This document shows positions 1-64,000 of a DNA stretch of 64,000 bases, piece after piece. This stretch comes from a plasmid. The notes under the pieces are model-generated. The model saw nothing but the letters and a program-made list of their open reading frames with translations, was not told where the DNA came from and did not search any database. Where the stretch lies: sequence record NZ_CP064874.1; one strand, written 5' to 3'. The first letter of the stretch is position 1. Every line of letters begins with the position of its first letter. Made by a program: the position numbers and the translations under genes.

Positions 1-750
1 ACCTGCTCGGCGCGGACCTCCTGCCAGTAGGTGAGCTGATCGTCGGTCGCGGCCAGCTCCCTCTCGAGCCGTTCGGCGTAGGCGCCGGTGGCTGCAGCCG
101 TGACCTCGACATACCCGCCAGGAAGGGTGCGGCTTGACCCGTCGAGACGTCGACGGATGCCGGCGCGATCTGCGCGGAGCTTCTCGATCCGGTTCGCCAC
201 GGTGATCGGCGCATACCGTGCATCGGTCGCCGCGGCCGCGACGTCGGCACGCACCTGGGCGCGCCGTGCCGCCGCGTCGGCGTCGATGGAGCGGCGGATC
301 GCCGCGTCCGCCTTGCCGATCGCTCGGCGGTGGCCGGCCTCCGAGTGGTGTCCGACCTTGATGGGCTCGCCACCTTCGGGGAGGCGTCGCAGCGCGCGGG
401 CCGCGCGCTCTGCCTCTTCGGTGGCGTCCTGGTGTCGTCGATCTGCGCGCACCGCCAGGGCGGCAGCGCGATCGTTCCTGCGGTCGACCAGGTCAGCCTC
501 GACGACGGCCGCGGCCCGGCGTTCATAGTCGATCGAGATCTCGACGACGAACCCGGCAGCGGTGAGCTGCTCGGCGGTGCGGTTGATGATCGCGATCTTC
601 GGTTCGCGGTCGCGGGAGTGGGGGATGTACCAAGATCCGAGCGCCCGGCTCCACCGCCAGCCGTTGGCCTTGAGAGTATCGGCCGTGCCGTCGCCCCGGC
701 TGGTCCCTTCGATGAGGGTGCCTTCCGCGGCCGCGTGGATGATCGTGAGC
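1..750 (-). CDS. DUF3560-domain protein (3' ~250 codons; gene continues past window start)
   Basis: Reverse-strand translation from ATG at 748-750 reads MMLTIIHAAAEGTLIEGTSRGDGTADTLKANGWRWSRALGSWYIP..., a typical DUF3560 N-terminus of actinobacterial conjugative elements. GC3 bias is strong. It is absent from the ORF track because it runs off the window edge. Confidence 0.55.
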
Positions 751-751
751 A

Positions 752-1267
752 TCATGGCCGGCTCCCTTCCCGCGCGGCCGCGTCGTGCGTGAGAGGGTGG
801 CGGAATCCGATCTCCCGTTCCCAGACCTCGGCGGCGCGATGCAGGCCCTCATACTCCTTCACGCCCAGGTGGTCCGGGGAGTCGACGAGCGGGCGGTGAG
901 CGAACCGTCGCGCGATCGCGTCGCCGAGGCGTTCGACGAGGTCACGCGCAGGGGACTGATCCCATCCGGGGTGATGGCAGGAGACTTCGGCGAGCAGTAG
1001 ACGGCTGCGCTCGATCTGCAACGCCTGCTCGTCATCGGCATGGGGGACGATCTCGGCGACCGGCTGCCATTCGTAGCGCGGTGCGGCGATGTGCTGCTTG
1101 ATCGCGTAGCTGACGCTCGCGTAGTTCTCATCCCAGAGGCTCTGACCCATCCGGTCGGCGTTCTCGGCGAGCTCGCGCGGAGTGCTGCTGCGGTAGGCGG
1201 GTGTGGAAATGTAGGCGGCGGTGACCAACAGGTCGATGGTGTCGCGGTTCACGGGAAACGCGCGCAT
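752..1267 (-). CDS. hypothetical protein (first gene of an operon with the DUF3560 gene)
   Basis: The ORF track gives 752..1297. The ATG at 1297 lies in the centre of the operator palindrome and has no RBS. The internal Met at 1267 (MRAFPVNRDT...) is preceded by GAGGGGG at the right spacing, so this start is preferred. The stop overlaps the start of the downstream gene (ATGA). Confidence 0.5.
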   Translation of the reverse strand: MRAFPVNRDTIDLLVTAAYISTPAYRSSTPRELAENADRMGQSLWDENYASVSYAIKQHIAAPRYEWQPVAEIVPHADDEQALQIERSRLLLAEVSCHHPGWDQSPARDLVERLGDAIARRFAHRPLVDSPDHLGVKEYEGLHRAAEVWEREIGFRHPLTHDAAAREGSRP

Positions 1268-1284
1268 GATGACCCCCTCAGGTG

Positions 1285-1331
1285 GTGAATGTGACATTCA
1301 CTACCCTAGAATCAGTCGGCGCTCATGTCAA
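1285..1331 (-). promoter_or_regulatory. promoter plus palindromic operator, copy 1
   Basis: Read on the minus strand: TTGACA (1326-1331), 17 nt, TAGGGT (1303-1308), then GTGAATGTCACATTCAC (1285-1301), then GAGGGGG and ATG at 1267. Confidence 0.5.
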
Positions 1332-1410
1332 GACGTCGTCGTCGTCGTCGTCGCTGTGGTGGTGGCGCCAAGCAGCCGCCACGCTGCGGACGGAGGTCGG
1401 GTAGTACCGG

Positions 1411-2541
1411 GTGCGAGTGGTCTGGCCGGATAGCGTTGGGATCGTGCCGAAGTCGTTGTCGATGAATGAGATCCGAGCCCGCGCTGCGCAGTTCACCCGT
1501 GACTGGCAGGACGAGCCCGGCGACGAGCGACAGCAAGCGCAGTCCTTCGTCCGGGATCTGCTCGGCGTGTACGGGATAACCCAGACCCGCGCGGCGTTCT
1601 ACGAGAAGCGTGTCAAGCGCTCGTCGACCGGCTCGCGCGGATACATCGACGCGCTGATCCCTGGTCTCGCGCTGATCGAAATGAAGTCCGCCGGCAAGGA
1701 TCTCGTCGCGGCTGAGCAGCAGGCGCTCGACTACATTGACGACCTTCCTGACCCGGAGGTTCCTCGGTGGGTAATCACGAGCGACTTCCGCCGGTTCCGT
1801 CTGCTCGATCTCCACGCTGAGAGCGAGGGTGTGCAGGAGTTCGCCCTGACCCAGATGCGGGATCGCGCTGACGTGCTCGCCTTCCTCGCCGGGTACGGTG
1901 AGCGCACCTTCGGATCGAAGGCGCAGGAGTCTGCGTCGATCAAAGCGGCAAAGCTGATGGCGTCCCTCTACGAGGCCCTCGAGGGGTCTGGGTACGACGA
2001 TCACGAGGCGTCGGTGTTCCTGGTGCGCACCTTGTTCGCCCTCTACGCCGATGACGCCGGAGTGTGGGATCGCGATCTGTTCCTCGAGTTCCTCGAGACC
2101 CGCACCGCGACGGATGGTTCCGACCTCGGGCCTCAGCTGTCGTTGCTGTACCAGGTCATGGGACGTGAGCCGTCTCGTCGGCAGTCAAACCTCGACGAGC
2201 TAATCTCGCGATTCCCCTACGTCAACGGTGGAGTCTTCGAGGAATCGGTGTCGATCCCGTCGTTCGACGCAGGCATGCGTGACCGGCTGATCGCGGCTGC
2301 AATGTTCAACTGGTCGGCGATCTCGCCGGCCATCTTCGGCAGCCTCTTCCAGGCCGTCAAAGACAAGACCGCTCGGCGTGAGCTCGGCGAGCACTACACC
2401 ACCGAGACCAACATCATGAAGGTCATCGGCCCGATGTTCCTCGATGAGCTGCGGCAGCGGTTCACGGACGGGTACCACGACACCGCCAAGCTCAAGAAGC
2501 TGCGTGCGGACATGGGGCTGATGCGATTCCTTGATCCAGCG
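1411..2541 (+). pseudogene. MmeI-family type IIG restriction-modification enzyme, N-terminal fragment (endonuclease domain, helical spacer, start of MTase motif I), disrupted by insertion
   Basis: MNEIRARAAQFTRDWQDEPGDERQQAQSFVRDLLGVYGI...LIEMKSAGKDL...DFRRFRL matches the MmeI N-terminus motif for motif. Homology stops after ...FLDPA (codon gcg at 2539-2541); the residues after that in the ORF are insertion-derived. The true start is probably the Met at 1462. Confidence 0.85.
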
Positions 2542-2542
2542 T

Positions 2543-2575
2543 TTATGCGCAAGTCGGGTGTCTCACGAGACAGCG
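2543..2575. repeat. left terminal inverted repeat of the 31-kb insertion
   Basis: ttatgcgcaagtcgggtgtctcacgagacagcg aligns at roughly 70% with the reverse complement of 33848..33880 (shared TTATG.G.A.G.TCGG.T..GTGTCTCA..CGAC). Confidence 0.45.
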
Positions 2576-2890
2576 GAAGATCGGCCATCAACTCGGGTGG
2601 GCTGGGGGCTCACGATAGCGGCGGTAAGCCATCCGGCTTCTACGACAATTCGGGAGTAGCGCGTTCAGCAGCAGCTGCTGCGACCGCGCGTGCAGTTACG
2701 GCGGTTGCCAGCAGGTGACTCTTGGCCGCCCGATCGGGTTGCCACGAATTGTCTGCAGCCACCGTACCCAGCTCTTCCAACACAACTGCGAGGGCGGCCT
2801 TGACATCATCCTCGCCGATCGCGAGTGGCGCCTGCGCAAGCTGCGTGAGTTGCGTCGGGTTGAACACCTGTGCCCCGAGCGCTTTCGTCA

Positions 2891-3145
2891 CTAGGGCGTG
2901 TTGATCAAGAGGTTCAGGCTCAGGATCGGCGAGTCTCGATGGTGTGACGCGTCAGGAGATCTCGGATGAGGTGTGGGCTGTTCTGGAGCCGCTGATGCCG
3001 GTGCCGGTTGGCAGGTCGCGGCCGTGGACGGATCATCGTCTCGCGGTCGAGGGCATGGCCTGGAAGTACCGCACGGGGGCGCCCTGGCGGGATGTGCCGG
3101 AGCGGTTCGGGAAGTGGAACTCGATCTACAAGCGGTTCGCGCGCG
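2891..3145 (+). mobile_element. IS5-family (IS427/IS1031-like) fragment: left IR plus N-terminal part of OrfA
   Basis: IR CTAGGGCGTGTTGATCAAGAGG at 2891-2912. ORF 2944.. encodes MTRQEISDEVWAVLEPLMPVPVGRSRPWTDHRLAVEGMAWKYRTGAPWRDVPERFGKWNSIYKRFAR, a DUF4096-type OrfA N-terminus. Homology is lost after about 3140. Confidence 0.6.
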
Positions 3146-3163
3146 CCCTACAAGCTGTCCGAG

Positions 3164-3616
3164 GTGGAGAACCGAACTCTCAAGTCCGAGCACCCTCAGG
3201 AGAACCGATGCTCCTTCTGCGTCGGCCAGAAGAACTACACCTGGTACCCCGTCGAGGACATCACGGTCGTACGCCGCTGGACCGCGAGTAGCGTCTACTG
3301 GCCAGACCGCGGAGGTAGAGAATCGGGCGGCTGGTACTCATGGAGATGCCCCAGCCACCCCTTTGATGGCAAGCCCTCGCCGCGGGTACACGATGCCCCC
3401 GATCATCTTCGCCCGAAGTACACCGCGCGATGTCGCATTGTGGAGCTGGGGCGCGCCTGCGGCGAACCCGCAGTCGGCCGCTTCGATAGCGCGTGGCTTT
3501 GCGAACGTCATGCCAGGCCAGTCCTCCTCAGTCAGCGAGACGAGGGGCTGCTGCGAGATGACGACCTTCAGATCAGCGACCCGAACGAAGCGCCTGACGG
3601 CCCAGCCGAGAGATAG
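3164..3616 (+). CDS. hypothetical Cys-rich protein (possible fragment)
   Basis: Open frame with good GC3 (…CSFCVGQKNYTWYPVEDITVVRRW…WRCPSHPFDGKPSP…). It has no ATG; the only candidate start is a GTG at 3164. It lies immediately after the IS fragment breakpoint. Confidence 0.25.
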   Translation: MENRTLKSEHPQENRCSFCVGQKNYTWYPVEDITVVRRWTASSVYWPDRGGRESGGWYSWRCPSHPFDGKPSPRVHDAPDHLRPKYTARCRIVELGRACGEPAVGRFDSAWLCERHARPVLLSQRDEGLLRDDDLQISDPNEAPDGPAER

Positions 3617-3814
3617 AGGGGGCCCGGGGGTTCGCGGCGGCGGTGCCCCGACGGGAAAACCGCGTATCGGTTACAGGAAACGCAGGAACAGCACCACGCC
3701 CCGATCCGCACCAGGACAGGTTGTGCCAACAGCCCACCATCGTCGTGTCTGCTGACCCGGAAAGTTCGCGCGTTCACGCGGCCGTAACGCGGACGCAATC
3801 GTCCCGACGCGGAC

Positions 3815-4003
3815 GTGCGTAACTCTTACTGTGATCACAAATCACAAGAGCGGAGCACGTATGGAAGCGCAGCTGTCAACCTCGCCGCACCGTCCTGGTC
3901 GACCGTCGTGGCCGGGCTCGCCGTCTCGGCGGTCGCGTACCTCGCGCTCAGCATGCTGACCCGCACAGCCTCTCGCACCCCGGCTGTCACGACGGCCGCC
4001 TGA
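3815..4003 (+). CDS. possible small membrane protein
   Basis: Frame contains a hydrophobic stretch WSTVVAGLAVSAVAYLALSML and ends 35 bp before the amidase gene. The start codon is uncertain. Confidence 0.2.
   Translation: MRNSYCDHKSQERSTYGSAAVNLAAPSWSTVVAGLAVSAVAYLALSMLTRTASRTPAVTTAA
3830..3846. promoter_or_regulatory. palindromic motif TGTGATCACA(AATCACA) upstream of the small-ORF/amidase unit
   Basis: A 10-bp perfect palindrome followed by a third half-site, about 200 bp upstream of the amidase start. Confidence 0.25.
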
Positions 4004-4037
4004 ACCAGACGACCTCCCTCCCGAAAGGAATCCGCTG

Positions 4038-5492
4038 ATGCCCCAGAACCACAACGTCGAAGAGCTCACCATCGCTCGCTTCCACGAAGGGATACGCACG
4101 GGGCAGCTGACCTCGCGCGCGCTCACCCAGTGGTACCTCGACCGCATCGCGGCACACAACGTCGACGGGGCCGCGATCAACGCCGTGGTCACGGTCAATC
4201 CGTCGGCGCTCGCCGAGGCGGAGGCGCGGGACGCCGCGTTCTCCGCCTCGGGGCAGCTCACCGGCCCGCTCCACGGCGTCCCGATCCTGGTGAAGGATCA
4301 GGCCGAGACGGCGGGCATCGCCACGTCGTTCGGATCGGCCGCCTTCGCCGATTACATCCCCGAGGCCGACGCGCGGGTCGTCGCGCTGCTGCGCGCGGCC
4401 GGCGCGGTTATCCTCGCCAAGACGGCCATGTGCGACTTCGCGGCCGGCTGGTTCTCGTCGTCGTCGCGGACGGGCCACACGCGCAACGCGTACGACCCGG
4501 CGCGCGACTCGGGCGGGTCCAGCGCAGGCACCGGCGCGGGTGTCTCGGCCGACTTCGGCCTCGTGGGCGTGGGCGAAGACACCGGCGGCTCTATCCGCAT
4601 CCCCGCGTCGTTCAACAACATCTACGGTCTGCGGGTGACGACCGGCCTGATCAGCCGCACCGGGTTCTCGCCGCTCGTCCACTTCCAGGACACCCCCGGT
4701 CCGATGGCGCGCACGGTCGAGGACCTCGCGACGCTCCTCGAGGTGATGGTGGGGTACGACCCCGCCGACGAGTACACGGCGGTGGCCGCCACGGAGCCGT
4801 CGGTCGGCGGATACGCCGCGGCCGTCGTCGACGCGCCGCCCATGTCGCAGTGGTGTGTCGGGGTGCTCGAGACCGCGTTCGGCAGTGGGGGCGACGCCGA
4901 AGAGGTCAACCGGGTGGTGCGCGACGCGATCGCGGCGATGGCGGATGCGGGTGCGACGATCGTCGAGGGCCTCGAGATCGACGGCCTGCCGGAGTGGATC
5001 TCCGACACGTCGGTCTACAGGCAGTCGCGGAGCGACCTGAACCGCTTCCTCGGGTCACGGAAAGGCCCCGTCTCCTCTTTCGATGAGCTGAACGACCTCA
5101 TCCCCGCGATCGCAGCCGGGCCTGAACAGGTCGAGGGCGATGCCGAGGTGACACGCCTCCGCCTCAACCAGGAGCACTTCCGCCGCCTGCTGCGCACGCT
5201 CTTCGCCGACTCGGGTGCCGCCCTGATCGTCTATCCCACCGTGCAGGTGCCGGCGCCGACGCATGACGGGCTCCGCTCGGGCGAGTACACCGCCCTCACG
5301 TTCCCCACCAACACGGTCATCGCCTCGCAAGCGGGCTTCCCCGCCGTCTCGATCCCGGTCGGGTTCACCGAGAGCGGGCTCGCGGTCGGGCTCGAAGTGC
5401 TGGGCACGCCGTTCACCGAGCAGCGCCTGCTGCAGTTCGCGGCTGCCCTCGCCCCGCTCGTCGACGCGCGTCGGGCGCCGGTCCTTGGCTGA
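4038..5492 (+). CDS. amidase (amidase-signature family)
   Basis: 484 aa. Contains the GGSSAGTGAGVS(A) and GVGEDTGGSIRIPASFNNIYGLRVTTG signature motifs. Confidence 0.85.
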   Translation: MPQNHNVEELTIARFHEGIRTGQLTSRALTQWYLDRIAAHNVDGAAINAVVTVNPSALAEAEARDAAFSASGQLTGPLHGVPILVKDQAETAGIATSFGSAAFADYIPEADARVVALLRAAGAVILAKTAMCDFAAGWFSSSSRTGHTRNAYDPARDSGGSSAGTGAGVSADFGLVGVGEDTGGSIRIPASFNNIYGLRVTTGLISRTGFSPLVHFQDTPGPMARTVEDLATLLEVMVGYDPADEYTAVAATEPSVGGYAAAVVDAPPMSQWCVGVLETAFGSGGDAEEVNRVVRDAIAAMADAGATIVEGLEIDGLPEWISDTSVYRQSRSDLNRFLGSRKGPVSSFDELNDLIPAIAAGPEQVEGDAEVTRLRLNQEHFRRLLRTLFADSGAALIVYPTVQVPAPTHDGLRSGEYTALTFPTNTVIASQAGFPAVSIPVGFTESGLAVGLEVLGTPFTEQRLLQFAAALAPLVDARRAPVLG

Positions 5493-5544
5493 CGCGCGGC
5501 CGATGCAGGGGTCGGCGCCGCTCGCACGGCCCGCCCCGCGGAGG

Positions 5545-6282
5545 ATGGACATCAACGCCGATCTCGGCGAGAGCTTCGGCGCGTACCGGTATGGCAACGA
5601 TGACGAGCTGATGCCGCTCATCACGTCCGCCAACATCGCGTGCGGGTTTCACGCGGGCGACCCGGCGAGCATGCGCGAGGCAGTGCGGAGCGCGATCGAG
5701 CACGGGGTAGCGATCGGAGCGCACGTGGGCCTTCCCGACCGGCTCGGCTTCGGCCGACGCGAGATCGACATCAGCGTTGCAGACGCGTACGACTACACCC
5801 TGTACCAGTTGGCCGCGCTCGACGGGTTCGTACGGGCGGCCGGAGCTCGGATGCGCCACGTCAAGCCGCACGGCGCGCTCTACATGATGGCGTCGAAGAG
5901 CCCCGATCTTGCGGAGGGGATCAGTGCGGCCGTCCGCGACTTCGACCCCACGCTGGCGATGTACGTGCTGCCCGGTTCCCACGCCGAGCACGCCGCGGAG
6001 AGCGCCGGGCTTGCCGTACGGCGGGAGTTCTTTGCGGACCGCCCGTACGAGGGCAGCGACGTCGTCATGTTCGGGTGGACCTACGATCAACTCGGCGGTG
6101 AGCAGGGTGCTGCCTCCCGCGTCGCAGCGATGCTGGGCAACCGCGCCTTCGGATCCGTCGAGACGATCTGTGTGCACAGCGATACGGACGAAGCCCCGGA
6201 GCTTGTGCGAGCTGTCCGATCTGCTTTGCGTCACCGGCAGGTCGCGGTCGGGCTGTCCGCACCTCGAGCGGAGGGCGAGTAG
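5545..6282 (+). CDS. pxpA: LamB/YcsF family 5-oxoprolinase subunit A
   Basis: Starts MDINADLGESFGAYRYGNDDELMPLITSANIACGFHAGDP, the canonical LamB/YcsF N-terminus. The ORF-track entry 5263..6282 is an upstream extension that overlaps the amidase. Confidence 0.8.
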   Translation: MDINADLGESFGAYRYGNDDELMPLITSANIACGFHAGDPASMREAVRSAIEHGVAIGAHVGLPDRLGFGRREIDISVADAYDYTLYQLAALDGFVRAAGARMRHVKPHGALYMMASKSPDLAEGISAAVRDFDPTLAMYVLPGSHAEHAAESAGLAVRREFFADRPYEGSDVVMFGWTYDQLGGEQGAASRVAAMLGNRAFGSVETICVHSDTDEAPELVRAVRSALRHRQVAVGLSAPRAEGE

Positions 6283-6496
6283 GAGTAACCACAGCGCTCG
6301 ATCCGTCGTTCAGCCGCGTTCCTTTAGCCCACTGGCGCGCAAGAGGCCCGGAATTTCCACTGTCATCTCGCAGGACATCGGTGACACTTCTCGCGGTCTT
6401 GGTGGTAACACTTCGGCCGGTCGTATTGGTAAGTGACCCCTTCTGAGCCTGTTGATTCTCGTGTTCGTCTCGCCATCACGCAGTGGCCCGATAACG

Positions 6497-7954
6497 GGCT
6501 CTTCGGACATTCGGTGGGGGTCATGGGGTGAGTCCGCCGGCGGCGAGGAGCATGCGGAGCCGGTAGTTGTCGCGGTTGCGGAAGCCGCGGGCGAGGCGGC
6601 GGTGCAGCTCGATGATCCCGTTCACGGCCTCAGTGCCGCCGTTCGATGATCGTCCGGTCGTGAAGTAGGCCAGGAACGCGGCTCGCCAGCGGCGGAGGGT
6701 GCGGCCGAGGCGGGCGATCTCGGGGATCGGGCAGGTGTGGAATGTGTCGACGACCTTCTCCGCGATCTGGCGGCCCTCGGCGAGGTCCTTCTGGTGGTAG
6801 GCGGAACGCAGTTGCTGGGCGCACTGCCATGCGACGAACACCTCGTCGTGCGCGGGGTCGGCCTCGATCGCTGCCGCGAGCCTGGTCCGCTGCTTCTCGG
6901 TGAGGTTCTCGGCGCCGGCGCGGAGGATGGTCTGGATCCCGTAGAGCGGGTCGCCGGTCCGACCGCGATGCCCGAGGGTGTCCTGCTGGACGCGGCGGCG
7001 GACCTCGTCGACGGCGGCGGTGCCGAGCTTGACGACGTGGAATGCGTCCAGCACGGCCGTGGCGTCTTCGAGCTGGTCGTCGATCGCGGTCTTGTAGCCG
7101 GCGAACGGGTCAAGAGCCGCGACTTTCACGTTCTGCCGGAACGCTTCGCCGCGTTCGGCGAGCCAGGACGCGTAGGCCTTCCCGGAGCGGCCCGGCACCA
7201 GGTCGAGCAGCCTGGCCCGCGTCTTCCCGTCCGCGTCGCGGCTCAGATCGACCATCCCGGTAAGCTCCTTCGGACCGCGCTTGCGGGGGTCGACGTGATG
7301 CCAGATGTGCTCATCGACACCGAGCGTGGTGACGTTCTCGAATCGGGACTCGTCGGCCGCGAGCCGCTCCAACTCAGGCTCGACAGCGCGCCACACCGTC
7401 TTCCACGACGTGCCGAGCTGACGGGCGATACCGTGCACGGTGGCGTGCTCGCGGCGCAGCTGCCCGATCGCCCAGCCGACGGCGCGCGTGGTGATCGACC
7501 CGCGCCGGGCGACCAGACCCGGGAGCTGCTCCACGAACGTCCGCCGCGCGCATCCCACCTCGTCGCACCGCCAGACCCGCTGCCGCCATACGATCCGCAC
7601 CCGCGTCGTCGCGGGCACATCATGAAGCACCCGTCGACGGCGTCCGCGGCCGGTCGCGACGACCCCACACGAGGGGCAGCCGGTCGGCGCCGCTGGCGTC
7701 GAGACCGTCACCACCAGCAGCCCGTCGCGACGGTCGACGCGCTCGACATGGACATCGGGAAGACCCAGCAGAACGTCGCAGCGGGAACACGGATCAGCGG
7801 CAGAGCGCGCGGAAGCGCACCCCGAAGTAGGGTGAAGCACGTCGAGGTCCTCGTGAAGATCAGACAGTTAGCGCTACTGATCCTCGGGGACCTCGACCCC
7901 TACCCGCCGAACCCCACCCGGCAAGCCTCACCCCCACCGAATGTCCGAAGAGCC
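6497..7954 (-). mobile_element. ISL3-family insertion sequence (copy 1), 1458 bp, 8-bp TSD CGATAACG
   Basis: Terminal IRs GGCTCTTCGGACATTCGGTGGGGGT (6497..) and its reverse complement (..7954). Flanking direct repeats cgataacg at 6489-6496 and 7955-7962. Confidence 0.85.
6521..7840 (-). CDS. ISL3-family transposase
   Basis: 439 aa with an N-terminal zinc finger (CPSCG) and a typical ISL3 core (…LGVDEHIWHH…). The start is a GTG. Confidence 0.85.
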   Translation of the reverse strand: MLHPTSGCASARSAADPCSRCDVLLGLPDVHVERVDRRDGLLVVTVSTPAAPTGCPSCGVVATGRGRRRRVLHDVPATTRVRIVWRQRVWRCDEVGCARRTFVEQLPGLVARRGSITTRAVGWAIGQLRREHATVHGIARQLGTSWKTVWRAVEPELERLAADESRFENVTTLGVDEHIWHHVDPRKRGPKELTGMVDLSRDADGKTRARLLDLVPGRSGKAYASWLAERGEAFRQNVKVAALDPFAGYKTAIDDQLEDATAVLDAFHVVKLGTAAVDEVRRRVQQDTLGHRGRTGDPLYGIQTILRAGAENLTEKQRTRLAAAIEADPAHDEVFVAWQCAQQLRSAYHQKDLAEGRQIAEKVVDTFHTCPIPEIARLGRTLRRWRAAFLAYFTTGRSSNGGTEAVNGIIELHRRLARGFRNRDNYRLRMLLAAGGLTP

Positions 7955-8259
7955 CGATAACGCGCCGCGCGGGGCGGTGAGCACGTTCTGTGTCGAGCAC
8001 GGGATCTCCCGCAAGACGTTCTACGCGATCCGTAAGCGCGTCGCCGAGGAAGGGCCTGCCGCGGCGCTCGAGCCGAGGTCGCGTCGTCCGAAGTCGAGCC
8101 CGTCGAAGCTGAGCGACGAGGTCAAACGGCAGGCAATCGGTGTGCCGGCGGCGTTGGAGCAGTCCGGGCTGGACCACGGTCCGATCAGCGTGCACGACAG
8201 GATGCGCACGCTGAGGATGGACCCTGTGCCGTCGACGGCGTCGCTGGCGCGGATCTCCT

Positions 8260-8329
8260 CTAGGCCGTGTTGATCATGAGGGTTCACTCACCCACCGAGG
8301 AGCGGAACCTCTTGATCAACACGCCCTAG
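8260..8329. mobile_element. 70-bp MITE-like element made of IS5-family terminal inverted repeats
   Basis: CTAGGCCGTGTTGATCATGAGG (8260-8281), a 26-bp spacer, then CCTCTTGATCAACACGCCCTAG (8308-8329). The second IR is the exact reverse complement of the IR at 2891-2912. Confidence 0.55.
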
Positions 8330-9835
8330 GAAGCTGCTGACGTAAAAGCGTGTGTTCGTTCGAGTAGAGGCATCGGCGGCAACTGCTTCGGTCAAGAGAG
8401 CCGAATCGACTCTACGCTGAACGGTTGCTACCCAAAGGTATACGTCCAGACTCAGAGATGGGTTGAAGACCGCTGCATAGTCTGCCTCGTTGTTGAGCAA
8501 TGTCGACGGGCGTGCACGCGCATCATCAGGTCGGCTCAGTCCAATCGCCATCACGGCCTGCCCGAGTGTGGCGATGCTGATGATCTTGTCGGCTGGCTTT
8601 CCGGCGTTCTTGTAGAAGTTCTTTCGGCGGTCGTAGTACCAGCCCTTCGCGGCGAAGTGCGACTCGATCTGGCGGTGGAGATCCTCGGTCGCATGCAGCG
8701 ACGCGTCTGGAACCTTCGTTTGACTGTTGGTCGCTCGGATCACGTCGTCACGAGTGGCCTCGTCGAGGGTCTTGATTACTCTGACCTGGACAGATCGCCG
8801 CTTGTGGCGCTCAAGGTCGACGCCGGTCGCGGTAAGGACATCGTGGATGGCATGCGAGGTCTGCATGCCATTGACGATCTGCACACCCGACAGAGTGAAG
8901 GTCTTCTCCCCGCCGATATTCACCCCTGAACACAGGATCGTTACCCCGTTGTTTAGCCACCAGAAGTCTCGCTCATCGTCGGCTTCGAGAGTTGCCTGCA
9001 TCTGCCTGTTCACGGTGACTGCGCCCTGGAAGTCGCGAACGTTCCAATCGAACAAATGACCGCGGAGTGCCCCCGACTCGTCAGAAAGGAATCGGAAGTA
9101 CTCGGGTAGCGAGACGAGACCGGCATAGGAGTCGCCTTCCGAGATGTAGTCCCGGAACCGGAGCTGGAGGTCATACTCAGGCGTGGCGCTCGCCATCGCC
9201 CACAGCTCCCTCGCGCCCACGAGGCGCGCCTCGACATCTGACCCAATGACCAGCGAGGAGAGCGCCGCGCGGGTGTCGGCGACCTTCTGTGTAACACCCG
9301 CTGACGCGCTCGTGGTGTCGCCGCGTGACACATATGCGAACGTGATCGAGATGCGTGGCGACCGGATACTGAGCAACGTCCACGCCCTGGTAAACAAGCG
9401 AACACGCGCGATGACATCGGCCGAATAGATCCCAGCCAGCTGCTCGTCGGTGAAGTTCAGGTCGAGCAGCTTCTTCGTGCTCGCGTTCACCTTGTCGAAT
9501 GCGTCCTCGCCGAATCCCTCCGAGCGCTTCGCCTGGATGAGCCACAGGGAAATCTCGGCGCCCTTTCTCACTTCGCTCGGCTTGAAGCCGTCCTCAAACA
9601 CGTCAGAGTCCTCGCTGAGGAGGCGGCCGTCGAGGAAGGTGTAGACGGCGTCAAGCCCGCCGTCCAGTCCTCCGCCGATCCTGCCCGCTTCGATCTCCTC
9701 GTCGCTGAGGTTCTGCCCGCTAAGGACCGTCGCAGCAGCGAACACTTCGAACGCAACGTCATCGGGCAGGGGCGTATCTCGACTGTCCTGCGCCGCCTTG
9801 AGGAACTGATCGACAAGGACAACCTCATTGCTCAT
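8288..9835 (-). CDS. AIPR-family protein (abortive-infection phage-resistance-like); last 14 codons and the stop are supplied by the MITE
   Basis: 515 aa. Carries AIPR hallmarks (…DFWWLNNGVTILCSGV…IVNGMQTSHAIHDVL…). The C-terminal residues LGRVDQEVPLLGG* are encoded by MITE sequence. Confidence 0.7.
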   Translation of the reverse strand: MSNEVVLVDQFLKAAQDSRDTPLPDDVAFEVFAAATVLSGQNLSDEEIEAGRIGGGLDGGLDAVYTFLDGRLLSEDSDVFEDGFKPSEVRKGAEISLWLIQAKRSEGFGEDAFDKVNASTKKLLDLNFTDEQLAGIYSADVIARVRLFTRAWTLLSIRSPRISITFAYVSRGDTTSASAGVTQKVADTRAALSSLVIGSDVEARLVGARELWAMASATPEYDLQLRFRDYISEGDSYAGLVSLPEYFRFLSDESGALRGHLFDWNVRDFQGAVTVNRQMQATLEADDERDFWWLNNGVTILCSGVNIGGEKTFTLSGVQIVNGMQTSHAIHDVLTATGVDLERHKRRSVQVRVIKTLDEATRDDVIRATNSQTKVPDASLHATEDLHRQIESHFAAKGWYYDRRKNFYKNAGKPADKIISIATLGQAVMAIGLSRPDDARARPSTLLNNEADYAAVFNPSLSLDVYLWVATVQRRVDSALLTEAVAADASTRTNTRFYVSSFLGRVDQEVPLLGG

Positions 9836-9895
9836 CGAAGATTCCCGCTTCCTGGTCGCGCTCGACCATCGACACGTTCAGCCAACCTAGCTGTT

Positions 9896-10858
9896 TCACG
9901 ACTCGTCTCTATTCACAGTGTCGGGGCCGAACCACTCGGGCGGGACGCCATCTGCCCACTGCTCCAGGGCCGAGTCGTCGATCGCGTAGTAGCCAGCAAC
10001 AAGGTGGCACGCCTTGTAGAAGATCAGGCAAGCGAGACGCACCTGCCAGGCCACCACGCCACGACCGACGGTCCAGGGTCGACGGGCTACACCGTCAATC
10101 TCTATCGGGATCGACTGCTTGTCGACGGTGAGCAGGGACGGGTGCGAGTAGTCCGAGAGCGAGTCGTAGAGAACCTTTGTCTTTCCCTCGAAGCACAGGT
10201 CTGCGAACGATGCAGCCGCGCCACCAAGGCTCGCCATCCCCTGTCCGGCCACAGTCCAGGTCTCGATCAGATCGGGAGAGGACAGGTCGATCTCAACGGC
10301 GGTCTCGCCGAAGATTGCCCTGGCCTCAGCGATCTTGGTGTCGCGGAGCACCTTCGCACGATTCCCGTGCCCTCTATCGAACTTGCCTGCTGTATACCGC
10401 TCTCGCCGTAGCGAGGAGATCGCCTCCAGGTATAGGCGGGCGACCCGCACCTCGCCGGCTTCCACCTGGACGCGCGGATCGAGCAGCCATGCGGCTCGTC
10501 CCGCGAACTCGAGTTCCGCGCGCACGAGCGGCCATAGCGCCACCGCAACTCGCCGCGCACGGAGCAGCGCCTCGACGGCGAGAAGCTGCTGGCTGATTGC
10601 ATCCACGTACAGCCCGGCGCGCTGACCTGCACCATGTTCGACATTAGCTGGAGCGTCCGGCTTCGCTTCACGAAACTGCCGGGCCTCGGTCGCCGCTGGC
10701 GAGCCGTTGGCGGGGAGTACCGCGAGTCCGCGCGCCATCTCCATCCACGCGAGCACAAGGTGGTGGCAGAGGTCGGCGTACGTATCCAACTCCGCGGCCA
10801 ACTCATCCGGCACGTCAACCCACGCGGTATCATTCTCTATCTCGGGTCCCTGGCTCAT
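9896..10858 (-). CDS. hypothetical protein (operon member between the DUF499 and AIPR genes)
   Basis: 320 aa with good GC3. Its start lies 7 bp after the DUF499 stop. No family was recognised. Confidence 0.55.
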   Translation of the reverse strand: MSQGPEIENDTAWVDVPDELAAELDTYADLCHHLVLAWMEMARGLAVLPANGSPAATEARQFREAKPDAPANVEHGAGQRAGLYVDAISQQLLAVEALLRARRVAVALWPLVRAELEFAGRAAWLLDPRVQVEAGEVRVARLYLEAISSLRRERYTAGKFDRGHGNRAKVLRDTKIAEARAIFGETAVEIDLSSPDLIETWTVAGQGMASLGGAAASFADLCFEGKTKVLYDSLSDYSHPSLLTVDKQSIPIEIDGVARRPWTVGRGVVAWQVRLACLIFYKACHLVAGYYAIDDSALEQWADGVPPEWFGPDTVNRDES

Positions 10859-10864
10859 CGACCG

Positions 10865-13800
10865 TCAGTCCATCGACCAGTCGTCGTCGCCGAAGCCGAG
10901 GGTCTTGAGGTTCTCGCGGATCGCCGAGCGCTGGTCGTCGCTGAGCTTGGCGAGCTGCTCGGACTCGATGTCGATCGAGACGCGCACCGGGACGCCGGCC
11001 GTGACGAAGTGCGACACGATCTCCTCGTAGATCTGCCCGGCGTCGCGCACGACGCGGTTCACGGTGAGGTTCTTCGTCGCGTGGAATCGCGTTGGCGCGG
11101 TGGCCGCTGCACGCCCGCCCCCCGAACTCGTCGTCGTTCCCGGCGCTCCTGAATCCGTGCCGGGCGACGACGTTCCCGATCCGCCCGTCGCAGTGCCCGT
11201 CCCGCCTTGCTCGCCTTCGCCACTCTGACCCTCGGTGACCCTAGTGTCAGCTTCGATCTGATGGGTCGCGATAACAGGGTCGACGAGCAGCCCTCCTTGC
11301 CGTACAGCAGCAGGAGCCTTCATGGTCAGGCCGCTGAATCTGCCGTCCTCGTACGAGTCGGCGTAGGCGAAGCCGTCGAGTTCCACGACGAGGGCGTCGT
11401 CAAGGTGCCACACGGCGTCGATGACGACCTTCGGCTGCACGACCTTCGGCATGTAGACGTACTGGCTGAAGTACCCGACCAAGACGTCGAGTGGCACGTA
11501 CGGCTTCTCGCGCCACAGGTTCAGCCGGTTGATCTGCATACGGAGAAGTGACGGCGAGAAAGTGCGAACGACGAACTCGCCTGCGTCGGCCTTCTTGGTC
11601 ACGCGCGCAGCGAGTGTGCCGTCGCCGTTCATTAGAATCGACTCCAGCTCGATCTCGGCGGCGCCGGGCTCCTGAGTCGGAACGAGAATCCAGCGGTAGG
11701 CCTCGCGGATCGCGTCCTTCACCGTCTGCTTCTGCTGGGCAACGCGTGACTCGGCGACTTTGATGTTGTGCTGGTCGAGGTTCAGCGAATCGCGGTTCTC
11801 GAGTATGTACTCCCATGCCATCCGCTGGCGCACGGCATTGAGCAGGATGTCGATGCGGTCGACCTCGGGAGCGAGGAAGACGAGAGAGTTCTTGTGGATG
11901 CGCGCGTTGGTGCCGCGCTTCGTCAGGAACTCGATCGCCGCGTCCTCAGCCACGGAGCGCCCGCGCTTCGAGAAGGGACGGTCGGGTCCGAAGATCACGA
12001 GACCGATGCCCGGGTCGTCCTCGACGTCGATGCTGCCGTGCGGCAATCGATGCACGCGCTCGAACAGGCCCTTATCGGTCTCCTGGCGGACGACCTGCGC
12101 CAGCTCGTCGAACACCTGCTCCTCGTGGTAGGAGTCGGCGCGCTCCTGCACGATCTGCGCGACGGTCTGCTGCAGCGACAGCCAGTACCGGTCCTGGTCC
12201 CGGTTCATGTACTTGCCGAGGTCGCCGAGTCGTCGCAAACCGTCAGCGACGTGCGCGGGGTTGTCGCCCGGGTAGGTCGAACCGAGCACTACGCGCTTCT
12301 GTTCGATACCGCGGATGGTCGCGGCGCTGCCGTCGCGATTGCGGAGGTTGGCCATCGGAGCGGTGCCGAGGAACACACAACGAGCGGCGCGTTTGGTCGC
12401 CATGGACCGGCCGAGGATCTTGATGTCGCTGTCCACGATGTTGGCCGTCGAGGTCTCGCCTGCGACGTCAGCGTCCACGATCGGTTTCCAGGAGTCGTCG
12501 AGATGGTTGGCCAACTCGTCGAAGACCTTCGCGTTGTCGAGCGGGATCGAAGCGGGGAGGATCATCGGTGATCGGTCACCGCTCGTCCAGAGGGCGTAGA
12601 CGACCGTCGCCATGAGGCGCAGTACGCCGCGGGTGCGCTGGAAGCGCTCCAGGGTCGACCAGTCCTTGTAGAGCCGATCGAACAGCTCCGGGTGGATCGG
12701 GTAGGCGGTGCGCATCGATGCGCGGTAGCCGGGCTGCATGACCTCGCTTGGCACATCCGAGCCGTAGCGCACGTAGTGGTCCATGTACTTGTGAACGACG
12801 AGGTCGCGCGCGGCGTCTTGTTCTCGTCCGAACGGCTTGAAGATGCGCCGCCTGACGATCTCGAACGACTCCTCGATCGTCGCCGGCTGCCAGGCAGACT
12901 CCAGACGGTGGATCACGGAGCGGAGGTGTCGCAATGCCTCCAGGCCCGCGGTGCCGCCAACCTCGTGCTCGTTCTCGGTCGGCGTCTCGGCTCCCTGCAT
13001 GTCGCGGACGACGTCGGACGCCGGGAGCGAGACTACGAGGAGCGCGGTCGGGACGGCCTTCACTGCCTCGGTCAGCGACTGCACGAAGGTCATGTGGCCG
13101 TCGAACGTCCCGGCGGGCGCGACCTTCTCACGTGACCAGAGCTGGCGCAGATACGCTACCCACTCGTCGATGAGGATGATGCACGGCCCGTACTTCTCGA
13201 AGAGGTCGGCTAACGCGGTGGTCGTTGGTGGCACCGACTGCTCGTCGTACCGCTTCAGGAGTTCGTACCCGTCGACGCCCCCGAGCTGGTACGCCAGCTC
13301 GCCCCACAGTGTGTTGACGGTGATGCCCTCGGGCTTTGGCATCCCCAGGATTGAGAGGTCGTTGCCGACAAGGACCGCACGATTGACGCTGGCGGGAAGC
13401 TCCGCGACGCCAATGCCGTCGAGCAGCTCCCGCATCCCCAGCAGCTGCTCAGCGGGTACTCCTGCTGCTGCGTGGTAGACGGCCAGCAGCGAGTGCGTCT
13501 TGCCGCCACCGAAGGTCGTCATCAGGTCGATGACCGGTTCTCCACCTCCGCCACTGAGGCGCTTGATCGCCTGCTCTAGAAGGTAGCGCAGGCCGCGAGT
13601 GAGGTAGGTGCGACCGAAGAACTCCACAGGGTCGCCGTACTCGGGGCCGGCCACGCCCTGGTGCACCTGACGCAGGTCTGCGGCGAACTGGGCCAACTCG
13701 AACGTGCCGCGGGCGACATCGTCGTGAGGTTCAATGACGTCGCGCCATGCGGGGAGACCAGTCGAGTCGACTTGCACTGAGAGGGCCCGCTCCTGGGCGC

Positions 13801-14251
13801 GCTGGAGCCGCTTCTGGTCCTCCTCGAACATGAGTCGGCGGAACTCTCGACGCATCTCATCGGCCTTGTCCGCGTGCTGAGCAGCACCGATCGACCGGAG
13901 GATGTGCTCGCCGTCCATGAGCACCCGCTCGGTGCGCTCCGACGAGATTCGCTCTCCGTGCGCCCACTCCTTGCGGGCATCCCACAGTGCAGAGATCACT
14001 CGTTTGTCCTCGAAAGTGAGCTGCTCCTTGAAGACCTGATGCCACTGCTTGTCGAAAACCCAGAACAGGTACGCGGGGTCTGTGGGACTCGGTGAGCCGT
14101 CACGCCCGGTGAGGCCAGCCGTTCGCCCGACCTCGGCGGCCCAGCTGCCGCCGTGCTTGGCTTCAAGGAGCCCGATCATCCACGGGCCGAGCCCTTCAAC
14201 CACGAGGTCGAGTACCCGTCCAACGCGTTCCTTGTTTGAAAGTGCCGCCAT
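10865..14251 (-). CDS. DUF499 P-loop ATPase with an N-terminal Swt1-like HEPN region
   Basis: Walker A TTFGGGKTHSLLAVYH; protein is larger than 1100 aa. The start MAALSNKERVGRVLD (ATG at 14251) overlaps the MTase stop (TGAcATG). The ORF-track N-terminal extension was not used. Confidence 0.85.
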   Translation of the reverse strand: MAALSNKERVGRVLDLVVEGLGPWMIGLLEAKHGGSWAAEVGRTAGLTGRDGSPSPTDPAYLFWVFDKQWHQVFKEQLTFEDKRVISALWDARKEWAHGERISSERTERVLMDGEHILRSIGAAQHADKADEMRREFRRLMFEEDQKRLQRAQERALSVQVDSTGLPAWRDVIEPHDDVARGTFELAQFAADLRQVHQGVAGPEYGDPVEFFGRTYLTRGLRYLLEQAIKRLSGGGGEPVIDLMTTFGGGKTHSLLAVYHAAAGVPAEQLLGMRELLDGIGVAELPASVNRAVLVGNDLSILGMPKPEGITVNTLWGELAYQLGGVDGYELLKRYDEQSVPPTTTALADLFEKYGPCIILIDEWVAYLRQLWSREKVAPAGTFDGHMTFVQSLTEAVKAVPTALLVVSLPASDVVRDMQGAETPTENEHEVGGTAGLEALRHLRSVIHRLESAWQPATIEESFEIVRRRIFKPFGREQDAARDLVVHKYMDHYVRYGSDVPSEVMQPGYRASMRTAYPIHPELFDRLYKDWSTLERFQRTRGVLRLMATVVYALWTSGDRSPMILPASIPLDNAKVFDELANHLDDSWKPIVDADVAGETSTANIVDSDIKILGRSMATKRAARCVFLGTAPMANLRNRDGSAATIRGIEQKRVVLGSTYPGDNPAHVADGLRRLGDLGKYMNRDQDRYWLSLQQTVAQIVQERADSYHEEQVFDELAQVVRQETDKGLFERVHRLPHGSIDVEDDPGIGLVIFGPDRPFSKRGRSVAEDAAIEFLTKRGTNARIHKNSLVFLAPEVDRIDILLNAVRQRMAWEYILENRDSLNLDQHNIKVAESRVAQQKQTVKDAIREAYRWILVPTQEPGAAEIELESILMNGDGTLAARVTKKADAGEFVVRTFSPSLLRMQINRLNLWREKPYVPLDVLVGYFSQYVYMPKVVQPKVVIDAVWHLDDALVVELDGFAYADSYEDGRFSGLTMKAPAAVRQGGLLVDPVIATHQIEADTRVTEGQSGEGEQGGTGTATGGSGTSSPGTDSGAPGTTTSSGGGRAAATAPTRFHATKNLTVNRVVRDAGQIYEEIVSHFVTAGVPVRVSIDIESEQLAKLSDDQRSAIRENLKTLGFGDDDWSMD

Positions 14252-14252
14252 G

Positions 14253-16927
14253 TCAGAAGAGCCCTTCCGCAGTCGTGCGTCCGTCCCCGCTGAGCCGAAC
14301 AAGTTCAGCCCAGGAGTTGATCAGCGCGTTGTACCGTTCCTGATCTGTGGTTCGACCTTTGCGTGCAGCAATATCGTGCAATCGGTAGGCCAGCGCCATC
14401 GCCGGGTCGTGTAGGTCGGACAACCGAGCCATCAACTTGGCCGAGGCGAGTTCGCCGCCACCGTCGATCAGGCGGTCGGCAAGGTGATGCACAGCCTCCC
14501 ACGCCGTCGGTCGCGAATCGTTCGCCGGACTCCACTGCCTGTCCAAGCCACCATTTCCGAGAAGTTGCACCTTATTGGCCTGGCTTGTTGCCACTTGAGC
14601 ACGAACGACGTCATCAACACTTATTCCCAGAGGGCGCACAGCCTTATCAGCCTCGCCGAATGCTGCCGGCGCCCAACCGTGGCTCTCCCACCAACGAACT
14701 GCGAACCGCGATTCCGGATCGAGATCGCCTTCCTGCTCGTCGAGGACCTCGGCGAGTGCTTGATTGATCATCCGAAGCGCTTGGTCCACCTGAACGCGCT
14801 GGCCTGCTTGGTCAAGGACCGCCCTGTAGCGGGAGAAGATCTGCATTCCCGGGCCCATGGCGGCCTGAGCGAGGTCGACGGGGAGTATCGATGCCGCCTG
14901 AAGGTCGCGGACGGCGGTCGACAGCTCACGCCGTAGGGCACGGTTGAAATCGCTGAGCGAGCACGTGAGTGATTCGACACCCCTGGGCCGGCAGACCATG
15001 ACGATGTATGAAGCCACGGCGTTGGTGCCCGCGGAGACCATACGTGCTTCTGTAGTTCCGCGGATCGGCCATGAACCAGTGATCTCGAGGTCGGCGGCGA
15101 TCATGGCGGAGAGGATTGCCGACCACCGAGTCTCCTCGCCCTTTCCCGCCTTTTGCTCTTTTGAGGCATAGACCACAAGCATCGGAAGGCCCGGTGCCGA
15201 CGACCTTTCGAGGTTCCCGAAGGTCTCGGTAAACCCCTGAACGAAGTAGTTCGTCGCTTCCTGCTTGCTGTTGCCATGCCGCGAAGCGACTGCAGTTAGC
15301 TCGCCTGCCTTCGGGGCGGCAACAGTCGAGTAGAGGTCGGGGTGCACCTTTCGTAGCGCTCTCCGATGCCAAACATAGAAGAAGTCCGAGATATCCGCGT
15401 ACCCAATCGCGTCGAAGTACGGCGGATCCGTGGCGACAAGTCCCGGTTGGTCAAGTGTTGCGACTCGAGCGTCCGCCCTGCGAACGGCGGCGGGCGCGCC
15501 GCCGAGCGCTGCGTACGGCAACGCTCGGAGCATGGTCTTGACCATACCGAGCCAATCCCCGACCGATCCTCCAAACACGTTGACCTCAGGAAAATCCCAG
15601 GTCATCGGTAGGTTGTGTGTTGAAAGCGCTGCTTCAGCCTTTGCCTGCGGTTGAACGCGCCAAATGGCCATTGACGAGGAGAACTGCGCCATCTTGCCGA
15701 CAGCGAGACCGAGCAGCGATGTGACTGCCGTCGCCCACTCGTGGTCACCGCCGTCCGCCAGGATCCGGTCGTAAACCCCGGCAACCAGGTCCGCGAATGT
15801 CGCGAGCGTCAACTCCTGGCGGGGTTCATCAGCGAGCTCCACGTTTCCATCCCATAGAGGCCGACGCGGATGCTCTGCCCCTCGGTGTTGATCGGTACGT
15901 CGTCCGACTCGACCCGTGACGCGATCGAGGCGATCGCATCCATCTCTTCCGCCAGCGGTTCCCGATACACACGCCTCTTGCCGCGCATCGTTACGACCGC
16001 TGTCATCCGAAGGCCTAGTCGCCCTGCCTTGCCTTCTCCGCGGAGATAAGGTCCGTCGAGGGTCGAACCGCAGTTAGCGCATGAGAAGACGCCATCGCCG
16101 ATCTTCAGCGAGCTAGCAGGGCCCCCACCCGTCTGGCCGGAGACCACCTTGAGCTGGATGGAGCCAGATTCAGCGCGAATGTCGTACCAGGCCAGGTCCC
16201 CGCCCTTCTTGGAGATCCAGTTCGACGTGAGTAGCGGTGTCGTCGCCCCGCAGGCGGGGCTCGGACATGCCGCCGTGCGTGCCCATAGCCATGCGATCGG
16301 TGTTTCGCCCGCCGGCCACGAGTAGGCCGAGCCAAGGCGCTCGAGAGCCCGCTGCTCAATCTCCTTCGCGTAGAACGTCACATCATCAACTAGACCTTGC
16401 AGCGGATGTCCCGTTCCAAGGCTAAAGAGTCCATCGCTGACCGCCTCAGCAATGCCCTGCCGCCCGGCCATCGCCGGAACTATAGAGGCAATTGTTCGTG
16501 AGATGAGCACCGGAACCGGATTGAGATCGGAGCCGTACGCCGGGAGGCCGAGTCGCTGTGCCTCTATGAGCGTGGAGCCGCCTCCACAGAAAGGATCCAG
16601 AACGGGTGGGACGCCGTTCGGGAACTGTCGCGCGAGCACGCGGCGCGCCTCAGACAGGTCGGTGTCGCCAGGGACGTCTGCGCCGCTGCTCACCATCCGT
16701 TTGATCAGATCCAAGAGATACACCCGCTGATTGTCGTCTTCCGGATCATCGACCAGTGCGGCGAAGAGAAGAGCGCGCCACGCGGGAAGAGGCATAGGCG
16801 CGAACCACTTATGCAGGTTGCGGATAGTCCCCGTCTTGCGGTCCTTGTCCGCCTTGCAAGCCGCGTTGATCTCGTCGAGGGGCAGCGCGACCTCGATCAG
16901 CTTCTTCTTTCGGGCTGTCTCGGTCAC
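14253..16927 (-). pseudogene. DUF1156-family N6-adenine DNA methyltransferase, split into two frames (15809..16927 and 14253..15842): frameshift or sequencing error
   Basis: The N-terminal ORF begins KKLIEVALPLDEINAACKADKDRKTGTIRNLHKWFAPMP (DUF1156). The C-terminal ORF carries DPPY (…LVATDPPYFDAIGYADISDFFYVW…). The two frames overlap by 34 bp, giving about 900 aa combined. Confidence 0.8.
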
Positions 16928-19900
16928 TGCTGGCTCATCTCCGTTGCGTCGTTCCAGAAGGGCTCCCAGTCGTATTCGACGCGCGCCGCGCGAGGATCGA
17001 TGGGCTGATCTATGGGGTGCCTCAGGTAGCGCACTGTCGTCGTGTCATCCTCCGCTACCTGGACGAGCGCGAGCACCGAGTGGTCGGCCTTGTTCAGCGC
17101 AGTGACCGCTTCCTGCCGGGTGAGCACGAAAGTGCGGCCGCCGACGACGCGGCCCTTCACCTCGATGAAGTCGAGACTCCGCCCGGTGTCGGACTCGATG
17201 TCGTAGCCGGGGTTGTTGTGGTGCATCTCTGTCGGATCGTGCCCGAGCGCGTGCTCGACTCGGAGAACGGCATCGACGGCCAGACGCTCCACCCGCGTTG
17301 TCTCCCTGGCACGGTCAGCTGCGCCTTCCGGGTCAGTCTGAGCATCCAGCCATCCCTGCGTGACGACTAGACAAGCGCCGGTCACCCGAGGCGGGCGAAC
17401 CGAGATGTCACGTTCTTGCTCAAGTTCTCGTAGCCGTCGGTCGAGTCGACGGGCCAGGGCCTCGGCCCGTTCCTGCATTTGAGATGCCGGGAGGCGGGTC
17501 TTCCTGCCCGCTCGCTCCTGTTCGCTCAGCTCGAAGGCACGGCGGTCCCAATAGTTGATCTCGCGAGTAAGGCGCTCGCGAACGAGGCGCTCGGTCTTGT
17601 CAACGCGCTCGATGGTGCGTCGGCTGACTTCGTCAGCGTGCTGCCGAGCGATCGTGACCGATGCCTCGCGAATGACGCGACGGTCTAGATCGGCTGCCTG
17701 TGCCCAAGGCTCACCGAGCAGCGGTTGGCTTGCCTCCACTTCCTCGTCAGTGGGGACCTCGAAGTTCGGGATCGGCGAGCCAGTGAGAGGCGTGATGGTT
17801 CCGTCTTCGTCGATACGGGCGTACTGGGCGCGACGCGACACGACACGAGGCTGCCCATCCTGCGCGATGCGTCCGTCGGTGACGTCGTGTTCGAGGAGGC
17901 TGACAACGTAAGGCTGAGTCGTCAGGTCAGAGCGGTCGACGAGGACCGCTCCGCGACGGAGCGCGTCGATGTAGCGGTCGGAGACGACGCTCATCGTGGC
18001 CGACATCAGCGGGTGGCCCGGGTGTAGGAGCGTCGCGAGGCGGTTGTTGCCGTCTACTCGGACGTACTTCGGGTCGAAGGTGACGCGGTAGTACTCGTCG
18101 ACCACGGGCTGGCCGTAGCCGGTAATGCGGTCGCGCTCCTTGATCTCGCCAGGCACTCGCTTGATCTCGAAGCGGTGGCTCTCGCGCATGCGGAGCTGCC
18201 CGCCCACGTCAGCGAACGCACGGTGAAAGAACGCCTCGACGTGGTGGGGCTGGAGGCGGGCCGCCTCGGCTCGCTCCATCTCACGTCTCATGTCGTCGAC
18301 CTCAGTGTCGCTCATCGCGCCGGGCACAAGCTGGTTCGCCTTCAGCAGCTCGGGGATGCCGTCGGCGATCTTGGGGTCGACGACCTCGGTGAGGTAGCGC
18401 TCGCGCTCCGGCCTGTTTGCCTCGCGGATAGCGGCGATCATCAGGTCGCGCAGTGCGTTGCCCTGGAAGAGCTGACCGAGGACGTCGTAAACGCGCCCGC
18501 CGAGCGTGGCGCGCTGCTCCTCGAGCTTCTCCAGCAGCCGCGTGTACACATCGCCCTCGCGGGTGTCATCGGCGACGAGCGACCACATGAAGCACGTGTT
18601 GGGCTGACCAATACGGTGCACCCGCCCGAAGCGCTGTTCGATGCGGTTGGGGTTCCACGGCAGGTCGTAGTTGATCAGCAGGTGGGCGTTCTTATGGAGG
18701 TTCACGCCTTCGCCCGCAGCATCGGTGGCGATGAGGAACACACAACGCTCGTTCTGCTCGAAAGTCTCCTTCGCCTTCTTGCGGTCTTCCCGCTTGGTAC
18801 CTCCGTGGATGGTGATCACGGCGTCGTCTCGGCCGAGGTGCTGAGTCAGACGCATAACCAGGTCGTCGAGGGTGTCCTTGTGCTCGGTGAAGATGATCAC
18901 CTTGCGACGCGCACCGGTGTCATCGCGCATCTCGTCGGTGTCGTCCAAGGTGTCGCGCAGGGCATCCCACTTGGCGTAGGTGGGTGACGATTTCACAGCA
19001 GACGACTTCACGAGGAGCCGATCGACGACGAGGATCTCGGTCTCGAGTTCCTCCGGCGTGCGTGCGGTCGTGGCTCCAGCGATCGCCTGGTCTTCGAGCG
19101 CCTCGCGTTCCTCGTCGGTGAGGTCTTCCAGGTCGTCCCAGTCCTCGGGCACATCGGGGGTGTCCGACTTCACTGCGGCGTACATGCGCGCTTCGCGCAG
19201 CTCGGACTCAAGGCGTGCCTTGCGGCGTTCGAGGGAGCGGTGGATCGCCGCGGGTGATGAAGCAAGGCGACGCTGGAGCGTCGTGAGCGCGAACCCGACG
19301 GCAGTCCGACGACGATTGTCACCCTCGATCGCATCGGCGCGGTTCATCTCGTCACGGACATAGTCGGTGACGGCGACGTAGAGGTCCTTCTCGGCCTGGG
19401 ACAGCTCGTACTTGACCGTGAACGCGAAACGCTCGGGGAACAGTCGCGTGCCCTCGAACGTACGAAGCTCCTCCTTGACCAGACGGCGCATGAGATCCGA
19501 GACGTCGACCTTGCGGCTTCCCTCCCGGGCGACGCCCTCGAAGCGGTCGGAGTCGAGCAGCGCCATGAAGAGCTGGAACTGCTCCTCTTTCCCGGAGTGG
19601 GGCGTCGCGGTCATCATCAACAGATTGCGCGCGTGTTTCCCCAGCTCCTCGGCCATCTGGTAACGCTTGGTCTTCTTGACCTCGTTGCCCCAGACCGTGG
19701 CCGACATCTTGTGGGCTTCGTCGAAGATGATCAGGTCCCAGTCGACCTCACGGGCCTTGTCGAGGATGCCTTCGCTGTTCCGCGCGAGGACGTCGAGTCG
19801 TGCTAGCCAGAGCCCGCCTCGTGCGAAGGGGTTGCCCTCGTGAAGGATCTTGTCGCGAGTGAGGCTCTCGAACTCCAGGTCGAACTTCTCCCGCATCTCC

Positions 19901-20412
19901 TCGTCCCACTGATCGACGAGCACCCCTGGCGAGACGACCATGACATTCGCCGCATCGCCACGGAGCAGGAGTTCCTTGATGAGCAGGCCCGCCATGACCG
20001 TCTTGCCGGCACCCGGATCGTCGGCCAGAACGTAGCGCAGCGGCTGCTTGTGGAGCATGATCTCGTAGACCGCGCGCAGCTGATGCGGCAGCGGCTGCAC
20101 GTCGCTGGTGCCGAGGGCGGCCTGCGGATCGAAGAGGTACGCGAGCTTCATCCGACGCGCCTCAGCGGCCAGGAGGAACGAGTTGGGGTCCGCATCGAAG
20201 CTGAATACTTGGCCGGCCACGACCTCGCGCACCTGCGAGATCGCGTTGGCGAAGACGATCTTCTCGCCAAGCCCGGTGTCGGTACGATATGCCACGTTCG
20301 CCGAGTCGTCAGTGAGGCGCTCGACGGCAACGATCTTCACCGGATCAGGCCCTGCGAGGCCGGTCACGGTCGCGCCAACACGGACGAGATCAAACATCGA
20401 TGAGGTCGTCAC
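16924..20412 (-). CDS. SNF2/DEAD-like helicase with C-terminal DUF3883
   Basis: Contains LADDPGAGKTVMAG (motif I), DEAHK (motif II), and helicase C motifs (…QRFGRVHRIGQ…). The C-terminus …GYDIESDTGRSLDFIEVKGR… is DUF3883-like. It overlaps the MTase start by 4 bp. Confidence 0.85.
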   Translation of the reverse strand: MTTSSMFDLVRVGATVTGLAGPDPVKIVAVERLTDDSANVAYRTDTGLGEKIVFANAISQVREVVAGQVFSFDADPNSFLLAAEARRMKLAYLFDPQAALGTSDVQPLPHQLRAVYEIMLHKQPLRYVLADDPGAGKTVMAGLLIKELLLRGDAANVMVVSPGVLVDQWDEEMREKFDLEFESLTRDKILHEGNPFARGGLWLARLDVLARNSEGILDKAREVDWDLIIFDEAHKMSATVWGNEVKKTKRYQMAEELGKHARNLLMMTATPHSGKEEQFQLFMALLDSDRFEGVAREGSRKVDVSDLMRRLVKEELRTFEGTRLFPERFAFTVKYELSQAEKDLYVAVTDYVRDEMNRADAIEGDNRRRTAVGFALTTLQRRLASSPAAIHRSLERRKARLESELREARMYAAVKSDTPDVPEDWDDLEDLTDEEREALEDQAIAGATTARTPEELETEILVVDRLLVKSSAVKSSPTYAKWDALRDTLDDTDEMRDDTGARRKVIIFTEHKDTLDDLVMRLTQHLGRDDAVITIHGGTKREDRKKAKETFEQNERCVFLIATDAAGEGVNLHKNAHLLINYDLPWNPNRIEQRFGRVHRIGQPNTCFMWSLVADDTREGDVYTRLLEKLEEQRATLGGRVYDVLGQLFQGNALRDLMIAAIREANRPERERYLTEVVDPKIADGIPELLKANQLVPGAMSDTEVDDMRREMERAEAARLQPHHVEAFFHRAFADVGGQLRMRESHRFEIKRVPGEIKERDRITGYGQPVVDEYYRVTFDPKYVRVDGNNRLATLLHPGHPLMSATMSVVSDRYIDALRRGAVLVDRSDLTTQPYVVSLLEHDVTDGRIAQDGQPRVVSRRAQYARIDEDGTITPLTGSPIPNFEVPTDEEVEASQPLLGEPWAQAADLDRRVIREASVTIARQHADEVSRRTIERVDKTERLVRERLTREINYWDRRAFELSEQERAGRKTRLPASQMQERAEALARRLDRRLRELEQERDISVRPPRVTGACLVVTQGWLDAQTDPEGAADRARETTRVERLAVDAVLRVEHALGHDPTEMHHNNPGYDIESDTGRSLDFIEVKGRVVGGRTFVLTRQEAVTALNKADHSVLALVQVAEDDTTTVRYLRHPIDQPIDPRAARVEYDWEPFWNDATEMSQQ

Positions 20413-20486
20413 GACTCTCGTTCACTCCCTCGGTTGGCAAGTTGATCAGGATACGTTGGGCCGGCGACATTGCGGCCGATCGGGGG

Positions 20487-20669
20487 CTAGTCTGTGGCGC
20501 CGGCATCCCCTCGACGCACCCAGTCGTCGACCTCGCTCGCCTGGAACTTCCACAGGCGCCCGACCTTGTGCGCCGGCATCCCCTTGTCGGAGATCCAGGC
20601 ATAAATCGTGTCTTTCGTCACACCCAAGTGCTCAGCGATGTCGTCGGCAGAGAGCCATGGTTCGGACAT
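20487..20669 (-). CDS. small HTH DNA-binding protein (excisionase/AlpA/MerR-like)
   Basis: MSEPWLSADDIAEHLGVTKDTIYAWISDKGMPAHKVGRLWKF…, 60 aa. Confidence 0.6.
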   Translation of the reverse strand: MSEPWLSADDIAEHLGVTKDTIYAWISDKGMPAHKVGRLWKFQASEVDDWVRRGDAGATD

Positions 20670-20717
20670 TCACGCCCCTATGCAGATTGAGCCGGAAGTT
20701 TCCGGGTATGACCGAGC

Positions 20718-21540
20718 CTACCCCGAGCGCTCGGTATCCGAGCCATCGCCATTCGCCCTTGTCGTGCCCTCGCCGCCAATCACCTCGAGAAGCTCCTCGA
20801 GCTGTAGGTGAAGGACGTCGTAGGCCTGCATGTAGAACATGTGATCCATGGCTGACGGCGGTGTGTCGTCGAGGTCCGCGAGTACCTCTCGAGCCTCGCG
20901 GATCGCTGTCTGCAGCCGGGTCTCGATTCCGGGCAGGCTCTGGATCCAGGCGTCGATCACGCTGAACGGGATCGGTGCGAAGCCGTAGGCGTCGACGCCG
21001 ACATGGAACTGGTGGCCGTTGGGGCCGTGGTCGCGGGCATGCGTGTGCCCGTGGAGAAGCGGGATGCCGTCGTCCCAGCGCGGGCGATGCGACGTGTGTC
21101 GATCCTGTTCCTGGCTGTCACCGCCGTACGGGTAGTGCGAGGCAATGATCCTGTACCCGTGGCGCGTCCCTTCGATCACCTCTGGGAGGATCTCCCACCC
21201 CGCCGCTTCGTACATGGGCGTGAATCTCTCGATCGCCCGTTTCGACTGGGTTGCGGGCGAGACGCGATCGTGGTTCCCAGGCACGAGTAGCTTGCGCCCG
21301 TTGAGCCGCGCGGTGAGCCCGATCGATTCCTCGATCGGACCGAGTGCTACGTCACCAAGGTGCAGGACGACGCTGCCTGGTGAGACCGTGTCGTTCCACC
21401 GGCGCACAAGGTCGTCGTTCATCTCGTCGACCGTGGAGTATGGCCGACCGGCCAGCTCGCTGATGCGGGCGTGGCTGAAGTGGGTGTCGGAGGTGACGAA
21501 GTCGACCTGGTCGAAGTCAAACCACGGATATTCACGCATC
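20718..21540 (-). CDS. metallophosphoesterase (calcineurin-like)
   Basis: Contains D-x-H…GDxxD…GNH(D/E) motifs (FVTSDTHFSH, LHLGDVALG, VPGNHDR, HGHTH). The start is taken at MREYPWFDF (21540). Confidence 0.7.
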
Positions 21541-21945
21541 GCCGACTGAAGCTCCGGACTCAGTTTCGTTGAGGCCGAACGCCCGCCGGAGCGTGCGCTC
21601 CGCGTCGCCTGCGGGCTCGGGAGGCAGCTGGGCGATCTCGCTCTGCAGCTGCTCCCGCGCATCTTCGATCAGTCCCCGGTTCTCGTCGCGCCACTCCCGA
21701 ACGCCAGAGTCGCGCAGAAGCCCATGCCCTGCACTGCCGTCGTATCCGAGTAGTAGCTCTGTGCCGAGGGCGGACGCCATGACGCGTGCATCGACGGTGC
21801 GGCTCGCGCGCAGGATGGACAGCGTCGTTGCGGCATCCGCGCCCGACACGTCGACGCGGTAGTTCTGGATGTCGCCGTGCTCGGTTGTCTCGGTGCCGAC
21901 ATGAGTGACGACGATGGTGCGATCGCCGATGATGATCTCGCGCAT
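21532..21945 (-). CDS. hypothetical protein
   Basis: Start taken at MREIIIGDRTIVV (21945). Overlaps the next gene by 9 bp. Confidence 0.4.
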   Translation of the reverse strand: MREIIIGDRTIVVTHVGTETTEHGDIQNYRVDVSGADAATTLSILRASRTVDARVMASALGTELLLGYDGSAGHGLLRDSGVREWRDENRGLIEDAREQLQSEIAQLPPEPAGDAERTLRRAFGLNETESGASVGDA

Positions 21946-21976
21946 GCGACCTCCTGACATCGAGCCGGCCAAGCTA

Positions 21977-22359
21977 TCAGCAGTTGACGCCGGCGCGGCC
22001 GTGGATACGCCCTGGCCGAACGACGTCGTCGTGTCCCGGAATGTAGGCAATCGCGCCGAGTCGGGACCAGTAGCTGATCAGCCAACGGTGCAAGAGATCG
22101 GTCTGCTCGCGGCGTTCGAGCAAGGTGCGGTCCGGGTCTTCGATGATGTCGTCCCAATCGGGGCTCGAGAACACGGCATCGATCAGCTCGGCGCACGATG
22201 GGCCGGTACCGTGTCGATCCCACCACGCGAGAGTCAGTCGCCCTGCTTGGGTTGCGTTCGTGGAGCCCCCGGGTTCTTCGATGGTCCCGATGAGTGCGCT
22301 GAGGTAGGGATCTTCGGCGGCCAGGACGAAGGAATCTTGGTTCAGTTCCGCCGCGCTCA
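21977..22359 (-). CDS. hypothetical protein
   Basis: Starts MSAAELNQDSFVLAAEDPYLSAL. IS copy A sits 25 bp upstream of this start. Confidence 0.4.
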
Positions 22360-22432
22360 TACAGTGCAGAATGCCATACGGATTAGGGCGTGTCTGACAA
22401 AGGTTGAGGGGATCGGTTGAGACGCTGGAGCG

Positions 22433-22828
22433 GTGACGCGGTTTCGGTTGCTTACGGATGCTCAGTGGTCTCTGATCGATGGGATGTTGCCGAGGCCGAC
22501 GGGTCGCCCGGGTCGGAAGTTCTCGGACGCGCGGACGATGCTGGAAGGGATCATTTACCGGTATCGGTGCGGGATCGCGTGGCGCGATCTTCCTGCAGTG
22601 TTCGGCCCGTGGCAGACCGTGTGGACCTGGCATCGCAGGCTCGCGACCGAAGGCACCTGGGACTCGATCGTGCAGTCGCTGATCGCGCAGGCCGACGCCG
22701 AGGGGCTGGTGGACTGGTCGGTATCGGTGGATTCGACGATCACGCGGGCGCATCAGCACGCGACGAACACGAGTCGCCCCACAGGGGGCTGTATCGAATT
22801 ACACGAATCCGGGCGTCGAGCCGCCTGA
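22433..22828 (+). CDS. IS427-group transposase OrfA
   Basis: MTRFRLLTDAQWSLIDGMLPRPTGRPGRKFSDARTMLEGIIYRYRCGIAWRDLP… (DUF4096-type). Confidence 0.8.
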   Translation: MTRFRLLTDAQWSLIDGMLPRPTGRPGRKFSDARTMLEGIIYRYRCGIAWRDLPAVFGPWQTVWTWHRRLATEGTWDSIVQSLIAQADAEGLVDWSVSVDSTITRAHQHATNTSRPTGGCIELHESGRRAA

Positions 22829-22910
22829 TCATGCTATCGGCCGCTCCCGGGGCGGCCTGTCGACGAAGATCCACCAGCTCGTTGACGGGAAGGGGCTGCC
22901 GCTGGTCACG

Positions 22911-23327
22911 GTGATCACCCCCGGACAGGCCGGTGATTCGCCGATGCTGCTGCCCTTGCTGGATCAGCTTCGCGTGGGTCGCCCCGTCGGTCGCCCTCGC
23001 ACCCGCCCGGACGCGGTCCGGGGCGACAAGGCGTACTCGTCCCGCGCGATCCGGTCACGCTTGCGGGGGCGTGGGATCAAAGCCGTGATCCCCGAGCCCC
23101 GCGACCAGCAGGGGCACCGGAAGCGTCGCGGTTCACGAGGCGGAAGGCCTGTCGGGCTCGACACCGACGACTACAAGAACCGCAACGTGATCGAACGCCG
23201 GTTCTGCCACGCCAAGCAATGGCGAGGCCTCGCGACCCGCTACGACAAACACGCGATCACCTACCGCGCCGCCGTCCTCATCCACGCCGCCATCGCCTGG
23301 ACCAGAACGCTGTCAGACGCACCCTAG
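22911..23327 (+). CDS. IS427-group transposase OrfB (DDE; probably expressed as OrfAB by frameshifting)
   Basis: …VRGDKAYSSRAIRSRLRGRGIKAVIPEP…NRNVIERRFCHAKQWRGLATRYDK…. Confidence 0.75.
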   Translation: MITPGQAGDSPMLLPLLDQLRVGRPVGRPRTRPDAVRGDKAYSSRAIRSRLRGRGIKAVIPEPRDQQGHRKRRGSRGGRPVGLDTDDYKNRNVIERRFCHAKQWRGLATRYDKHAITYRAAVLIHAAIAWTRTLSDAP

Positions 23328-23439
23328 CCGGCTGGCCCTGAGTCCGATGAGACGTCGCACAACCGAAGGGATACGAGGCGGTCGCCCTGTCATGGTTCAC
23401 TCGGCGGCGCGCCGGGCGCCGCCTGGCGGAGCCGCCCTC

Positions 23440-25995
23440 TCAGCGGACGGGTTCGTCGGCGTGCCGGACGTCGTCCGACGACGCATCCCCGGCTTCCGTC
23501 GCCGCCCCGTGGATCGGATGGCTTCGCTCGAGCGCGGCGCCCTCGACGTCGACGTTCGGGAGGATCCGATCGAGCCAGCGCGGCAGCCACCACGCCTTCT
23601 CGCCGAGCAGGTGCATGAGCGCGGGGATCAGCAACAGCCGCACCACGAACGCATCGAACAGCACGCCGATCGCGAGGCCGAAGCCGAGCGGTCGCACGAG
23701 CGCCAGGTGCGAGAAGATGAACCCGCCGAACACCGACACCATGATGATGGCCGCCGCGGTGACCACCGCTCGCCCGTTCCGTAGCCCGGCGACAACCGCC
23801 GTCCGGGCCGGCACCCCGTGCACGAACGCCTCTCGCATTCCGGTCACCAGGAAGAGCTGGTAATCCATCGCGAGACCGAACAGCACGCCGATGAGGATGA
23901 TCGGTGCGAAGTTCAGCACCGGTCCGGGGGTGTGGACGCCGAACACCGGCCCGAGCCATCCCCACTGGTAGATCGCCACCACGGCTCCGAGTGCGGCGAA
24001 CAGCGACAGCACGAACCCGGCTGTCGCGATCAGCGGCACGAGGATCGAGCGGAACACCAGCACGAGGATGAGCAGCGACAGCCCCACGACCAGCGCGAGG
24101 TACACCGGCAGCACGCCGGCGAGTTTCTCGGAGATGTCGATGTTGCCGCTGGCCTGGCCTGCCACCCCGAGCTCGATGTCTCCGATCGGCGAGAGCTCGC
24201 GCAGGTCGTGCACGAGCTGCTCGGTCGATTCGGTGGACGGTCCGCCGATCGGCACGACCTGGAAGGCGAGGAAGTCGCGGTCCTCGGACACTCCGACCGG
24301 CGCGACCGCGACCACGCCGCCCTGCTCGAGCAGCTGACCGGCTAGGTCGGCCTGTACCGCGACGACGTCGTCCTCATCGATCGGGGCCGGCAGCGCGGCG
24401 GTGACGAGCAGCGGTCCGTTCTGGCCGGCTCCGAATGCCTCGGCCGCGGACGTGTAGGCCCGGTACTGGCTGGAGTCGACGGGCTCGGATGACCCGTCGG
24501 GCATGCCGAGCCGCATGGAGAGCGCCGGGATCGCGATGATGAGCAGCGCGCCGACGGCGAGTGCGGCGCGCGCGAACGCACGCGAGGTCTTCATGGGCTT
24601 CAGCTCGGGGCGAGCGTGCGATTCGTGGCCGATCTGGCCGCGAGCCCGCCGATTGACGATCCGGAGGCCGATGATCCCGAGCATCGCAGGCGTCAGGGTC
24701 ACCGACAGGAGTACCGCGACCAGCACGCATCCGGCCGCGACCGTTCCCATGACGCCGACGAAGGGGATGCCGGTCACGTTCAGGGCGAGCAGTGCGACGA
24801 GCACCGTCGAGCCTGCGAAGACCACGGCGTTGCCCGACGTGCCGTTCGCGAGGGCGATGGATTCGTGCACGTCGACACCGGCGAGCACTTGCCGTCGATG
24901 GCGGTTGATGATGAACAGCGCGTAGTCGATGCCCACGGCCAGTCCGAGCATCATGCCGAGCACGGGGGTGGCCGACGACATGTCCACGACGCCCGAGAAG
25001 GCCAGCGACCCGGCGACGCCGACGCCGACGCCGACGAGTGATGAGACGATCGGCAGCAGCGCCGGCAGCAGCGCGCGGAACATGATGACGAGCGTGAGCA
25101 GCGCGAGCGCGACGCCGACGATCTCGCCGATGCCGATGAGTCCCTCGACCGCGGTGGCGATCGTCGCCGAGTAGTAGTCGACCTGCACCCCGTCGATTTC
25201 GGCCTGGTCGAGTTCGTCCGAGACCGCTTCCACGACCTCGGACGGGACGGAGAACACGTCGTCCTCGAACATCACCACGCCGATCGCAGTGGCACCGTCC
25301 TCGGACACGGTTCGGATCTCCGAGGCGGCATCCATGAGCACCCGCGCGTCATCGAGCTGAGCGCGCTGCTCGGCGAGTTCGCCGGCACCGGCGTCCAGCT
25401 CGCCGCGGCGATCCTCGAGCTGAGCGGCACCGGCATCGAGCTCGGCCTGCTGCGCGGCGAACTGCGCCGCTGCGAGCGCGTACGTCCCCGCGGACTTCGC
25501 TTCAGCGATGGCCGCGTCGAGTTGCGCCTGAGCGGCCTCGAGCTGGGTTCGCGCAGCCTCGATCTGAGTGGAGCCCTCGTCGAGCTGGCGCTGCGCTTCG
25601 TCGAGCTGGGCCGCGCCGGCTTCGAGCTGCTGCTCCTGTTCGGCGCGATCGGACGTCGCGACGAAGGGGTCGACCACATCGGCCACGCCGTCGATTCCGT
25701 CGATCTCGGCCAACATCGCGGAGATATCCCCCTGCTGGGCCTCGGTGAAGTCGGATCCGTCCTCCGTCCGGAACACGATGGTGCCGGTTCCGCCCCCGAG
25801 TTCCCCCAGTTCTTCGGTGAGCCGCTCGGTGACGCGCTCGGTCTCGGTGCCCGGGATGCTCATGCTCGACGTCAGCGTGCCGCCGAAGGAGACGAAGGCT
25901 CCGACAGCCAGGGCGAGTGCGGCGATCCAACCGGCGACCACGGCCCACGGTCGGCGCGCGGCGAATCGTCCGACACGGTAGAGGAGTTCTGCCAC
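23440..25995 (-). CDS. MMPL-family RND-type membrane transporter
   Basis: 851 aa with 12 predicted TM regions in two blocks. A coiled-coil-rich periplasmic insert is present. Typical MMPL segments are LGMMLGLAVGIDYALFIINRHRRQ and LFGLAMDYQLFLVTGMRE. Confidence 0.85.
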   Translation of the reverse strand: MAELLYRVGRFAARRPWAVVAGWIAALALAVGAFVSFGGTLTSSMSIPGTETERVTERLTEELGELGGGTGTIVFRTEDGSDFTEAQQGDISAMLAEIDGIDGVADVVDPFVATSDRAEQEQQLEAGAAQLDEAQRQLDEGSTQIEAARTQLEAAQAQLDAAIAEAKSAGTYALAAAQFAAQQAELDAGAAQLEDRRGELDAGAGELAEQRAQLDDARVLMDAASEIRTVSEDGATAIGVVMFEDDVFSVPSEVVEAVSDELDQAEIDGVQVDYYSATIATAVEGLIGIGEIVGVALALLTLVIMFRALLPALLPIVSSLVGVGVGVAGSLAFSGVVDMSSATPVLGMMLGLAVGIDYALFIINRHRRQVLAGVDVHESIALANGTSGNAVVFAGSTVLVALLALNVTGIPFVGVMGTVAAGCVLVAVLLSVTLTPAMLGIIGLRIVNRRARGQIGHESHARPELKPMKTSRAFARAALAVGALLIIAIPALSMRLGMPDGSSEPVDSSQYRAYTSAAEAFGAGQNGPLLVTAALPAPIDEDDVVAVQADLAGQLLEQGGVVAVAPVGVSEDRDFLAFQVVPIGGPSTESTEQLVHDLRELSPIGDIELGVAGQASGNIDISEKLAGVLPVYLALVVGLSLLILVLVFRSILVPLIATAGFVLSLFAALGAVVAIYQWGWLGPVFGVHTPGPVLNFAPIILIGVLFGLAMDYQLFLVTGMREAFVHGVPARTAVVAGLRNGRAVVTAAAIIMVSVFGGFIFSHLALVRPLGFGLAIGVLFDAFVVRLLLIPALMHLLGEKAWWLPRWLDRILPNVDVEGAALERSHPIHGAATEAGDASSDDVRHADEPVR

Positions 25996-26129
25996 GCGAG
26001 AGGCCTTTCATGAGGAGACGAGACGAGGGCGCACCTACGAGCCACCACCGAGGATAGCCGACATTTGTCGGAAATCGGAGCGGCTGGGTTCTGCGTGGCG
26101 TCTCCCCATCCCGCTGGCACAATCGACGC

Positions 26130-26696
26130 ATGGATGCCCGCGTCGTCCGCACCCGACGGTCCCTGCAGGAGTCGCTGTTCGCCTTGGCTCGCGAGCGGCC
26201 GCTCGAGGAACTCACCGTCGCCGACATCGTGCAGCGGGCAGGAGTGAATCGGAGCAGCTTCTATCAGCATTACGCCGACAAGGACACCCTTCTCGCCGAT
26301 GCCATCGACACGGCGGTCGAGCAGGCAGGGACCTTCCTGCCTGAAACGATCACCGCACCGGACGGCCCGCAACGCGCGCTCCTCGCCTACCTGCGACACA
26401 TCGACGAGCATGTGGCGGTCTATCAGCGCGTGCTCGGACGCCACGGCTCGGCCGCGGTGGCGTTCAGGTTGCGTGATCGCATCGAGGCCGTTGCCCGCGA
26501 GGGCCTCGGGCGAATGGGCACGCACGCATTCGAAGGGATCCCCCTCGACGTCGTCAGTGCCGGCATCGCCGGCTCAGCACTCGGCGTCATCGAGGCGTGG
26601 CTCGCGCGCGACCCCCGACCGCGAGTCGAGACCGCTGCGGACTGGGTATGGCGTGTGCTCGTCGGCGTCGGCGATGCAATGGAGGAGGGGCGCTGA
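26130..26696 (+). CDS. TetR/AcrR-family transcriptional regulator
   Basis: N-terminal HTH …LTVADIVQRAGVNRSSFYQHYADKDTLL…. Diverges from the MMPL gene. Confidence 0.85.
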   Translation: MDARVVRTRRSLQESLFALARERPLEELTVADIVQRAGVNRSSFYQHYADKDTLLADAIDTAVEQAGTFLPETITAPDGPQRALLAYLRHIDEHVAVYQRVLGRHGSAAVAFRLRDRIEAVAREGLGRMGTHAFEGIPLDVVSAGIAGSALGVIEAWLARDPRPRVETAADWVWRVLVGVGDAMEEGR

Positions 26697-26719
26697 CGGT
26701 ACGCCCCGTCCACAGCCGG

Positions 26720-27136
26720 CTAGGGTGCGTCTGACAGCGTTCTGGTCCAGGCGATGGCGGCGTGGATGAGGACGGCGGCGCGGTAGGTGATCGCGTGTTT
26801 GTCGTAGCGGGTCGCGAGGCCTCGCCATTGCTTGGCGTGGCAGAACCGGCGTTCGATCACGTTGCGGTTCTTGTAGTCGTCGGTGTCGAGCCCGACAGGC
26901 CTTCCGCCTCGTGAACCGCGACGCTTCCGGTGCCCCTGCTGGTCGCGGGGCTCGGGGATCACGGCTTTGATCCCACGCCCCCGCAAGCGTGACCGGATCG
27001 CGCGGGACGAGTACGCCTTGTCGCCCCGGACCGCGTCCGGGCGGGTGCGAGGGCGACCGACGGGGCGACCCACGCGAAGCTGATCCAGCAAGGGCAGCAG
27101 CATCGGCGAATCACCGGCCTGTCCGGGGGTGATCAC
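26720..27136 (-). CDS. IS427-group transposase OrfB (copy B)
   Basis: Identical 138-aa product to 22911..23327. Confidence 0.75.
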   Translation of the reverse strand: MITPGQAGDSPMLLPLLDQLRVGRPVGRPRTRPDAVRGDKAYSSRAIRSRLRGRGIKAVIPEPRDQQGHRKRRGSRGGRPVGLDTDDYKNRNVIERRFCHAKQWRGLATRYDKHAITYRAAVLIHAAIAWTRTLSDAP

Positions 27137-27664
27137 CGTGACCAGCGGCAGCCCCTTCCCGTCAACGAGCTGGTGGATCTTCGTCGACAGGCCGCCCCGG
27201 GAGCGGCCGATAGCATGATCAGGCGGCTCGACGCCCGGATTCGTGTAATTCGATACAGCCCCCTGTGGGGCGACTCGTGTTCGTCGCGTGCTGATGCGCC
27301 CGCGTGATCGTCGAATCCACCGATACCGACCAGTCCACCAGCCCCTCGGCGTCGGCCTGCGCGATCAGCGACTGCACGATCGAGTCCCAGGTGCCTTCGG
27401 TCGCGAGCCTGCGATGCCAGGTCCACACGGTCTGCCACGGGCCGAACACTGCAGGAAGATCGCGCCACGCGATCCCGCACCGATACCGGTAAATGATCCC
27501 TTCCAGCATCGTCCGCGCGTCCGAGAACTTCCGACCCGGGCGACCCGTCGGCCTCGGCAACATCCCATCGATCAGAGACCACTGAGCATCCGTAAGCAAC
27601 CGAAACCGCGTCACCGCTCCAGCGTCTCAACCGATCCCCTCAACCTTTGTCAGACACGCCCTAG
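26721..27664 (-). mobile_element. IS427-group insertion sequence, copy B (identical to copy A, inverted)
   Basis: Encodes the same OrfA and OrfB proteins (27219..27614 and 26720..27136, minus strand). It has the same termini as copy A. Confidence 0.85.
27219..27614 (-). CDS. IS427-group transposase OrfA (copy B)
   Basis: Identical 131-aa product to 22433..22828. Confidence 0.8.
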   Translation of the reverse strand: MTRFRLLTDAQWSLIDGMLPRPTGRPGRKFSDARTMLEGIIYRYRCGIAWRDLPAVFGPWQTVWTWHRRLATEGTWDSIVQSLIAQADAEGLVDWSVSVDSTITRAHQHATNTSRPTGGCIELHESGRRAA

Positions 27665-27709
27665 GCCTCATGCGGTAGTGGGTGGTGCCTCGACTCTCCG
27701 GTGTTGGAA

Positions 27710-28021
27710 TCAGCGGATCGTGAGATCAGGAGTATCGGCTGGCAGGAGGTCGCCAATCTCCACGTCGAGCACCTGCGCCACGGCCAACAGCGTCCTGACT
27801 GACGGGTTCGCGGGAGTGCCTGGCCGAGACTCGCCCTTCTCGAGCTTCTGATACGTGTAGCGACTGAGGTTCGCCTCGTACGCGACACGATCTTGGCTGT
27901 AGCCGACGCGCGCCCGCTCGCGCTGAATGTTCTGACCAAGCTCGCGGGCGTATTGTTCCCAGGCGGTCGGTGGAGTCGCGTGGGAGGGCACGCACCCAGG
28001 CTTCCGATTAGGCCTTCGCAA
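27710..28021 (-). CDS. XRE-family HTH transcriptional regulator
   Basis: …LGQNIQRERARVGYSQDRVAYEANLSRYTYQKLEKGESRP…TLLAVAQVLDVEIGDLL. The start may be internal. Confidence 0.55.
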   Translation of the reverse strand: MRRPNRKPGCVPSHATPPTAWEQYARELGQNIQRERARVGYSQDRVAYEANLSRYTYQKLEKGESRPGTPANPSVRTLLAVAQVLDVEIGDLLPADTPDLTIR

Positions 28022-28080
28022 GTAGGCCTAATCGGTATGGCAATCTCGGCCTGCAGCGGGAGTCCCGGCGCGTGAAGCGA

Positions 28081-28500
28081 TCAGCTGCCGCGAGGCGTGG
28101 GTGTGGGGGAACGCTTCATCGGAGTGACGTTGCGCGTTGGGTCTTCACCGCGGAGCAGCTGATTCTCGACGTGCAGCTCGGCCACCGCGGTCGCTGCGAT
28201 CGTGAGTTGCGCCTCGAGTTCGCGAATTCGCGCGCGGAGGCCCGCGATCTGTGTCCCACGGTCCGCGAGTGATCGGTTGAGCGCTTCGAGTTCACGATCG
28301 CGCGGCTGGGTTCCGCCTGCCCGCAATGCCCACTCTTCGAGCACGGACTTCGCGCGGTTCATCGTCGCGCGGCTGACACCGGCTTCGCGGTAGAGGTTCT
28401 CCTTGATGAGACGGCCGTCGGTGCGCACTGCTGTGCCAGCGAAGAGCCGCTCCATCGCATCGCGGAGCTTGCGTTCCGACGTGCTGATGGGTTCAGGCAT
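28081..28500 (-). CDS. hypothetical coiled-coil protein, fourth gene of the recombinase-trio operon
   Basis: Start MPEPISTSERKLRDAMERLF at 28500 overlaps the 701-aa recombinase stop by 8 bp. Contains a coiled-coil LRARIRELEAQLTIAATAVAELHVENQLL. Confidence 0.5.
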   Translation of the reverse strand: MPEPISTSERKLRDAMERLFAGTAVRTDGRLIKENLYREAGVSRATMNRAKSVLEEWALRAGGTQPRDRELEALNRSLADRGTQIAGLRARIRELEAQLTIAATAVAELHVENQLLRGEDPTRNVTPMKRSPTPTPRGS

Positions 28501-30598
28501 CCGTGAATCTCCTCGTGATCTTGCGTACGTCTTTGAGTTCGGCCTCGAGCTGCTCGCGATTGTGCGACGCCATGCTGCGGTCGCGGAGCTTTGCCACCAG
28601 ATCGCGCTCTTCGGCGACCCACACGGGCGCGTGTTCATCGGTCACGACCGAATTGCCGCAGGTGGTCGGCTTGCACCGGTTGGGGATCACACCGCTTGCG
28701 GCAGCCTCGGCAGACAGACCTTTGAGGCAGGCCGCCTGTTCCGGATCGCCGAGGCAGTGGTTGATCGTTCCCCACCGCAGCGTGCTGAAGCGGTCACGCA
28801 GCAGAGTGCGCAGGGTCCGCTCATCTCCGACCTTCACTGCGATGTCGACCTCGGCGGTGGCGTTCACGAGCTCGTCTCGGAAGCGTTGTGCGCCTGCGCC
28901 GGCGAGCTTGATGTCGTCGACAGAGTCGGACGACCACATGCCGACGAGGCGTGAGGCGACGGCCTCCTGCAGTTCGTGCTCGAACTCGGCGGCCCACTCG
29001 GGCGTTTCGCTCGCATACCCAGACGTTGTGCCGTTCGCTACGGCCCGACGCGCTGCGTGCTTCAGCTGGATACCGAGCGCGACTTCGCCATCCGGTTGTT
29101 GGGCAGTGATGACGGCCATCGTGCGTCGAAACATGTGCGGGGCGAGATGGAAGTGTGGGATCGGCTCGAAGCCGGCCTCTCGCCCAATGTCGTTGAGCTG
29201 GGGTATGAGCTTCTTCAACTCGTCGTGCCGGTCGAAGGTCACCAGTTGGCCTTCGCTCTTCTGGCTGCGTCGACTCGATCCGAAGACGGCTTCGCCCACC
29301 GCGAGCCGCTCGGCGACGCTGATCGCCTGTGCTACCGGCTCGATGATCCACCAGTTGCGGCGATGCGTTCCGCGCTTGCCTTTCCGTAACTGGGATGCGA
29401 CCGCGGGCGCACCGTAGAAGGTCGTGAGCGCTCCCTTCTTGATGCTCAGCAGCTCGGAGTCGCGCATCATCGAAAGTGCCGCACAGAAGACGTAGCACGC
29501 GTTGCGAAGAACCTTGAGTTGAACTCGAATCGTGGCCGGATCGAAGCCATCGATCCAAGGGCCGGTGGAGCCGTCGGCCTTCCGCACGTCCGTGATCTTC
29601 GAGCGCAGGCCACCGCGCGCAGTGGAGATCTCGCCGGCGTCGATGGCTCTGGCGATTCGTTCGCGTCGGCGCCGCACCTCACTCCGTGATGTCTCGGCGA
29701 ATAGGTGTTTGCTGTGGCCATCGGAAACGAGCAGCGATAGGAGAGTCCAGTGGATCTCACCTTCCGTGAAGCGGCCGGCGGACATGCGATGGAGGGGAAC
29801 AGTCGACCCGGCGGCGACGAGCCAGGTCTCGATTGCGTCGTCGGGATCGCGGACAGCACGGCGTTCCTCGGGTGGACGCTCGAGAGTCGACCATTTGTCG
29901 GCGGCCGCGAAGATGTCGTGCGAGAAGACATCGATGTACTGCCAGCAGGCGCGAAGTAGCGGCCACCAGACGTGAGGTGGGATGACGGGCGTGCTCAGCT
30001 CCTCGCTGAACTTCTGCCCGCTCAGCGCGATCGTGGTCGCCTCACCCCACGGGCGGAACGGGATCCCTCCACCTGTGATGACCCGGTCGTACTGGTGGAG
30101 CGCACGGACGGACTCAATCGCTGCGCGCGTGGAGGACGGGGGAATGCTCGGCTTGATGTCACCAAGGAAGCAGTCGAGATCCGCTTGGTGGAGCTCATTC
30201 AGGGGGACACTGTCGAGGTGCTCGGCATGCCAGGACGCGAATCTCTTGAGTCCGTCGAGTCTTGTGCGGATCGTCTTGGTCTGCGCGGGCGCGGCGGTCA
30301 GGTAGAGGCTCTGATCACGAAGGACCTGGTGTCCCGGATTGAGCATGGCCATCGCGATCTCGCGGGCGCGAAGATTCCAGTCTCCGGTGAACGCGCCGAA
30401 GAGCAGCACCGCTGAGTGGCGCCCCGCCGCGGGGTTCCAACCGAGTGCGCGCAAGTCCCAGCGGGAGTCGTCACCGAACGAAGAGACGGGGTACGACTCC
30501 TCTCGATAGTGATGAGGGAGCACAGATTGCTGGGCGCGCCAGTAGGTGCTGGCGGGGGCGAGTCTCGAGGCATGGCGTGCGGCAGAATCAAGACTCAC
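28493..30598 (-). CDS. tyrosine recombinase, third of the trio (RitC-like; compare Tn554 TnpB-like large recombinases)
   Basis: 701 aa. Putative catalytic boxes …HFHLAPHMFRRTMAV… and …LKHAARRAVANGTTSGYAS…. Overlaps the upstream gene by 4 bp. Confidence 0.65.
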   Translation of the reverse strand: MSLDSAARHASRLAPASTYWRAQQSVLPHHYREESYPVSSFGDDSRWDLRALGWNPAAGRHSAVLLFGAFTGDWNLRAREIAMAMLNPGHQVLRDQSLYLTAAPAQTKTIRTRLDGLKRFASWHAEHLDSVPLNELHQADLDCFLGDIKPSIPPSSTRAAIESVRALHQYDRVITGGGIPFRPWGEATTIALSGQKFSEELSTPVIPPHVWWPLLRACWQYIDVFSHDIFAAADKWSTLERPPEERRAVRDPDDAIETWLVAAGSTVPLHRMSAGRFTEGEIHWTLLSLLVSDGHSKHLFAETSRSEVRRRRERIARAIDAGEISTARGGLRSKITDVRKADGSTGPWIDGFDPATIRVQLKVLRNACYVFCAALSMMRDSELLSIKKGALTTFYGAPAVASQLRKGKRGTHRRNWWIIEPVAQAISVAERLAVGEAVFGSSRRSQKSEGQLVTFDRHDELKKLIPQLNDIGREAGFEPIPHFHLAPHMFRRTMAVITAQQPDGEVALGIQLKHAARRAVANGTTSGYASETPEWAAEFEHELQEAVASRLVGMWSSDSVDDIKLAGAGAQRFRDELVNATAEVDIAVKVGDERTLRTLLRDRFSTLRWGTINHCLGDPEQAACLKGLSAEAAASGVIPNRCKPTTCGNSVVTDEHAPVWVAEERDLVAKLRDRSMASHNREQLEAELKDVRKITRRFTDA

Positions 30599-32415
30599 AG
30601 GTGGACTCCTCGCTGAGCGATGGGGACGTGGACGACTGCGTCGAGATCGTGGGAGCGTTGGGCTCGCTCTCGCTCCGCCGGAGTGAACTCATCCAGGATG
30701 CGCTCGATGTTCCTGAGCTGCTGTCCATGGGTTGCCGCGAACTGGGCGGGCTCCATCTCGTTCTGGTGTCCGCGAAGGATCTCGCGATAGGCGAGGATTC
30801 GAGGCAGGTGGTCGGTGAACACGATCGCGTTGGGGCACGCGAAGCACATCGATGGCCGATGCTCGCATAGACGCCCGCTTCGGCCGTAGGGAGAGTCGTA
30901 CGGTGAGCTGCAGTGCGCGACGTTCATGGCTCGATCCGTCGACGTCGACTCCAACTCGGCTACCGCAGCCACCGCAAGCTCGGGTCGCTCACCAGCCCGG
31001 ATCGACGCAGCACTGGCCTTCACGAACACTGGGCCGCTGACACGGTCGAAGACCTGCTGTTGAGCTGCGTTGACCGCTGCGCCGGCCAGCACGTGAACTG
31101 TCGTCGTCTGCGCGTAGTGGCGCTGGTAGACGGCGATGCTGTGGTCATCGCCTGCCGCAATGTCGGCGCTTCGGAGCACCGCCGCTCGCACACTCTTGAC
31201 TGTCTTTCGCAGTCGGCGCGCGTCGTGAGGTCTGGAGATGGCAGGTGTGATCGACGTCAGAAGGGACGAGAACGAATTCGAGAACGAATCTGGGCGTACC
31301 TCAAGGCGTCTTGACGAAGTTCGGAACACGCTCAAGAACAGGGCGTCATGCACCGGCGACGGGCTGGCTTCCCTCAGTTCCCTCGCCCTGGAAGTCGCAG
31401 CGAGAACCCGCTCGATGAGATCGCCCGACTTCCATCCGCTGCCGCTGGCAGATCCGGACGTGGCGCAGCGTACGATCCGGCTGCGGTGGGCGCGGGCCTT
31501 GTACAGACGGACGCGTAGCGTGTCGGGGTCTGAGATGTCGATGTCGCTCAGCGAGACGTTCGACCACTCCTCGGGAGCGGCGCCCGTCTCGAGCTGCAGC
31601 AGCGTCCTGAACGCGACCAGGTCGTCGCTCGAGGGATAGAGATATGACAGCAATCGCCTGACAACCCGGCCGGAGCCTCCATACGTCGTCGCGTGTTCGG
31701 TTTCGAACGCCTCGTGCAGGTCGTTGAGGACGCCTCGGTCGCACGCCAGCATGGCCTCGCGCTCCACCATGATGCCGTCCGTCCGTCCCAGGTGGTGGAT
31801 GCCCCAGAGGATATCTTCCGCGCGTGACCACCCGTCACCGCGAGGATCGCGCCCGACCTCGAGCAGTTGATGTCCGATCGAGAGTCGCTCCTCCAGCTCT
31901 CGGATGCGGCTGCGGCAGGTATCACGAATCGCAAGACGCTCGGCATTCGAGAACTCGTCGAGAGGCGTCGCGCCGCCGCCCTGATGCAAGACCTGCCCGT
32001 CGGCCCACCGCTCGACGTCGAGGCCGACGTCTCGACCGTTCGCGATGTGGACTCGGACCAACCTTCGAAGCTGTCGACCGTACTTGTACGGCATGGTGCT
32101 CTCGGCGGGGTACGCGGCAGCCAGCCCCGACTCCCACTCATGGATCCCGTCGACCACGACGCGATCGGCCCATGCGAGGCTTGCGGTTCGCGGGCACGCA
32201 TTGGTGAGACTGCGAAGGAGACTGATGACCGCAACACGGTACTGATATGCCGTGCCGTCAGCCAGCGCGAACGTGCGTCTCATGTCGACGAGTGCGTCCG
32301 AGAGCTCAGCGGCCAGGATCGGGTGCGCGAAGTCCAGCGGTCTGATCGTGCCGTCGTTGCTCCCGCCCGCGATCGTGAACGTCATCCGACGAGGGGAGAG
32401 GTCGTGGCCGGTCAT
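30595..32415 (-). CDS. tyrosine recombinase, second of the trio (RitB-like)
   Basis: 606 aa. …RPHDARRLRKTVKS… and …HSIAVYQRHYAQ…. Overlaps both neighbours by 4 bp. Confidence 0.65.
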   Translation of the reverse strand: MTGHDLSPRRMTFTIAGGSNDGTIRPLDFAHPILAAELSDALVDMRRTFALADGTAYQYRVAVISLLRSLTNACPRTASLAWADRVVVDGIHEWESGLAAAYPAESTMPYKYGRQLRRLVRVHIANGRDVGLDVERWADGQVLHQGGGATPLDEFSNAERLAIRDTCRSRIRELEERLSIGHQLLEVGRDPRGDGWSRAEDILWGIHHLGRTDGIMVEREAMLACDRGVLNDLHEAFETEHATTYGGSGRVVRRLLSYLYPSSDDLVAFRTLLQLETGAAPEEWSNVSLSDIDISDPDTLRVRLYKARAHRSRIVRCATSGSASGSGWKSGDLIERVLAATSRARELREASPSPVHDALFLSVFRTSSRRLEVRPDSFSNSFSSLLTSITPAISRPHDARRLRKTVKSVRAAVLRSADIAAGDDHSIAVYQRHYAQTTTVHVLAGAAVNAAQQQVFDRVSGPVFVKASAASIRAGERPELAVAAVAELESTSTDRAMNVAHCSSPYDSPYGRSGRLCEHRPSMCFACPNAIVFTDHLPRILAYREILRGHQNEMEPAQFAATHGQQLRNIERILDEFTPAERERAQRSHDLDAVVHVPIAQRGVHL

Positions 32416-33824
32416 TCTGCCTTCCGATCCGCGAGGACGGCGTCGGCGAAGGTCGCGGCCTCGTCGCTCCAGCTCTCGAACACGTCCTGGATGAGTGCGT
32501 CTGTGTCCTCGATGTATCGCAGGTAGATCATGGTCGTGGCAGGGTTCGAATGGCCAAGAAGTCGCTGCACAGTCAGTCTCGGGTTGATCGCTATGTGCTC
32601 GGACAGAGTGGCCGGTCCGAGGTTGCCAGCGCGGCGGTCGGCCTCACGGGCGAGCGCGACATCGGTGAGTGCCTTGAGGAGCACGACGGCGAAGGTGTGA
32701 CGCAGATCATGCGGTGTGATTTGCGCTCGGCGCCCTCCCATCTCAACTTCAGCGAGCTCAAGGGTGCGACGACTCGCCGCGGCAAACGTGGCATGCCAGG
32801 CTCGTCGACTTATCGGTAGCCCCCCTCGGCCCAGGAACAATCCCAGCGCCTCGAGCCCGTGATCGCGTTCGATCACCGCGATTCGGCGCAGGTGCGGCGG
32901 GAGGAGATGTAGTGGCCATCTCGACCGGCGCCCGTCGAGCCGCCCACGGATGACGCCGGCAGAGACGTCGAGCTCGTCGACGACAAACAGATCGGCTCGA
33001 CGCGACCATAGTGAGTTGGCAGATGCGCGAACGACGGCACGGCGCTCCGTTCGGCGATAGAGGTCGACGGCGCGCAGTGCGGTGAGCGGAACATGGACAC
33101 GGCGCCGCTTCTGGTACTTGGCGCATGCTTCGAGGAGTACGGAGGCACCCGTGCCGGCGGGTGCGGGCAGCTCGGCATCCAGCAACGTCGAAAACTCGCC
33201 GAGTCGCATCCCTGTCGTCACGGCGACCTGCGCGCCAGCCTGGGAACGCAAGCTCGTTCTTCCCCGCCAACTCGCATCCAGCTCGCCGAGTGCGGTTTGC
33301 CCACCGAGGCCGATGTCGCGGAATGCGCGCCACTGCGCCTGACTCAACGGGCGTATGTCTGGCTCACTCCGCCACGGGTTGCGAAGCGCTGACGATCTCC
33401 CGATGGTGATCCACGGCTCACGACGAACCTGCCCGGTCTGCACGAGAAGCTGGTAGATCCCGTGAACGACGACGACGTCGCGTCGCCAGGTTGCCGGCGA
33501 GACTGCGCGATCCCCACCGCCGAGCCGCCACTCTCGGTACGCGACGATATCGTCGGCCGACGCGTGCACCACGTCAGTCCCACGATCTTCGAGGAATCCA
33601 GCGAAGCGAAGCGCGTCGTACGCGTAGTTGCGCACTGTCGACGTTGACGTCGAACCCGCAATGACCCGGAAGTAGGTCTGCCAGGGCTCAACCGGTCGCC
33701 ATCGATCGTCGAGCAGCACGGGCAGTCCGTCGGGAAGCGAACGTGAGCTCGCGTAGACGTCGCGCGTGTCTTCGTCGACGTCAGTGGGCACGGCGAGTTG
33801 GTGGTTGATGAAACGCAGATGCAT
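32412..33824 (-). CDS. tyrosine recombinase/integrase, first of the trio (RitA-like)
   Basis: Clear integrase C-terminus: …ITPHDLRHTFAVVLL… and …LLGHSNPATTMIYLRYI…. The start is taken at MHLRFINHQ (33824), which is preceded by GGAGAG and lies inside the terminal IR. The ORF-track start at 33899 would lie outside the insertion. Confidence 0.8.
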   Translation of the reverse strand: MHLRFINHQLAVPTDVDEDTRDVYASSRSLPDGLPVLLDDRWRPVEPWQTYFRVIAGSTSTSTVRNYAYDALRFAGFLEDRGTDVVHASADDIVAYREWRLGGGDRAVSPATWRRDVVVVHGIYQLLVQTGQVRREPWITIGRSSALRNPWRSEPDIRPLSQAQWRAFRDIGLGGQTALGELDASWRGRTSLRSQAGAQVAVTTGMRLGEFSTLLDAELPAPAGTGASVLLEACAKYQKRRRVHVPLTALRAVDLYRRTERRAVVRASANSLWSRRADLFVVDELDVSAGVIRGRLDGRRSRWPLHLLPPHLRRIAVIERDHGLEALGLFLGRGGLPISRRAWHATFAAASRRTLELAEVEMGGRRAQITPHDLRHTFAVVLLKALTDVALAREADRRAGNLGPATLSEHIAINPRLTVQRLLGHSNPATTMIYLRYIEDTDALIQDVFESWSDEAATFADAVLADRKAE

Positions 33825-33847
33825 CGCTCTCCGAGGTTGTTCGGGTG

Positions 33848-33880
33848 GTCGATTGAGACACTGACCGAACGTACACATAA
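33848..33880. repeat. right terminal inverted repeat of the 31-kb insertion
   Basis: See 2543..2575. It overlaps the ritA-like start region. Confidence 0.45.
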
Positions 33881-33885
33881 CGGCG

Positions 33886-35592
33886 TGCGGCTGTGGCAAC
33901 TTCCTGGTGGTCGGCTACCGACAGATGCGAGCCCTCGATCTTGAGGTTCTGCTGCGGATCCAAGAGCTGTCCGGTGAGACGGCCCGCACAATGTTCTTCA
34001 CCGAGGAGCACCTCGCCGTGCGGCTGTCGAGCTTCCACGGGATCGAGCTCGAGGAATGGCCCGCGCAGATCGCAGCGACGGCGCTGCACCTGGTGGAACA
34101 CCAGGCAAACCAGGCGATGGAGCTGGCGCTTGGATCTGCACCAGATCCGCTGCCGCTGGACAAGATCAAGAGCATCGTCGTCGGCAACGCGCTGCGTGTC
34201 GACTGGGCAGCTGTCCTACAACCGACTGAGCACCTGTACATCATGGGCAATCCGCCCTTCCTCGGCCACGCCACCCGCTCGACCGAGCAAGCGCAGGAAC
34301 TTCGCGACGTGTGGCGGAGGGACGACATCGGTCGGCTGGACTATGTCACCGGCTGGTACGCGAAGGCTCTCGAGCTGCTCGGCCGTCCCGGCTACCGAGG
34401 CGAGTTCGCGTTCGTCTCGACAAACTCGATCGCACAGGGAGAGCCGGTGCCAGCGCTCTTCGGCCCTGTGTTTGCCGCAGGGTGGCGCGTCAAGTTCGCG
34501 CACCGGACGTTCGCGTGGACCAGTGAAGCGCCCGGCGCTGCGGCAGTGCATTGCTCGGTGATCGGTTTTGACCGGCCGTCGAGGAAGAGAGCGCGGCTGT
34601 TCGACTACTCAGGAAACCTCAAGGGCGAGCCCGTCGAGATCCCCGTCGTGGATCAGCTCAACGGATACCTGGTCGACGGTCCCATTGTGCTAATCGATCA
34701 GCGGCGAAGCCCGCTGGCGTCGGCTCTCCCTCCGATGGTGTTCGGGAACATGGCTCGCGACGACGGCAATCTCCTGATCGAGCCGGCCGACTATGCGGAA
34801 GTGATGGCAGATCCGATCGCCGCGAAGTACGTCCGGCCGTTTGTCGGCGCCCGACAGCTCATCCACAACGAACCCCGGTGGTGCCTGTGGCTCGTGGATC
34901 TTGACCCCAGCGACATCGCCCGATCCCCGATACTCCGCGGGCGGCTGGATGCCGTGCGTCAGTTCCGCGCAGCGTCGAAGGCCGAGTCCACGCGACAGAT
35001 GGCGGACACGCCGCACCTGTTCGGTCAAAGGTCGCAACCCGACACGCCCTATGTCTGTGTGCCGCGGCATGTGAGCGAGACACGCAAGTTCTTCCCGACC
35101 GCCCTGTTCACCCCTGATGTGATCTGCGGTGACGCGAACTTCAAGGCAGACGACCCAGACGGCCTCGCCTTCGCAGTGATCTCGTCGTCGGCATTCATCA
35201 CCTGGCAGCGCACTATCGGCGGTCGCCTTGAGTCTCGTCTGCGCTTCTCGAGCACCCTGACGTGGAACACTTTCCCCTTGCCCGCCCTCACCGACACGCA
35301 GCGTGCCGCCATCATCGCCGGGGGGCAAGCCGTTCTGGATGCGAGAGCGCTACGCCCAGAACGCTCGCTCGCAGACCACTACAACCCCCTCGCGATGTCG
35401 CCCGAACTGCTCCGGGCGCATCGTGAGCTCGACACTGCTGTCGACAAGGCCCTGGGCCTGCGGGGGATAGCGACGGAGGCTGACCGACTGCGAGCGCTGT
35501 TCGCCAGCTATGCGAAGCTCACCACGGTCGACGAGCTCGCGATGCCGAAGAAACGTCCCCGCAAGGCGACAGCAGCGAGTGCGGCATCGTGA
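33886..35592 (+). pseudogene. MmeI-family type IIG RM enzyme, C-terminal fragment (rest of MTase motif I, NPPF motif IV, target-recognition domain)
   Basis: Frame reads CGCGNFLVVGYRQMRALDLEVLLRI…EEWPAQIAATAL…YIMGNPPFLGH…AHRTFAWTSEAPGAAAVHCSVIGF…SLADHYNPLAMSPELLRAHRELDTAVDKALG, colinear with the MmeI C-terminal 560 aa. It has no start codon of its own. Confidence 0.85.
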
Positions 35593-35924
35593 GCTGGCCG
35601 TACCCGACCGTCCGCGTCGATGGGACCGCGACGGTCGATGAGGAAGGGGAGAATCAGGTCTGCGCCTGTGGCAATGATTCGTGGACTCAGGACTGGCGGA
35701 GCGCCGATCGTCTTGGGCGTCTTGCCTTCGATGCTGCTGGTTCGGCCGACCCCGACGAGTTCGCGGTCTGCCCAGTGTGCGGCCGTGTGTATCCCAACGC
35801 TGCTCTGTTCCACGGCGCCGCGGCCGCGGTGGCTCGCTATGAGATCACTAGTGCCGAGTTCATTGCTGCGCTACAGCGGTATGACCACGACGCCTACGGA
35901 TCCGGCGGGTCGCTGACGAGCTGA
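35589..35924 (+). CDS. hypothetical zinc-ribbon protein
   Basis: CxCG…CPVCG motifs. Its start overlaps the MmeI stop by 4 bp. Confidence 0.5.
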   Translation: MSWPYPTVRVDGTATVDEEGENQVCACGNDSWTQDWRSADRLGRLAFDAAGSADPDEFAVCPVCGRVYPNAALFHGAAAAVARYEITSAEFIAALQRYDHDAYGSGGSLTS

Positions 35925-35969
35925 GTCACGCGGTCGTCGTCGGCACGGGGCTGTCGGTGCGCCGGCATA

Positions 35970-36251
35970 GTGTTCGCTGTTGTGGTGCAGCACTGGTCTC
36001 CGATGTCTCAGCTGCAGGCGTCGCCGGAGCCGGGGATCTGGTACGTGTTCGACCACAGCAAGAGGATCGCGATCATCCGCCATGTCGAGATCCGCGGCCG
36101 TAGGCTGCTGCGTTCCGTGACGTTCGATCGCGATCCCGAGCGGCGAGTGTTGATCGGCTACTTCCCCGACGATGCAATGAGGCTCGCTGTCGAGTGCACC
36201 TGGTCGGAGTATGTGAGGGCGACTGGTCCACCGGTGAGCAATCGTCGATGA
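35970..36251 (+). CDS. hypothetical protein
   Basis: 93-aa ORF with acceptable GC3. Confidence 0.3.
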   Translation: MFAVVVQHWSPMSQLQASPEPGIWYVFDHSKRIAIIRHVEIRGRRLLRSVTFDRDPERRVLIGYFPDDAMRLAVECTWSEYVRATGPPVSNRR

Positions 36252-36409
36252 TCGCGTGCCACCGGGGCAAGAGAAAACGGCACCCGGCCGGAGCGTGGAA
36301 ATTGTCACATTCACCAACGATCCAACTGAGGAGGAGCCATCGCCCCGAGGGGCGGAAGGGAACCTGCTCAACAGCCGGGTGCCGCGCCTTAGTGTACCGC
36401 GCGGGGCGG

Positions 36410-36685
36410 TCAGAGCGGGGTGGATTGGAGGAGCTCGTCAGCGACTCGGTCGAGCAGCTGAGGGGTGAGCTGCTCGTGGCGTCCTGCGCGCTTTATGGCG
36501 TCGATCGTCGCGAGGATCGTGGTGTGCGCGTCCGGTGCAGAGGGGATGGTCTTCTGTGCCTGTCGGATGCGTGCGCTGAGCTCAAGGATCGCGGTCTCGT
36601 CGCGTTCATTGTTCGCGTAGCCGGCGGCGAGCTCGAGCGACTTGTGTAGCAGGCGGGTCTCGGTGGTGGTGAGCGGTGCGGTCAT
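36410..36685 (-). CDS. hypothetical protein
   Basis: 91 aa. 4-bp overlap with the upstream gene. Confidence 0.4.
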   Translation of the reverse strand: MTAPLTTTETRLLHKSLELAAGYANNERDETAILELSARIRQAQKTIPSAPDAHTTILATIDAIKRAGRHEQLTPQLLDRVADELLQSTPL

Positions 36686-36966
36686 CGTGTCCTCGTGTTC
36701 AGGAGATCTGCGGTCAGTCGGGCGAAGCGTGTGTCGACGTCGCGCTGGTCGGGGAGATCGACGTCGGCCGCGATGGGTCGGGCGTCGTAGAAGTGGTGCC
36801 GGATGACGCGGCCCCGGTGGTCGACCAGGCCCTCACCCTCGCCCTCGATCGGCTCGAGCAGAGCGACGATGGTGACGGCGAGCTCGCGTGCTGTCGCGCG
36901 CTCCCGGATGAGGGCATGATCTCCGAGGCGCAGTGCCGGCCACGCAGTGAGCTCGGGGTCGGTCAT
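36682..36966 (-). CDS. hypothetical protein
   Basis: 94 aa. 4-bp overlaps on both sides. Confidence 0.4.
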   Translation of the reverse strand: MTDPELTAWPALRLGDHALIRERATARELAVTIVALLEPIEGEGEGLVDHRGRVIRHHFYDARPIAADVDLPDQRDVDTRFARLTADLLNTRTR

Positions 36967-37208
36967 GAGGGTGTTCCTTCCTTGCTTCTGGGGGAGGAGC
37001 GGCGTAGCCGCCGAGCGGATTTGGGGAGGGGTTCGTTGCGAGGCAGCTTCGCGAGGCGCCAGTCATCGCGGACGGCGATCGCGGCGGCGAAACAGGTCAT
37101 GAGCGTGGGGTGGTGGTGGTTGGCGCATCCGGCGCGGGTCTGACATCCGAGGTCGTAGCCCTCGGGGCTGCCGTGGATGATCTGTCGAGCGACCTCGTCG
37201 GAAAGCAT
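36963..37208 (-). CDS. hypothetical protein
   Basis: 81 aa, Cys/His-rich. Confidence 0.35.
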   Translation of the reverse strand: MLSDEVARQIIHGSPEGYDLGCQTRAGCANHHHPTLMTCFAAAIAVRDDWRLAKLPRNEPLPKSARRLRRSSPRSKEGTPS

Positions 37209-37218
37209 GGCCTGGTCC

Positions 37219-37629
37219 TCAGTCGAAGCTGGCGTCGATCAGGAGGTCGAGCGCGTCGGCGAGCTCACGGAGCCTGTAGCTGCGTCGACCGGCGATGACG
37301 TGGCCGAACAGGTTGACGAAGTGCAGCTCGCGAGTGGTGGTGTCGGCGACGGCGACGGTATGGACGTCGTGAGCGTCGATGTACTGCCAGCTGATGATGT
37401 AGTTGCGGCCGGCGACGTGCGCTTGAGCCCAGCGGAAAAGCAGTGCACCGAGCGGACCATCTTCGGATGCGCGGGTCGAGTAGGGGTCGGCTGGCACGAT
37501 CGCGTCGACGGAATGGAAGCCGACAGAGGAGCGGGAGATCTCGTAGCTGTCCAGCGGGATGTCGAGGAAGAGATCGTTGTAACGGGTGCCGGTGTCATCG
37601 GTGATGACGATGTTGTTCAGAGTGCTCAT
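37219..37629 (-). CDS. hypothetical protein
   Basis: Start taken at MSTLNNIVITDDTG (37629). Confidence 0.45.
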   Translation of the reverse strand: MSTLNNIVITDDTGTRYNDLFLDIPLDSYEISRSSVGFHSVDAIVPADPYSTRASEDGPLGALLFRWAQAHVAGRNYIISWQYIDAHDVHTVAVADTTTRELHFVNLFGHVIAGRRSYRLRELADALDLLIDASFD

Positions 37630-37655
37630 CGTTGTCAGTCCTCTCGGGTGGGGGG

Positions 37656-38378
37656 TCATGCGGCGCAGCTGGCGAGCTGCGCGCGGAGCGTGGAGTAGTC
37701 GGCCGGGTTGACCGTCAGCTGGTAGGCGGTGAGGACGTCGACGAAGCGCGCAGCGTAGGCGCATCCGTAGTCCGCGTTCGGGGGCATCCATTCGGAGGGG
37801 CCGCGATCGCTCTTCGACTGGTTGGTGCTGCCGTCCGTGGCCTGCAGATTGAGAGGATCGTTGGCGAAGCGCTCACGCTGGGCCTCGTCCCATTCGTCGG
37901 CGCCCTGACGCCACCCCCACGCGAGCGGCACGACATGGTCGATCTGCACGAGCTCACTCGTGCCCTGGCCGCGCTCGAAGGCGATCGTGAGCCCGGTGTA
38001 AGGGTCGTGAAGCGTTCCGGTGAGGACGACGCAGTCGTGTGTGCCGGGCTTGGTGGTGATGTTCTCGAGCGCGGCCGCGAGTGCGTCGTTGCGCTGGTCA
38101 CAGCCGTTGCGGTCGATGTCGGCCCAGCGTTGCCCGAACGCGTCACGGTCGTAGCTGTCCTGGTCGGCTGCATCGGCCACGACGAGCTGCTCGAGCTCAT
38201 CGAGGGCTGCGGCGGCGTCCGCGGAGATCTCTGCGGTAGGCACAGGCACAGGCGCGGGCGCGGTGTCGGTGAGGTCGCTGACGCCGGAGGGCTGGCTGGT
38301 GATCGCGATCGCGCCAGCGAGCAGGGCGACGACAACAGCGCCGGCGGCGGAGGCGAGGCGTGTGGTTCGGCGGTTCAT
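37656..38378 (-). CDS. secreted HNH/DUF1524-type (GmrSD C-terminal-like) nuclease
   Basis: Signal peptide MNRRTTRLASAAGAVVVALLAGAIAITSQ. His-Me finger region …CDQRNDALAAAL…IDHVVPLAWGW…NDPLNLQATDGSTNQSKSDRGPSEW. Confidence 0.65.
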   Translation of the reverse strand: MNRRTTRLASAAGAVVVALLAGAIAITSQPSGVSDLTDTAPAPVPVPTAEISADAAAALDELEQLVVADAADQDSYDRDAFGQRWADIDRNGCDQRNDALAAALENITTKPGTHDCVVLTGTLHDPYTGLTIAFERGQGTSELVQIDHVVPLAWGWRQGADEWDEAQRERFANDPLNLQATDGSTNQSKSDRGPSEWMPPNADYGCAYAARFVDVLTAYQLTVNPADYSTLRAQLASCAA

Positions 38379-38389
38379 GAGTGGTCCGT

Positions 38390-38593
38390 TCAGAGGAAGA
38401 GGGCGGCGCCGAGTACGACGGCCGCGGCGACCGCGGCGACGCTGAGGAGAAGGGTGACGAGGAACTTGAGGCTGCGCCGTACCGTGCGCTCTGCGCGGCG
38501 TGCAGTGTCGACGGTGACGAGGATGCCGACGAGGCCGCCGCTGCCCAGCAGAAGGGGAGCGAAGTCGCGGGCGGTAGACAGGGCGAGATCCAT
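38390..38593 (-). CDS. small membrane protein (two predicted TM helices)
   Basis: MDLALSTARDFAPLLLGSGGLVGILVTV…LLLSVAAVAAAVVLGAALFL. An RBS GGAGGAA precedes the start. Confidence 0.35.
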   Translation of the reverse strand: MDLALSTARDFAPLLLGSGGLVGILVTVDTARRAERTVRRSLKFLVTLLLSVAAVAAAVVLGAALFL

Positions 38594-38617
38594 GGGTTCC
38601 TCCGGGGTATTCGTCTA

Positions 38618-38692
38618 GGGGTATAGGTCGCAGTTCGGGGTGTTCGCGGACAGAGATTCTCGGGGGCGGGCATAGGCGAGCCCGCCCCCGAG
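38618..38692 (-). promoter_or_regulatory. conserved intergenic module, copy 1 (terminator-like hairpin plus TGTCCGCGAACA-N12-GGCCTATACCC)
   Basis: Minus-strand read: hairpin CTCGGGGGCGGGC…GCCCGCCCCCGAG, then TCTGTCCGCGAACAC, 12 nt, CCTATACCCC, 14 nt, GGAGGAA, ATG. Confidence 0.5.
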
Positions 38693-38697
38693 GGCTG

Positions 38698-39573
38698 TTA
38701 CGCGGCCGCGGCCTGGTCGTCGGCGCCGAGCATGGCGTCGGCGATCGCGTTGACGGCACGGAGGACGTTGCCGGCGACGCTGCGGATGAGGTCGACGTCA
38801 CCGCCGGCCCATCCTGCGACGTACCCGATCGACCACGCGGACGTGTCGAGTCCGAGGAGGCCACCGGCGCAGTACGCGACCGACTCGGCTTCGGTCTCGA
38901 TCACTCCGCGGTGCTCGCGGGTGCTGCCCTCGTCGAAGTGCAGAAGTGCGTGACCGATCTCGTGCAGGAGGGTCTTGACGCGCATGGCCGGTGCCATCTT
39001 GCTGTCGACCCGGATCTGTCGGGCCTGGCCATCGGTGTACCCGTTGAGCCCGTCCTGTGCGATGTCCTCGAGCGCGACATCCCAGCCCTGCGCGGTGATG
39101 AAGTCGGCGAGCTGGTCGAAGAGGCCTGCGACGTCGTCGCCCTCGAGGTAGATGGCCGGCTGCTCGGGGAGCGGCTCGCCATCGGTGTCGCGGACGTCGA
39201 ACACGGAGAGCACCGGGTAGATCACTCGACTGCTGGTGGACTCTTCTCCGGTGGCCTCGTCGACCTCGACGATCCGCTTGGTGGAGTAGCCGAAGATCTT
39301 GATCGACTTCGCGCCCTTGACGACGTGACGGCCGAGGGTCTCCCACTGGCGGTAGCCGAGGCAGTGGGTGCCGCCCTGCGCGAGGATGAGCATCTGGTTG
39401 GAGAACGAGCGCCGGCGGACGATGCGCGCGAAGCGCAGCCAGGCCTTCCAGTTCTCGCTCTCGGCCAGCGTGGCGACCTGTGCGGTGAGCTGCTCGTGGA
39501 GCGCCTCGGCCTGTGCGCGGCGCTCTTCCGGGGTGCGGCGGGTGGTGCCGCTGCGGCGGGTCTTGGTGGTCAT
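38698..39573 (-). CDS. ArdC-like anti-restriction protein (N-terminal ssDNA-binding domain plus C-terminal zincin HExxH)
   Basis: …NQMLILAQGGTHCLGYRQWETLGRHVVKGAKSIKIFGY… (ArdC-N) and LHEIGHALLHF metalloprotease motif. Confidence 0.75.
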   Translation of the reverse strand: MTTKTRRSGTTRRTPEERRAQAEALHEQLTAQVATLAESENWKAWLRFARIVRRRSFSNQMLILAQGGTHCLGYRQWETLGRHVVKGAKSIKIFGYSTKRIVEVDEATGEESTSSRVIYPVLSVFDVRDTDGEPLPEQPAIYLEGDDVAGLFDQLADFITAQGWDVALEDIAQDGLNGYTDGQARQIRVDSKMAPAMRVKTLLHEIGHALLHFDEGSTREHRGVIETEAESVAYCAGGLLGLDTSAWSIGYVAGWAGGDVDLIRSVAGNVLRAVNAIADAMLGADDQAAAA

Positions 39574-39600
39574 GGTGTCCTCCCTCAGAGTGGACGAGTA

Positions 39601-39647
39601 GTGAATGTGACATTCACTAGTATGAGGCATTCGATATGCCCCGTCAA
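39601..39647 (-). promoter_or_regulatory. promoter plus palindromic operator, copy 2 (upstream of the ArdC-like gene)
   Basis: TTGACG, 17 nt, CATACT, then TAGTGAATGTCACATTCACTA, GGGAGG, ATG. Confidence 0.5.
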
Positions 39648-39678
39648 CTCCGATTTGCACCCGCCTGCAGCGGGGGTC

Positions 39679-40632
39679 TCAGCCCGGAAGGATGTCGGTG
39701 GCGGCTTTGGGGTACGCGGTGCGCGGCAGCCCGATCGGCAGCCGGCGACGCTGGGAGCTGCTGCCAAGAGGGAAGGCGTATCGGAAGTTCCCCGGATGCC
39801 TGATCTTCGTGACATCGAGCGCGGCGAGCGCCTCGCGCAGCCAGGCTCGCGGGTCTTGCCCTGCGCGGCGGATGGGGGCGCCGAGCGAGACCAGGTGTCG
39901 CTCGGCGGCGTCGGCGCCTCGCTCCTGTCCTCTTACCTTGGACAGAGATCTCTCGGAGAGCACGAGGCCGCGGCGGGGGAGGTAGTTCAGGGTGCGTGCG
40001 GTGCTGCGGCCGAGGGCGATCGCGTTGACGCTTTGGTATATCCCGCCGATGTGGCCGGGCGAGGTCTGTTCGATGCGCTCGATTGTGGTGCCGTTGTCGA
40101 GGGTCTCGGTGATCTGTCGGCGCCGTGGCAAGGGGTCGGCGAAAGAGACGACGCCGCGGATGCCCCGGTCGTAGGCGTGGCGGAAAGCGCGTGCGAGGAA
40201 CCAGGATTCGGCGTTCGCGGGTGTGTCGGTGAGTACGAATCGGCCGAGCTCGATGCTCTGTTCGTAGGGCTCGAGCGTGCCGAAGACGGAGCTGAGGACT
40301 CCTCTGCTCATCGGGGTGGAGAAGGTGGCGACGCCGACCAGTGCCATCTCGTCGACCATGGCGCCGTTGATGGGGAAGCGGTCGTCGCGGGTGAGCAGCC
40401 CGATCGAGAAGCGTGCTGCGGGGAAGGATGCTGCGTAGTGCTCGTCGATGACGAATGCTCGCGCGGCGGCTTCCGTGATCGGGGCCACCTGGTATAGACG
40501 GGGGTCGAACCCGCCTTCGGAGATGTGGCGCCACGAATGGGCGCCGCGAGACCAACGCTGGCAGTAGTCGCTCGCGGGGGAGGAGGGCGGCTCGGCCGGC
40601 ATGAGTACCGGCCGAGCGTTCAGGGTGGGCAT
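39679..40632 (-). CDS. hypothetical protein
   Basis: Start taken at MPTLNARPVLMPAEPP (40632). 318 aa. Confidence 0.5.
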   Translation of the reverse strand: MPTLNARPVLMPAEPPSSPASDYCQRWSRGAHSWRHISEGGFDPRLYQVAPITEAAARAFVIDEHYAASFPAARFSIGLLTRDDRFPINGAMVDEMALVGVATFSTPMSRGVLSSVFGTLEPYEQSIELGRFVLTDTPANAESWFLARAFRHAYDRGIRGVVSFADPLPRRRQITETLDNGTTIERIEQTSPGHIGGIYQSVNAIALGRSTARTLNYLPRRGLVLSERSLSKVRGQERGADAAERHLVSLGAPIRRAGQDPRAWLREALAALDVTKIRHPGNFRYAFPLGSSSQRRRLPIGLPRTAYPKAATDILPG

Positions 40633-40636
40633 GAGG

Positions 40637-40960
40637 TCAGATCTGCGCAGCGATCGCGCGGAGCTGCTCGTCGACGTCGGGGGCGACGTCGATCCACTCA
40701 CCGGTCCTGGGGTGCAGCCCGACGATGAGCGCGGTGCTGAACAGCAGTGCGCTGCGGCCGTGCTCGGTCAGGTAGAGCGAGGCGAGCAGGTTCGGCTCTG
40801 TGACCTTGAGACCGGCTTCCTCGTCGACGAGCAGTGCGTGGCCGTTGGTCAGGCGGAGCTCTGCGACCCAGCCGCCGATCTCGCGCTGGTAGTCGGGCAG
40901 CTCGTCGATGCGGATGGTGTCGATCTCGCCAGCGGGGGTGATCTTGATGGCCGTTGTCAT
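40637..40960 (-). CDS. hypothetical protein
   Basis: 107 aa. An RBS GGAGGA precedes the start. Confidence 0.45.
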   Translation of the reverse strand: MTTAIKITPAGEIDTIRIDELPDYQREIGGWVAELRLTNGHALLVDEEAGLKVTEPNLLASLYLTEHGRSALLFSTALIVGLHPRTGEWIDVAPDVDEQLRAIAAQI

Positions 40961-40986
40961 GGAGTCCTCCTCAGATCAGAACGGTA

Positions 40987-41034
40987 GTGAATGTGACATT
41001 CACTGATGGTACGCGGGCGACGTACCCTCGTCAA
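40987..41034 (-). promoter_or_regulatory. promoter plus palindromic operator, copy 3
   Basis: TTGACG, 17 nt, TACCAT, c, AGTGAATGTCACATTCACTA, GGAGGA, ATG (40960). Confidence 0.5.
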
Positions 41035-41044
41035 CCGCCGTGGA

Positions 41045-42449
41045 CTAGAGGAGTGCTGAGTCGACGCGGCAGCACTTCTGCTGCGCATAGGGGCGTTCAC
41101 TCAGCGGCATCCAACCCGGTTCCCTTCGCCGAATGAGCCGGGGATGCCCGGCTTCCCCCTCCGTGGTCATGTGGGGGCCGGCGTTGGTCCAGCAGTTCTG
41201 CGCGCGCGTCTCGCACCACAGCGCGAGCCGCGCTTCGCGGGGGAGGCAGGCACGATGTGTCCACCAGGCGCGCTTCTCGCCGTAGGGTCCGAACTGGTGG
41301 CCCTCGCTGTGCGCGATCGCGTCGTGGACGGCGCGGAAGACGTCGTTGGCGAGCATCGGCGCCCGCTCGCCCGTGGGCAGGGTGACCGTAACGCTGCGAG
41401 CCATCGGATGATCCGGCGGAAGGGCCCCCTCGCTGTGCTGCGAGACCTCGGTGCGGAAGTAGAACAGGTGCTTGTTCTCGCGGAGATCGGCCAGCATCGC
41501 GGCAGAGTCGGCGTAGGGTTGCTCGGTCTCGCCGTGCCAGGGCTCGAAGGTGTAGCCGGCTTCTGTGAGCATGTCCCACTGAGCGCCGATGTGCTGCCGC
41601 AGTGATCGGTAGGAGCGGGCGACCTGCGGGTGCGCGGGCTCGTGCGGTGCGGCCGCGTATGCCCTCGCTGCAGCGATGTCGTCGAGCTCGGTCAGTCGGG
41701 GGATCGGCGTGCGCTGTGGGAAACCGTGCGCATCGGCGTACCGCTCTCTGAGCGACTGGATCTCCTTGATCGGCTGGTGGTGACGGTAGCTGTCGTTGCC
41801 GGGCACGAAGGCAACGTGCGCTCGAGCGAAGGTGGGTTCTGTTCCGAGACGGGCGGCGATCGCGTTCACGGCGGATGCCGGCAGCGGATACTCGGCGGGT
41901 TCCGCGATCTCGAGCTTGCCGTCATAGAGCCTGCCTCCCGGTGCGCCGGCGGCGCGGAGAATGTCGAGGGTCTCCTGGACCTGCTGCTGCGAGCCGGTGC
42001 CGGCGGCGAAGCTGTAGACCCGGTCGGGGCCGTCAGCGTCGAAGTACCCGGCCATGATGCTGTCCTGCTCATACCGCCCCGCCAGCTCGCCGGCCCAGTC
42101 GGTGACCTGCTCGAAGCTGTCCGCGTGGACGATGTAGGCGCCTGCAGGCTCCGACGTGCCCTCCCAGAGCCCGTCCGCGTGCTGCAGCTCGGAGATCTCG
42201 ATCCCGTGACGTTCCGCGGCCGCGCGCAGGGTGTCTTCGTACTCGATCCACTCGTCGGTGTCCCAATAGCTGGGGCGCGAGCTCATCCGCATCAGCTCGC
42301 CCGAGACCGGCCGGAACGGGGTCGCGCCGATGAAGGCCTCAAGCTGCTTCTCGGCGTTCCGCTCGCGCTTCTCGGCGCGGCGACGCCGCTGCCCTTCGGC
42401 CGTCGACGACGGGCACCGCCGCCCTCCGTGGTCGATGTCGTCGCACATG
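41045..42449 (-). CDS. hypothetical protein (468 aa, Cys-rich N-terminus)
   Basis: Start taken at MCDDIDHGGRRCPSS (42449). The ORF-track extension to 42580 translates the conserved intergenic module and was rejected. Confidence 0.55.
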
Positions 42450-42468
42450 GCCTCTCCCGTTCGTCTGC

Positions 42469-42536
42469 TGGGTATAGGCCGGGGTTGGGGGTGTTCGCGG
42501 ACAGAAATCGGGGCCCCGCCGGTCGGCAGGGCCCCG
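42469..42536 (-). promoter_or_regulatory. conserved intergenic module, copy 2
   Basis: Hairpin CGGGGCCCTGCCGACCGGCGGGGCCCCG, TCTGTCCGCGAACAC, 12 nt, CCTATACCCA, 14 nt, GAGG, ATG. Confidence 0.5.
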
Positions 42537-42683
42537 ATGAGGGCGGCATGGTCAAACGTCAGCCGTTGAGCTCCTCCCACACCTGGTAGGCGCGGTGAAA
42601 CTCCGGGCTGTCATCGTCGCCGTCACGCACGAGCTGGTCGAGGTACTCGTCGAGCTCAGCCTGGGAGAGCTGGCGGGGATCCT

Positions 42684-42965
42684 TCATCCTTCGGCTCCCG
42701 CCTCGGCAGGCGGGCAACTGCACCGTGCACGCGGCCGCGAACCGTTCCAGTTCCCGACGTAGAACAGCGCGCACGGCCATTCGTGCTCGCCGCGGCGCCG
42801 CAGCCTGGGGACGGTCACCGTGAGCTCGCTGCCCAGGCTCAGCGCGTCCATGATGTCGTCCGCGATGTAGCCGGCCTCCTCGTCCGCCTCGTCCGTGTGC
42901 TGCTGGATCGTGCGCACGATCGTTGCGCGCACGTCCAGCGTGACGGTCGGCGATGCCTCGTTCAT
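42684..42965 (-). CDS. hypothetical protein
   Basis: Start taken at MNEASPTVTLDV (42965). Confidence 0.3.
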   Translation of the reverse strand: MNEASPTVTLDVRATIVRTIQQHTDEADEEAGYIADDIMDALSLGSELTVTVPRLRRRGEHEWPCALFYVGNWNGSRPRARCSCPPAEAGAEG

Positions 42966-43318
42966 CGGGTGTCCTCGTCGGGGTCCACACGCTGGATCGC
43001 CTCGTGCAGGCGGGCCAGTCGGTCCTCTCGCACGATGATGACGAAGACCACCGCAATGCCGGCAAGAGGCAGGAGCACGATCGGGGCGGGGACCACGATC
43101 ACCACGCCGACAGCGAGCAGCACGATCGGCAGGATCACCCTCAGCGTTGCGCGGCGGTGCTGACCGAGCTCGTTCCTGATGCGATCCTTGATGACCCCGT
43201 CCTGCTGTGCGAAGGCGGTGGCCGGGTCCGAGGAACGCAACATGCTCCGGATTGCGCGAGTTGTCCACTCGCTCAGCGTGCGCTGATGCCGATCCCTACT
43301 ACTCTCACGCCCGGTCAT
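42962..43318 (-). CDS. hypothetical membrane protein
   Basis: TM stretch ILPIVLLAVGVVIVVPAPIVLLPLAGIAVVFVIIV. Confidence 0.4.
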   Translation of the reverse strand: MTGRESSRDRHQRTLSEWTTRAIRSMLRSSDPATAFAQQDGVIKDRIRNELGQHRRATLRVILPIVLLAVGVVIVVPAPIVLLPLAGIAVVFVIIVREDRLARLHEAIQRVDPDEDTR

Positions 43319-43806
43319 CGCGTGTACTCGCTCGGGGACGGGATCGGCAGGTCAGGATCGCGGATCTCGTACTGCCGGTCCTCCACGTAGGCCGCGTACT
43401 CGTCTGCGAAGTCGTATGCCTCGGCCTCGCTGTGCCCTTCCTGGCGCGCATGATCGAACGCGCTCCGCCACGGCTGACCGGTCGAATCGAGCGGCGGGTA
43501 CAGGCGGTCGATCAGCACCTGATTCGCAGCGTCGTCGATCCTTCCGCGAGCCTCGGCGTCGGCGATCGCTCTCGCAGTCGCATGTGTGCCGTCTCGCAGC
43601 CGCGACAGATCACTCGAAGAGGGCACCACCCGCGCATAGGTGCAGTCGTCCCACCGGCAGTAGGTGGTCGTCTCCTCTGGCGTGAGCGGGCGGGGAGTGA
43701 CGCTCACCAGCGCGGCGCCGCGTCCGCACACGGGGCATCGTCGAGCCTCCGCGCTGCGGACACCAACGCCGCGGCGATGGGCTGTGTTGTTCCGGCGCTC
43801 GGTCAT
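43315..43806 (-). CDS. hypothetical protein with zinc ribbon
   Basis: CPVCG…C…C motifs. 4-bp overlaps with both neighbours. Confidence 0.45.
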   Translation of the reverse strand: MTERRNNTAHRRGVGVRSAEARRCPVCGRGAALVSVTPRPLTPEETTTYCRWDDCTYARVVPSSSDLSRLRDGTHATARAIADAEARGRIDDAANQVLIDRLYPPLDSTGQPWRSAFDHARQEGHSEAEAYDFADEYAAYVEDRQYEIRDPDLPIPSPSEYTR

Positions 43807-44024
43807 CGCTCGCTCCCGCTCTCGTTGGGCGGGTTGGTGATGATGAACCCTGTGCCGGCGTCGGGCTGGTCCTGGCGCAGTCCGACGATCTCGGTGTCGG
43901 TCGCGTCGGTGTCGTTGAGGGTCTGAGCGAGCAGGTCGGCGTACTCGTCCGCGGTGAGTGCCTGGACCGCGGCGGCGTCGGTGACGTCGACGGGCTTGCC
44001 GTTGACGTGGAAGATGCGGGTCAT
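43803..44024 (-). CDS. hypothetical protein
   Basis: Start taken at MTRIFHVNGKPVDV (44024). Confidence 0.35.
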   Translation of the reverse strand: MTRIFHVNGKPVDVTDAAAVQALTADEYADLLAQTLNDTDATDTEIVGLRQDQPDAGTGFIITNPPNESGSER

Positions 44025-44071
44025 GGGGTTCTCTCCTGCTGATGCGTCGTGGTGTCCATCCTCGTCGTGGG

Positions 44072-44371
44072 TCAGCGGAGGTCGAGCTCGACGCTGTCGG
44101 CCTCGAGGTCGGGGATGGTCTGGGCAGGGTGGCTGAACGTGACAGCCGGGCCGTGGACGATTACACGGTCGCCGCGGTGGGTCGTCAGCCGGAGCATCTC
44201 GGCGAGGATCCCGTTGGCGTGGACGTTGTATGAGCCGGCGTCGGTCTCGACGCGGAACCCTACGCGCGCCTGACGGTCGGTGAGTCGGCGGACGAGGGTG
44301 AGCGGTGTGCGGACGGTTCCTGCGATGGTGACCGCGGTGCCCGTGGGGGCTGCGGCCTGGGTGATGGTCAT
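44072..44371 (-). CDS. hypothetical protein
   Basis: Start MTITQAAAP is preceded by GAGGAGA and by operator copy 4. Confidence 0.4.
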   Translation of the reverse strand: MTITQAAAPTGTAVTIAGTVRTPLTLVRRLTDRQARVGFRVETDAGSYNVHANGILAEMLRLTTHRGDRVIVHGPAVTFSHPAQTIPDLEADSVELDLR

Positions 44372-44383
44372 GGCCTGTCTCCT

Positions 44384-44431
44384 CAATCAAATAGTGAATG
44401 TGACATTCACTGACTATACGCCTGCGAGTCT
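44384..44431 (-). promoter_or_regulatory. promoter plus palindromic operator, copy 4
   Basis: TATAGT, c, AGTGAATGTCACATTCACTA, then GAGGAGA and ATG. The -35 is weak (TTCCCC). Confidence 0.45.
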
Positions 44432-44477
44432 GGTAGGGGAACCCCCGTGCCTGACTGTGCCGCAGGCCCTTCTTGCT

Positions 44478-44511
44478 GGGTATAGGCCGGTCTTGGCGCT
44501 GTTCGCGGACA
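44478..44511 (-). promoter_or_regulatory. conserved intergenic module, copy 3 (no strong hairpin)
   Basis: GTGTCCGCGAACAG, 12 nt, CCTATACCCA. It lies about 70 nt upstream, in the transcription direction, of operator copy 4. Confidence 0.45.
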
Positions 44512-44535
44512 CCCGAGTTGCGAAGATCGGTGAGG

Positions 44536-44778
44536 TTAGTCGTCGATGCTGCTGTCGGGTTCGTCACACGCGCCACTGTTGATGGCATCGACGCCGGCTT
44601 TCGTGAGCACCCAGCCGGGTTCGACCCATGAGTAGCGCTCGATCAGACCGCGCCTGCGGAGAGACTGGATGGTGCCACCGGGAATCCCCAGGCCTGTCGT
44701 ATCGAGGTAGCTGGCGCCACCGGAGGGGGACCGGCCATCGGCGATCATCCGCATGGTGACCCGCTGCGACCAGTTCAA
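44536..44778 (-). CDS. hypothetical protein
   Basis: 80-aa ORF; the start is uncertain. Confidence 0.3.
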   Translation of the reverse strand: MNWSQRVTMRMIADGRSPSGGASYLDTTGLGIPGGTIQSLRRRGLIERYSWVEPGWVLTKAGVDAINSGACDEPDSSIDD

Positions 44779-44814
44779 CGGCGGGGCCTTCTTGCGGCGG
44801 TTGAGCTGTCGATG

Positions 44815-46092
44815 TCAGGCGGAACGTGCGAGCTGCGCAGCGGAGGCGGTCGGCTGCAGCGCGAGGAGCCGCTGCGCCTTCGCTGCTTCGATCTCGCCCG
44901 GCAGCTCTCCCTTACGAGCGCCGGAGCGGCCGTAGAGAAGGACTTTCACGCCGGTCTTGGAGGCCTGCGCTCGGTCGGCGATCTCGAGGATGGTCATGCC
45001 GGAGGCCATCAGTTGTCGGACGTGCCGGCGAACGGGGTCAGCGGGCACGCGCGGGGCCTGCGGGGCGATGCCGGCTTCCCGCCGCCGGCGTCGCTCTTCG
45101 GTCAGCGATGCGTCGGCGCAGGAGATCTCGGCAGGGCATTGATCTCGGTCCTTGCAGCCGAGCTGGTAGCCGTAGGCGGTCCCGTGGTGTTCGGCCGGGA
45201 TGCTCTGTTCCTTCCGGTTTGCCATCCACTGCCGGTGATACTCGCGGCCCGCCTCGATGCACTCCGGTCGATCGCAGCCACGCGCCCGGCAGGCGTTGGT
45301 GCCGTGCGGCTGCAGCTGCCGCGGTCGGGAGACGCGAGGGGCCCGCGGGGTCTGCGGCCGCGGCATCCGCGGCCTGGCCGGCGGTGCCGGGCGATCATGC
45401 TTCGCGAGCTCGTCGACTGCTGCCTGATGCCTGGCGGTGGCGTCCTGCAGAGCACGCTCGATCACGCCGCCGACCGATAGGCCGCTTCCGGCGGCGATGG
45501 TGGCCGTCTTGAGCGTCTCGACCGCGGAACGCAGCTGGACGCGCAGATCCCGGTGGTCGCTGCGCCACTGTGCGAGCTCGTCGACGTGACGATCCAGCGC
45601 TGCTTCGTAGCCGTCGACCGTCTCCGCGAACGTGCTGGCACGCTCGACGGGGAGCGTCTCGGCCGCGAGGCGGGCCTTGTCGATCCACTGATAGCCAGGA
45701 TGCGTGCGCGTCCTCAGCAACGTCGGTCGCGGGGTCGCGATCCTCAGCGGCGCCGTCTTCGGCGGGCGGGCGGGCCGTGCTGTCGGTGTGCGCTTCGAGG
45801 CCTGCTTGGGTCGGCGGGGCTGCGTGGCTTCGGCCGCGGCCCGGCGCTCTTCTCGAGCGGCGATCTTGTCACGCTGCCGGGACTGGTCGCGTGCGGCTGC
45901 GTCGCGCTCGAGGATCTCCGCAAGGGGCGTGCCGGCGTCGATGAGCTTCGCGAAGGAGAAGTCGCCGGCATAGCGGGTGTGGATGGTGCGGCAGGGGATG
46001 AGCGCGGGGCACGCTGCAGTGCGGCATCCGCGGCGGTACCCGTCCGGGGTGCCGTGCGGGAAGCTGTCGTCGAGCAGGTCGAGGGTGGACAT
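44815..46092 (-). CDS. hypothetical protein with C-terminal HTH
   Basis: Start taken at MSTLDLLDDSFPHGTPDGYRRGCRTAACP (46092). The C-terminus …GMTILEIADRAQASKTGVKVLLYG… is HTH-like. 425 aa. Confidence 0.5.
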   Translation of the reverse strand: MSTLDLLDDSFPHGTPDGYRRGCRTAACPALIPCRTIHTRYAGDFSFAKLIDAGTPLAEILERDAAARDQSRQRDKIAAREERRAAAEATQPRRPKQASKRTPTARPARPPKTAPLRIATPRPTLLRTRTHPGYQWIDKARLAAETLPVERASTFAETVDGYEAALDRHVDELAQWRSDHRDLRVQLRSAVETLKTATIAAGSGLSVGGVIERALQDATARHQAAVDELAKHDRPAPPARPRMPRPQTPRAPRVSRPRQLQPHGTNACRARGCDRPECIEAGREYHRQWMANRKEQSIPAEHHGTAYGYQLGCKDRDQCPAEISCADASLTEERRRRREAGIAPQAPRVPADPVRRHVRQLMASGMTILEIADRAQASKTGVKVLLYGRSGARKGELPGEIEAAKAQRLLALQPTASAAQLARSA

Positions 46093-46103
46093 CACGTTCG
46101 GCC

Positions 46104-46565
46104 TCAGTAGCGCAGGAGCTTCGCGGTGACGAGCGACAACAGCGCCGCCCGTTGCGGAGAGTTGAGGCGGGAGAAGTGCGCGCCCAGGGTGTCCAGTGCT
46201 GCGGTGAACTCGGCAGGCAGCCCGTCGAGATCCCGCTTGACGCGCCGCTCGTTCGCGTCGCGCTGCGCCTCGGCCTGATCGGTCACACGCCACTCGTCGG
46301 TGGCCGCGCGGTCGGCATAGGCGCCCGTGATCCGTGGCGCATGCAGCCCGCGGGTGTAGAGCGAGTTCGGCTCGTCGATCGGGCGAGTGATCGTGATGAT
46401 CGCGCCGACCGGCGCCGACGTGTACGGCTTGTACGAGCCGAGCTCCTTGTCGGAGATCTCGCCGTCGACGAGCGTGCGGTACCAGTGCGCGAGCTTGCCA
46501 TTGCCCGCCTGCCTGCGCCCGACGTAGACGACATCCTCAGTGACGGTCTCTGCCGATTCGCTCAT
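46104..46565 (-). CDS. hypothetical protein
   Basis: Start MSESAETVTEDVV follows GAGGAGA and operator copy 5. Confidence 0.45.
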   Translation of the reverse strand: MSESAETVTEDVVYVGRRQAGNGKLAHWYRTLVDGEISDKELGSYKPYTSAPVGAIITITRPIDEPNSLYTRGLHAPRITGAYADRAATDEWRVTDQAEAQRDANERRVKRDLDGLPAEFTAALDTLGAHFSRLNSPQRAALLSLVTAKLLRY

Positions 46566-46594
46566 GGGCGATCTCCTCAATCAATCAGAAAGTA

Positions 46595-46642
46595 GTGAAT
46601 GTGACATTCACTGATACTAGAGAGGTTGCAGCGTTCTCGCAA
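46595..46642 (-). promoter_or_regulatory. promoter plus palindromic operator, copy 5
   Basis: TTGCGA, 17 nt, TAGTAT, c, AGTGAATGTCACATTCACTA, GAGGAGA, ATG. Confidence 0.5.
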
Positions 46643-46826
46643 CCGTCGTCGTCGTCGTCGCCGAAAGTCGAGAGCGCTGCCTGTCGGCGGGCACGGTGCG
46701 CATGGGCTCATCACGAGGCGCTTCGATCTCGAAGCCGCACGCGCCGCAGCTGTGCAGTCCGACGCCATCGACGTCGTCGGATGGGATGTACATGGTGGTG
46801 GGCTCTTCGCACATCAGGCAGCGCAT
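46617..46826 (-). CDS. small zinc-ribbon protein
   Basis: MRCLMCEEPTTMYIPSDDVDGVGLHSCGACGF…. Confidence 0.4.
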   Translation of the reverse strand: MRCLMCEEPTTMYIPSDDVDGVGLHSCGACGFEIEAPRDEPMRTVPADRQRSRLSATTTTTVARTLQPL

Positions 46827-46846
46827 GGTGATCTCCGATCGTGTGG

Positions 46847-47310
46847 TCAGGCGGTAGCCGCCGGGGTGATCTGCTCGACGGTGGCTGAGTAGCCGCGGTG
46901 GGAACCCCAGGCGGCGGCGATGCGGTCGGCGACGTCGCGGTCTTCGCCGAGGTAGGGGCGGTATCGCTTGCCTCGCGGGTCGGTGATGACGACCTGGACG
47001 ACGCCGGAGGGCTCGCGCACGGTGACTCGGGCAGCAGGGATTGGGTGGGCGTGGACGCGGCCGGCGATGATGAAGGTCGGGTACAGATCGCGTGCGAGCT
47101 CGGGGGAGCGGAACACGTCGTGGACCCATGCCGTGATGGCGATCGCGCCGGCAGGACTGAACCCGATGAGGCGGGCGGGGAGCTGCTCGAGCCCGGAGCG
47201 GACGAAGTAGTGCTCGTCGACGAGTATCGGCGCCGGCGGATGCAGAGACCGCTCGTCGTGGGCGGGGTAGATCGTCAGGCTGGTGCGGCTGTTCATGAGG
47301 CGCTCGTTCA
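46847..47310 (-). CDS. hypothetical protein
   Basis: Start MNERLMNSRTSLTIYPAHDE. ATGA overlap with the upstream gene. Confidence 0.45.
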
Positions 47311-48078
47311 TGCGGTGCGGCGGATGCCTACGGCGATGATGTGCGCCTTGGTGGGACGGGAGTAGAAGCCGAAGCTGTCGTCGTCGTCCGAGGCGGAGAC
47401 GGTTGCGGTGAATGCGACGACGTCGCCGCGCGTCGCGGAGGAGATCTCGGAGGGCTTGGTGCCCCACACGCGCCAGCCTTCGCCCTGGACGAGGATCTTG
47501 ACGGTGATGCCCCACTGGGTGTCGGTGGTCTTGGTTGCGAGGATCTCACCCTGGATGAGGGTGCGTCCCGTGGGGACGGGGCGGCGCGCTGCCAGCTCGC
47601 GCTCGAGCTGCTCGAGCAGCTCGTGGGCAGTGCGGACCTCATCGGCGTCGAGGGTGCCGGTGGAGTCCTCGAGCGAGTCGAGGAGGTAGCCGATCTTCTC
47701 GCGCAGCGGGTTGCCCTCCCGGATGCTCAGATGAGCTTCGGTGAGCTGGTCGCGCAGGCCGGGGTGCTCGGCCTCGAAGGCAGCGCGACGGGCGGTGATC
47801 GCGCGCGTCGTGTCGATGTGCTCGGCGTGCGCCTTCGCGTGGGCGCGGGCGGTGGCGCGAGCGCTGCTGACGAGCCGGCTGCGAGTGCCGGTGCCGTGGC
47901 AGTCGAAGCAGATCGGGCGACCGTGGCCATCGGTGAAGTGGGTGGGCCCGGTGTACAGGCCGGTGCCGATGCACTTGCCGCAGGTGTCGGTGATCCGCTC
48001 GGAGCCCTTGCGGCCGGGGAAGGGGTCGACGTAGAAGTCGTGCCAGTCTGCCGGTGCGGTGGTGTCGATGCTGTCCAT
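47308..48078 (-). CDS. hypothetical protein with CxxC…CxxC zinc-binding N-terminus
   Basis: MDSIDTTAPADWHDFYVDPFPGRKGSERITDTCGKCIGTG…CFDCHGTG…. First gene of a long minus-strand operon. Confidence 0.5.
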   Translation of the reverse strand: MDSIDTTAPADWHDFYVDPFPGRKGSERITDTCGKCIGTGLYTGPTHFTDGHGRPICFDCHGTGTRSRLVSSARATARAHAKAHAEHIDTTRAITARRAAFEAEHPGLRDQLTEAHLSIREGNPLREKIGYLLDSLEDSTGTLDADEVRTAHELLEQLERELAARRPVPTGRTLIQGEILATKTTDTQWGITVKILVQGEGWRVWGTKPSEISSATRGDVVAFTATVSASDDDDSFGFYSRPTKAHIIAVGIRRTA

Positions 48079-48099
48079 GGGATCCTCCGATGCGTCTGT

Positions 48100-48179
48100 G
48101 GGTATAGGCCGCGGATCGTTCTCTTCGCGGACATGAAGGGGAAGGTGCGGGGGCGGCTATGTCACGGAGCCGCCCCCGC
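48100..48179 (-). promoter_or_regulatory. conserved intergenic module, copy 4 (with terminator-like hairpin)
   Basis: Hairpin GCGGGGGCGGCTCCGTGACATAGCCGCCCCCGC, CATGTCCGCGAAGAG, 12 nt, CCTATACCCA, 10 nt, GGAGG, ATG (48078). Confidence 0.5.
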
Positions 48180-48343
48180 GGCGGCGACCTGGTTGGGAGG
48201 ACGGCGGTCGCCGTGAGGGACGGAGCGAAGAGCGCGGCGAGCGCTCGTCAGGCTGCGGTGTGGCGCCTGTCCCTGGGAGGGGAACGGCGTTGCGCGGTTC
48301 CCCTGGCTGTGGGTCTGTGGGGTCTCCCTCTACTCAGTTAGTA

Positions 48344-48389
48344 GTGAATGTGACATTCACAGAGTAGGGGGTTTCTGCGTGCGGGTCAA
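48344..48389 (-). promoter_or_regulatory. promoter plus palindromic operator, copy 6 (about 260 nt upstream of the 48078 start)
   Basis: TTGACC, 17 nt, TACTCT, GTGAATGTCACATTCACTA. It is separated from the gene by the hairpin and module in 48100..48179. Confidence 0.5.
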
Positions 48390-48416
48390 GCGTCGATCTT
48401 GTAGGGATCTTTCTGA

Positions 48417-48468
48417 AATGTCCATTTCGCAGTTGAAATGTCCACGCGATGTCCATATGGACATTTCG
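48417..48468. repeat. 52-bp direct repeat A containing palindrome ATGTCCATATGGACAT and extra ATGTCCA half-sites
   Basis: aatgtccatttcgcagttgaaatgtccacgcgatgtccatatggacatttcgg. A near-identical copy is at 50093..50144. Confidence 0.5.
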
Positions 48469-48601
48469 GACGCCGGCCGACCGTCGCGATCATGTGGGCG
48501 GCGGTTTCACAGCGCCTCAGCTTCTCTGCTGGATCGCGGCTAGCGCCCGGGTATTGTCGGCACGATGCCGTTGCCGCGTATCCGTTGTTGAAGGGGTGAG
48601 T

Positions 48602-49255
48602 ATGTCTGCTGTTGTTGCGCGACTTGACGTGGACCTCACGGATATTGAGTGCATTGTGAAGGTCACGCGGCCACTGGTCGGAGTACCGGACTCCGTGAAC
48701 TGGACGGAGTTGCCGTCGGGCGTCGCGAAGATCTCCGCTGACGCGACGTTGTACATCTTCGATGACGACGACGAGGGGGAGCCGGAGCGTCGTGTCATCG
48801 CGCGCGCTACTGCGTACACCGTCGACCTCGACCGGGTGGGTGACGTCGTTGACGTGTTCGATCAAGTAGGCGGCGAAGCATTCGAGATCACCGAGTCGAT
48901 TCTCGGTGATGAGAACGTCTTCGAGTGGCTCGACTCCCGCGATCCGCTGGTTGGCGAGCAGGTGTCGCAGCTCGTGATCGTCGAGGGCGTCTTTGTGGAG
49001 CCACCGTACCGGGGTCAGCGCCTTGGTCCACGTCTGCTCACGACGCTGGTGGAGACGGTGACCGGCACGGGGAGGGAGACTCTCATCGTTCTCCGCGCGC
49101 AACCGGTGCCGTGGGAGCACCTGTCCGAGATCGAGTTTCGGCGCTCCCGAAAGAAGGTCGCTGCGTCGTACGAAAGCGTCGGGTTTGCGCACTTCCGGGA
49201 CAACATCTATTGGCGTCACAACGCGTTCGTCGGGACCGAGAACCTCGAGGCGTGA
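48602..49255 (+). CDS. hypothetical protein (possible GNAT-like fold)
   Basis: Start taken at MSAVVARLDVDLTDIECIVKV. The ORF-track start 48449 lies in the palindrome. Confidence 0.45.
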   Translation: MSAVVARLDVDLTDIECIVKVTRPLVGVPDSVNWTELPSGVAKISADATLYIFDDDDEGEPERRVIARATAYTVDLDRVGDVVDVFDQVGGEAFEITESILGDENVFEWLDSRDPLVGEQVSQLVIVEGVFVEPPYRGQRLGPRLLTTLVETVTGTGRETLIVLRAQPVPWEHLSEIEFRRSRKKVAASYESVGFAHFRDNIYWRHNAFVGTENLEA

Positions 49256-49399
49256 GTCACGCCCCCGGGTATTTGGGAACCTTCAGGTCGACCTCCCCGG
49301 CCAGGTGGCGAGCGTCGTCGGGCGGGTCCAGTTGCGGCGGGCGGTGCGCTCCGTGGTGAGATCGTGCGGAGCGGCAACGATCCACACGGTCGCTTCCCG

Positions 49400-49485
49400 C
49401 GTCGATCAGATCCGACGAGCCCTCACTGACTATCACCACGATGGCTCACCAACGTCTACGACGAAGACAACCCGGCCGGATCCTC
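49400..49485. repeat. degenerate IS256-family terminal fragment (solo end)
   Basis: cactgactatcaccacgatggctcacc matches the sub-terminal hairpin region of the IS256 copy at 51822-51850 (about 25 of 29 positions). Confidence 0.3.
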
Positions 49486-49526
49486 CACCACACCAGGGGA
49501 CAGGACCATCAATCAAGAAGGGTTTC

Positions 49527-49856
49527 TCATGCAGTCAGCGCCTCGAGGATGAGACCGCGCACGTGATCAAAGTCGAGGTCGGCCGGAAGCTGGAGCCACG
49601 CGTTCTTCTGACCCTTGTAGTGTGTCCCGACGCCGGCGTCAACGAGAGCCGCCGTGCGCATTGGGTCAAGCTTCACCACCACCTGCCCGCCGCTGGTCAT
49701 GGCGCGCACGGCGCCACTGCTGCTTCCCGAGACGATGAGACTGCCGCGGTGGTTCCGTGACACACCGTCAAGCGCAGTCATCTCGTGAGCGATCGTGTCG
49801 AACACTTCATCCCCAGTCATCACGGTTCTCCCTTCATGCGCGGTCGACGACCCCAA
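49527..49856 (-). CDS. hypothetical protein
   Basis: 109-aa ORF; real start is perhaps MTGDEVFDTIAHEMTAL. Weak resemblance to small TfoX/YjbR-like DNA-binding proteins. Confidence 0.35.
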   Translation of the reverse strand: MGSSTAHEGRTVMTGDEVFDTIAHEMTALDGVSRNHRGSLIVSGSSSGAVRAMTSGGQVVVKLDPMRTAALVDAGVGTHYKGQKNAWLQLPADLDFDHVRGLILEALTA

Positions 49857-50092
49857 AGCGATCCCTACAGGTGGCCCTCAGAAGAAGTGTCCCACTCAGG
49901 CTCCTTCACGCGGAAGACCACGGCGCGCAACGCTTCGGGCGCAGAGCTGCGGATCAAGGCCGCCGGGTTACCGGCTCGCAAAACGTTGGAGGACTTCGAT
50001 TGGGATGCGCAGCGGAGGGCGCTCGCAGACCAGTTCTGACGACCGACAGCAGTTCATCGTCAGCCGGTTCCTACAGATGTCACGCTCCGAGT

Positions 50093-50144
50093 TGTCCATT
50101 TCGCAGGGGAGATGTCTACGCGATGTCCATATGGACCTTTCGGG
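50093..50144. repeat. 52-bp direct repeat B (copy of 48417..48468)
   Basis: gttgtccatttcgcaggggagatgtctacgcgatgtccatatggacctttcgg. Confidence 0.5.
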
Positions 50145-50222
50145 GCATTGGGGCGAGTCGCTTCGGTGGGATTCGCAAAAAACGTCGAGACGCCGACTGA
50201 CCGGCGCTCGTAGATTCGAAGC

Positions 50223-50507
50223 GTGTCCTCAGTCGTCCTTCCACTCACCGCTCAGCGGCATGCGGAACGTGTGAGCCGGGCACTTCACTGGATGGAGGAG
50301 CGTCTCGAGGAGCCGGTGACCCTCGCCGAGATCGCGGCGGTCGCTGGTCTTTCGCCGCATCACTTTCACCGCGTCTTCCGTGCGGTCGTGGGTGAGAACC
50401 CGAAAGCGCACCTGCGCCGGTTGCGGCTTGAGCGAGCGGTCTACCGACTCAAAGTCAGTACGGACACGGTGCTGCACATCGCGTTGGAATCGGCCGCGTC
50501 CGTTTGA
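50223..50507 (+). pseudogene. AraC/XylS-family HTH regulator fragment, truncated by IS256
   Basis: …VTLAEIAAVAGLSPHHFHRVFRAVVGENPKAHLRRLRLERAVYRL… The frame ends exactly at the IS256 terminus (50508). Confidence 0.5.
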
Positions 50508-51893
50508 GTGGTGGTCTTTCGCTTCGTTGCGATGATCAGCTGTCGTTAGTTTAGGCGGCGGTGATCTCGGGGAGTATCACCGCCTCGTCGATGGTGGGGG
50601 TGGTCGCGGTGAGCTCGGTCATGGAGGCTTCGGAGAAGTAGCGGCGGTCGGCGGCTTCCCATTCGTCGTGTTGCTCGACGAGGACGGAGCCGGCCAGGCG
50701 GAGCAGGGCGGCGTTGTTCGGGAACACGCCAACGACGTCGGTGCGGCGCTTGATCTCCCGATTGAGGCGTTCCAGCGGGTTCGTGGACCAGATCTGTCGC
50801 CAATGCCGGGCGGGGAACGCTTTGAACGCGAGGATGTCGTCACGGGCGTCGGTGAGCATCACGGCGGTCTTGGGGTGGACGCGCTCGATCATGCGCACGA
50901 CTTCGTCGAACTGGGCATCGATGTGCTCGGCGTCGGGTTGGGCGAAGATCGTGCGGATCACGCTGGCGACCATCTCCTGCCGGCCCTTCGGGAGGGCGGT
51001 CAGGACGTTGCGCATGAAGTGGACGCGGCAGCGCTGCCAGGCGGCGCCCTGCAACACGGTCGCTGCGGCCTTCTTCAGTCCGGCGTGGGCGTCGGAGATC
51101 ACCAGCTTCACCCCGCCCAGACCTCGTGTCTTCAACGAGCGCAGGAACTGCTTCCAGAACTCCTCGGTCTCGCTGTCTCCGACATCGAAGCCCAGCACGA
51201 CCCGCCGCCCGTCAGCGGCGACGCCGATCGCGACGACGACCGCCTGGGACACGACACGGTGGTCGATGCGGACCTTGCAGTAGGTCGCGTCGAGGAACAC
51301 GTAGGGGTAGGCGATGTCAGACAGCGAGCGGTCGCGGAACGATGCGACCTCGGCGTCGAGCCCTTGGCAGATGCGGGACACCTCGGACTTCGAGATGCCA
51401 GTGTCAGCGCCGAGCGCTTTGACGAGGTCATCGACCTTCCGGGTTGAGACGCCGTGGAGGTAGGCCTCCATCACGACCGCGAACAAGGCTTGGTCGACCC
51501 GGCGGCGCCGCTCCAGCAGCGACGGGAAGAACGACCCCTGCCGCAACTTCGGGATCCGCAACTCCAGATCCCCAGCCGTGGTCGACAGCACCCGCGGCCG
51601 GGAACCGTTGCGGGTAGTCGTGCGCTCGCTCGTGCGCTCGTAGGGGGCGGCGCCGATGAATGCGGCTGTCTCCGCGTCGATCAGCTCCTGGTAGAGCCGC
51701 TCGGTCGCGGCTCGGATGCGGTCGGTGGTGCCGGTGAGCTTCAGTTCCCCGAGCAGCTCGAGGAGGGCAGACTGGTCAAGAGCCATCGTGCGGTGTCGTC
51801 TTTCTGTGTGAGTTCTTGGTCGTTCTCACTGACCATCGCACGATGGCTCACCCCGTCGCGGTCACGACGCCGCGGGCCCGAAAGACCACCACC
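50508..51893 (-). mobile_element. IS256-family insertion sequence (about 1.39 kb)
   Basis: Terminal GTGGTGGTCTTTCG at 50508-50521 and its reverse complement at 51878-51892. Sub-terminal 12-bp-stem hairpin at 51788-51855. No clean 8-bp TSD. Confidence 0.7.
50551..51786 (-). CDS. IS256-family (Mutator-like) transposase
   Basis: 411 aa. …YPYVFLDATYCKVR…LVISDAHAGLKKA…CRVHFMRNVL… (DDE). Confidence 0.85.
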   Translation of the reverse strand: MALDQSALLELLGELKLTGTTDRIRAATERLYQELIDAETAAFIGAAPYERTSERTTTRNGSRPRVLSTTAGDLELRIPKLRQGSFFPSLLERRRRVDQALFAVVMEAYLHGVSTRKVDDLVKALGADTGISKSEVSRICQGLDAEVASFRDRSLSDIAYPYVFLDATYCKVRIDHRVVSQAVVVAIGVAADGRRVVLGFDVGDSETEEFWKQFLRSLKTRGLGGVKLVISDAHAGLKKAAATVLQGAAWQRCRVHFMRNVLTALPKGRQEMVASVIRTIFAQPDAEHIDAQFDEVVRMIERVHPKTAVMLTDARDDILAFKAFPARHWRQIWSTNPLERLNREIKRRTDVVGVFPNNAALLRLAGSVLVEQHDEWEAADRRYFSEASMTELTATTPTIDEAVILPEITAA

Positions 51894-52059
51894 CCGCGGG
51901 ACTCCAGGCCCGGTAGCCGGGGAACGACTGGGCCCGGCCGGTGAAACCATGCGCCCACTCGGTGAGATCGTCCAGCCGCCCCCTGTGCGTCAGGATGGGG
52001 TGAGACACCAGCACTGCTGACCTTCGCACTGCACGGGGCGAGAACGGACCAATACTGAG

Positions 52060-52464
52060 ATGACGATGACGGTTGCTGACGTCGGCACCGATGATGGGGC
52101 TATGGCTCCTCGTGCTGACCGGCCCAAGAGGCGGACGTTCACCGCCGAGTTCAAAGCGGCGATCCTGGCCGAGTACGACGCCGCGGACCGCTCTGGGCGT
52201 GGGGAGATCCTGCGCCGGGAGGGCCTGTACACCTCCCACATCATCGAGTGGCGCAAGGCCGCGGCCGCCGGCTCGCTGTCCGGGCTGGGCAGCAAGCCGC
52301 GGGACCGGCGCGAGCGGGAGCTGCAGGCGCTACGGGCCCGGGCGGAGAAGGCCGAGGCCGAGCTGGCCAAGACCAGGGCGGCGCTGGACCTGATGGGAAA
52401 AGCACACGCGCTCTTGGAGACGCTCTCCGAGAGCGCGGACAAGCCGCCGCGGTCGCCGCGGTGA
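52060..52464 (+). CDS. IS3-family transposase OrfA (HTH)
   Basis: …RRTFTAEFKAAILAEYDAADRSGRGEILRREGLYTSHIIEWRKA… with a leucine-zipper tail. A possible slippery site GGGAAAAG lies near 52410. Confidence 0.75.
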   Translation: MTMTVADVGTDDGAMAPRADRPKRRTFTAEFKAAILAEYDAADRSGRGEILRREGLYTSHIIEWRKAAAAGSLSGLGSKPRDRRERELQALRARAEKAEAELAKTRAALDLMGKAHALLETLSESADKPPRSPR

Positions 52465-53462
52465 TCAACCCGGCCGTCGACGGGCTGGCCGAGCACGTCG
52501 GCACCGCGGCTGCGTGCGCGCTGCTGGGTCGCTCCCGCGCCAGTCACTACCGGGCCAAGAACCCGCCACCGCCACGTCCACGGACACCGCGGCCGGCACC
52601 GGCGAACAAGCTGTCCGCCGCCGAGCGGGCCCACGTGCTGGCCGTGTTGACCAGCCAGCGGTTCGCGGACAAGTCGGTCGCCCAGGTCTGGGCCACGCTG
52701 CTGGACGAGGGCACCTACCTGTGCTCGATGTCCACGATGCACCGGATCCTGCGCGAGCACGACATGGCCGGGGAACGGCGCCGGCAGGCGAGCCACCCGC
52801 CCCGGACCCGGCCCGAGCTCGTCGCGACGGCGCCGGGGCAGGTGTGGAGTTGGGACATCACAAAGCTCAAGGGGCCGGAGCGGGGCGTGTACTACGACCT
52901 GTACGTCGTGCTCGACATCTTCTCCAGGTTCGTCGTGGGCTGGACCATCGCGGCCCGCGAGGACGCCGAGATCGCCAAGAACCTGCTCGAGCACGCCATG
53001 GGCATCCATGGCGTGCCGGAGGCGATCCACGCCGACCGCGGGACCTCGATGACCTCCAAACCGGTCGCTCAGCTGCTCGTCGACCTCGGGGTGGCCAGGT
53101 CGCACTCCCGCCCGCACGTGTCGAACGACAACCCTTACAGCGAGGCGGCGTTCAAGACGCTGAAGTACGCCCCGGTCTTCCCCGAGCGCTTCGGGTCCCT
53201 GGCCGACGCCGGCGCGTTCGCCGAGCAGTTCTTCGCCTACTACAACCACGAGCACCGCCACTGCGGGATCGGGCTGCACACCCCCGCCAGCGTCCACTTC
53301 GGCACCGCCGGGCAGGTCCGCGCCCAGCGCCAGGCCACCCTGGACGCGGCCTACGCCGCCCGTCCCGAGCGCTTCGGCCACCGCCGACCCCAGGCGCCCA
53401 AGCTGCCCGAGGCCGCCTGGATCAACCAGCCCTCACAGGAGGCCCTCATACAGACCGCCTGA
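52248..53462 (+). CDS. IS3-family transposase OrfB (DDE integrase; expressed as OrfAB)
   Basis: …WSWDITKLKGPERGVYYDLYVVLDIFSRFVVGWTIA…HADRGTSMTS…NPYSEAAFKTLKY…. Confidence 0.8.
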   Translation: MAQGRGRRLAVRAGQQAAGPARAGAAGATGPGGEGRGRAGQDQGGAGPDGKSTRALGDALRERGQAAAVAAVINPAVDGLAEHVGTAAACALLGRSRASHYRAKNPPPPRPRTPRPAPANKLSAAERAHVLAVLTSQRFADKSVAQVWATLLDEGTYLCSMSTMHRILREHDMAGERRRQASHPPRTRPELVATAPGQVWSWDITKLKGPERGVYYDLYVVLDIFSRFVVGWTIAAREDAEIAKNLLEHAMGIHGVPEAIHADRGTSMTSKPVAQLLVDLGVARSHSRPHVSNDNPYSEAAFKTLKYAPVFPERFGSLADAGAFAEQFFAYYNHEHRHCGIGLHTPASVHFGTAGQVRAQRQATLDAAYAARPERFGHRRPQAPKLPEAAWINQPSQEALIQTA

Positions 53463-53489
53463 CGGAATCTGTCTCACCCGCCTTGACAC

Positions 53490-53642
53490 TTTCCGGAAGA
53501 CCACGGCCTGCTCACTCGCACCGTCTACCCCGAGGTTCCCGCTCGCGTGGAGTACGAACTTACTGACCTCGGACACAGCGCAGCCGCCCCGTTGAAGCAT
53601 CTGCGCGACTGGGTTGAACACAACGTCGGAACCGACCAGTAG
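53490..53642 (+). pseudogene. HxlR-family regulator, C-terminal fragment abutting the IS3 right end
   Basis: HFPEDHGLLTRTVYPEVPARVEYELTDLGHSAAAPLKHLRDWVEHN is the characteristic HxlR wing and C-terminus. The N-terminal half is not found at the IS3 left flank. Confidence 0.5.
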
Positions 53643-54679
53643 CGACCCCCTCGGCGCTACATCGAGCCAGGAGTCCCGGCCTCCGCGTAATACCGCGTCA
53701 ACACAGACGAGGCGTCGCGGTCGCCGTCACCGGACACGACAGAGTTCAGCAGGTACCGGTACCCGTCACCGGTCGTCATCACCCTAATTGATAACGTCAC
53801 ACCTAGAAGGTGCGAAGTAACCGACGCGCGAGCACAGGAGCGCTTCTGTCATTTCGAAGGCGAGACTTCGCGCGATTGGGATTCGCCGGGCCATCCTTCT
53901 TCTCTTTCGTCGAACGTCACCGCAACACCGTGTCGCTGGGGTTCGTGAAATCTTCTTCCGGAAGCGAAACCCAGGTACTGCGCCATGAGGAACTCGCCGC
54001 AGCGATGCACAGGCGTTCGACAGTTCGGTCGCACGAACCGATCGTTTGTTAACGGACGGCACTGTACGTCGATCGAAAGTCGCGCCGACACCCCCTGCGA
54101 ATTCGCGTCGCGGGATAGTTTGCCAGGATCCGGCGATCAGCGTGGTGCGCATCAAGGAGGTGCGCAGCGGCCTCAGCACGAGGAGCCTGCCCGCGAGGCC
54201 GACCACCCCGCCCCTAGGAACGGTAGGAGTGCGACGTCGGGGCGAGCTGGGGGCCACCCCCCGAGACCGAAAGTAGCACCGCAGCGACGATAAGCGCCAC
54301 GCCAACCAGGGTGGTCGTCAGCTCCCCGACCAACGAACCGATCCATCCGCGTTCCTGGAGGTCTCGGAACATCCTTATGCTCAGCCCGAACGTTCCGTTC
54401 GAGCTGCGAACCGATCGTCTCGATGCGTCGTGGCAGACGCCTCAGCTGTCCACCGATGACCTGGAGTTGCACGCGGCCGTCGGCGAACATCTCCCTTGAG
54501 TCCATCGCCAGACGTATGAAATGAGGAGTTCGAGCAAGGGCCCGATCGACCAAGTCGTAGTCGGCAACGAGCTGGCACAGCGTTCCCTCGAGTGACACGA
54601 AGGAAACGACTGGCGTTCTCCTCCGCTGTTGGGGACGTCGGGTCGGCTGAAATAATGGCCGGGACGATACGGTGGCGAG

Positions 54680-55594
54680 TCAGAGCGCCGTGATCCACCG
54701 CGCGATCTCGTCAGCGATCTCGTCGCTATTGTCTTCGACCATCAGCGAGTGGCCGTTCCCAGCGAGAAGAGGCAGTTCGGACGACCAGAAGGTGACGGCG
54801 GCGCCCTGATCGGTGAGCCAGGCCACGATGTCCTGATCCAGCTGCGAGGGGTGGTCGGTATCGGCTCCACCCGTGAAGACGAGAATCGGCTTGTTCGTGA
54901 ACGCGTCGGTCGGCCCGATCCTCATTTGGCTCCCACCGATGTTCTGACGCTGATAAAGCATCCGGGCCGGGATCGGCCGAAGGGTGCGGCGGAACACCTC
55001 GATGCACTCGCGGGGGAACCGCCGGCTGGGTCCGATGGCCTTGTCGTTCACGAAGGCGCTTGTGGGTTCCCAGAAACCCATCTTCGGGATGGTCCAGTCG
55101 ATGGCCGCTCCACGGATGGAGACCTCCTGGTCGGACTCCCTCACGATCTCGGGCACCGCCTGTATATTTCCAGGCGGGCCCGGAGCGACGGCTACGAGCC
55201 CGTCGATGAGATCGCCATGCGTCTCTAGGAGGCGGAAGCCAATCGGACCTGCCATCGAGTGCACGACCAGCACGACGTTCCGGCCGAGACCAGAGAGGAA
55301 CACGCCCATCCCTCGGCACACGCTCTCATAGTCCAGCCGCGCAGACGCCGCACGATCATCGACGTGTTGGGCCGCCTCATAGGACAACCCCAGCCAGTCC
55401 ACCACCAGCACACCGTAGCCATGCGATACGAATCGTGCCGCCCAGCCCTGTCGGCCGTCGGGCGTCTCGAGATAGTACTCGTTCGAGGCACCACCCCCGT
55501 GCACGAGGACGATCCACCGAGCAGGCGCACCCGACGGCGCCAGTTCGGTGTACGAGATCGGCGCGACGTCGTCTGGGCGTGAAATCGAATCCAT
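54680..55594 (-). CDS. alpha/beta hydrolase
   Basis: Start MDSISRPDD. …IVLVHGGGAS… and nucleophile elbow VVHSMAGPIG. Confidence 0.7.
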   Translation of the reverse strand: MDSISRPDDVAPISYTELAPSGAPARWIVLVHGGGASNEYYLETPDGRQGWAARFVSHGYGVLVVDWLGLSYEAAQHVDDRAASARLDYESVCRGMGVFLSGLGRNVVLVVHSMAGPIGFRLLETHGDLIDGLVAVAPGPPGNIQAVPEIVRESDQEVSIRGAAIDWTIPKMGFWEPTSAFVNDKAIGPSRRFPRECIEVFRRTLRPIPARMLYQRQNIGGSQMRIGPTDAFTNKPILVFTGGADTDHPSQLDQDIVAWLTDQGAAVTFWSSELPLLAGNGHSLMVEDNSDEIADEIARWITAL

Positions 55595-55610
55595 AGCTTC
55601 CCCAGGCCTG

Positions 55611-56333
55611 TTAGGCAATGACGGCGTCGAGGGCCCGTGCGAGCCTCTCCGGATGCGTGAGCATCACCAAATGGCTTCCGTCGATCTCGATCGTGCGCGG
55701 ACTATCAAGCCGCCCGGCCGCGGCCTGGTAGATCTCAGCGGGAACGGCCTGGTCCTGAGCGAGGAACACATAACTTGACGGGATGCTGCTCGCCCAGAAC
55801 CGGTCGAGGCGGATCGGCTCATCGGACCAGCCTGCCGGCGCTGGGACGAGCCTCGGCTCGAGCGCGGCGAGCTGCTGCTGCTCGAACGGGGACATGTCCT
55901 GCATAGACGCGGCCCAGAGCTCAGGCGGCATGACGATGGTGTTGTCGTCGGACTGACTCGCAAGCGCCTTCGTCGCTGCGACCAACGGATCGGGGAGCAC
56001 GTCGTTAATGGTCTCGCCGTCGCGCAGCACCCAGGCGTCGACGAAGACGACCCGGCCGATGCGCTCGGGCATCGCCTCAGCGACGAGTTGGATGAGCGGA
56101 CCTCCGCCGCTATGACCGACGAGCACGATGTCGAGCTGGGTGAGCTCTCTTACCTGATCGATCAGATCGCGCGCCATCATGCTCATCGTGACGCCGGAGC
56201 GGTCCACGTCACCGTCTTCGAGACCGCGCAGCGTCGGCGCGATCACCTCGTGCCCCATTCTGCGCAATTCGTCGGCGACGCCGTCCCACACCCAGCCGCC
56301 TACCCATCCGCCGTGCACCAGTACGATCTGCAT
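55611..56333 (-). CDS. alpha/beta hydrolase
   Basis: MQIVLVHGGWVGGWVWDGVADEL…LVGHSGGGPLI (GxSxG). Confidence 0.75.
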   Translation of the reverse strand: MQIVLVHGGWVGGWVWDGVADELRRMGHEVIAPTLRGLEDGDVDRSGVTMSMMARDLIDQVRELTQLDIVLVGHSGGGPLIQLVAEAMPERIGRVVFVDAWVLRDGETINDVLPDPLVAATKALASQSDDNTIVMPPELWAASMQDMSPFEQQQLAALEPRLVPAPAGWSDEPIRLDRFWASSIPSSYVFLAQDQAVPAEIYQAAAGRLDSPRTIEIDGSHLVMLTHPERLARALDAVIA

Positions 56334-56494
56334 TGATCATCCTCTTCGCATATTTATCTGCTGAGCAGAACTTGTTCCTAACTAGAAGACACAATAGCTT
56401 GCGCGGCGCCAACAGTCCAGCATGGCTCGAGCTCTCTTCAGAACGCGCCGAACGACCCCTGCACCAGGTCGCAGGGGAAAGAGACGACGAGCCT

Positions 56495-56900
56495 TCAGGA
56501 GGTCAGGTCGGCCAGACGTACGGCTGCCTCATCGAGGAGTGCGACGAGGGTCTTCACCTTGCGGGGAGGCAAGCGGAACACCGGGGCAGATGCGTTGATC
56601 GCCAACCGCAGCCCGCTCGCCGAGGGAACGGCCACGGCCACCGAGGCCACGCCCTCCTCGCTCTCCTCCCGGTTCGTTGCATAGCCCTGCTTCGCGACAA
56701 GATCCAGTTGTGCGAGGAGCTCGGTCTTGGTACGGATCGACTGCGGAGTCACCTGTGAGAGTTGCTCGTCGGGGTAGAGACGGTCCAATTGTTCTCGCGG
56801 GAGCTGCGCCAGGAGAACCTTTCCCGTGGAGGTGCAATGGGCCGGCATCTCCTTGCCCAACCGTGAAGCGACTCGCACCGCCGTCGTCGGTTCCGCGACC
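56495..56900 (-). pseudogene. IclR-family regulator, C-terminal effector-domain fragment
   Basis: …RVASRLGKEMPAHCTSTGKVLLAQLPREQLDRLYPDEQLSQVTPQSIRTKTELLAQLDLVAKQGYATNREESEEGVASVAVAV… Upstream of about 56900 the frame is non-homologous. Confidence 0.5.
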
Positions 56901-57275
56901 GGGGTCGTGCCCGACGTGAACCAGATCCAGCTCAGCCCCGACATCGCCCGTACCGTTCCTCGACGCGCGCACGAGGTGCTCGGTATCGTGACCGAGAGCT
57001 GGAGCCCGCTCGGCCGCGGGCCCGAGCTGCGGGAGAACCCGACGATCGTGCAGATCGCGGCGGACGTCGGACGAACGGCGGCACAGGTGGTGCTCCGCTG
57101 GCACGTGCAGCAGGGCCTCGTGCCGGTGCCGAGATCGTCAGACCCCAAACGCCTGGTCGAGAACCTCTCGGTCTTCGACTTCCGCCTTAGCACCGACCAG
57201 ATGGCCACGCTTGCGTCCCTCGACAACGGCGAAGCCGCCGCGCGGGACTCTGACCTGCCCGAGAACGGTCATTAG
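56901..57275 (+). pseudogene. aldo/keto reductase, C-terminal fragment
   Basis: …VPDVNQIQLSP…ESWSPLGRG…IVQIAADVGRTAAQVVLRWHVQQGLVPVPRSSDPKRLVENLSVFDFRLSTDQMATL… It shares its breakpoint with the IclR fragment on the opposite strand. Confidence 0.5.
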
Positions 57276-57312
57276 TCCACCAAGAACACCAAAATCGTCA
57301 CCGATCTGGTAA

Positions 57313-57504
<192 letters not shown>

Positions 57505-57659
57505 TGATGGCTCGAACGTAGGCGCGATCTGCCTTGCTCGCCTCACCTTCGGCTCGCTCGACAGCCGCGTCCAAACCATCGCGAAGTCGCGTGCACTGCA
57601 GATGGCGGCGAGGGAGAGAGTAAGTTCTGCAGTGTGCCCGATCGGGAACAGGGGGTGGG

Positions 57660-58114
57660 CTTTAGTACCCCTGCCCGAATTCGCGAAGTCTGGGCCACAG
57701 ATCGCCGCCGACGACGCCGAAGACCCCTACGTCCGCCAGCATGCCGCCGAAGCCCTGCTTGAGATCAACGAAGACCGGAAAGTCAACGGCCGCTACCTCG
57801 CCGTCAAGACCCGACAGAACCTCGCCCGCCTCACCGACTTCGCCGAACACACCCGTCGGTTTCCCTGCCTCTTCCGCCTCGATCAACGCCACCTGTGCAC
57901 CCCTATCAGCGGGAGCGAGGGTCTCGGGAAGCTTCTCAAGCCGACGGGCAACTCGCTCGGCAGTGCTTGCGAATCGGCGGTACGGACGACCCAACTGTTC
58001 GCTCGTGTTGGGGTCCTGGCCGTGCCCCATGAGACGGCGGAGCTGCTCCTCGCTGACCTCACCACCGGGTTCGACGGCGCCAGAAATGTACGCGAGACCC
58101 GATCCGAGCCATGA
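57660..58114 (+). CDS. hypothetical protein or fragment (HEAT-repeat-like)
   Basis: Good GC3 from about 57660 (…DPYVRQHAAEALLEINEDRKVNGRYLAVKTRQNLARL…). Lower-quality sequence upstream suggests a junction. Confidence 0.3.
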
Positions 58115-58131
58115 GCCCGGCGGCGTGCTGT

Positions 58132-58449
58132 TCAGTCGTTCAGCCGGTGGAGCCAGTAGCCGGGTTCGCGGCGCTCGTGGGCGTAGGCGAGGATCAGGAT
58201 CGTGTCCGGCTCCACCGTGTAGACGATGCGGTACGGGTATCCGCGAACGGCCTTGCTGCGGATCACGGTGCCATCGTCAGCGGTCGTGAATGGTGGGGCG
58301 GCGTTCGGCCATTGGTCGAGGTCTTTCCGGGCTTGCCTTGCTCGGTCGATGAGCGCAAGGCCGATCCCTGGCTCCTGGTCTTCGTACCAGCGCACGGTGG
58401 CGTCGAACTCCGCGACGGCCTCGGGGTGCTCTCGCTGGGCCAAGGTCAT
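58132..58449 (-). CDS. type II toxin, RelE/ParE family
   Basis: 105 aa. …GYPYRIVYTVEPDTILILAYAHERREPGYW…. Overlaps the antitoxin gene by 4 bp. Confidence 0.6.
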   Translation of the reverse strand: MTLAQREHPEAVAEFDATVRWYEDQEPGIGLALIDRARQARKDLDQWPNAAPPFTTADDGTVIRSKAVRGYPYRIVYTVEPDTILILAYAHERREPGYWLHRLND

Positions 58450-58712
58450 GCGGTGAGCAAGGCGCGCAAACGCTCGTAGTGCTCGTCGGCATCCACCAGA
58501 TCGACCGCACCCTCACGCACCTCGGCCAGTCGCCGGGTAGCCTCGGCACGCCAGGCTGCATCGACCTCGCTCTCGTCGTCTGCATCATGGAGGCTTTCGA
58601 GCAGGGCGTTAGCGACGACCGCGCGCTGATCGGCGTCGAGCGCGAGGCCGTCTCGGATCAGAGTTGCGGTGTCGGGTGTCATGTATTCAAGTGTACGTCG
58701 AACGGCCGACAA
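58446..58712 (-). CDS. antitoxin (addiction-module component)
   Basis: 88 aa, acidic protein directly upstream of the ParE-like gene and overlapping it. Confidence 0.55.
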   Translation of the reverse strand: MSAVRRTLEYMTPDTATLIRDGLALDADQRAVVANALLESLHDADDESEVDAAWRAEATRRLAEVREGAVDLVDADEHYERLRALLTA

Positions 58713-58785
58713 TCGCGCTGGGCGTCTGTGGCTCGGGTTGCGGGGCTGCTGTGAACGTCACGCCGACGCGACGTGCTGCTGATGC

Positions 58786-61700
58786 TCATAGGCCGCGTGC
58801 TGGCCCGTCATGTCGCGGGTCGTTGCGCCGCGGGTCGCGTTCGGTCGGCTCGCGGAGTTGCCGTTCGCGTTCGGCGAGTGCTTGCTGCCTTGCTTCGTGC
58901 TCGGCGCGGGTGGTTTCGATCCGTGCGGCGGCGTCGCGGATCGGTAGCGCGCGGAGGTAGTCGGCCTCGGCTCGGAGCGCGGTGGCTTGCTGGTGCGCCT
59001 GTCCTGCTTGCTGTGCTGGGTTCGGCAGTCGCATCCCGACCCGGTGGCGCATCACCGCCTGCGGCCCGTACTCGCTGACCAGCAACGCCCGGCGTTCCTG
59101 CTCGTGCCGCTGCCGCAACTCGTCACGGTCGGCTCGCGCGGCCTCGACGTGCTGGGCGGCGTCGATCACGCGGGGATCGGCCTCGGCGCGACGCTCGGCC
59201 TGTCGTGCCGCCCACTCGGGCAGGGTGTCGGTGGTGCGGGGTGGTTCGCCCCATGTTTCGCGCACCCGTGCCCGAACCGTCCGGGTGTGCTCGCTCGTCT
59301 GGCGGTGCTCCGCGCGGGCCTTGCGCCTGCCGAGCCTGCCGACGGTGGCGAGTCGGCTGCTTGCGGCGGCCTCGCGCTCGACAGCATCGAGATAGGTGGT
59401 GCCGTCTGCCTCGGCCTGCACCGTCAACGGTTCCGCGATTTCGGCACGGATGCGCGCCGCCTCGTCCTCGGCGTGGCGGAGCACGTCGGCGTGCTCGTCG
59501 TCCTCGGTCTTGTGTGTTGCGCGCTGGGCGTCGAACCTGGCAGCGGTCTGCTCCCAGCGTTCCGCCGCACGTTCGGCTCGTTCGGCTTCGGCGGTGAGGC
59601 GGGCGAGTTCTTCGGTGATGAGCTGCACGGGGCCATCGCTGACGAGGCCTTGCACGGCGTCGATGGCTTGGGCGGTGGCGTGGTCGAGGCCACGGTCTGC
59701 CGGGTCGCGTTCCATCGCCTCAACGAACCGCGCCCGCGCATCCGCCATATCAGCGGCGACGACGTGGAGTTGGTTCTGTTGGCGGCCTCTCGTCATGCCG
59801 ACGTAGACGCCTGCCGCGCTCGTCGCCTCCGACAAGGCCGTGTGGGAGGCATCGACGGTTGCGCCTTGGACGCCGTAGGCGGTCGCGGCATACGACAGGT
59901 GCGCCCACTCGCTCACGTACTCGGCGGGGAGGGCGACGGTGCGGCTGTGCTTGCCTCCGCCGCTGACTTCGCGGGCGTAGACGCTGCCCTCGTCGGTCAC
60001 ATGCTGCACGATCCATTGCTGCCGGTTTGCCACGCCGAGGTCGCTGCTGTTCTTCCGGGTCTGGATCAGGTCGCCAGCGCCGATGCTCAGCCCGTCGCTG
60101 CCGGTCGTCGTCATAGTGTCGTCGACCTCGCCGCGCTCGACCCGCCCGGCGCGGATGTGCTCGTTCAGCTCGGTGGCCTCGTCGTTGGTGGCGACGGTGA
60201 TCGCTTCGCCGTCGTGGGCGTGGGCGGTGATGTGCTCGCGGGCCGCTTCCTCGTCGGCATGCAAGGTCACGAGGCCCATCGTGGCGAGTCGGTCGAACAC
60301 GTCGCCGGGGTGCTCCCGGTCACGCATGACCAACGTCAACGCCGCATACTCGGCATCGGTGAACCTGTGGAGTTCGGTCATGTCGTAGGTACGGCCACGA
60401 ATCTGGGCGGCCATGTCGAGCACCCCGCCGCGCCCGACCGCCGGGAGCTGCGCCCGGTCGCCCACGAACGCGACCGACGCGCCTGCCTCGGCGGTGACGG
60501 TCAGCAGAGCGAGGGCGGTGTCCTGGTCGAGCATCCCCGCTTCGTCCACGATCACCCGCTCACCCCGCGACAGCACGGCGTCGTTTGGTGGGCCGGTGTA
60601 GATGTTCCCGGTTGCAGGGTCGGTGTCGCCGGGTGCGAGGCGTGTCCATACGCCGTCCTCGTTCCACCGCCACCCATGCGCATACACGAGCGCCGCGACG
60701 GAGGTTGCGGGCACGCCGAGTTCTTCGTGGGCGACCTGCGCCGCACGCAACGTCGGCGCAACCACCCGCGAGGATCGCCCGTGCTCGGCTGCAACCTCGA
60801 TGGCGACGCCGAGCATGGTGGTCTTGCCTGCGCCCGCCGCGCCCTCGACAATCACGAGCGGGTTGGTCGAGGCGACGGCAGCGGCGGCCACGGTCTGCCC
60901 GGTGTCGAGTCCGGCGGCTTGCGCAGCGTCGGTCACGTCGGGGTGCTTCGGCTCCCGTTCCGGCGTCGCGGCGGTGAGTTGGTCGCGGAGTGCGGTCTCG
61001 GCGGCGACGACGCCAAGGCTGGTGAGGTGGGCGACGTGCTCGGGTTGCACCATGCCCGGCGGCAGCACCGAGAAACAATCCGAGGCGGCGAGTCCGGTGG
61101 CGAGGTCGATGAACTCGCGCAACTCCGCCGGGGTCGCTTGCACGCCTGCCTCGGTGGTGATGCGGGTGACGTGCTCTCGCACGGTGTGCGGTGCCCAGGT
61201 CGATGCAGCCGCCGCGCAGCGATCCAGCGCACGACTGGCGACCTGTTGCACGCTGAGGTCATCCAGCGATGCCGGCGCAACGGTGTCGGGGTGCTGCAAG
61301 CTCTCGGGGTGGTAGCCGGCGTCTCGGAGTTCCTGCTGCCACCACTGCTCGTTCTTCAAGTCCGCCGGTTTCTTGCCGGGCCGCTGGAACGCCCACGCCG
61401 CGTCCTGCATCCGAGCGGTCAACACCGGGCCGGGCGTCTCGCCGGGATGCTTCGCTTGCCACTCGGCCTCCATGCGTTCCAGGTTGCGTCTGATCTGCGC
61501 CGACCGCTTCGACATGACGGCGTTGAACGGCTCCAACTCCACAACCTCACCGCTTACGGGGTCGAGGGTCAGGCCATGCTCGGAGAGCGTGGCGGCGAGC
61601 TGGGGGTGCGCGGCGATCACCGCCGTACCGAGAGCACGGATCGCGCCCTGCTGCTGGAACAACGCCGCCGTGGTCAGCGCCCGCCACTTCCCGCCCGCCC

Positions 61701-62241
61701 ACACCCTCGTGCCAATCTGGAAATGGATATGCCGGTGCGGATCACCCGCACGACTCGTCTTGTGCGTGATCGCGACGGTCTGCATGTGCTCGACCGGCAG
61801 CACCTCCTGCGCGCCGCGCGGCCCCGCCAACGTGACCGAATGCTGACCAAGGAAGTGCTGAATCTCCCGCGCCGCATCCCGCTGCGTCGCGTCCAACGCC
61901 TCGGACACGTCCGGGTGGAGTGCGGCGGCGACCGACAGGCTCTTCGGCGCGTTGATCGTCATCTCCGCGAACAACGGCGACCCCCGACGCACCTTGCCCG
62001 GCTTGCGCGGGGTACCCATCGACTCCCCGGTGTCCGGGTTCACCCAATCGACCCAGGCTTCGTACTCATCCGCCGACAGCGACCGAGCAGCGGTGACCTC
62101 GCCGGTCGCGTCGATCACGGCGTACTCGGCCACGGCCTGGTCTGCGCCGAGGTAGTACTCGTCAGCGCGGGAGCGGTCGGCCTCGACATAGGCGCGCGCG
62201 GCAGCACCGCTGCCGTGGAACAGCTTCACTCCACCCTTCAC
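58786..62241 (-). CDS. MobF-family conjugative relaxase-helicase (TrwC/TraA-like)
   Basis: Relaxase motif HKTSRAGDPHRHIHFQIG. Helicase Walker A VIVEGAAGAGKTTML. Start taken at a GTG (VKGGVKLFHGSGAAARAY) preceded by GGGAGG. The ORF-track start at 62586 is a likely over-extension. Confidence 0.85.
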   Translation of the reverse strand: MKGGVKLFHGSGAAARAYVEADRSRADEYYLGADQAVAEYAVIDATGEVTAARSLSADEYEAWVDWVNPDTGESMGTPRKPGKVRRGSPLFAEMTINAPKSLSVAAALHPDVSEALDATQRDAAREIQHFLGQHSVTLAGPRGAQEVLPVEHMQTVAITHKTSRAGDPHRHIHFQIGTRVWAGGKWRALTTAALFQQQGAIRALGTAVIAAHPQLAATLSEHGLTLDPVSGEVVELEPFNAVMSKRSAQIRRNLERMEAEWQAKHPGETPGPVLTARMQDAAWAFQRPGKKPADLKNEQWWQQELRDAGYHPESLQHPDTVAPASLDDLSVQQVASRALDRCAAAASTWAPHTVREHVTRITTEAGVQATPAELREFIDLATGLAASDCFSVLPPGMVQPEHVAHLTSLGVVAAETALRDQLTAATPEREPKHPDVTDAAQAAGLDTGQTVAAAAVASTNPLVIVEGAAGAGKTTMLGVAIEVAAEHGRSSRVVAPTLRAAQVAHEELGVPATSVAALVYAHGWRWNEDGVWTRLAPGDTDPATGNIYTGPPNDAVLSRGERVIVDEAGMLDQDTALALLTVTAEAGASVAFVGDRAQLPAVGRGGVLDMAAQIRGRTYDMTELHRFTDAEYAALTLVMRDREHPGDVFDRLATMGLVTLHADEEAAREHITAHAHDGEAITVATNDEATELNEHIRAGRVERGEVDDTMTTTGSDGLSIGAGDLIQTRKNSSDLGVANRQQWIVQHVTDEGSVYAREVSGGGKHSRTVALPAEYVSEWAHLSYAATAYGVQGATVDASHTALSEATSAAGVYVGMTRGRQQNQLHVVAADMADARARFVEAMERDPADRGLDHATAQAIDAVQGLVSDGPVQLITEELARLTAEAERAERAAERWEQTAARFDAQRATHKTEDDEHADVLRHAEDEAARIRAEIAEPLTVQAEADGTTYLDAVEREAAASSRLATVGRLGRRKARAEHRQTSEHTRTVRARVRETWGEPPRTTDTLPEWAARQAERRAEADPRVIDAAQHVEAARADRDELRQRHEQERRALLVSEYGPQAVMRHRVGMRLPNPAQQAGQAHQQATALRAEADYLRALPIRDAAARIETTRAEHEARQQALAERERQLREPTERDPRRNDPRHDGPARGL

Positions 62242-62468
62242 TCTGGCCTCCCTCACGAGTCGTCTCGTGAGAGAGGTGCGCACTACGGCCCCGCCGTAAA
62301 ATACGTGCCTCACTGAGATAGGGGGCAGATGACTGATGGAGCCGAGCGTCAGCGCGAGAGCGTCGCACAGAGTGTCGCTGGCAAGAGTTGGCGTCACAAA
62401 GTTCGAGGGAACTTTCGGAGTTCGGTTCGATGAAGTGACTAGTCTTCTCGGCGAACTTCGTGACCTGA

Positions 62469-63053
62469 TTACTGCCCGATGAGTCTTCGGGCAGCGGTGA
62501 CGACGGAGGCACGGCGGCGTGCGTGTTCGGCGTCGCTCTCGGCTCCGGTGATCATGCGGGCGACCTGCGGTACCGCTGACCACCATCCGGCGAGTGAGAG
62601 CACGAGGAACATCAGGTGGTCGGCGTCGAGGTCGCTCGTTACTGTGCCCTTGGCCTGTCCGTCGGTCATGGCGGCGACTTTGTATCCGTAGTATTCGCGC
62701 CGCTCGGCCTCGTCGGGTACTTCGGTGTCGAAGACGAGCCCTTCCCAGCGCATGAGCCTGCCGAGTTCGGGGTGCTCGCGGTGGTAGTCGTAGACGCGCC
62801 CGGCGTAGTCGCCCACGTCCTCGGTTGCGAATGATTCGACGGGCACGTCGCGGGCTACCTTCGCCAGTTCCTCGCGCAGTACGGTGGCGAAAAGTCTGTC
62901 CTTGCCCCCGAAGTGCGTGTAGACGCGCTCCTTGTTCACCCCGGCGGCCTTGGCGATGCGCTCGATGGTCGTGCCGTGCGGCCCGTGCGCGGCGAACTCG
63001 GCCACCGCCGCGTCGAGGATGCGGCGCTTCCTGCCCTCAACATCCCAGCCCAT
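62469..63053 (-). CDS. TetR-family transcriptional regulator
   Basis: Start MGWDVEGRKRRILDAAVAEFAAHGPHGTTIERIAKAAGVNKERVYTHF (HTH). Confidence 0.75.
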   Translation of the reverse strand: MGWDVEGRKRRILDAAVAEFAAHGPHGTTIERIAKAAGVNKERVYTHFGGKDRLFATVLREELAKVARDVPVESFATEDVGDYAGRVYDYHREHPELGRLMRWEGLVFDTEVPDEAERREYYGYKVAAMTDGQAKGTVTSDLDADHLMFLVLSLAGWWSAVPQVARMITGAESDAEHARRRASVVTAARRLIGQ

Positions 63054-63085
63054 CGTTCCCACCTCCCGTCTCGTGCGGTAAACCC

Positions 63086-63230
63086 AACGCTCACGTTGCG
63101 TCTTCGCGCGTCCGGACGGTCCGAGGATCGCGGTGCCGGCACGTTCGACATGCATGACCTGTAGGTCGGAGTATCCGCCCCAGTTCAGGACCTGGACCTT
63201 CTCGATGCGGAACTGCCCATTGATTAGCAT
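63086..63230 (-). pseudogene. N-terminal fragment of an SMC/RecF-like ATPase, JetC(MksF)-like, fused in frame to the TetR ORF
   Basis: MLINGQFRIEKVQVLNWGGYSDLQVMHVERAGTAILGPSGRAKTQ resembles the JetC N-terminus and P-loop approach. Homology ends near 63090. The ATG overlaps the stop of the upstream fragment (TGATG). Confidence 0.3.
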
Positions 63231-63232
63231 CA

Positions 63233-63664
63233 GGACTCCTCGTCAAGGAGCTGGGCTGAGTTTTCGGTGCCATTCCCGTCATTTGCGGTGGCGCCTGCCC
63301 CGAGCCGGTATGCCGCTTCCAGCCGCGTCAGTTCATCGACACCGACAAGAGGTACCACGACTGGCGAGATCGTGTAGAGGTAGTCGGCGTCAGGGTCCTG
63401 GTTGAGCAGCCGCAGATCCTGCAGCTGCCGGATGGCGGCGGTGACGCGACGATCGAACTTCGCCTGGTCGCCGTCGTCATCCTGGCGGTAGGCGCTAAGG
63501 AACTCGTCGATCTGAGCCCGGGTGACCACGACGAGCTCGTCCTGGGGGTCGGCGTGGGCGCACTCCTGGCAGAGAAAGATGAGCAGGAACGAGGCGTCGC
63601 GACTGAGCGGGCGATCTTTGCGGAGGATGCGGGGAGTGTCCTCCTCCATGATCTGCCGTTTGAA
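63233..63664 (-). pseudogene. DUF4194/JetB(MksE)-like gene, C-terminal 144 codons, 5' end cut by ISL3 copy 2
   Basis: …DELVVVTRAQIDEFLSAYRQDDDGDQAKFDRRVTAAIRQLQDLRLLNQDPDADYLYTISPVVVPLVGVDELTRLEAAYRLG… is acidic and winged-helix-like. The frame only continues upstream through ISL3 antisense sequence. Confidence 0.3.
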
Positions 63665-64000
63665 GGCTCTTCGGACATTCGGTGGGGGTGAGGCTTGCCG
63701 GGTGGGGTTCGGCGGGTAGGGGTCGAGGTCCCCGAGGATCAGTAGCGCTAACTGTCTGATCTTCACGAGGACCTCGACGTGCTTCACCCTACTTCGGGGT
63801 GCGCTTCCGCGCGCTCTGCCGCTGATCCGTGTTCCCGCTGCGACGTTCTGCTGGGTCTTCCCGATGTCCATGTCGAGCGCGTCGACCGTCGCGACGGGCT
63901 GCTGGTGGTGACGGTCTCGACGCCAGCGGCGCCGACCGGCTGCCCCTCGTGTGGGGTCGTCGCGACCGGCCGCGGACGCCGTCGACGGGTGCTTCATGAT
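63665..64000 (+). mobile_element. ISL3-family insertion sequence copy 2 (left 336 bp; inverted relative to copy 1; continues past window end)
   Basis: The IR GGCTCTTCGGACATTCGGTGGGGGT starts at 63665. 63665..64000 is the reverse complement of about 7619..7954. Confidence 0.8.
63778..64000 (+). CDS. ISL3 transposase, 5' part (copy 2)
   Basis: GTG start followed by LHPTSGCASARSAADPCSRCDVLLGLPDVHVERVDRRDGLLVVTVSTPAAPTGCPSCGVV…. Confidence 0.8.

Follow-up and report, generated by a model that had tools for sequence, protein, structure and literature searches.

The 64,000-nt stretch of DNA analysed here, referred to as the window, is part of a mosaic Microbacterium plasmid and contains six exact copies of the 17-bp palindrome GTGAATGTGACATTCAC, where shuffled sequences give an expectation of 0.00. 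Judged from the sequence, the palindrome is probably an operator that overlaps promoters and is bound by a dimeric repressor, and the genes behind it would form an establishment and anti-restriction regulon. This explanation draws on the sites themselves, on their constant placement with respect to promoter and start codon, on how well they are conserved and on their occurrence before one class of genes only.

An exact-match search with the pattern GTGAATGTNACATTCAC places the copies on the minus strand at 1285–1301 (c1), 39601–39617 (c2), 40987–41003 (c3), 44394–44410 (c4), 46595–46611 (c5) and 48344–48360 (c6). The original prediction had listed the same six copies, all of them exact, but with the fourth mistyped as 44384. 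The central base is G on the plus strand in all six, and hence C on the coding (minus) strand, so the copies share one orientation. A scan that allowed up to three mismatches added one site only, GAAATTGTCACATTCAC at 36298–36314 on the plus strand, which matches the degenerate half-site earlier placed at about 36296. It retains one intact half in the orientation opposite to c1–c6, and lies in a convergent gap adjoining a terminator-like hairpin (36281–36295).

The flanks of the six copies cannot be aligned beyond the palindrome and an adjoining TAC, and because these flanks are unrelated the copies are not the ends of insertion sequences or MITEs. This was the alternative that the original prediction had itself put forward, and it is excluded by the unrelated flanks, by the single orientation and by the association of each copy with a −10 hexamer and a start codon. 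An intrinsic terminator or REP-like hairpin was also rejected, as the stem is A/U-rich with a folding energy of −6.6 kcal/mol and is located at the starts of operons; T-rich tails follow the palindrome only at c4 and c5. A single-strand promoter of the Frpo/ssi type was rejected as well, the palindrome being only 17 bp long with the −35 and −10 hexamers outside it.

At all six copies the palindrome begins 0–2 nt 3′ of a predicted −10 hexamer of the TAnnnT type (CATACT at c2), and in five of the six a TTGnnn hexamer is found 17 nt 5′ of the −10. Inferred from the sequence, the minus-strand promoter of c1 (1302–1331) consists of TTGACA (1326–1331), a 17-nt spacer and TAGGGT (1303–1308), with 1 nt to the palindrome. 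The predicted promoters of c2 (39618–39647; TTGACG-17-CATACT, 1 nt to the palindrome) and c3 (41004–41034; TTGACG-17-TACCAT, 2 nt) are the only two of the six accepted by a strict scan for the E. coli-type sigma-70 consensus. The minus-strand promoters predicted for c5 and c6 are TTGCGA (46637–46642)-17-TAGTAT (46614–46619), 2 nt from the palindrome, and TTGACC (48384–48389)-17-TACTCT (48361–48366), which abuts it with 0 nt between. The minus-strand c4 has a good −10, TATAGT, 2 nt from the palindrome. The claim that −35 and −10 hexamers lie 5′ of each copy therefore stands for the −10 at all six, but c4 is without a TTGAC-like −35. Similarly, a ribosome-binding site of the GAGG type and an ATG follow c1–c5 closely, with palindrome-to-ATG distances of 17, 27, 26, 22 and 29 nt, but c6 has no adjacent open reading frame and its nearest downstream start codon is 265 nt away.

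Two unrelated promoter types precede the same 17-mer, which indicates that the palindrome is an independent module. Class-A promoters have ordinary −35 and −10 hexamers at 17-nt spacing, while class-B promoters have no TTGACA-like −35 and share a 45-nt block, made up of cAATGTCGGAGGCCnCCCGTAGCCT and the palindrome, whose AATGTC core is repeated 27 nt upstream. The class-B arrangement is what one might expect of a positive promoter element, either an extended promoter for a plasmid sigma factor or activator, or a sequence that sets the initial transcribed nucleotides. We consider this quite improbable, since the class-A promoters carry the palindrome despite their ordinary hexamers, a site 3′ of the −10 is the classical position for a repressor, and no gene for a sigma factor or activator was found.

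Pfam searches confirmed the predicted cargo of DUF3560, ArdC and uncharacterised gene sets, all read from the minus strand. The c1 operon (3–1267) encodes a 171-aa uncharacterised protein (752–1267) and a DUF3560 protein (3–755, running off the window; Pfam E 4e-13), and in relatives it continues with 73-aa and 77-aa genes; c1 itself sits in the divergent gap between this operon and the 5′ half of an MmeI-like methyltransferase gene on the plus strand. One protein of the c1 operon is unchanged in 700 sample blocks of public assemblies. The c2 operon (36410–39573), with domains assigned by Pfam, has the gene order of the related plasmid pYJNG. An ArdC-like gene with an N-terminal domain and an M78 peptidase domain (38698–39573) comes first, followed by a 67-aa membrane-like protein, a GmrSD_C/HNH nuclease-like protein (37656–38378) and four small uncharacterised genes. 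The c3 operon (39679–40960) encodes a DUF3846 protein (40637–40960; E 1e-9) and a Mom-like protein (39679–40632; E 2e-17). The c4 operon (41045–44371) encodes a 99-aa protein with a faint SSB/OB match, five small uncharacterised proteins of 73, 163, 93, 93 and 42 aa and a 467-aa protein, and the c5 operon (44536–46565) encodes proteins of 153, 426 and 80 aa, the last of which we call w80. The c6 transcription unit (46847–48343) begins with a 265-nt leader (48079–48343), followed by uncharacterised proteins of 256 and 154 aa. This leader is highly structured (fold z-score −4.8) and at least 90% conserved in pYJNG, L075 and L120, and it matches no Rfam family.

Conservation of the sites was assessed in pYJNG (L104), a complete relative, and in many Microbacterium contigs, where the sites are kept at orthologous promoters while their flanks diverge. 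All six window sites have counterparts in pYJNG: c1 (L104:14650; also in L020, L038, L065, L088, L089 and L116–118), c2 (L104:21617; L011, L029, L053, L098, L116 and L119–121), c3 (L104:23002; L022, L079, L097 and L098), c4 (L104:26108; L079, L082, L094 and L097), c5, and c6 with one mismatch (L104:30709). The degenerate copy is also kept there, identical at L104:18298. Such retention amid diverged flanks supports the proposal that the palindrome would be a dimeric-repressor operator on the core promoters of several operons. In total pYJNG contains about 25 sites, 23 with at most two mismatches and two with three, all on one strand except the degenerate L104:18298, and they precede co-oriented operons of small genes (ArdC, Mom-like, DUF3560, DUF3846 and others). 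Among 72,556 plasmids only pYJNG carries the palindrome in many copies, and among the genome matches listed it is concentrated in Microbacterium.

The putative regulon is not element-wide, as first described, because pYJNG has no site in the 50 kb that carries its T4SS, Tad-pilus and MobF relaxase genes. A centromere-operator of the KorB/ParB-parS kind was rejected, as there is no site in the parA segment of pYJNG and no ParB domain in the window proteins. The proposal that an insertion split a once-contiguous backbone was borne out: window positions 3–2542 and 33883–36500 are contiguous in pYJNG, the junction lying within one MmeI-like methyltransferase gene. The element described as conjugative is a plasmid and not demonstrably an ICE.

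The sites could instead be scars of recombination or mobility with no role in transcription, such as MITE or IS ends, boundaries of integron-like cassettes or a transposon target. Breakpoints between relatives do fall near sites: within the window homology switches about 39 nt upstream of c6, the class-B units resemble repeated cassettes, and in contig L028 the end of a Tn7-like element lies 38–41 nt upstream of a plasmid class-B site. Yet the distances to the −10 and the start codon are always fixed, the flanks of the window copies are unrelated, there are no paired ends or target duplications, no integrase accompanies the sites, and where the same Tn7-like element has inserted into chromosomes, no palindrome occurs at the equivalent distance. 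We regard this explanation as highly improbable.

A different difficulty for a symmetric operator is that, across 56 non-redundant sites, 21 substitutions fall in the promoter-proximal half and 2 in the distal half, which a purely symmetric site does not predict; the central base of the plasmid sites is also always C on the sense strand. The uneven substitutions could be explained if the element acted in RNA, with the distal half GUCACAUUCACUA serving as a shared 5′ leader that would be a target for an RNA-binding protein or antisense RNA, or would tune translation or stability, and with the DNA palindrome secondary. Under this explanation it makes sense that the distal half, which is transcribed, is invariant and the proximal half differs even among orthologous copies, that all plasmid copies point the same way with respect to their gene, and that the distance to the ribosome-binding site is short and falls in a narrow range (17–32 nt, mode 24). 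However, a leader RNA would have no need for the perfect symmetry that most copies show. Should the −10 hexamers be correctly assigned, transcription would start inside the palindrome and the RNA could form no hairpin from it; even the complete hairpin is weak, with a folding energy of −6.6 kcal/mol, and the leaders are no more stably folded than shuffled sequences. There is no matching Rfam family, and in Tn7-like elements the site is found facing either way with respect to the neighbouring genes. An RNA element is thus an unlikely explanation, and we return to the DNA operator.

The original prediction reported no obvious cognate repressor gene, and we likewise identified no cognate repressor in the window or elsewhere, the only recognisable candidate in the window being the weak w80. 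It had also proposed looking for a small HTH gene beside the same site, and such a gene was found in chromosomal Tn7-like elements, where in three clades the gap between a winged-helix gene and tnsA contains the identical palindrome. The winged-helix proteins of these clades are 62–77% identical and the flanks have diverged; one Tn7-like clade has the symmetric variant ATGACTGTCACAATCAT, and CBASS-type genes adjoin the winged-helix gene in two. The Tn7-like assignment follows from matches to Tn7_TnsA-like_N and rve (DDE TnsB-like) and from TGT-type ends with repeats, an end starting TGTAGG with repeated TGGCGG motifs being common to three loci. In three further winged-helix clades the recognition helix is the same but no such palindrome occurs nearby.

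This 105-aa family, which is small and found only in Microbacterium, is our best lead for the repressor. Its AF2 model (pLDDT 81) has the layout H-H-H-H-wing-H, a winged helix-turn-helix fold with a dimerisation helix, and resembles dimeric repressors of the MarR, ArsR and PadR types; the top Foldseek matches are MftR, ZitR, Rv0880, AntR, HlyU and SmtB, with E values of about 3e-4 to the first three. The protein falls below Pfam cutoffs (Rrf2, 20.6 bits against 30; MarR_2, 12.8 against 27), no ligand-binding or metal site is evident in it, and a homology search found no homologue in the window or pYJNG. Within the window the only candidate DNA-binding protein is w80 (44536–44778, minus strand), the product of the last gene of the c5 operon, whose model (pLDDT 67, helix-helix-wing) has weak Foldseek matches to MarR-type regulators. 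It appears a weaker candidate than the winged-helix family; it is conserved in all class-A relatives and has homologues on contigs without any palindrome. An HTH protein of pYJNG is also a weaker candidate. A site invariably stands in front of the gene for the pYJNG protein P236, as one does before about 24 other operons. The only GntR gene, in pYJNG, has no counterpart in the window and is not retained across the plasmids that bear the motif.

A chromosomal regulator of the Microbacterium host might bind the site, with plasmids and transposons having recruited it independently. That would fit a motif which, among the matches listed, is confined to Microbacterium yet is shared by mobile elements of two unrelated kinds, and the lack of a recognisable cognate regulator in pYJNG or the window. 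Among the same matches, however, no core chromosomal gene has the site, and every chromosomal Microbacterium palindrome is flanked by a winged-helix gene and, in nearly all cases, by tnsA on the far side, so we think a host regulator very unlikely. The presence of the identical putative operator in the transposase promoter of these Tn7-like transposons, beside tnsA, suggests regulatory cross-talk between plasmids and transposons. On a more speculative view, doubtful at present, one repressor-operator pair would couple the plasmid regulon to the Tn7-like elements, with the winged-helix protein shutting off its own transposase promoter. The transposon repressor might then shut down establishment and anti-restriction genes on plasmids that enter the cell, so excluding these plasmids at the level of transcription, or an incoming plasmid with about 25 operators might titrate the repressor and switch transposition on as a plasmid target arrives; both could hold. 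In contig L028 such an element has inserted some 40 nt 5′ of a putative plasmid operator.

At the putative plasmid operator itself, a dimer would bind the palindrome just after the −10 and, because the palindrome begins 0–2 nt from that hexamer, would cover the predicted transcription start and keep RNA polymerase from opening the promoter or escaping from it. The genes under its control would be those of the co-oriented small-gene operons (ArdC-like, Mom-like, HNH/GmrSD_C, DUF3560, DUF3846 and many uncharacterised), with the conjugation machinery outside it. Gene content and co-orientation suggest that these genes form a leading region. In other plasmids establishment genes are off in an established host and on at entry into a repressor-free cell, and we infer the same here, with transcription starting within the sites, repression in the established host and a brief burst of expression on entry. 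To our knowledge the plasmid biology of Microbacterium and related Actinomycetota is almost unstudied. The palindrome would provide a precise regulatory code for plasmids of a family that abounds in public assemblies, marking about 25 promoters and some 60 mostly uncharacterised genes as one co-regulated set and so as a candidate list for anti-defence and establishment functions.

Plasmid control of this kind is already known, whereas the plasmid-transposon link is unexpected and, if true, would be new. In IncP-1 plasmids (RK2/RP4) short palindromes, the KorA operators OA and KorB operators OB, are repeated and backbone genes are silenced together. The Microbacterium palindrome is similarly found at several backbone promoters (six in the window, about 25 in pYJNG) and overlaps or adjoins core promoters, here predicted ones, but its sequence is unrelated, the host belongs to another phylum, there is no KorA, KorB or ParB homologue and no site near parA, and transfer genes are outside the regulon. 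ArdK and ArdR, of IncN pKM101 and IncW R388, control anti-restriction genes of the leading region, and the repeated operators described here would likewise keep ArdC-like and Mom-like genes off except after entry; no ArdK/ArdR homologue was found, and the regulon, with about 25 promoters in pYJNG, would be much larger. In Streptomyces, GntR-type Kor/TraR repressors (pIJ101 KorA, pSAM2 KorSA) offer an actinobacterial parallel for a plasmid repressor that would act on palindromes in more than one promoter, but the transfer system here is of the T4SS/MobF type and not the TraB type, and the only GntR gene is that of pYJNG. MarR, ArsR and PadR-type homodimers bind 16–20-bp palindromes overlapping the −10 and +1, and the candidate binder is predicted to share their winged-helix fold, although its family is tiny, limited to Microbacterium and below Pfam thresholds. 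Finally, CvkR of type V-K CAST is a MerR-type repressor encoded by a Tn7-like transposon, and as there, a small regulator gene lies beside transposition genes with a putative operator in the shared promoter region. The Microbacterium elements differ in the fold of the regulator, in having no CRISPR module and, in two clades, CBASS-type neighbours, and in that the same putative operator also occurs about 25 times on a plasmid.

The window holds exactly six exact matches to the palindrome GTGAATGTNACATTCAC, starting at 1285, 39601, 40987, 44394, 46595 and 48344 (c1 to c6), while dinucleotide-preserving shuffles of the window yield none. The six copies of the original prediction are thus all present, the fourth of them at 44394 and not, by a slip, at 44384. 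The central base on the plus strand is G in all six, and the coding (minus) strand reads GTGAATGTCACATTCAC throughout. It had been proposed that common flanking sequence would betray a dispersed IS or MITE; when 100 nt on each side of the copies were aligned, only (C)A-palindrome-TAC, a -10-like hexamer and a GAGG ribosome binding site before the ATG were conserved. The remainder is unalignable, which excludes the ends of one IS or MITE as the origin of the copies. The palindrome may resemble Fur/Zur or ArsR boxes (TGAA...TTCA). Permitting up to three mismatches adds a single site, at 36298-36314. This degenerate copy is identical letter for letter in pYJNG, the related plasmid of Microbacterium sp. 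YJN-G; lying in a convergent gap between two operon ends, beside a terminator-like hairpin (hairpin and copy together span 36281-36314), it is not at a promoter and may be a relic or a roadblock.

All six exact copies follow predicted minus-strand promoters. These are TTGACA-17-TAGGGT at c1 and TTGACG-17-CATACT at c2, each 1 nt from the palindrome; TTGACG-17-TACCAT at c3 and TTGCGA-17-TAGTAT at c5, each 2 nt away; TATAGT at c4, also 2 nt away and without a TTGAC-like -35; and TTGACC-17-TACTCT at c6, which directly abuts the palindrome (0 nt). A strict E. coli-type promoter scan accepted c2 and c3 only. If transcription begins 6-8 nt past the -10, it would start inside the palindrome. The start codon lies 17, 27, 26, 22 and 29 nt from the palindrome at c1 to c5 respectively. 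Unlike the others, c6 is separated from its nearest downstream ORF by a strongly structured leader of 265 nt (48079-48343, minus strand; fold z = -4.8) with a 12-bp G+C stem at about 48150-48185. The leader is conserved in pYJNG and in loci L075 and L120, relatives that are too similar for covariation. A search of the window against Rfam, c6 leader included, gave no match, which rules out a known RNA family for the element. Runs of (ACG)n/(GAC)n stand directly upstream of the -35 of c1 and c5 (1334-1345 and 46644-46658, minus strand) and recur in that position in several relatives (L020, L089, L012, L094 and L082); either an upstream promoter element or the 3' coding end of the preceding ORF could account for them.

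In a set of 56 non-redundant plasmid sites, one of two promoter types precedes the palindrome. Class A is the ordinary TTGnnn-17-TAnnnT promoter seen in the window, and class B is a conserved block, cAATGTCGGAGGCCnCCCGTAGCCT, without a canonical -35. The palindrome is the sole element common to both classes, and so would be a regulatory module in its own right, set at a constant position. Substitutions among the 56 sites are strongly one-sided: the promoter-proximal half has 21 (at positions 1, 3, 6 and 7) and the distal half 2, and differences exist even between orthologous sites. We read this as a probable strong distal half-site combined with a proximal half-site that doubles as the transcription start region. 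The same bias is the main support for a rival view, in which the distal half acts in RNA. Against that view stand the perfect symmetry of most copies, a full hairpin that is weak (-6.6 kcal/mol) and of which probably only half is transcribed, and the occurrence of the site in both orientations relative to the neighbouring genes in transposons. A terminator or RNA hairpin is ruled out by the weak stem, the lack of a U-tract at most copies and the position at operon starts.

The regulon that such an operator would define appears to be a co-oriented block of small, mostly unassigned genes. Downstream of c1 are a 171-aa protein of no assigned family and DUF3560; of c2, an ArdC-N/M78 peptidase, an HNH/GmrSD_C protein and small unassigned proteins; of c3, DUF3846 and a Mom-like protein; of c4, a run of unassigned proteins including a faintly SSB-like one of 99 aa; of c5, proteins of 153, 426 and 80 aa; and of c6, proteins of 256 and 154 aa. 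Families matched in the site-bearing block are ArdC, Mom-like, DUF3560, DUF3846, DUF4192, DUF6573 and DUF1643, with faint matches to DpnD/PcfM and Lar. From gene content and co-orientation we infer leading-region status. In pYJNG the site is present at every promoter orthologous to those of the window, and the whole plasmid has 23 sites with at most two mismatches and 2 with three. They lie on one strand, except for the degenerate copy at L104:18298, each with the start codon (ATG) of a small-gene operon about 20-30 nt downstream. A 50-kb segment of pYJNG with the T4SS, two Tad-pilus loci, parA and MobF contains no site, so that "element-wide", as the regulon was originally described, is an overstatement. 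A KorB/ParB-like reading is ruled out, there being no site near parA.

Among 72,556 plasmids, only pYJNG carries the motif in many copies. A genome-wide scan used contigs from one genome per species, and its counts, being of the matches listed, are minimum values. Among the matches listed, the exact 17-mer is concentrated in Microbacterium and is multi-copy on plasmid-like contigs; single matches in unrelated taxa approximate the estimated chance number, some of them inside coding repeats. Viral contigs gave 0 matches, ruling out a phage origin. Sample blocks with identical copies of two window proteins number 700 and 498, which makes this plasmid family a very common one among public data; the relatives encoding these proteins bear the same sites. 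Plasmid proteins recur unchanged in hundreds of unrelated sample blocks (loci L116-L121), marine (TARA) metagenomes included; a Microbacterium plasmid of very wide distribution, or else laboratory or reagent contamination, may be the cause.

The window is a mosaic. Its 36000-48400 segment is 86% identical to pYJNG (148.6 kb), and two arms, 3-2542 and 33883-36500, correspond to pYJNG 80515-83044 and 83041-85652. As the arms are contiguous in pYJNG, the intervening 31.3 kb is an insertion into a gene, here an MmeI-like (type IIL) methyltransferase/restriction gene that is intact in relatives and whose halves lie at about 1411-2542 and 33883-35592. This bears out the proposal that an insertion split a once-contiguous backbone. 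About 4 bp of pYJNG sequence are present at both junctions (2542 and 33883). In L118 the same gene carries a different insertion, with serine recombinase, helicase, MZB and PLD genes, and it may therefore be an insertion hot spot. Inside the 31-kb insertion, two 960-bp copies similar to IS5, inverted and perfectly complementary (22375-23334 and 26713-27672), enclose 3.4 kb with an 851-aa MMPL-type transporter gene, an arrangement suggestive of a composite transposon. A unit delimited by 44-bp inverted repeats (at 2891 and 8329) has nested in it an ISL3 element (6485-7966) whose inverted ends are 37 bp long. Rightward of about 48400, a segment resembling plasmid B of Microbacterium sp. No. 7 comes first; after it come catabolic and MobF segments with 99.7-100% identity to plasmids of Microbacterium, Glutamicibacter and Rhodococcus. 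The part that derives from a plasmid B relative also carries, a short way upstream of c6, a distinct second motif set (48415-48467) of three GGACATTTC repeats and the palindrome ATGTCCATATGGACAT, which recurs with 1 mismatch at 50123-50138. An AATGTC core is common to this set, the main palindrome and the class-B -35 box.

None of the window's proteins shows a recognised DNA-binding domain. The HTH-motif proteins of pYJNG, a GntR regulator and three proteins beside a large primase gene, have no homologue in the window. The GntR gene lies in a site-preceded operon and was rejected as the repressor, being absent from 3 of 6 related plasmids and from the window. P236 (WP_193599363.1), a 236-aa HTH protein of pYJNG, has the site directly upstream in six plasmids, as do many other genes, and matched no solved structure. 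Pfam scans of 30 proteins from the site-bearing regions of pYJNG gave no DNA-binding domain, returning only faint DpnD/PcfM and Lar matches together with DUF4192 and DUF6573. On the NPDC076768 plasmid contig, a site-preceded operon has as its second gene a distant winged-helix ORF (L092:5960-6325); this ORF was dismissed as its family is a single rare cluster. The sole in-window candidate is w80 (44536-44778), the last gene of the c5 operon, modelled as a winged helix at low confidence; its homologues of 70-83% identity occur on contigs without any palindrome, which makes it a weak one. Compared with pYJNG (L104:26492-27135), about 630 bp are missing from the window at 44778-44815; in pYJNG they encode the N-terminal half of a 146-aa protein and hold a pair of small Cys-rich genes. 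The 80-aa form left in the window is the common one in public data.

The best lead comes from Tn7-like elements. Among the matches listed, at least 11 Microbacterium chromosomal loci, in two sequence families, have a gene of 105-107 aa and a tnsA-like gene separated by an A+T-rich gap that contains the identical palindrome; a TnsB-like transposase gene comes after tnsA. Between the two families, identity is 62-64% for the small proteins and 67% for TnsA; the 17-mer is exact in both though the flanks have diverged. The small-protein family (37 clusters, Microbacterium only; P0005 of M. paulum is an example) scores under Pfam thresholds and is modelled as a winged helix similar to MarR/ArsR/PadR repressors (pLDDT 81). 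P0018-type clades have the exact palindrome, P0029-type one mismatch, and P0021-type ATGACTGTCACAATCAT, in which G1>A and C17>T form a symmetric pair of changes; P0022- and P0024-type clades have no recognisable palindrome and an unchanged recognition helix (IVHPLI). A 60%-identical member is found on the plasmid-type contig L109, where the promoters have a form of the element that is diverged and of poor symmetry. As a putative binder of the sequence, this family is our best lead; neither the window nor pYJNG encodes a member, and as the plasmid's own repressor it is at most a candidate. w80 is not homologous to it.

The winged-helix gene is divergent from tnsA in L027, L086, L128 and eight further Microbacterium loci. 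The tnsA-side gap has repeated GTCAC...ATAC motifs, which may be transposase sites, and some 4.4 kb past the winged-helix gene is an element end that starts TGTAGG and has repeated TGGCGG motifs. CBASS-type genes are found beside this gene in both clades whose neighbouring genes were scanned: a SMODS-type cyclase and an E1/E2 fusion (Cap2-like) in L027, and a SMODS-domain gene beyond two IS-type transposase genes in the other. TatD, QueC-like and KAP NTPase genes are neighbouring cargo in L128-130. At L028:3640-3860 this same Tn7-like end (TGTAGGTTCTCGGCGATGATGGCGGATTC...) adjoins pYJNG-like DNA 38-41 nt upstream of a class-B palindrome, and here plasmid and Tn7-like element meet. Because this is a single case and no palindrome stands at the matching distance in the chromosomal copies, targeted insertion next to the palindrome was rejected and we make no claim for it. 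The junction does motivate the hypothesis of cross-talk or titration between plasmid sites and Tn7-like elements.

An operator common to a plasmid and Tn7-like transposons is unexpected. The 17-mer was not found in any paper in the literature searched; papers naming strain YJN-G appear to deal with iprodione degradation and other unrelated topics. Our readings of site, promoter and regulon draw on sequence analysis and predicted models, and on these the system is best filed as a putative lineage-specific plasmid operator regulon. No homology to KorA/KorB or ArdK-type systems was found. The likeness to these systems is functional: IncP-1 plasmids have the KorA/KorB global operator regulons, and the leading-region genes of IncN and IncW plasmids are under ArdK-type control.

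Follow-up and report, generated by a model that had tools for sequence, protein, structure and literature searches.

An SE/GInt-like element of Actinomycetota probably integrated site-specifically at methyltransferase motif I of an MmeI-family type IIG gene

SE elements (strand-biased circularizing integrative elements) have at one end a core of four overlapping genes, arranged as intA, tfp, intB and srap, with products of 545, 614, 671 and 161 aa in SE-Pda04Ya311 and of 429, 576, 679 and 154 aa in SE-PaeBT2436. Their second protein, Tfp, has no Pfam match and is described as devoid of the RHRY motif, and their third is a long and complete recombinase. These elements end in imperfect inverted repeats (C and C'), are site-selective, lack transfer genes, and have been reported only from Gammaproteobacteria. 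GInts also have a four-gene operon at one end, encoding three recombinase-like proteins and a small helical protein, and a large cargo (2.5-70 kb) that includes a restriction-modification (RM) system in the GInt of P. stutzeri. Their insertion is highly specific, frequently within a conserved gene or at its end, and they are flanked by imperfect direct repeats of 10-11 nt with an AT-rich 3' end. In the published GInts, GinA and GinB are catalytic and GinC is degenerate. GInts were reported from Proteobacteria, Verrucomicrobia, Bacteroidetes, and Firmicutes, not from Actinobacteria. RIT (recombinase in trio) elements lack a fourth gene and consist of three tyrosine recombinases of ordinary size (RitA, RitB and RitC) flanked by long inverted repeats. 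The Tn554 family of Firmicutes (tnpA, tnpB, tnpC) is described as making no target duplication, carrying along a 6-bp sequence of the donor site, and strongly preferring its target, att554. Finally, the hsdM ICEs of Streptococcus take a restriction system's methyltransferase gene as their attachment site and disrupt it; they are conjugative, and have triplets of serine integrases, one orthologous target gene, and direct repeats of 2-8 bp.

The window, i.e., the whole stretch of 64,000 nucleotides that we analysed (plasmid record NZ_CP064874.1), holds an element with a core of the same kind. Four overlapping genes make a single operon at one of its ends (Table 1), in the order and with approximately the sizes found in SEs, and this module is conserved in about 50 loci. 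The first gene likely starts at M26 of the ORF 32412..33899. The second protein, like Tfp, lacks matches in Pfam, but it keeps the HxxR, H and Y of the recombinases and misses only the first arginine. The third is complete, as in SEs: R379, H488, R491, H514 and Y528 are invariant in an alignment of 18 homologues. The start of the fourth gene overlaps the stop of the third. The element also shares with SEs the imperfect inverted-repeat ends, the site selectivity, and the lack of transfer genes, and with GInts the operon layout, the large cargo with an RM-like system, and the high insertion specificity within a conserved gene. In contrast to the known SEs, its family is found in Actinomycetota. 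We rejected a ginABCD-type operon because the degenerate protein is the second, not the third, and a RIT element because the proteins have 470, 606 and 701 aa and are accompanied by a conserved fourth gene. Tn554 resembles the element in its transposition features, but has no counterpart of the second, degenerate protein. Our main reading, based on the sequence and on the analogy with SEs, is that a 31.3-kb SE/GInt-like element with multiple tyrosine recombinases integrated site-specifically into the motif-I DNA of an MmeI-family gene on a plasmid-like backbone; we give it a probability of about 85%.

In BLASTP searches against SE-Pda04Ya311 and SE-PaeBT2436, which make a tiny database, the hits were collinear but weak (Srap 3e-4, IntB 6e-4, IntA 3e-3, none for Tfp), and the proteins of the module had no significant similarity with those of the GInt of E. 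coli Sakai. Such marginal similarity to the experimentally studied SEs and to a listed E. coli GInt implies that the SE/GInt analogy spans a large evolutionary distance. The closest sequence relatives that we found outside Actinomycetota are unstudied and unnamed modules, with the same sizes and overlaps, in a Klebsiella IncN/IncR plasmid (NZ_CP093487.1) and in alphaproteobacterial plasmids (Phaeobacter pP24_d, Agrobacterium Ti/Ri, Sphingobium). All four proteins of the Klebsiella module are collinear with those of the window (E-values of 5e-22, 7e-25, 2e-23 and 5e-6), and the third protein matches that of pP24_d with an E-value of 3e-51. These modules do not adjoin methyltransferase motif I; next to them are an ABC transporter gene and an ArdC-like gene.

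Table 1. Features of the element and of the gene that it splits, with positions in the window (L numbers designate loci with related elements).
Feature	Position	Strand	Evidence
MmeI-family type IIG gene, N-terminal part: nuclease domain, helical spacer, start of the methyltransferase, to ...RFLD-P	1462..2536	+	Gapless alignment: ORF residues 18-377 = residues 1-360 of the intact pYJNG protein
6-bp spacer CAGCGT, intA-distal junction	2537..2542	.	SE rule and family comparison
Distal terminal inverted repeat (C'-like), TTATGCGCAAGTCGGGTGTCTCACGAGAC	2543..2571	+	Same end, 1 mismatch, in Microbacterium sp. No. 7 plasmid A
Segment between 44-nt, 80% inverted repeats: IS5-like fragment (DUF4096), amidase, LamB/YcsF, ISL3 transposase	2891..8329	.	
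AbiU-type abortive-infection gene (AIPR domain)	8288..9835	-	AIPR 3e-40; AbiU 1.5e-168 (PADLOC)
HmaC: DUF499 ATPase, N-terminal Swt1-like HEPN domain	10865..14302	-	PADLOC HmaC 1e-267
HmaB: DUF1156 adenine methylase, two ORFs	14253..16927	-	PADLOC 2e-140; profile positions 135-427 and 467-961
HmaA: SNF2/DEAD helicase with NOV_C domain	16924..20412	-	PADLOC HmaA, 1296 bits
Nested composite transposon: two identical inverted 960-bp IS5-family copies around MMPL and TetR genes	22375..27672	.	
Conserved HTH (XRE-like) backbone gene	27710..28021	-	71-99% identical in L002-L006, L013, L017, L031; HTH_31/HTH_3 weak
Core gene 4, 139 aa, Srap/GinD/TnpC position; helical or coiled-coil C-terminus	28081..28500	-	Found in 50 loci; E 5e-6 to fourth gene of the Klebsiella element
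Core gene 3, IntB-like large tyrosine recombinase, 701 aa; C-terminal Cys4 cluster	28493..30598	-	Phage_integrase 0.009; alignment of 18 homologues
Core gene 2, 606 aa, Tfp-like position; recombinase fold, box-I arginine missing (TGAAPEE)	30595..32415	-	HxxR, H, Y kept
Core gene 1, IntA-like tyrosine recombinase, 470 aa; R, HxxR, H, Y present	32412..33824	-	Phage_integrase 1.3e-11, SAM_1 9e-8; homologues of 466-497 aa
Proximal terminal inverted repeat (C-like), reverse complement TTATGTGTACGTTCGGTCAGTGTCTCAATCGAC	33848..33880	-	Same end in L003-L007 and L062-L066
6-bp spacer CGGCGT, intA-proximal junction	33881..33886	.	Proximal hexamer tracks the target family
MmeI-family gene, C-terminal part: rest of motif I (C)GCGNFLV, NPPF, TRD, C-terminal domain	33887..35592	+	Translation, Pfam, BLASTP

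The core of the element (2543..33880) starts with TTATG, ends with CATAA, and has imperfect inverted repeats of about 30 bp at its ends. The hexamers that flank it, shared bases included, form only a 6-nt imperfect repeat. In SE-6945, the 6 bp of the target are at the intA side and 6 foreign bp at the far side (PMC9345347). Comparison of 21 junctions and of plasmid A (see below) suggests that the same spacer rule applies here. Hence, the proximal spacer (CGGCGT) is probably the crossover sequence of the target itself, where it spans bases 2-3 of the Pro codon, the Ala codon, and base 1 of the Cys codon; the distal spacer (CAGCGT) probably came along from the previous donor site. We infer the integration mechanism by analogy with SEs, and the junction sequences fit it. 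The ends of the element would join into a circle with a 6-bp spacer (CATAA-N6-TTATG), and the circle would recombine with a 6-bp target crossover region, C-N-G-C-G-T, corresponding to the Pro-x-Cys codons of D-P-x-C-G-x-G-x-F. The 6 bp of the target would then remain beside the intA end, and those of the donor site would go to the other end.

The census of related elements consists of 21 junctions (20 unique) read from sequence, in which the element lies in the same register and orientation within motif I (DPx|CGxGxF-type). Two further loci, judged from gene calls alone, have the same arrangement: an hsdM in an hsdMSR operon of Gordonia and an MmeI-like gene of Brachybacterium. Several loci have no readable junction, and one site (L020) is outside any recognisable methyltransferase. 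The hosts are Microbacterium, Brachybacterium, Mycobacterium, Skermania, and Gordonia. The interrupted genes, some of them plasmid-borne, are MmeI-like, type I HsdM, type ISP, Eco57I-like, and PglX-like, and the target halves have the domains MmeI_Mtase, N6_Mtase, Eco57I, DUF7008+Eco57I, and Type_ISP_C. The proximal hexamer follows the target family: it encodes P-T-C in orthologous Eco57I-like targets that have different elements and P-F-T in three type ISP targets. Near-identical elements lie in different genes, which points to recent mobility. An identical second core protein adjoins at least five other target genes (L004, L062, L063, L064/65, L066), L062-L066 have an identical proximal terminus, and the L062 copy is 99.9% identical to that of the window over 13 kb. 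Both ends are available for two insertions only, the one in the window and the one in plasmid A of Microbacterium sp. No. 7, so the left arm of the target is poorly sampled. The recombinase genes of the latter are about 71-74% identical to those of the window, its ends are the same apart from one mismatch in the distal repeat, and the element splits a different methyltransferase at ...IDPA|CGSGAFLF. Its distal (CCGCGT) and proximal (CGACCT) spacers differ at three of six positions, showing that the distal one is not a target duplication.

Since relatives of the element occupy the same motif-I codon in many unrelated methyltransferase genes, the insertion looks targeted rather than accidental. 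As judged from these sequences, the element family specifically targets DNA coding for motif I, and does so in many N6-adenine methyltransferase genes that are unrelated to one another; target choice is a property of the element lineage, not of the MmeI-like gene. This sets it apart from SEs, because the target is the coding sequence of a protein motif common to many non-orthologous genes, and from the hsdM ICEs, for which there is no evidence of recognition of a motif common to several methyltransferase families. Our search of the literature found no published description of a motif-I-homing element.

The sequence-only reading had proposed that the element delivers an RM-like defence operon. 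The element does carry a defence operon that includes a methylase, and PADLOC identified it as an Hma system. It has adjacent HmaA, HmaB and HmaC genes, full-length PADLOC matches to all three, and concordant Pfam and NCBIfam annotations; an AbiU gene is also present. Both systems would have arrived with the element, even if hmaB is frameshifted in the window copy: the gene is split at about 15824, where a C5 run has a 1-nt deletion relative to L062, in which the ORF is open over the 1.6 kb compared. The imported Hma system may thus be dead here, or the frameshift may be a homopolymer error of the assembly. Among the rest of the cargo, the segment bounded by 44-nt inverted repeats is probably a later accretion, and the composite transposon is absent from the otherwise 99.9% identical L062.

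The insertion inactivated the resident type IIG enzyme, an event that the sequence-only reading described as a defence-for-defence replacement. It is right that an RM gene was hit and an Hma system was brought in, but that description missed the targeting and the frameshift in hmaB. We tentatively propose, at clearly less than even odds, that an SE/GInt-like lineage of Actinomycetota uses motif-I DNA of N6-adenine methyltransferases as a generic attachment site and, in the strongest form of the proposal, that it is adapted to replace resident restriction systems, with co-evolution of target choice and cargo. If this were true, a single element could, whatever the host or plasmid, gain entry to type IIG, type I, type ISP, Eco57I-like, and BREX-like systems, disable them, and supply an Hma-type system of its own. 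An alternative, which we place just short of an even chance, accepts the targeting but not its role in defence replacement: motif I would be a conserved, dispensable, and often plasmid-borne site that offers a non-conjugative element safety and a ride on mobile DNA, with the loss of restriction as a side effect. According to the literature, SE and GInt elements are non-mobilizable and site-selective and use plasmids as vehicles, and GInt-like elements are reported to home into rulB on plasmids (PMC4542609). Several targets in the census are indeed on plasmids, and another clade of the element family sits in a TadA/CpaF-like ATPase gene, which is not a defence gene. On the other hand, the clades that target motif I repeatedly carry Hma-type or other RM-like cargo (the window, L003, L005, L006, L017, L028, L062, L073, L075), which fits a link between cargo and target without being decisive. 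Likewise not decisive, the motif I of HmaB is of another type (DPFCGGGST) and lacks the Phe of the target pattern, so that the element's own methylase would escape self-targeting.

Under the main reading of site-specific integration, no separate explanation is called for by the split gene in the window, which serves a mobile island as attachment site. The four-gene tyrosine-recombinase elements, of which earlier reports were mostly in Proteobacteria and none in Actinomycetota, are extended to the latter phylum, and about 50 loci are now on hand for their comparison. An attachment site set by a protein motif rather than by one gene allows near-identical copies to jump between unrelated genes. 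Tyrosine recombinases do not usually have such a site, and one must ask how a sequence this degenerate is recognised. An element that itself carries defence genes may be inactivating restriction, BREX-like, and type ISP genes systematically, which bears on the turnover of defence repertoires and on the annotation of 'pseudogenised' methyltransferases. With the conserved ends (TTATG...TGTCTCA) and the target pattern, the homing hypothesis can be tested directly in culturable Microbacterium or Mycobacterium.

Could the junctions be an assembly artefact, such as a chimeric contig joining a plasmid to an island through repeats? The window does hold repeated IS copies and a possible homopolymer error. 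Yet neither junction lies within a repeat longer than 4 nt, the exact structure of both recurs in independent assemblies of related elements, and in L010 and L013 different elements interrupt the same gene at an identical position, which makes an artefact very improbable. Near-random insertion, with the MmeI-like gene as an accidental casualty, is even harder to sustain. One split gene alone cannot separate targeted from random insertion, and the element carries IS elements, which do insert promiscuously. Nevertheless, the register and orientation shared by the junctions across unrelated methyltransferase families, with the agreement of the two gene-call loci, and the near-identical copies at that position in at least five other target genes refute this explanation for practical purposes.

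The split of the gene, as noticed from the sequence alone, is confirmed. The ORF 1411..2718 reads ...MGLMRFLDPA and then runs through unrelated element sequence (FMRKSGV...) to its stop at 2718, whereas from 33886 the frame reads CGCGNFLVVGYRQ... and stays open to the stop at 35592. Joining 1411..2541 and 33886..35592 gives a protein of 945 aa with the five MmeI domains of Pfam in order: MmeI_N (2e-33), MmeI_hel (2e-19), MmeI_Mtase (7e-82), MmeI_TRD (5e-64), and MmeI_C (5e-18). The MmeI_Mtase match is a single stretch (residues 356-616) that crosses the joint at 377/378. Enzymes of this type are single polypeptides in which the nuclease comes first, with a helical spacer, a gamma-class N6A methyltransferase, a TRD, and a C-terminal domain; they need SAM to cut, do so at a fixed distance from an asymmetric site, and methylate one strand. 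They have the nuclease motif D-X9-E-X-K, motif I (D/E)PxCGxGxF, and motif IV NPPF/Y. Here, these are D80ALIPGLALIE90MK92, FLDPACGCGNFLV across the joint, and GNPPFLG, respectively. The joined protein aligns with the intact 928-aa WP_193599300 of Microbacterium sp. YJN-G (plasmid pYJNG) with 896 identities in 928 positions (97%) and no gaps, showing that no residue was lost or duplicated at the joint; the true start is likely M18 (window 1462). The flanks point to a plasmid-like backbone, since positions 3..2542 are 92% identical to pYJNG and the alignment resumes at the same pYJNG position for 33883..41037 (87%). With these flanks, the inverted-repeat ends, and the recombinase module, the claim that a mobile element split the gene stands, and so clean a bisection cannot be chance. 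It is of negligible probability that the halves are what remains of two different MmeI-like paralogues, or that they are the two subunits of an enzyme split by nature: actinobacterial plasmids do often carry such genes (the N-terminal half has matches in 263 plasmid records), but the domain boundaries are complementary, with neither overlap nor gap, both flanks are syntenic with the same plasmid, and the two halves do not differ in divergence from pYJNG (98% and 96-97% identity).

The claim that removing 2542..33885 rebuilds motif I holds for the length and the frame, but not for the exact boundaries. The two junctions have only 4 nt (GCGT) in common, and the repetition of these leaves the boundary ambiguous. 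What matters for the mechanism is the core of the element (2543..33880) and the 6-bp spacer on each side of it. Whichever register is chosen, the insert measures 31,344 bp, and because P-A-(C) is encoded by either hexamer, excising this length restores the frame exactly. The uninterrupted allele that was to be searched for exists in pYJNG, but this allele, although the closest intact one, has diverged by 13% in DNA sequence and is thus not a true empty site of the insertion. Finally, the N-terminal fragment does encode the whole nuclease domain, as had been noticed: it contains all of MmeI_N and the helical spacer domain (residues 24-276), with the D-X9-E-X-K motif. Since cleavage by MmeI-type enzymes depends on SAM and on the methyltransferase/TRD part, which recognises DNA, this leftover domain is unlikely to act by itself.

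The two halves of the type IIG gene on either side of the 31.3-kb insert (core 2543..33880) are, on the evidence of their sequence, one gene of the MmeI family that was cut cleanly within methyltransferase motif I. The homologous part of the ORF starting at 1411 stops at ...MGLMRFLDPA (the last codon ends at 2541) and is followed by unrelated sequence, and the frame starting at 33886 reads CGCGNFLVVGYRQ... and stays open until a stop at 35592. The joined halves encode 945 aa with the five MmeI Pfam domains in order, including a methyltransferase domain found as a single match (356-616) that spans the joint. The joined protein has D-X9-E-X-K, FLDPACGCGNFLV and NPPF, all of which are expected of the MmeI family. 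An uninterrupted version of the gene is present on pYJNG, a plasmid of Microbacterium sp. YJN-G. The joined protein is identical to its product at 896 of 928 positions, with 0 gaps and no residue lost or repeated at the joint, and the flanks of the insert are collinear with pYJNG DNA (92% on the left, 87% on the right). The left and right alignments overlap by GCGT alone. The gapless joined protein and the collinearity of both flanks show a single bisected gene. This bears out the split gene described in the sequence-only reading, and the search of relatives for the uninterrupted allele has its answer in pYJNG. Given the published biology of MmeI, the nuclease domain that remains probably does not function by itself. 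The backbone is a mosaic of Microbacterium plasmid segments, since 48400..50000 is 99.7% identical to a Microbacterium sp. No. 7 plasmid (NZ_CP012699.1) and the adjacent 14.5 kb shows just 87% identity to pYJNG.

The insert starts with TTATGCGCAAGTCGGGTGTCTCACGAGAC and ends with ...GTCGATTGAGACACTGACCGAACGTACACATAA, an imperfect inverted copy. Just inside its right end lie four minus-strand genes with overlapping stops and starts, which encode, in order, an ordinary recombinase, a degenerate recombinase, a long complete recombinase, and a small helical protein. In the third protein, R379, H488, R491, H514, and Y528 are invariant among 18 homologues from Microbacterium to Streptomyces. Such a module at one end, together with imperfect inverted repeats, matches the published intA-tfp-intB-srap arrangement of SE. 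It is also close to the ginABCD arrangement of GInt and, minus the second gene, to Tn554. We also observed conserved C-terminal clusters of four cysteines in the second (C502/C517/C524/C527) and third (C615/C624/C642/C647) proteins, which may be zinc-binding modules from their sequence; the first recombinase has no C-terminal cysteine cluster.

Core genes, cargo and accretions of the element, with coordinates in the window
Feature	Coordinates	Strand	Size	Remarks
First core gene (IntA-like)		-	470-495 aa	tyrosine recombinase, Phage_integrase 1e-11
Second core gene (Tfp-like)		-	606 aa	unmatched in Pfam, NCBIfam and PADLOC
Third core gene (IntB-like)		-	701 aa	Phage_integrase weak, 0.009
Fourth core gene (Srap position)		-	139 aa	small helical protein
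HmaA	16924..20412			
HmaB	14253..16927	-		
HmaC	10865..14302			
ORF between HmaC and AbiU	9896..10858		320 aa	unmatched in Pfam, NCBIfam and PADLOC; homologue in none of the related loci
AbiU	8288..9835			comes after the Hma genes
Composite transposon	22375..27672			two identical 960-bp IS5-family copies, inverted, around MMPL and TetR
MMPL transporter	23440..25995			in composite transposon
TetR regulator	26130..26696			in composite transposon
Bordered segment	2891..8329			44-nt, 80% inverted repeats at the borders (2891-2934 and 8286-8329)

The second complete case is in Microbacterium sp. No. 7, whose plasmid A bears a related element with recombinase genes ~71-74% identical to those of the window, an identical proximal (intA-side) terminus, and a distal repeat that differs by 1 base; an Hma-like system is also aboard. 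It separates the halves of a different methyltransferase, of the Eco57I type. The N-terminal half reads ...ALRVIDPA and then the element end TTTATGCGCAAG, and the C-terminal half starts with CGSGAFLF directly after ...ACACATAACGACC.

The second protein has at least 208 homologues, and every one that has a named source belongs to Actinomycetota. Scanning a single genome per species with a profile gave 58 loci, nearly all with the first, third, and fourth genes alongside in the same order. The intA-proximal junction was read at every locus that contained it, and across the Micrococcales and Mycobacteriales clades the proximal flank is always motif I, on the reverse strand.

Sequence after the intA-proximal junction (L-numbers are loci carrying related elements)
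Sequence	Loci
CGCGNFLV	window, L010, L013
CGSGNFLVIAYKE	L006
CGCGNFLYVSYRE	L022
CGTAGFLVAASEY / VGTAGFLVAAEEY	L007, L005
CGSGAFLF	L003, L064, L066, L067
CGSGNFL(I/V)P	L004, L008, L063
CGSGHFLLGAFERL	L017
CGSGTFLFYAVRRF	L021
TGT(A/G)TF	L018, L025, L062
SGLGTFLGMAPE	L011

The census comprises 21 junctions read (20 unique), including the sole one added by a metagenome scan with the proximal-end pattern (L067), and two loci from gene calls alone. The further targets from gene calls are the hsdM of a Gordonia hsdMSR operon and, in Brachybacterium, an MmeI-like gene. The Pfam classes of the target halves are MmeI_Mtase, N6_Mtase (type I HsdM), Eco57I, DUF7008+Eco57I (PglX-like), and Type_ISP_C. A single register and a single orientation, with intA divergent from the C-terminal half of the target, were found in 21/21 junctions. 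The conserved flank bases (GG at +9/10, G at +15, TT at +21/22) are those that x-G-x-G-x-F forces. At L020, the site is a short Gly-rich ORF with DNA similar to the pattern (GCGGCACTGG....TTC), which suggests that recognition takes place at the DNA level. As read from the junctions, the event in the window is a normal targeted integration by a family of site-specific elements. The methyltransferase C-terminal half is not a travelling part of the element: the identical proximal end adjoins different C-terminal halves, in copies that share an identical second protein (with 99.9% nucleotide identity shown for L062).

When the ends are taken as perfect TTATG/CATAA, six extra bases are left at each junction: CAGCGT (distal) and CGGCGT (proximal) in the window, CCGCGT and CGACCT, respectively, in the plasmid A element. 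Joined, the ends are predicted to read CATAA-N6-TTATG, which is the classic layout of a 6-bp overlap flanked by a recombinase arm on each side. A 3-bp target duplication (GCG) is ruled out by the plasmid A junctions. Eco57I-like targets that are orthologous but hit by different elements (L003, L066, L067) have the proximal hexamer CGAC(C/A)T (P-T-C). In three type ISP targets, one of which contains the element of the window itself, the proximal hexamer is C(G/C)TTCA (P-F-T). The plasmid A element has a distal hexamer that does not correspond to its target. Because the proximal hexamer tracks the target family and the distal one of plasmid A mismatches, the former appears to be the target's own and the latter imported. 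When plasmids were searched for a closely related, uninterrupted orthologue of the gene hit in plasmid A, all the homologues found were below 50% identity, so the argument for which hexamer is native rests on orthologous occupied sites. In the SE-6945 experiment, the 6 bp beside C at attL came from attB, and the 6 bp beside C' at attR came from the donor attL (PMC9345347). The rule obtained here by comparison is exactly the one obtained there by experiment. The anatomy of the element and the hexamer pattern are established by these comparisons. In the cycle that we infer, which is SE-like, a circle carrying 6 bp would form and would integrate at a 6-bp crossover, C-N-G-C-G-T, spanning the Pro-x-Cys codons; a strand bias and the parts played by the four proteins are likewise putative.

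The window's exact second protein is found on at least nine contigs. On these, and at L004 in Microbacterium sp. HA-8, it neighbours five further targets: three distinct Eco57I-like genes, one type ISP gene, and one gene of the CGSGNFLIP type. The proximal terminus is identical across L062-L066, the proximal end of L004 is the same, and the L062 element is 99.9% identical to that of the window over 13 kb. Two other family members, L013 and L010, are found in the window's target gene at the same position; their second proteins are 75% and 59% identical to that of the window, respectively. The chromosome of Microbacterium sp. HA-8 (NZ_CP162025.1) carries two members, L006 in an MmeI-like target and L004 in a CGSGNFLIP-type target (second proteins 64% and 100% identical to the window's, respectively), which indicates that the family can accumulate and disable several target genes per host. 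A contig of 8798 bp (CALCZA010000073.1, L030) begins ~40 nt ahead of intA, and its other end coincides exactly with a C'-like end (TTATGCGCAATCTTGATGTCTCAAGAGAC); from its sequence, it probably represents a complete minimal element of ~8.8 kb, assembled alone.

PADLOC identified an Hma system (HmaA, HmaB, HmaC) in the element. The idea of a defence-for-defence replacement, raised in the sequence-only reading, holds in part: a mobile element bringing Hma did knock out a type IIG gene, with the corrections that the integration is targeted and that hmaB is frameshifted in this copy. The latter gene, encoding a DUF1156 methylase, is split in two frames (ORFs 15809..16927 and 14253..15842), with one C missing from a C5 run at ~15824 relative to the 99.9% identical L062, which comes from another assembly and has an open hmaB frame over the compared 1.6 kb. 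The frameshift may be a true inactivation or a homopolymer sequencing error. Motif I of hmaB (DPFCGGGST, at 16597) lacks the Phe of the x-G-x-G-x-F pattern, and the target-type sequence has no other occurrence across the 64-kb window. HmaC, a DUF499 ATPase, has an additional N-terminal Swt1-like HEPN (Pfam 2.5e-22), which looks like an extra effector domain because the PADLOC HmaC profile begins only at residue 183. The composite transposon is missing from L062 and is thus a later insertion, which this comparison places at 22387..27662. The bordered segment, which contains an IS5-like DUF4096 fragment, an amidase, LamB/YcsF, and an ISL3 transposase, looks from its sequence like another transposon-borne accretion.

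The element cannot be filed as SE or GInt by sequence: the module proteins are collinear with those of SE-Pda04Ya311 and SE-PaeBT2436 with marginal similarity, and show none to the proteins of one listed E. coli GInt. Published SE hosts are exclusively Gammaproteobacteria, and published GInt hosts are Proteobacteria and a few other phyla, Actinobacteria not among them. Closer relatives outside Actinomycetota, likewise collinear, are found on proteobacterial plasmids. All four proteins match on a Klebsiella pneumoniae IncN/IncR plasmid (L069, NZ_CP093487.1, 65871..71233; E 5e-22 to 5e-6), and the third protein also matches genes on plasmids of Phaeobacter, Agrobacterium (Ti/Ri), Sphingobium, and others, for ~200 matching plasmid records. 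The three- and four-gene collinear modules of L068 (Phaeobacter, NZ_CP010700.1) and L069 (BLASTP E 1e-22 to 1e-51) are annotated only as integrase or hypothetical and are unstudied; genes for an ABC transporter and an ArdC-like protein lie next to the proteobacterial modules. In the part of the SE paper's supplement covered here, the entries do not include the protein accessions of the Klebsiella relative.

In the open-access papers and bioRxiv preprints searched, neither targeting of motif I across methyltransferase families by a tyrosine-recombinase element nor the actinobacterial four-gene module is described, and an Asgard MGE paper is unrelated to both. Streptococcus ICEs with serine-integrase triplets use hsdM as integration site, and integron-like (GInt-type) elements are reported to home into rulB on plasmids (PMC4542609). 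The targeting of motif I is the interesting aspect of the system and is directly testable. This motif may have been chosen because resident restriction systems are thereby removed, or because it is a conserved, dispensable, and often plasmid-borne landing site; we give these explanations roughly equal weight.

The same four-gene module has other ends in the Streptomyces clade (L032-L059, from Streptomyces, Kitasatospora, Nocardia, and Embleya), where two direct copies of GTTAGG...TGTCTCA precede intA. In several of its species, the site lies within a TadA/CpaF-like secretion ATPase gene (e.g., L034 at ~5290), directly after ...ETRPANQEGAG (VRLETRPANQEGAG), and other members of the clade have different conserved flanks. 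The family may thus have a more general tendency to home into conserved motifs of coding sequence.

Follow-up and report, generated by a model that had tools for sequence, protein, structure and literature searches.

The window, i.e. the whole 64,000-nucleotide stretch of plasmid DNA analysed here (NZ_CP064874.1), contains an MmeI-family gene whose reading frame is interrupted in frame by 31,344 bp. The host frame (1411..2541) stops at ...FLDPA and picks up again at 33886 as CGCGNFLVV; Pfam assigns MmeI_N and MmeI_hel to the N part, and to the C part MmeI_Mtase from profile position 28, followed by the TRD and C domains. The right end of the insertion codes for a conserved four-gene module with proteins of 470, 606, 701 and 139 aa, in which neighbouring recombinase-like genes overlap by 4 bp. 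The features, in their order along the window, are the following:

1411..2536, plus strand: host MmeI-family Type IIG restriction-modification gene, 5' part, covering MmeI_N, MmeI_hel and positions 1 to 27 of the MTase domain; last residues ...FLD-P
2537..2542: recombinase-distal junction, with the 6-bp 'footprint' CAGCGT, which is not native to the host site (CGGCGT in the empty allele)
2543..2572, plus strand: distal terminus, TTATGCGCAAGTCGGGTGTCTCA, then the conserved palindrome TGTCTCACGAGACA
2640..2895, minus strand: abiU (AIPR), 3' fragment, severed from the rest of the gene by insertion 1
2896..8325: later insertion 1 (5,430 bp), found in no other copy
4038..5492, 5263..6282 and 6521..7840: insertion 1 genes for an amidase, LamB/YcsF and an ISL3-family transposase, respectively
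8326..9835, minus strand: abiU, 5' part, with AIPR domain
9896..10858, minus strand: cargo gene (320 aa), function unknown, without differences among 18 contigs
10865..14251, minus strand: hmaC, Swt1-like HEPN and DUF499 AAA+ ATPase
14253..16927, minus strand: hmaB, DUF1156 adenine methyltransferase
16924..20397, minus strand: hmaA, SNF2/DEAD helicase with NOV_C nuclease-like domain
20487..22387, minus strand: small backbone genes, namely a mad1-like HTH_17 gene (20487..20669), a 273-aa gene (20718..21539), a 137-aa gene (21532..21945) and a 138-aa gene with its 5' end cut off by insertion 2
22388..27661: later insertion 2 (5,274 bp), a composite transposon, absent from all other copies
23440..25995 and 26130..26696: insertion 2 genes for an MMPL transporter and a TetR regulator
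27710..27991, minus strand: XRE-family HTH regulator, conserved beside the recombination module
28081..28500, minus strand: gene 4, 139-aa Srap/TnpC/GinD-like accessory protein with HTH-like N-terminus and coiled coil
28493..30598, minus strand: gene 3, 701-aa large tyrosine recombinase (IntB-like), with invariant R379, H488, R491, H514 and Y528
30595..32415, minus strand: gene 2 (Tfp-like), 606 aa, with a tyrosine-recombinase fold and always A or T in place of the first Arg
32412..33824, minus strand: gene 1, 470-aa tyrosine recombinase (IntA-like), Phage_integrase and SAM_1, with invariant R207, H372, R375, H425 and Y434
33854..33880, minus strand: recombinase-proximal terminus, TTATGTGTACGTTCGGTCAGTGTCTCA
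33881..33886: host 6-mer CGGCGT at the recombinase-proximal junction, the same as in the empty allele
33887..35592, plus strand: host MmeI-family gene, 3' part, beginning at motif I, (C)GCGNFLVV, with MmeI_Mtase, TRD and C domains

The 31-kb insertion is a genuine, recently active mobile element. An uninterrupted allele of the host gene, P0121 (loci L076 and L077), with 98% amino-acid identity, aligns to window positions 4..2542 and 33881..41008 with an overlap of 6 bp and has none of the insertion. Copies that are 99.0–99.9% identical were found in other assemblies in at least six different host genes, with identity beginning precisely at TTATG at both ends, and these copies define a base element of 20.6 kb with the Hma defence system and AbiU. 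The entire unit lies on one contig (SRR26266918_32; L001 and L006), inside a Type ISP gene, and this copy lacks window segments 2896..8325 and 22388..27661. The two halves of the 20.6-kb block are also present in several other samples, two contigs end exactly at the distal end of the element, and stand-alone contigs constitute whole small elements from terminus to terminus (L040, 8.8 kb; L019, 12.9 kb). The earlier note had suggested a single mobile unit between two inverted repeats, moved by the recombinases encoded at its right end, and had proposed looking for the same termini and module in other genomes; both parts of this reading are correct, and the termini with their module were found in the 99.0–99.9% identical copies as well as in more distant relatives.

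These comparisons also bear on whether the insertion is a pile of unrelated stepwise events in the MmeI gene, the recombinase cluster being a small element at its edge. Two segments, 10.7 kb in total, are indeed later independent transposons with inverted repeats and CTAG duplications of their own: insertion 1, with a CTAG duplication, ends in perfect 25-bp inverted repeats (GGCGTGTTGATCAAGAGGTTC...), and insertion 2 is flanked by two identical inverted 947-bp IS5-family copies (DDE_Tnp_1). The remaining 20.6 kb, including the termini, the module, Hma and AbiU, is however found as one colinear, 99.9%-identical block in a different gene on a single contig, and the empty allele lacks the entire insertion, which refutes a stepwise origin for the 20.6-kb core and leaves it only for the two nested transposons; as an account of the whole insertion it is extremely improbable. 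The ancestral unit is the 20.6-kb element, and the window copy has since gained a frameshift in hmaB (ORFs of 529 and 372 aa in the window, intact with 891 aa elsewhere) as well as the two unrelated transposons. Whether the cargo moves with the element or had accumulated within it, the two alternatives raised in the earlier note, was answered partly in favour of each, about 14 kb (Hma, AbiU and small genes) moving as a unit and 10.7 kb having piled in later. AbiU was identified from an intact 586-aa allele (PADLOC AbiU, E=2.5e-174).

The element is bounded by imperfect terminal inverted repeats (TTATG…GTGTCTCA) that occur nowhere else in the 64-kb window: the pattern TTATG-N10-19-GTGTCTCA has exactly two occurrences, at 2543..2565 (plus strand) and 33854..33880 (minus strand), with an expectation of 0 from 100 shuffles. 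These termini are kept in relatives in which the gene-2 protein is only ~35% identical. The repeats described previously are therefore real, though the similarity spans ~23–27 nt with a 4-nt length difference and not 33 bp, and the start of the first recombinase gene does not lie inside them, its ATG (33824) being 56 nt in from the end and ~30 nt past the conserved repeat.

At the junctions of the element no target duplication was found, either between the window and the empty allele or in L001/L006. In the window, CGGCGT is found at the proximal junction and in the empty allele, as against CAGCGT at the distal junction, and the shared GCG/CGT formerly read as a possible 3–4 bp duplication belongs to these two 6-mers, of which only CGGCGT is the host's. 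In L001/L006 the host gene sequence is GACC|CCTTCA|CTGG, with CCTTCA retained at the proximal junction, whereas CAGCGT, a 6-mer of the Pro-Ala-Cys type that does not belong to the Type ISP host gene, occupies the distal junction; the two 6-mers differ at five of six positions in an element 99.9% identical to other copies. The two 6-mers of the window differ by one base and, taken alone, could be a mutated duplication; the argument against duplication is therefore based on the L001/L006 pair and the empty allele. The window and L001/L006 are the only two cases in which one contiguous sequence includes both ends; elsewhere proximal and distal ends were paired by sample only. The host 6-mer thus stays at the recombinase-proximal end and a foreign 6-mer from an earlier site is found at the distal end, as in strand-biased circularizing integrative elements (SE) and Tn554.

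The near-identity of the window 6-mers (5/6) would also suit an ordinary integrative island, whether phage-, ICE- or IME-like or a strict GInt, that excises and integrates by conservative recombination at short att core repeats, identical or nearly so, its inverted repeats being incidental. Against this stand the 6-mers of L001/L006 and the retention of the terminal inverted repeats down to ~35% protein identity. We consider such an island unlikely, also on the grounds given below for its closest form, the GInt.

The order of genes 1–4 is kept in all complete loci among the 58 loci found. In 26-sequence alignments the residues R..HxxR..H..Y are invariant in genes 1 and 3, and in gene 2 the first catalytic Arg is replaced by A or T in all 26 family members, with H/Y397, R400, H425 and Y434 kept and a C-terminal Cys cluster. 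Gene 2 has no match in Pfam or NCBIfam, and genes 2–4 belong to no named NCBIfam family; in a PDB search with the gene-2 AlphaFold model (pLDDT 79.7), Cre and XerH alone stand at the top. The three recombinases previously proposed can thus be upheld for genes 1 and 3, which have the full catalytic set, and for gene 2 only as a recombinase fold without the first Arg. Judging from these residues, genes 1 and 3 are probably the two catalytic recombinases of the module, while genes 2 and 4 are presumably accessory or target-selection factors. A module on a Klebsiella plasmid is homologous gene for gene by BLASTP (E = 3e-19, 3e-25, 3e-23 and 8e-6), and one on a Phaeobacter plasmid matches genes 1–3.

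Three adjacent recombinase-like genes with 4-bp overlaps, together with terminal inverted repeats, had suggested that an exceptionally large cargo had been captured by a RIT (recombinase-in-trio) element. RIT elements, however, are described as ~3.5 kb long, with three recombinases of ordinary size (315–410 aa), no fourth gene and no cargo (PMC3414803, PMC10214605), and all three Rit families bear the RH-Y motif (PMC3414803). Here the proteins have 470, 606 and 701 aa, gene 2 lacks the first catalytic Arg throughout and has no Pfam integrase match, a Srap/TnpC-like fourth gene is conserved and always present, the smallest relatives measure 8.8–12.9 kb, and the 6-bp footprint behaviour is of the SE/Tn554 type. 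The RIT label is contradicted by protein sizes, the Arg-less gene 2, the fourth gene and element size, and the RIT reading itself is very improbable.

The multi-site spread of the element follows a common target motif. Genomes of Microbacterium, Mycobacterium/Mycolicibacterium, Skermania and Leucobacter, together with several metagenome contigs, supplied 26 distinct proximal junctions, a count which covers the Microbacterium-to-Mycobacterium clade, and 24 of these junctions adjoin motif I (DPx|xGxGxF) in one codon phase and one orientation. The split genes score with the profiles MmeI_Mtase, N6_Mtase, Eco57I or Type_ISP_C, and the targets comprise Type I HsdM-like, MmeI/Eco57I Type IIG and Type ISP genes. 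The target is accordingly the DNA for the SAM-binding motif I, (F/L/V)(L/V)(D/E)P-x | x-G-x-G-x-F. We found no published description of this recombinase-module lineage or of methyltransferase motif I as a target. Streptococcal Tn1806-family ICEs, which integrate inside hsdM, a Type I methyltransferase gene (PMC7563491, PMC13006639), are a precedent for a restriction-modification methylase gene as target but are conjugative, have a serine integrase triplet and use one gene type, not a motif common to Type I, IIG and ISP genes.

Among known systems, SEs (Nonaka/Yano lab) have four core genes, a 6-bp footprint that places the attB 6-mer on the intA side, and imperfect inverted repeats of 13–19 bp (PMC10214605). 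The likeness includes a terminal core in the order intA-tfp-intB-srap, where intA and intB are catalytic and tfp is not, although gene 2 lacks only the first Arg: an ordinary recombinase, a recombinase-fold protein with an incomplete catalytic set, a large recombinase and a small coiled-coil protein (PMC10214605, PMC9345347). It extends to short imperfect terminal inverted repeats (SE motifs C and C'), site- and orientation-specific insertion within genes without duplication, an intA-proximal host 6-mer with a distal donor 6-mer, and a non-conjugative nature with location on plasmids or ICEs. In contrast, the terminal sequences are unrelated to SE motif C, gene 2 retains HxxR, H and Y whereas published descriptions give Tfp no RHRY motif, the window lineage targets methyltransferase motif I, and it belongs to Actinomycetota, SEs being reported only in Gammaproteobacteria. 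The hhalign probabilities are 92% (E = 7e-7) for gene 4 against the Srap of a published SE, 19% (E = 1e-3) for gene 3 against IntB and 2.6%, essentially nothing, for gene 2 against Tfp. Similarity to bona fide SE proteins thus appears marginal, convincing for gene 4 against Srap alone.

The GInt / Tn6571 family shares a tripartite layout with a ginABCD-like operon at one end (three integrase-like genes plus a small gene), a variable cargo (2.5–70 kb in GInts) and a short non-coding far end, an architecture which speaks for the integrative island considered above, as well as high target specificity with sites within or at gene ends (PMC5385486). Restriction-modification or defence cargo is frequent; GInts also carry defence systems (PMC10121019). 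In both families the first catalytic Arg is missing from one of the three proteins, which is the third (GinC) in GInts but the second in the window, where R379 of gene 3 is invariant; GInts are described with imperfect direct repeats of 10–17 nt and without a terminal feature common to all, whereas the window family has conserved inverted repeats and its only direct correspondence at the junctions is between 6-mers differing at up to five of six positions. No GInts have been reported from Actinobacteria, and the partial P. stutzeri DSM 4166 GinA/B/C fragments gave no significant BLASTP or hhalign match to the window proteins. Given this result and the weak similarity to SE proteins, the element works like SE/GInt without membership of either family being established.

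Tn554-related transposons are known from the actinobacteria Mycobacterium, Rhodococcus, Streptomyces and Micrococcus (Van Houdt et al. 2012, PMC3414803). They and Tn554, compared here by description, likewise combine an ordinary (tnpA) and an abnormally long (tnpB; 611–828 aa) tyrosine recombinase with a small TnpC-like protein (PMC3414803). Tn554 inserts site- and orientation-specifically without duplication, carrying 6 bp from the donor. Elements of the Tn554 type have two recombinases, whereas the window family has an additional conserved gene 2 of ~600 aa between them, and the target of Tn554 is att554 in radC and not methyltransferase motif I.

In conclusion, window positions 2543..33880 probably constitute a tyrosine-recombinase transposon like SE, GInt and Tn554 elements, specific in the site and orientation of its insertion, a reading for which the agreement of published SE and Tn554 behaviour with the junction 6-mers and motif-I junctions was counted. 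Such an element would circularise, whether by copy-out or cut-out movement, so that CATAA-N6-TTATG becomes the core site, which in the circle would recombine with a 6-bp spacer in the target without the need for spacer homology. The target's own 6-mer would come to lie beside the recombinase-proximal end, the distal end would be flanked by the 6-mer brought along from the element's former site, and integration would leave no duplication.

The targeted enzymes are gamma-class N6-adenine methyltransferases of restriction-modification systems, which the insertion, as it falls in the DNA coding for motif I, splits and inactivates. The element and its relatives seem to bring along a phage-defence system of their own, which in the base unit is Hma (helicase-methylase-ATPase).

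The open reading frame on the + strand that begins at window position 1411 reads ...MRFLDPA up to 2541, and its frame is picked up again at 33886 as CGCGNFLVV..., ending at 35592. In Pfam, the first part matches MmeI_N and MmeI_hel and the second MmeI_Mtase (from profile position 28), MmeI_TRD and MmeI_C; this division of domains shows that both parts belong to one MmeI-family Type IIG gene, interrupted within the methyltransferase domain. Uninterrupted relatives of the rejoined protein are up to 98% identical to it, and the two empty alleles encoding the best of these (L076 and L077) can be aligned with the window over 4..2542 and over 33881..41008, these two stretches sharing 6 bp. Both ends of the element carry the TTATG start and GTGTCTCA, and the combined pattern TTATG-N-GTGTCTCA is found in the window only at 2543..2565 (+) and 33854..33880 (-), where none would be expected by chance. 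The 31.3-kb insertion placed at 2542-33885 by the earlier note is real, with boundaries that were right to within the 6-mers.

Junctions in host-gene orientation
Empty allele: GATC CGGCGT GCGGC
Window, left (distal) junction: GATC CAGCGT TTATG...
Window, right (recombinase-proximal) junction: ...CATAA CGGCGT GCGGC

The gene 2 protein of the mobility module (606 aa) is encoded at 100% identity on nine further contigs, and an identical copy of a 320-aa cargo protein on 18 contigs. These copies of the element are 99.0-99.9% identical to the window at the DNA level and begin exactly at TTATG at either end, and two contigs stop exactly at the distal end of the element. Since every copy but that of the window has position 2895 directly adjoining 8326, and 22387 directly adjoining 27662, the ancestral element can be reconstructed as 2543..2895 + 8326..22387 + 27662..33880, or 20.6 kb, and this whole unit is present on a single contig (sampled as L001 and L006), within a Type ISP gene. 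Both segments specific to the window are transposons in their own right:

Nested transposons in the window copy
2896..8325 (5.4 kb): perfect inverted repeats of 25 bp, with a CTAG duplication; amidase, LamB/YcsF gene and ISL3-family transposase
22388..27661: two identical inverted IS5-family copies flanking genes for an MMPL transporter and TetR

The right end of the first of these is a palindromic MITE-like unit of about 64 bp (8262..8325), and its sole transposase gene, being of the ISL3 family, has no obvious match to its IS5-like ends.

Where the element interrupts the Type ISP gene, the host reads GACC-CCTTCA-CTGG; CCTTCA is retained at the recombinase-proximal junction, and the distal junction carries CAGCGT, a Pro-Ala-Cys-type 6-mer foreign to that gene. 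All distal 6-mers seen have the form C-N-G-C-N-T (CAGCGT, CGGCGT, CGGCCT, CTGCGT), and the proximal ones follow the codons of each host. This is the behaviour described for integrative elements of the strand-biased circularizing kind (SEs) and Tn554, in which there is no duplication, the attB 6-mer is found at the intA side and the 6-mer of the previous site at the far side (PMC10214605). We infer a circle, a strand bias and a copy-out route for the element; the circle junction would join ...GCGCATAA-N6-TTATGTGTAC, and in it a classical core, having two inverted arms, would be made up by CATAA-N6-TTATG. The 6-bp donor-footprint mechanism gains natural evidence from copies 99.0-99.9% identical lying in different genes. 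A promoter across the circle junction (-35 TTGCGC distal, -10 TACGTT proximal) was considered and rejected, the -10-like hexamer not being conserved, by eye, in the Mycobacterium relatives. The palindrome TGTCTCA(C/A)GAGACA is conserved in the distal terminus, in the window (2559..2572) as in L019 and L040, and is absent from the proximal one; it could be a binding site for a dimer. L019 (12,881 bp) and L040 (8,798 bp) are themselves MAG contigs that start one base before TTATG and finish at ...GCGCATAA, each being a whole small element assembled alone, and this suggests multiple contexts or circular forms in the samples. In Mycobacterium barrassiae (L036) there are two copies of the proximal terminus, at 8365 and 8490, 125 bp apart, the outer one abutting a Type ISP motif I; this doubling may be the remnant of a tandem or repeated insertion.

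The mobility module consists of four genes overlapping by 4, 4 and 8 bp, whose order is kept wherever the locus is complete, in the set of 58 loci collected from reference genomes. In 26-sequence alignments, the R, HxxR, H and Y residues are invariant in the products of gene 1 (470 aa) and gene 3 (701 aa), whereas in the gene 2 product the first-Arg position is invariably taken by A or T and H/YxxR, H and Y are retained. No match to gene 2 was obtained in Pfam, NCBIfam or PDB sequences, profile and sequence searches of genes 2 and 3 against PDB chains returned only noise, and NCBIfam contains no family for genes 2-4. The top 23 PDB matches of the gene 2 AlphaFold model (pLDDT 79.7) are all Cre/XerH, if weak (E about 0.01, probability up to 0.99). 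Gene 4 (139 aa) was matched by hhalign, with 92% probability, to Srap of the published SE on pAQU1, which served as the SE reference; a further match is to the small protein in a module on a Klebsiella plasmid.

The earlier note had suggested a possible RIT-type element with a very large cargo; protein size, catalytic content, the fourth gene and element length exclude this. Three other families come closer. Together they make up a poorly understood class, SE/GInt/Tn554, in which transposition could be repeated by experiment with no more than a few members. The layout, inverted repeats and footprint of the element are as in SEs, but sequence similarity is marginal, and SEs have been reported from Gammaproteobacteria only. 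The layout also fits GInts, but the Arg-less protein occupies a different position, long direct repeats are absent, and between the proteins of the element and the published GinA/B/C fragments there is no similarity. Tn554-related transposons with two recombinases and TnpC were described in actinobacteria in 2012, but the family of the element has one further conserved gene. A homologous module of four adjacent genes is found on Klebsiella pVA172-90, Rhodococcus pDK1 and a Mycobacterium lentiflavum plasmid, and three of its genes are annotated on Phaeobacter pP24_d (loci L072, L074, L078 and L079 for these four plasmids). Most of the annotations at these loci read 'hypothetical protein'.

Protein sizes of the plasmid modules
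Klebsiella: 397/599/645/149 aa
Mycobacterium lentiflavum: 433/608/837/131 aa
Rhodococcus pDK1: 472/630/684/131 aa

On Agrobacterium and Sphingobium plasmids there is a match to gene 3 in a comparison that covered this gene alone; the published SE and GInt surveys reported no such modules from Alphaproteobacteria. The protein ids of the Klebsiella module are absent from both the SE and the GInt supplementary lists, and the module has therefore been given neither label. The description that suits the element best is that of a new actinobacterial lineage within the SE/GInt/Tn554-type tyrosine-recombinase transposons. What distinguishes it is the combination of its own defence cargo with homing on the SAM-binding motif in genes for restriction-modification methyltransferases. 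The literature searched yielded no description of such an actinobacterial lineage or of motif-I targeting, an absence that does not prove novelty.

The clade with TTATG termini comprises loci from Microbacterium, Janibacter, Nesterenkonia, Mycobacterium/Mycolicibacterium, Skermania and Leucobacter. Within it, 24 of 26 distinct recombinase-proximal junctions abut sequence coding for x-G-x-G-x-F (ACGSGNFL, ACGTAGFLV, FTGTGTF, ACGSGHFLLGA, GSGLGTFL and other variants), in one codon phase and one orientation, the two exceptions being the inner copy of the duplicated terminus in L036 and a Streptomyces locus (L055). The distal flanks, where sequenced, finish in (F/V)(L/V)(D/E)P, and the split genes score as MmeI_Mtase, N6_Mtase (HsdM-like), Eco57I or Type ISP. 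Diverged relatives, with 59-75% gene 2 identity, occupy the Microbacterium orthologue of the host gene of the window (L020 and L023). In L023 flanks and element alike are 82-87% identical to the window, and this may be an ancient insertion common to both, not an independent hit. As an integration site, hsdM is already known for serine-integrase ICEs of streptococci. The target is a motif common to several restriction-modification enzyme classes, and not one locus, which provides many landing sites across genomes and plasmids.

Other targets are used by the Streptomyces clade, whose termini read (G)TTAG...TGTCTCA. Six loci (L044, L045, L047, L048, L061 and L063) are inserted mid-domain in a T2SSE/TadA-like secretion ATPase gene, at about 8300-8320 in most of them and at 3266 in L045, directly after ...RLETRPANQEGxG, with a stop codon supplied by the TTAG of the element. 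T2SSE is the only target of this clade confirmed by Pfam; other subgroups come after ...EVDW(A/E)QLR or ...LDLTG-like peptides.

Among the cargo, PADLOC identified HmaA (E = 0), HmaB (a DUF1156 adenine methylase, 3e-208), HmaC (4e-267) and AbiU (2.5e-174), as well as a mad1-like HTH protein. In the window copy this defence cargo is decaying, as hmaB (14253..16927) is frameshifted by a 1-nt indel relative to an intact 891-aa allele and abiU (2640..2895 / 8326..9835) is cut by the first nested transposon; it is because of this truncation that the AbiU ORF of the window had no match in the exact-protein look-up. In Microbacterium sp. HA-8 (L014, NZ_CP162025.1, from 16351 on) the recombination module is 99% identical to that of the window, but the cargo departs from it after about 1.6 kb and includes a different helicase with 28% identity to HmaA, indicating that cargo is swapped between elements. 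The same strain has a second element (L016), with 64% gene 2 identity, in another MmeI-type gene. HmaB itself (L006 3931..6606, residues 111-125) has a motif I, VLDPFCGGGST, resembling the target of the family.

Around the split MmeI gene there is the backbone of a conjugative plasmid or ICE (window 35600..64000 and 1..1400), with a TrwC relaxase, an ArdC-like and a Mom-like protein encoded in the flanks:

Features flanking the element in the window
38698..39678: ArdC-like anti-restriction protein
39679..40767: Mom-like protein
50551..51825: Mutator-family transposase (IS)
52119..53462: rve-type transposase (IS)
58786..63036: TrwC relaxase-helicase

The empty allele adjoins FtsK/SpoIIIE and ParB-like genes, and a related copy of the element is found on a Microbacterium plasmid, beside an Eco57I-type gene. 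From these three neighbourhoods it follows that the target genes are often located on transmissible DNA.

A joint reading of these results can be put forward only tentatively, as one we consider possible but rather doubtful. The lineage would have evolved to home on DNA encoding the SAM-binding motif I common to Type I, Type IIG/IIL and Type ISP methyltransferases, knocking out resident restriction and installing its own methylation-based Hma together with AbiU, so that defence would be displaced by defence, with sister clades apparently homing on other conserved catalytic motifs, one instance being in a T2SSE/TadA-like ATPase gene. Such a knock-out would do the cell no harm, since enzymes of these types need the same polypeptide or complex for restriction as for methylation, and the target would offer a non-conjugative element a ride between cells because conjugative plasmids and ICEs often carry such methylase genes, the window being a case in point.

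These findings extend the SE/GInt/Tn554 class to Actinomycetota, among them Mycobacterium, Streptomyces, Rhodococcus and Microbacterium. Islands of this kind can be annotated simply, by termini of the form TTATG-N-GTGTCTCA and a protein of about 600 aa without a Pfam family, and where MmeI, HsdM or Type ISP genes are split in actinobacterial genomes, this should be taken as the scar of an insertion by this family, not put down to faulty assembly or to unexplained pseudogene formation. Mobility is tied to the defence arms race, in that a resident restriction enzyme is lost by the insertion and Hma and AbiU arrive with the element.
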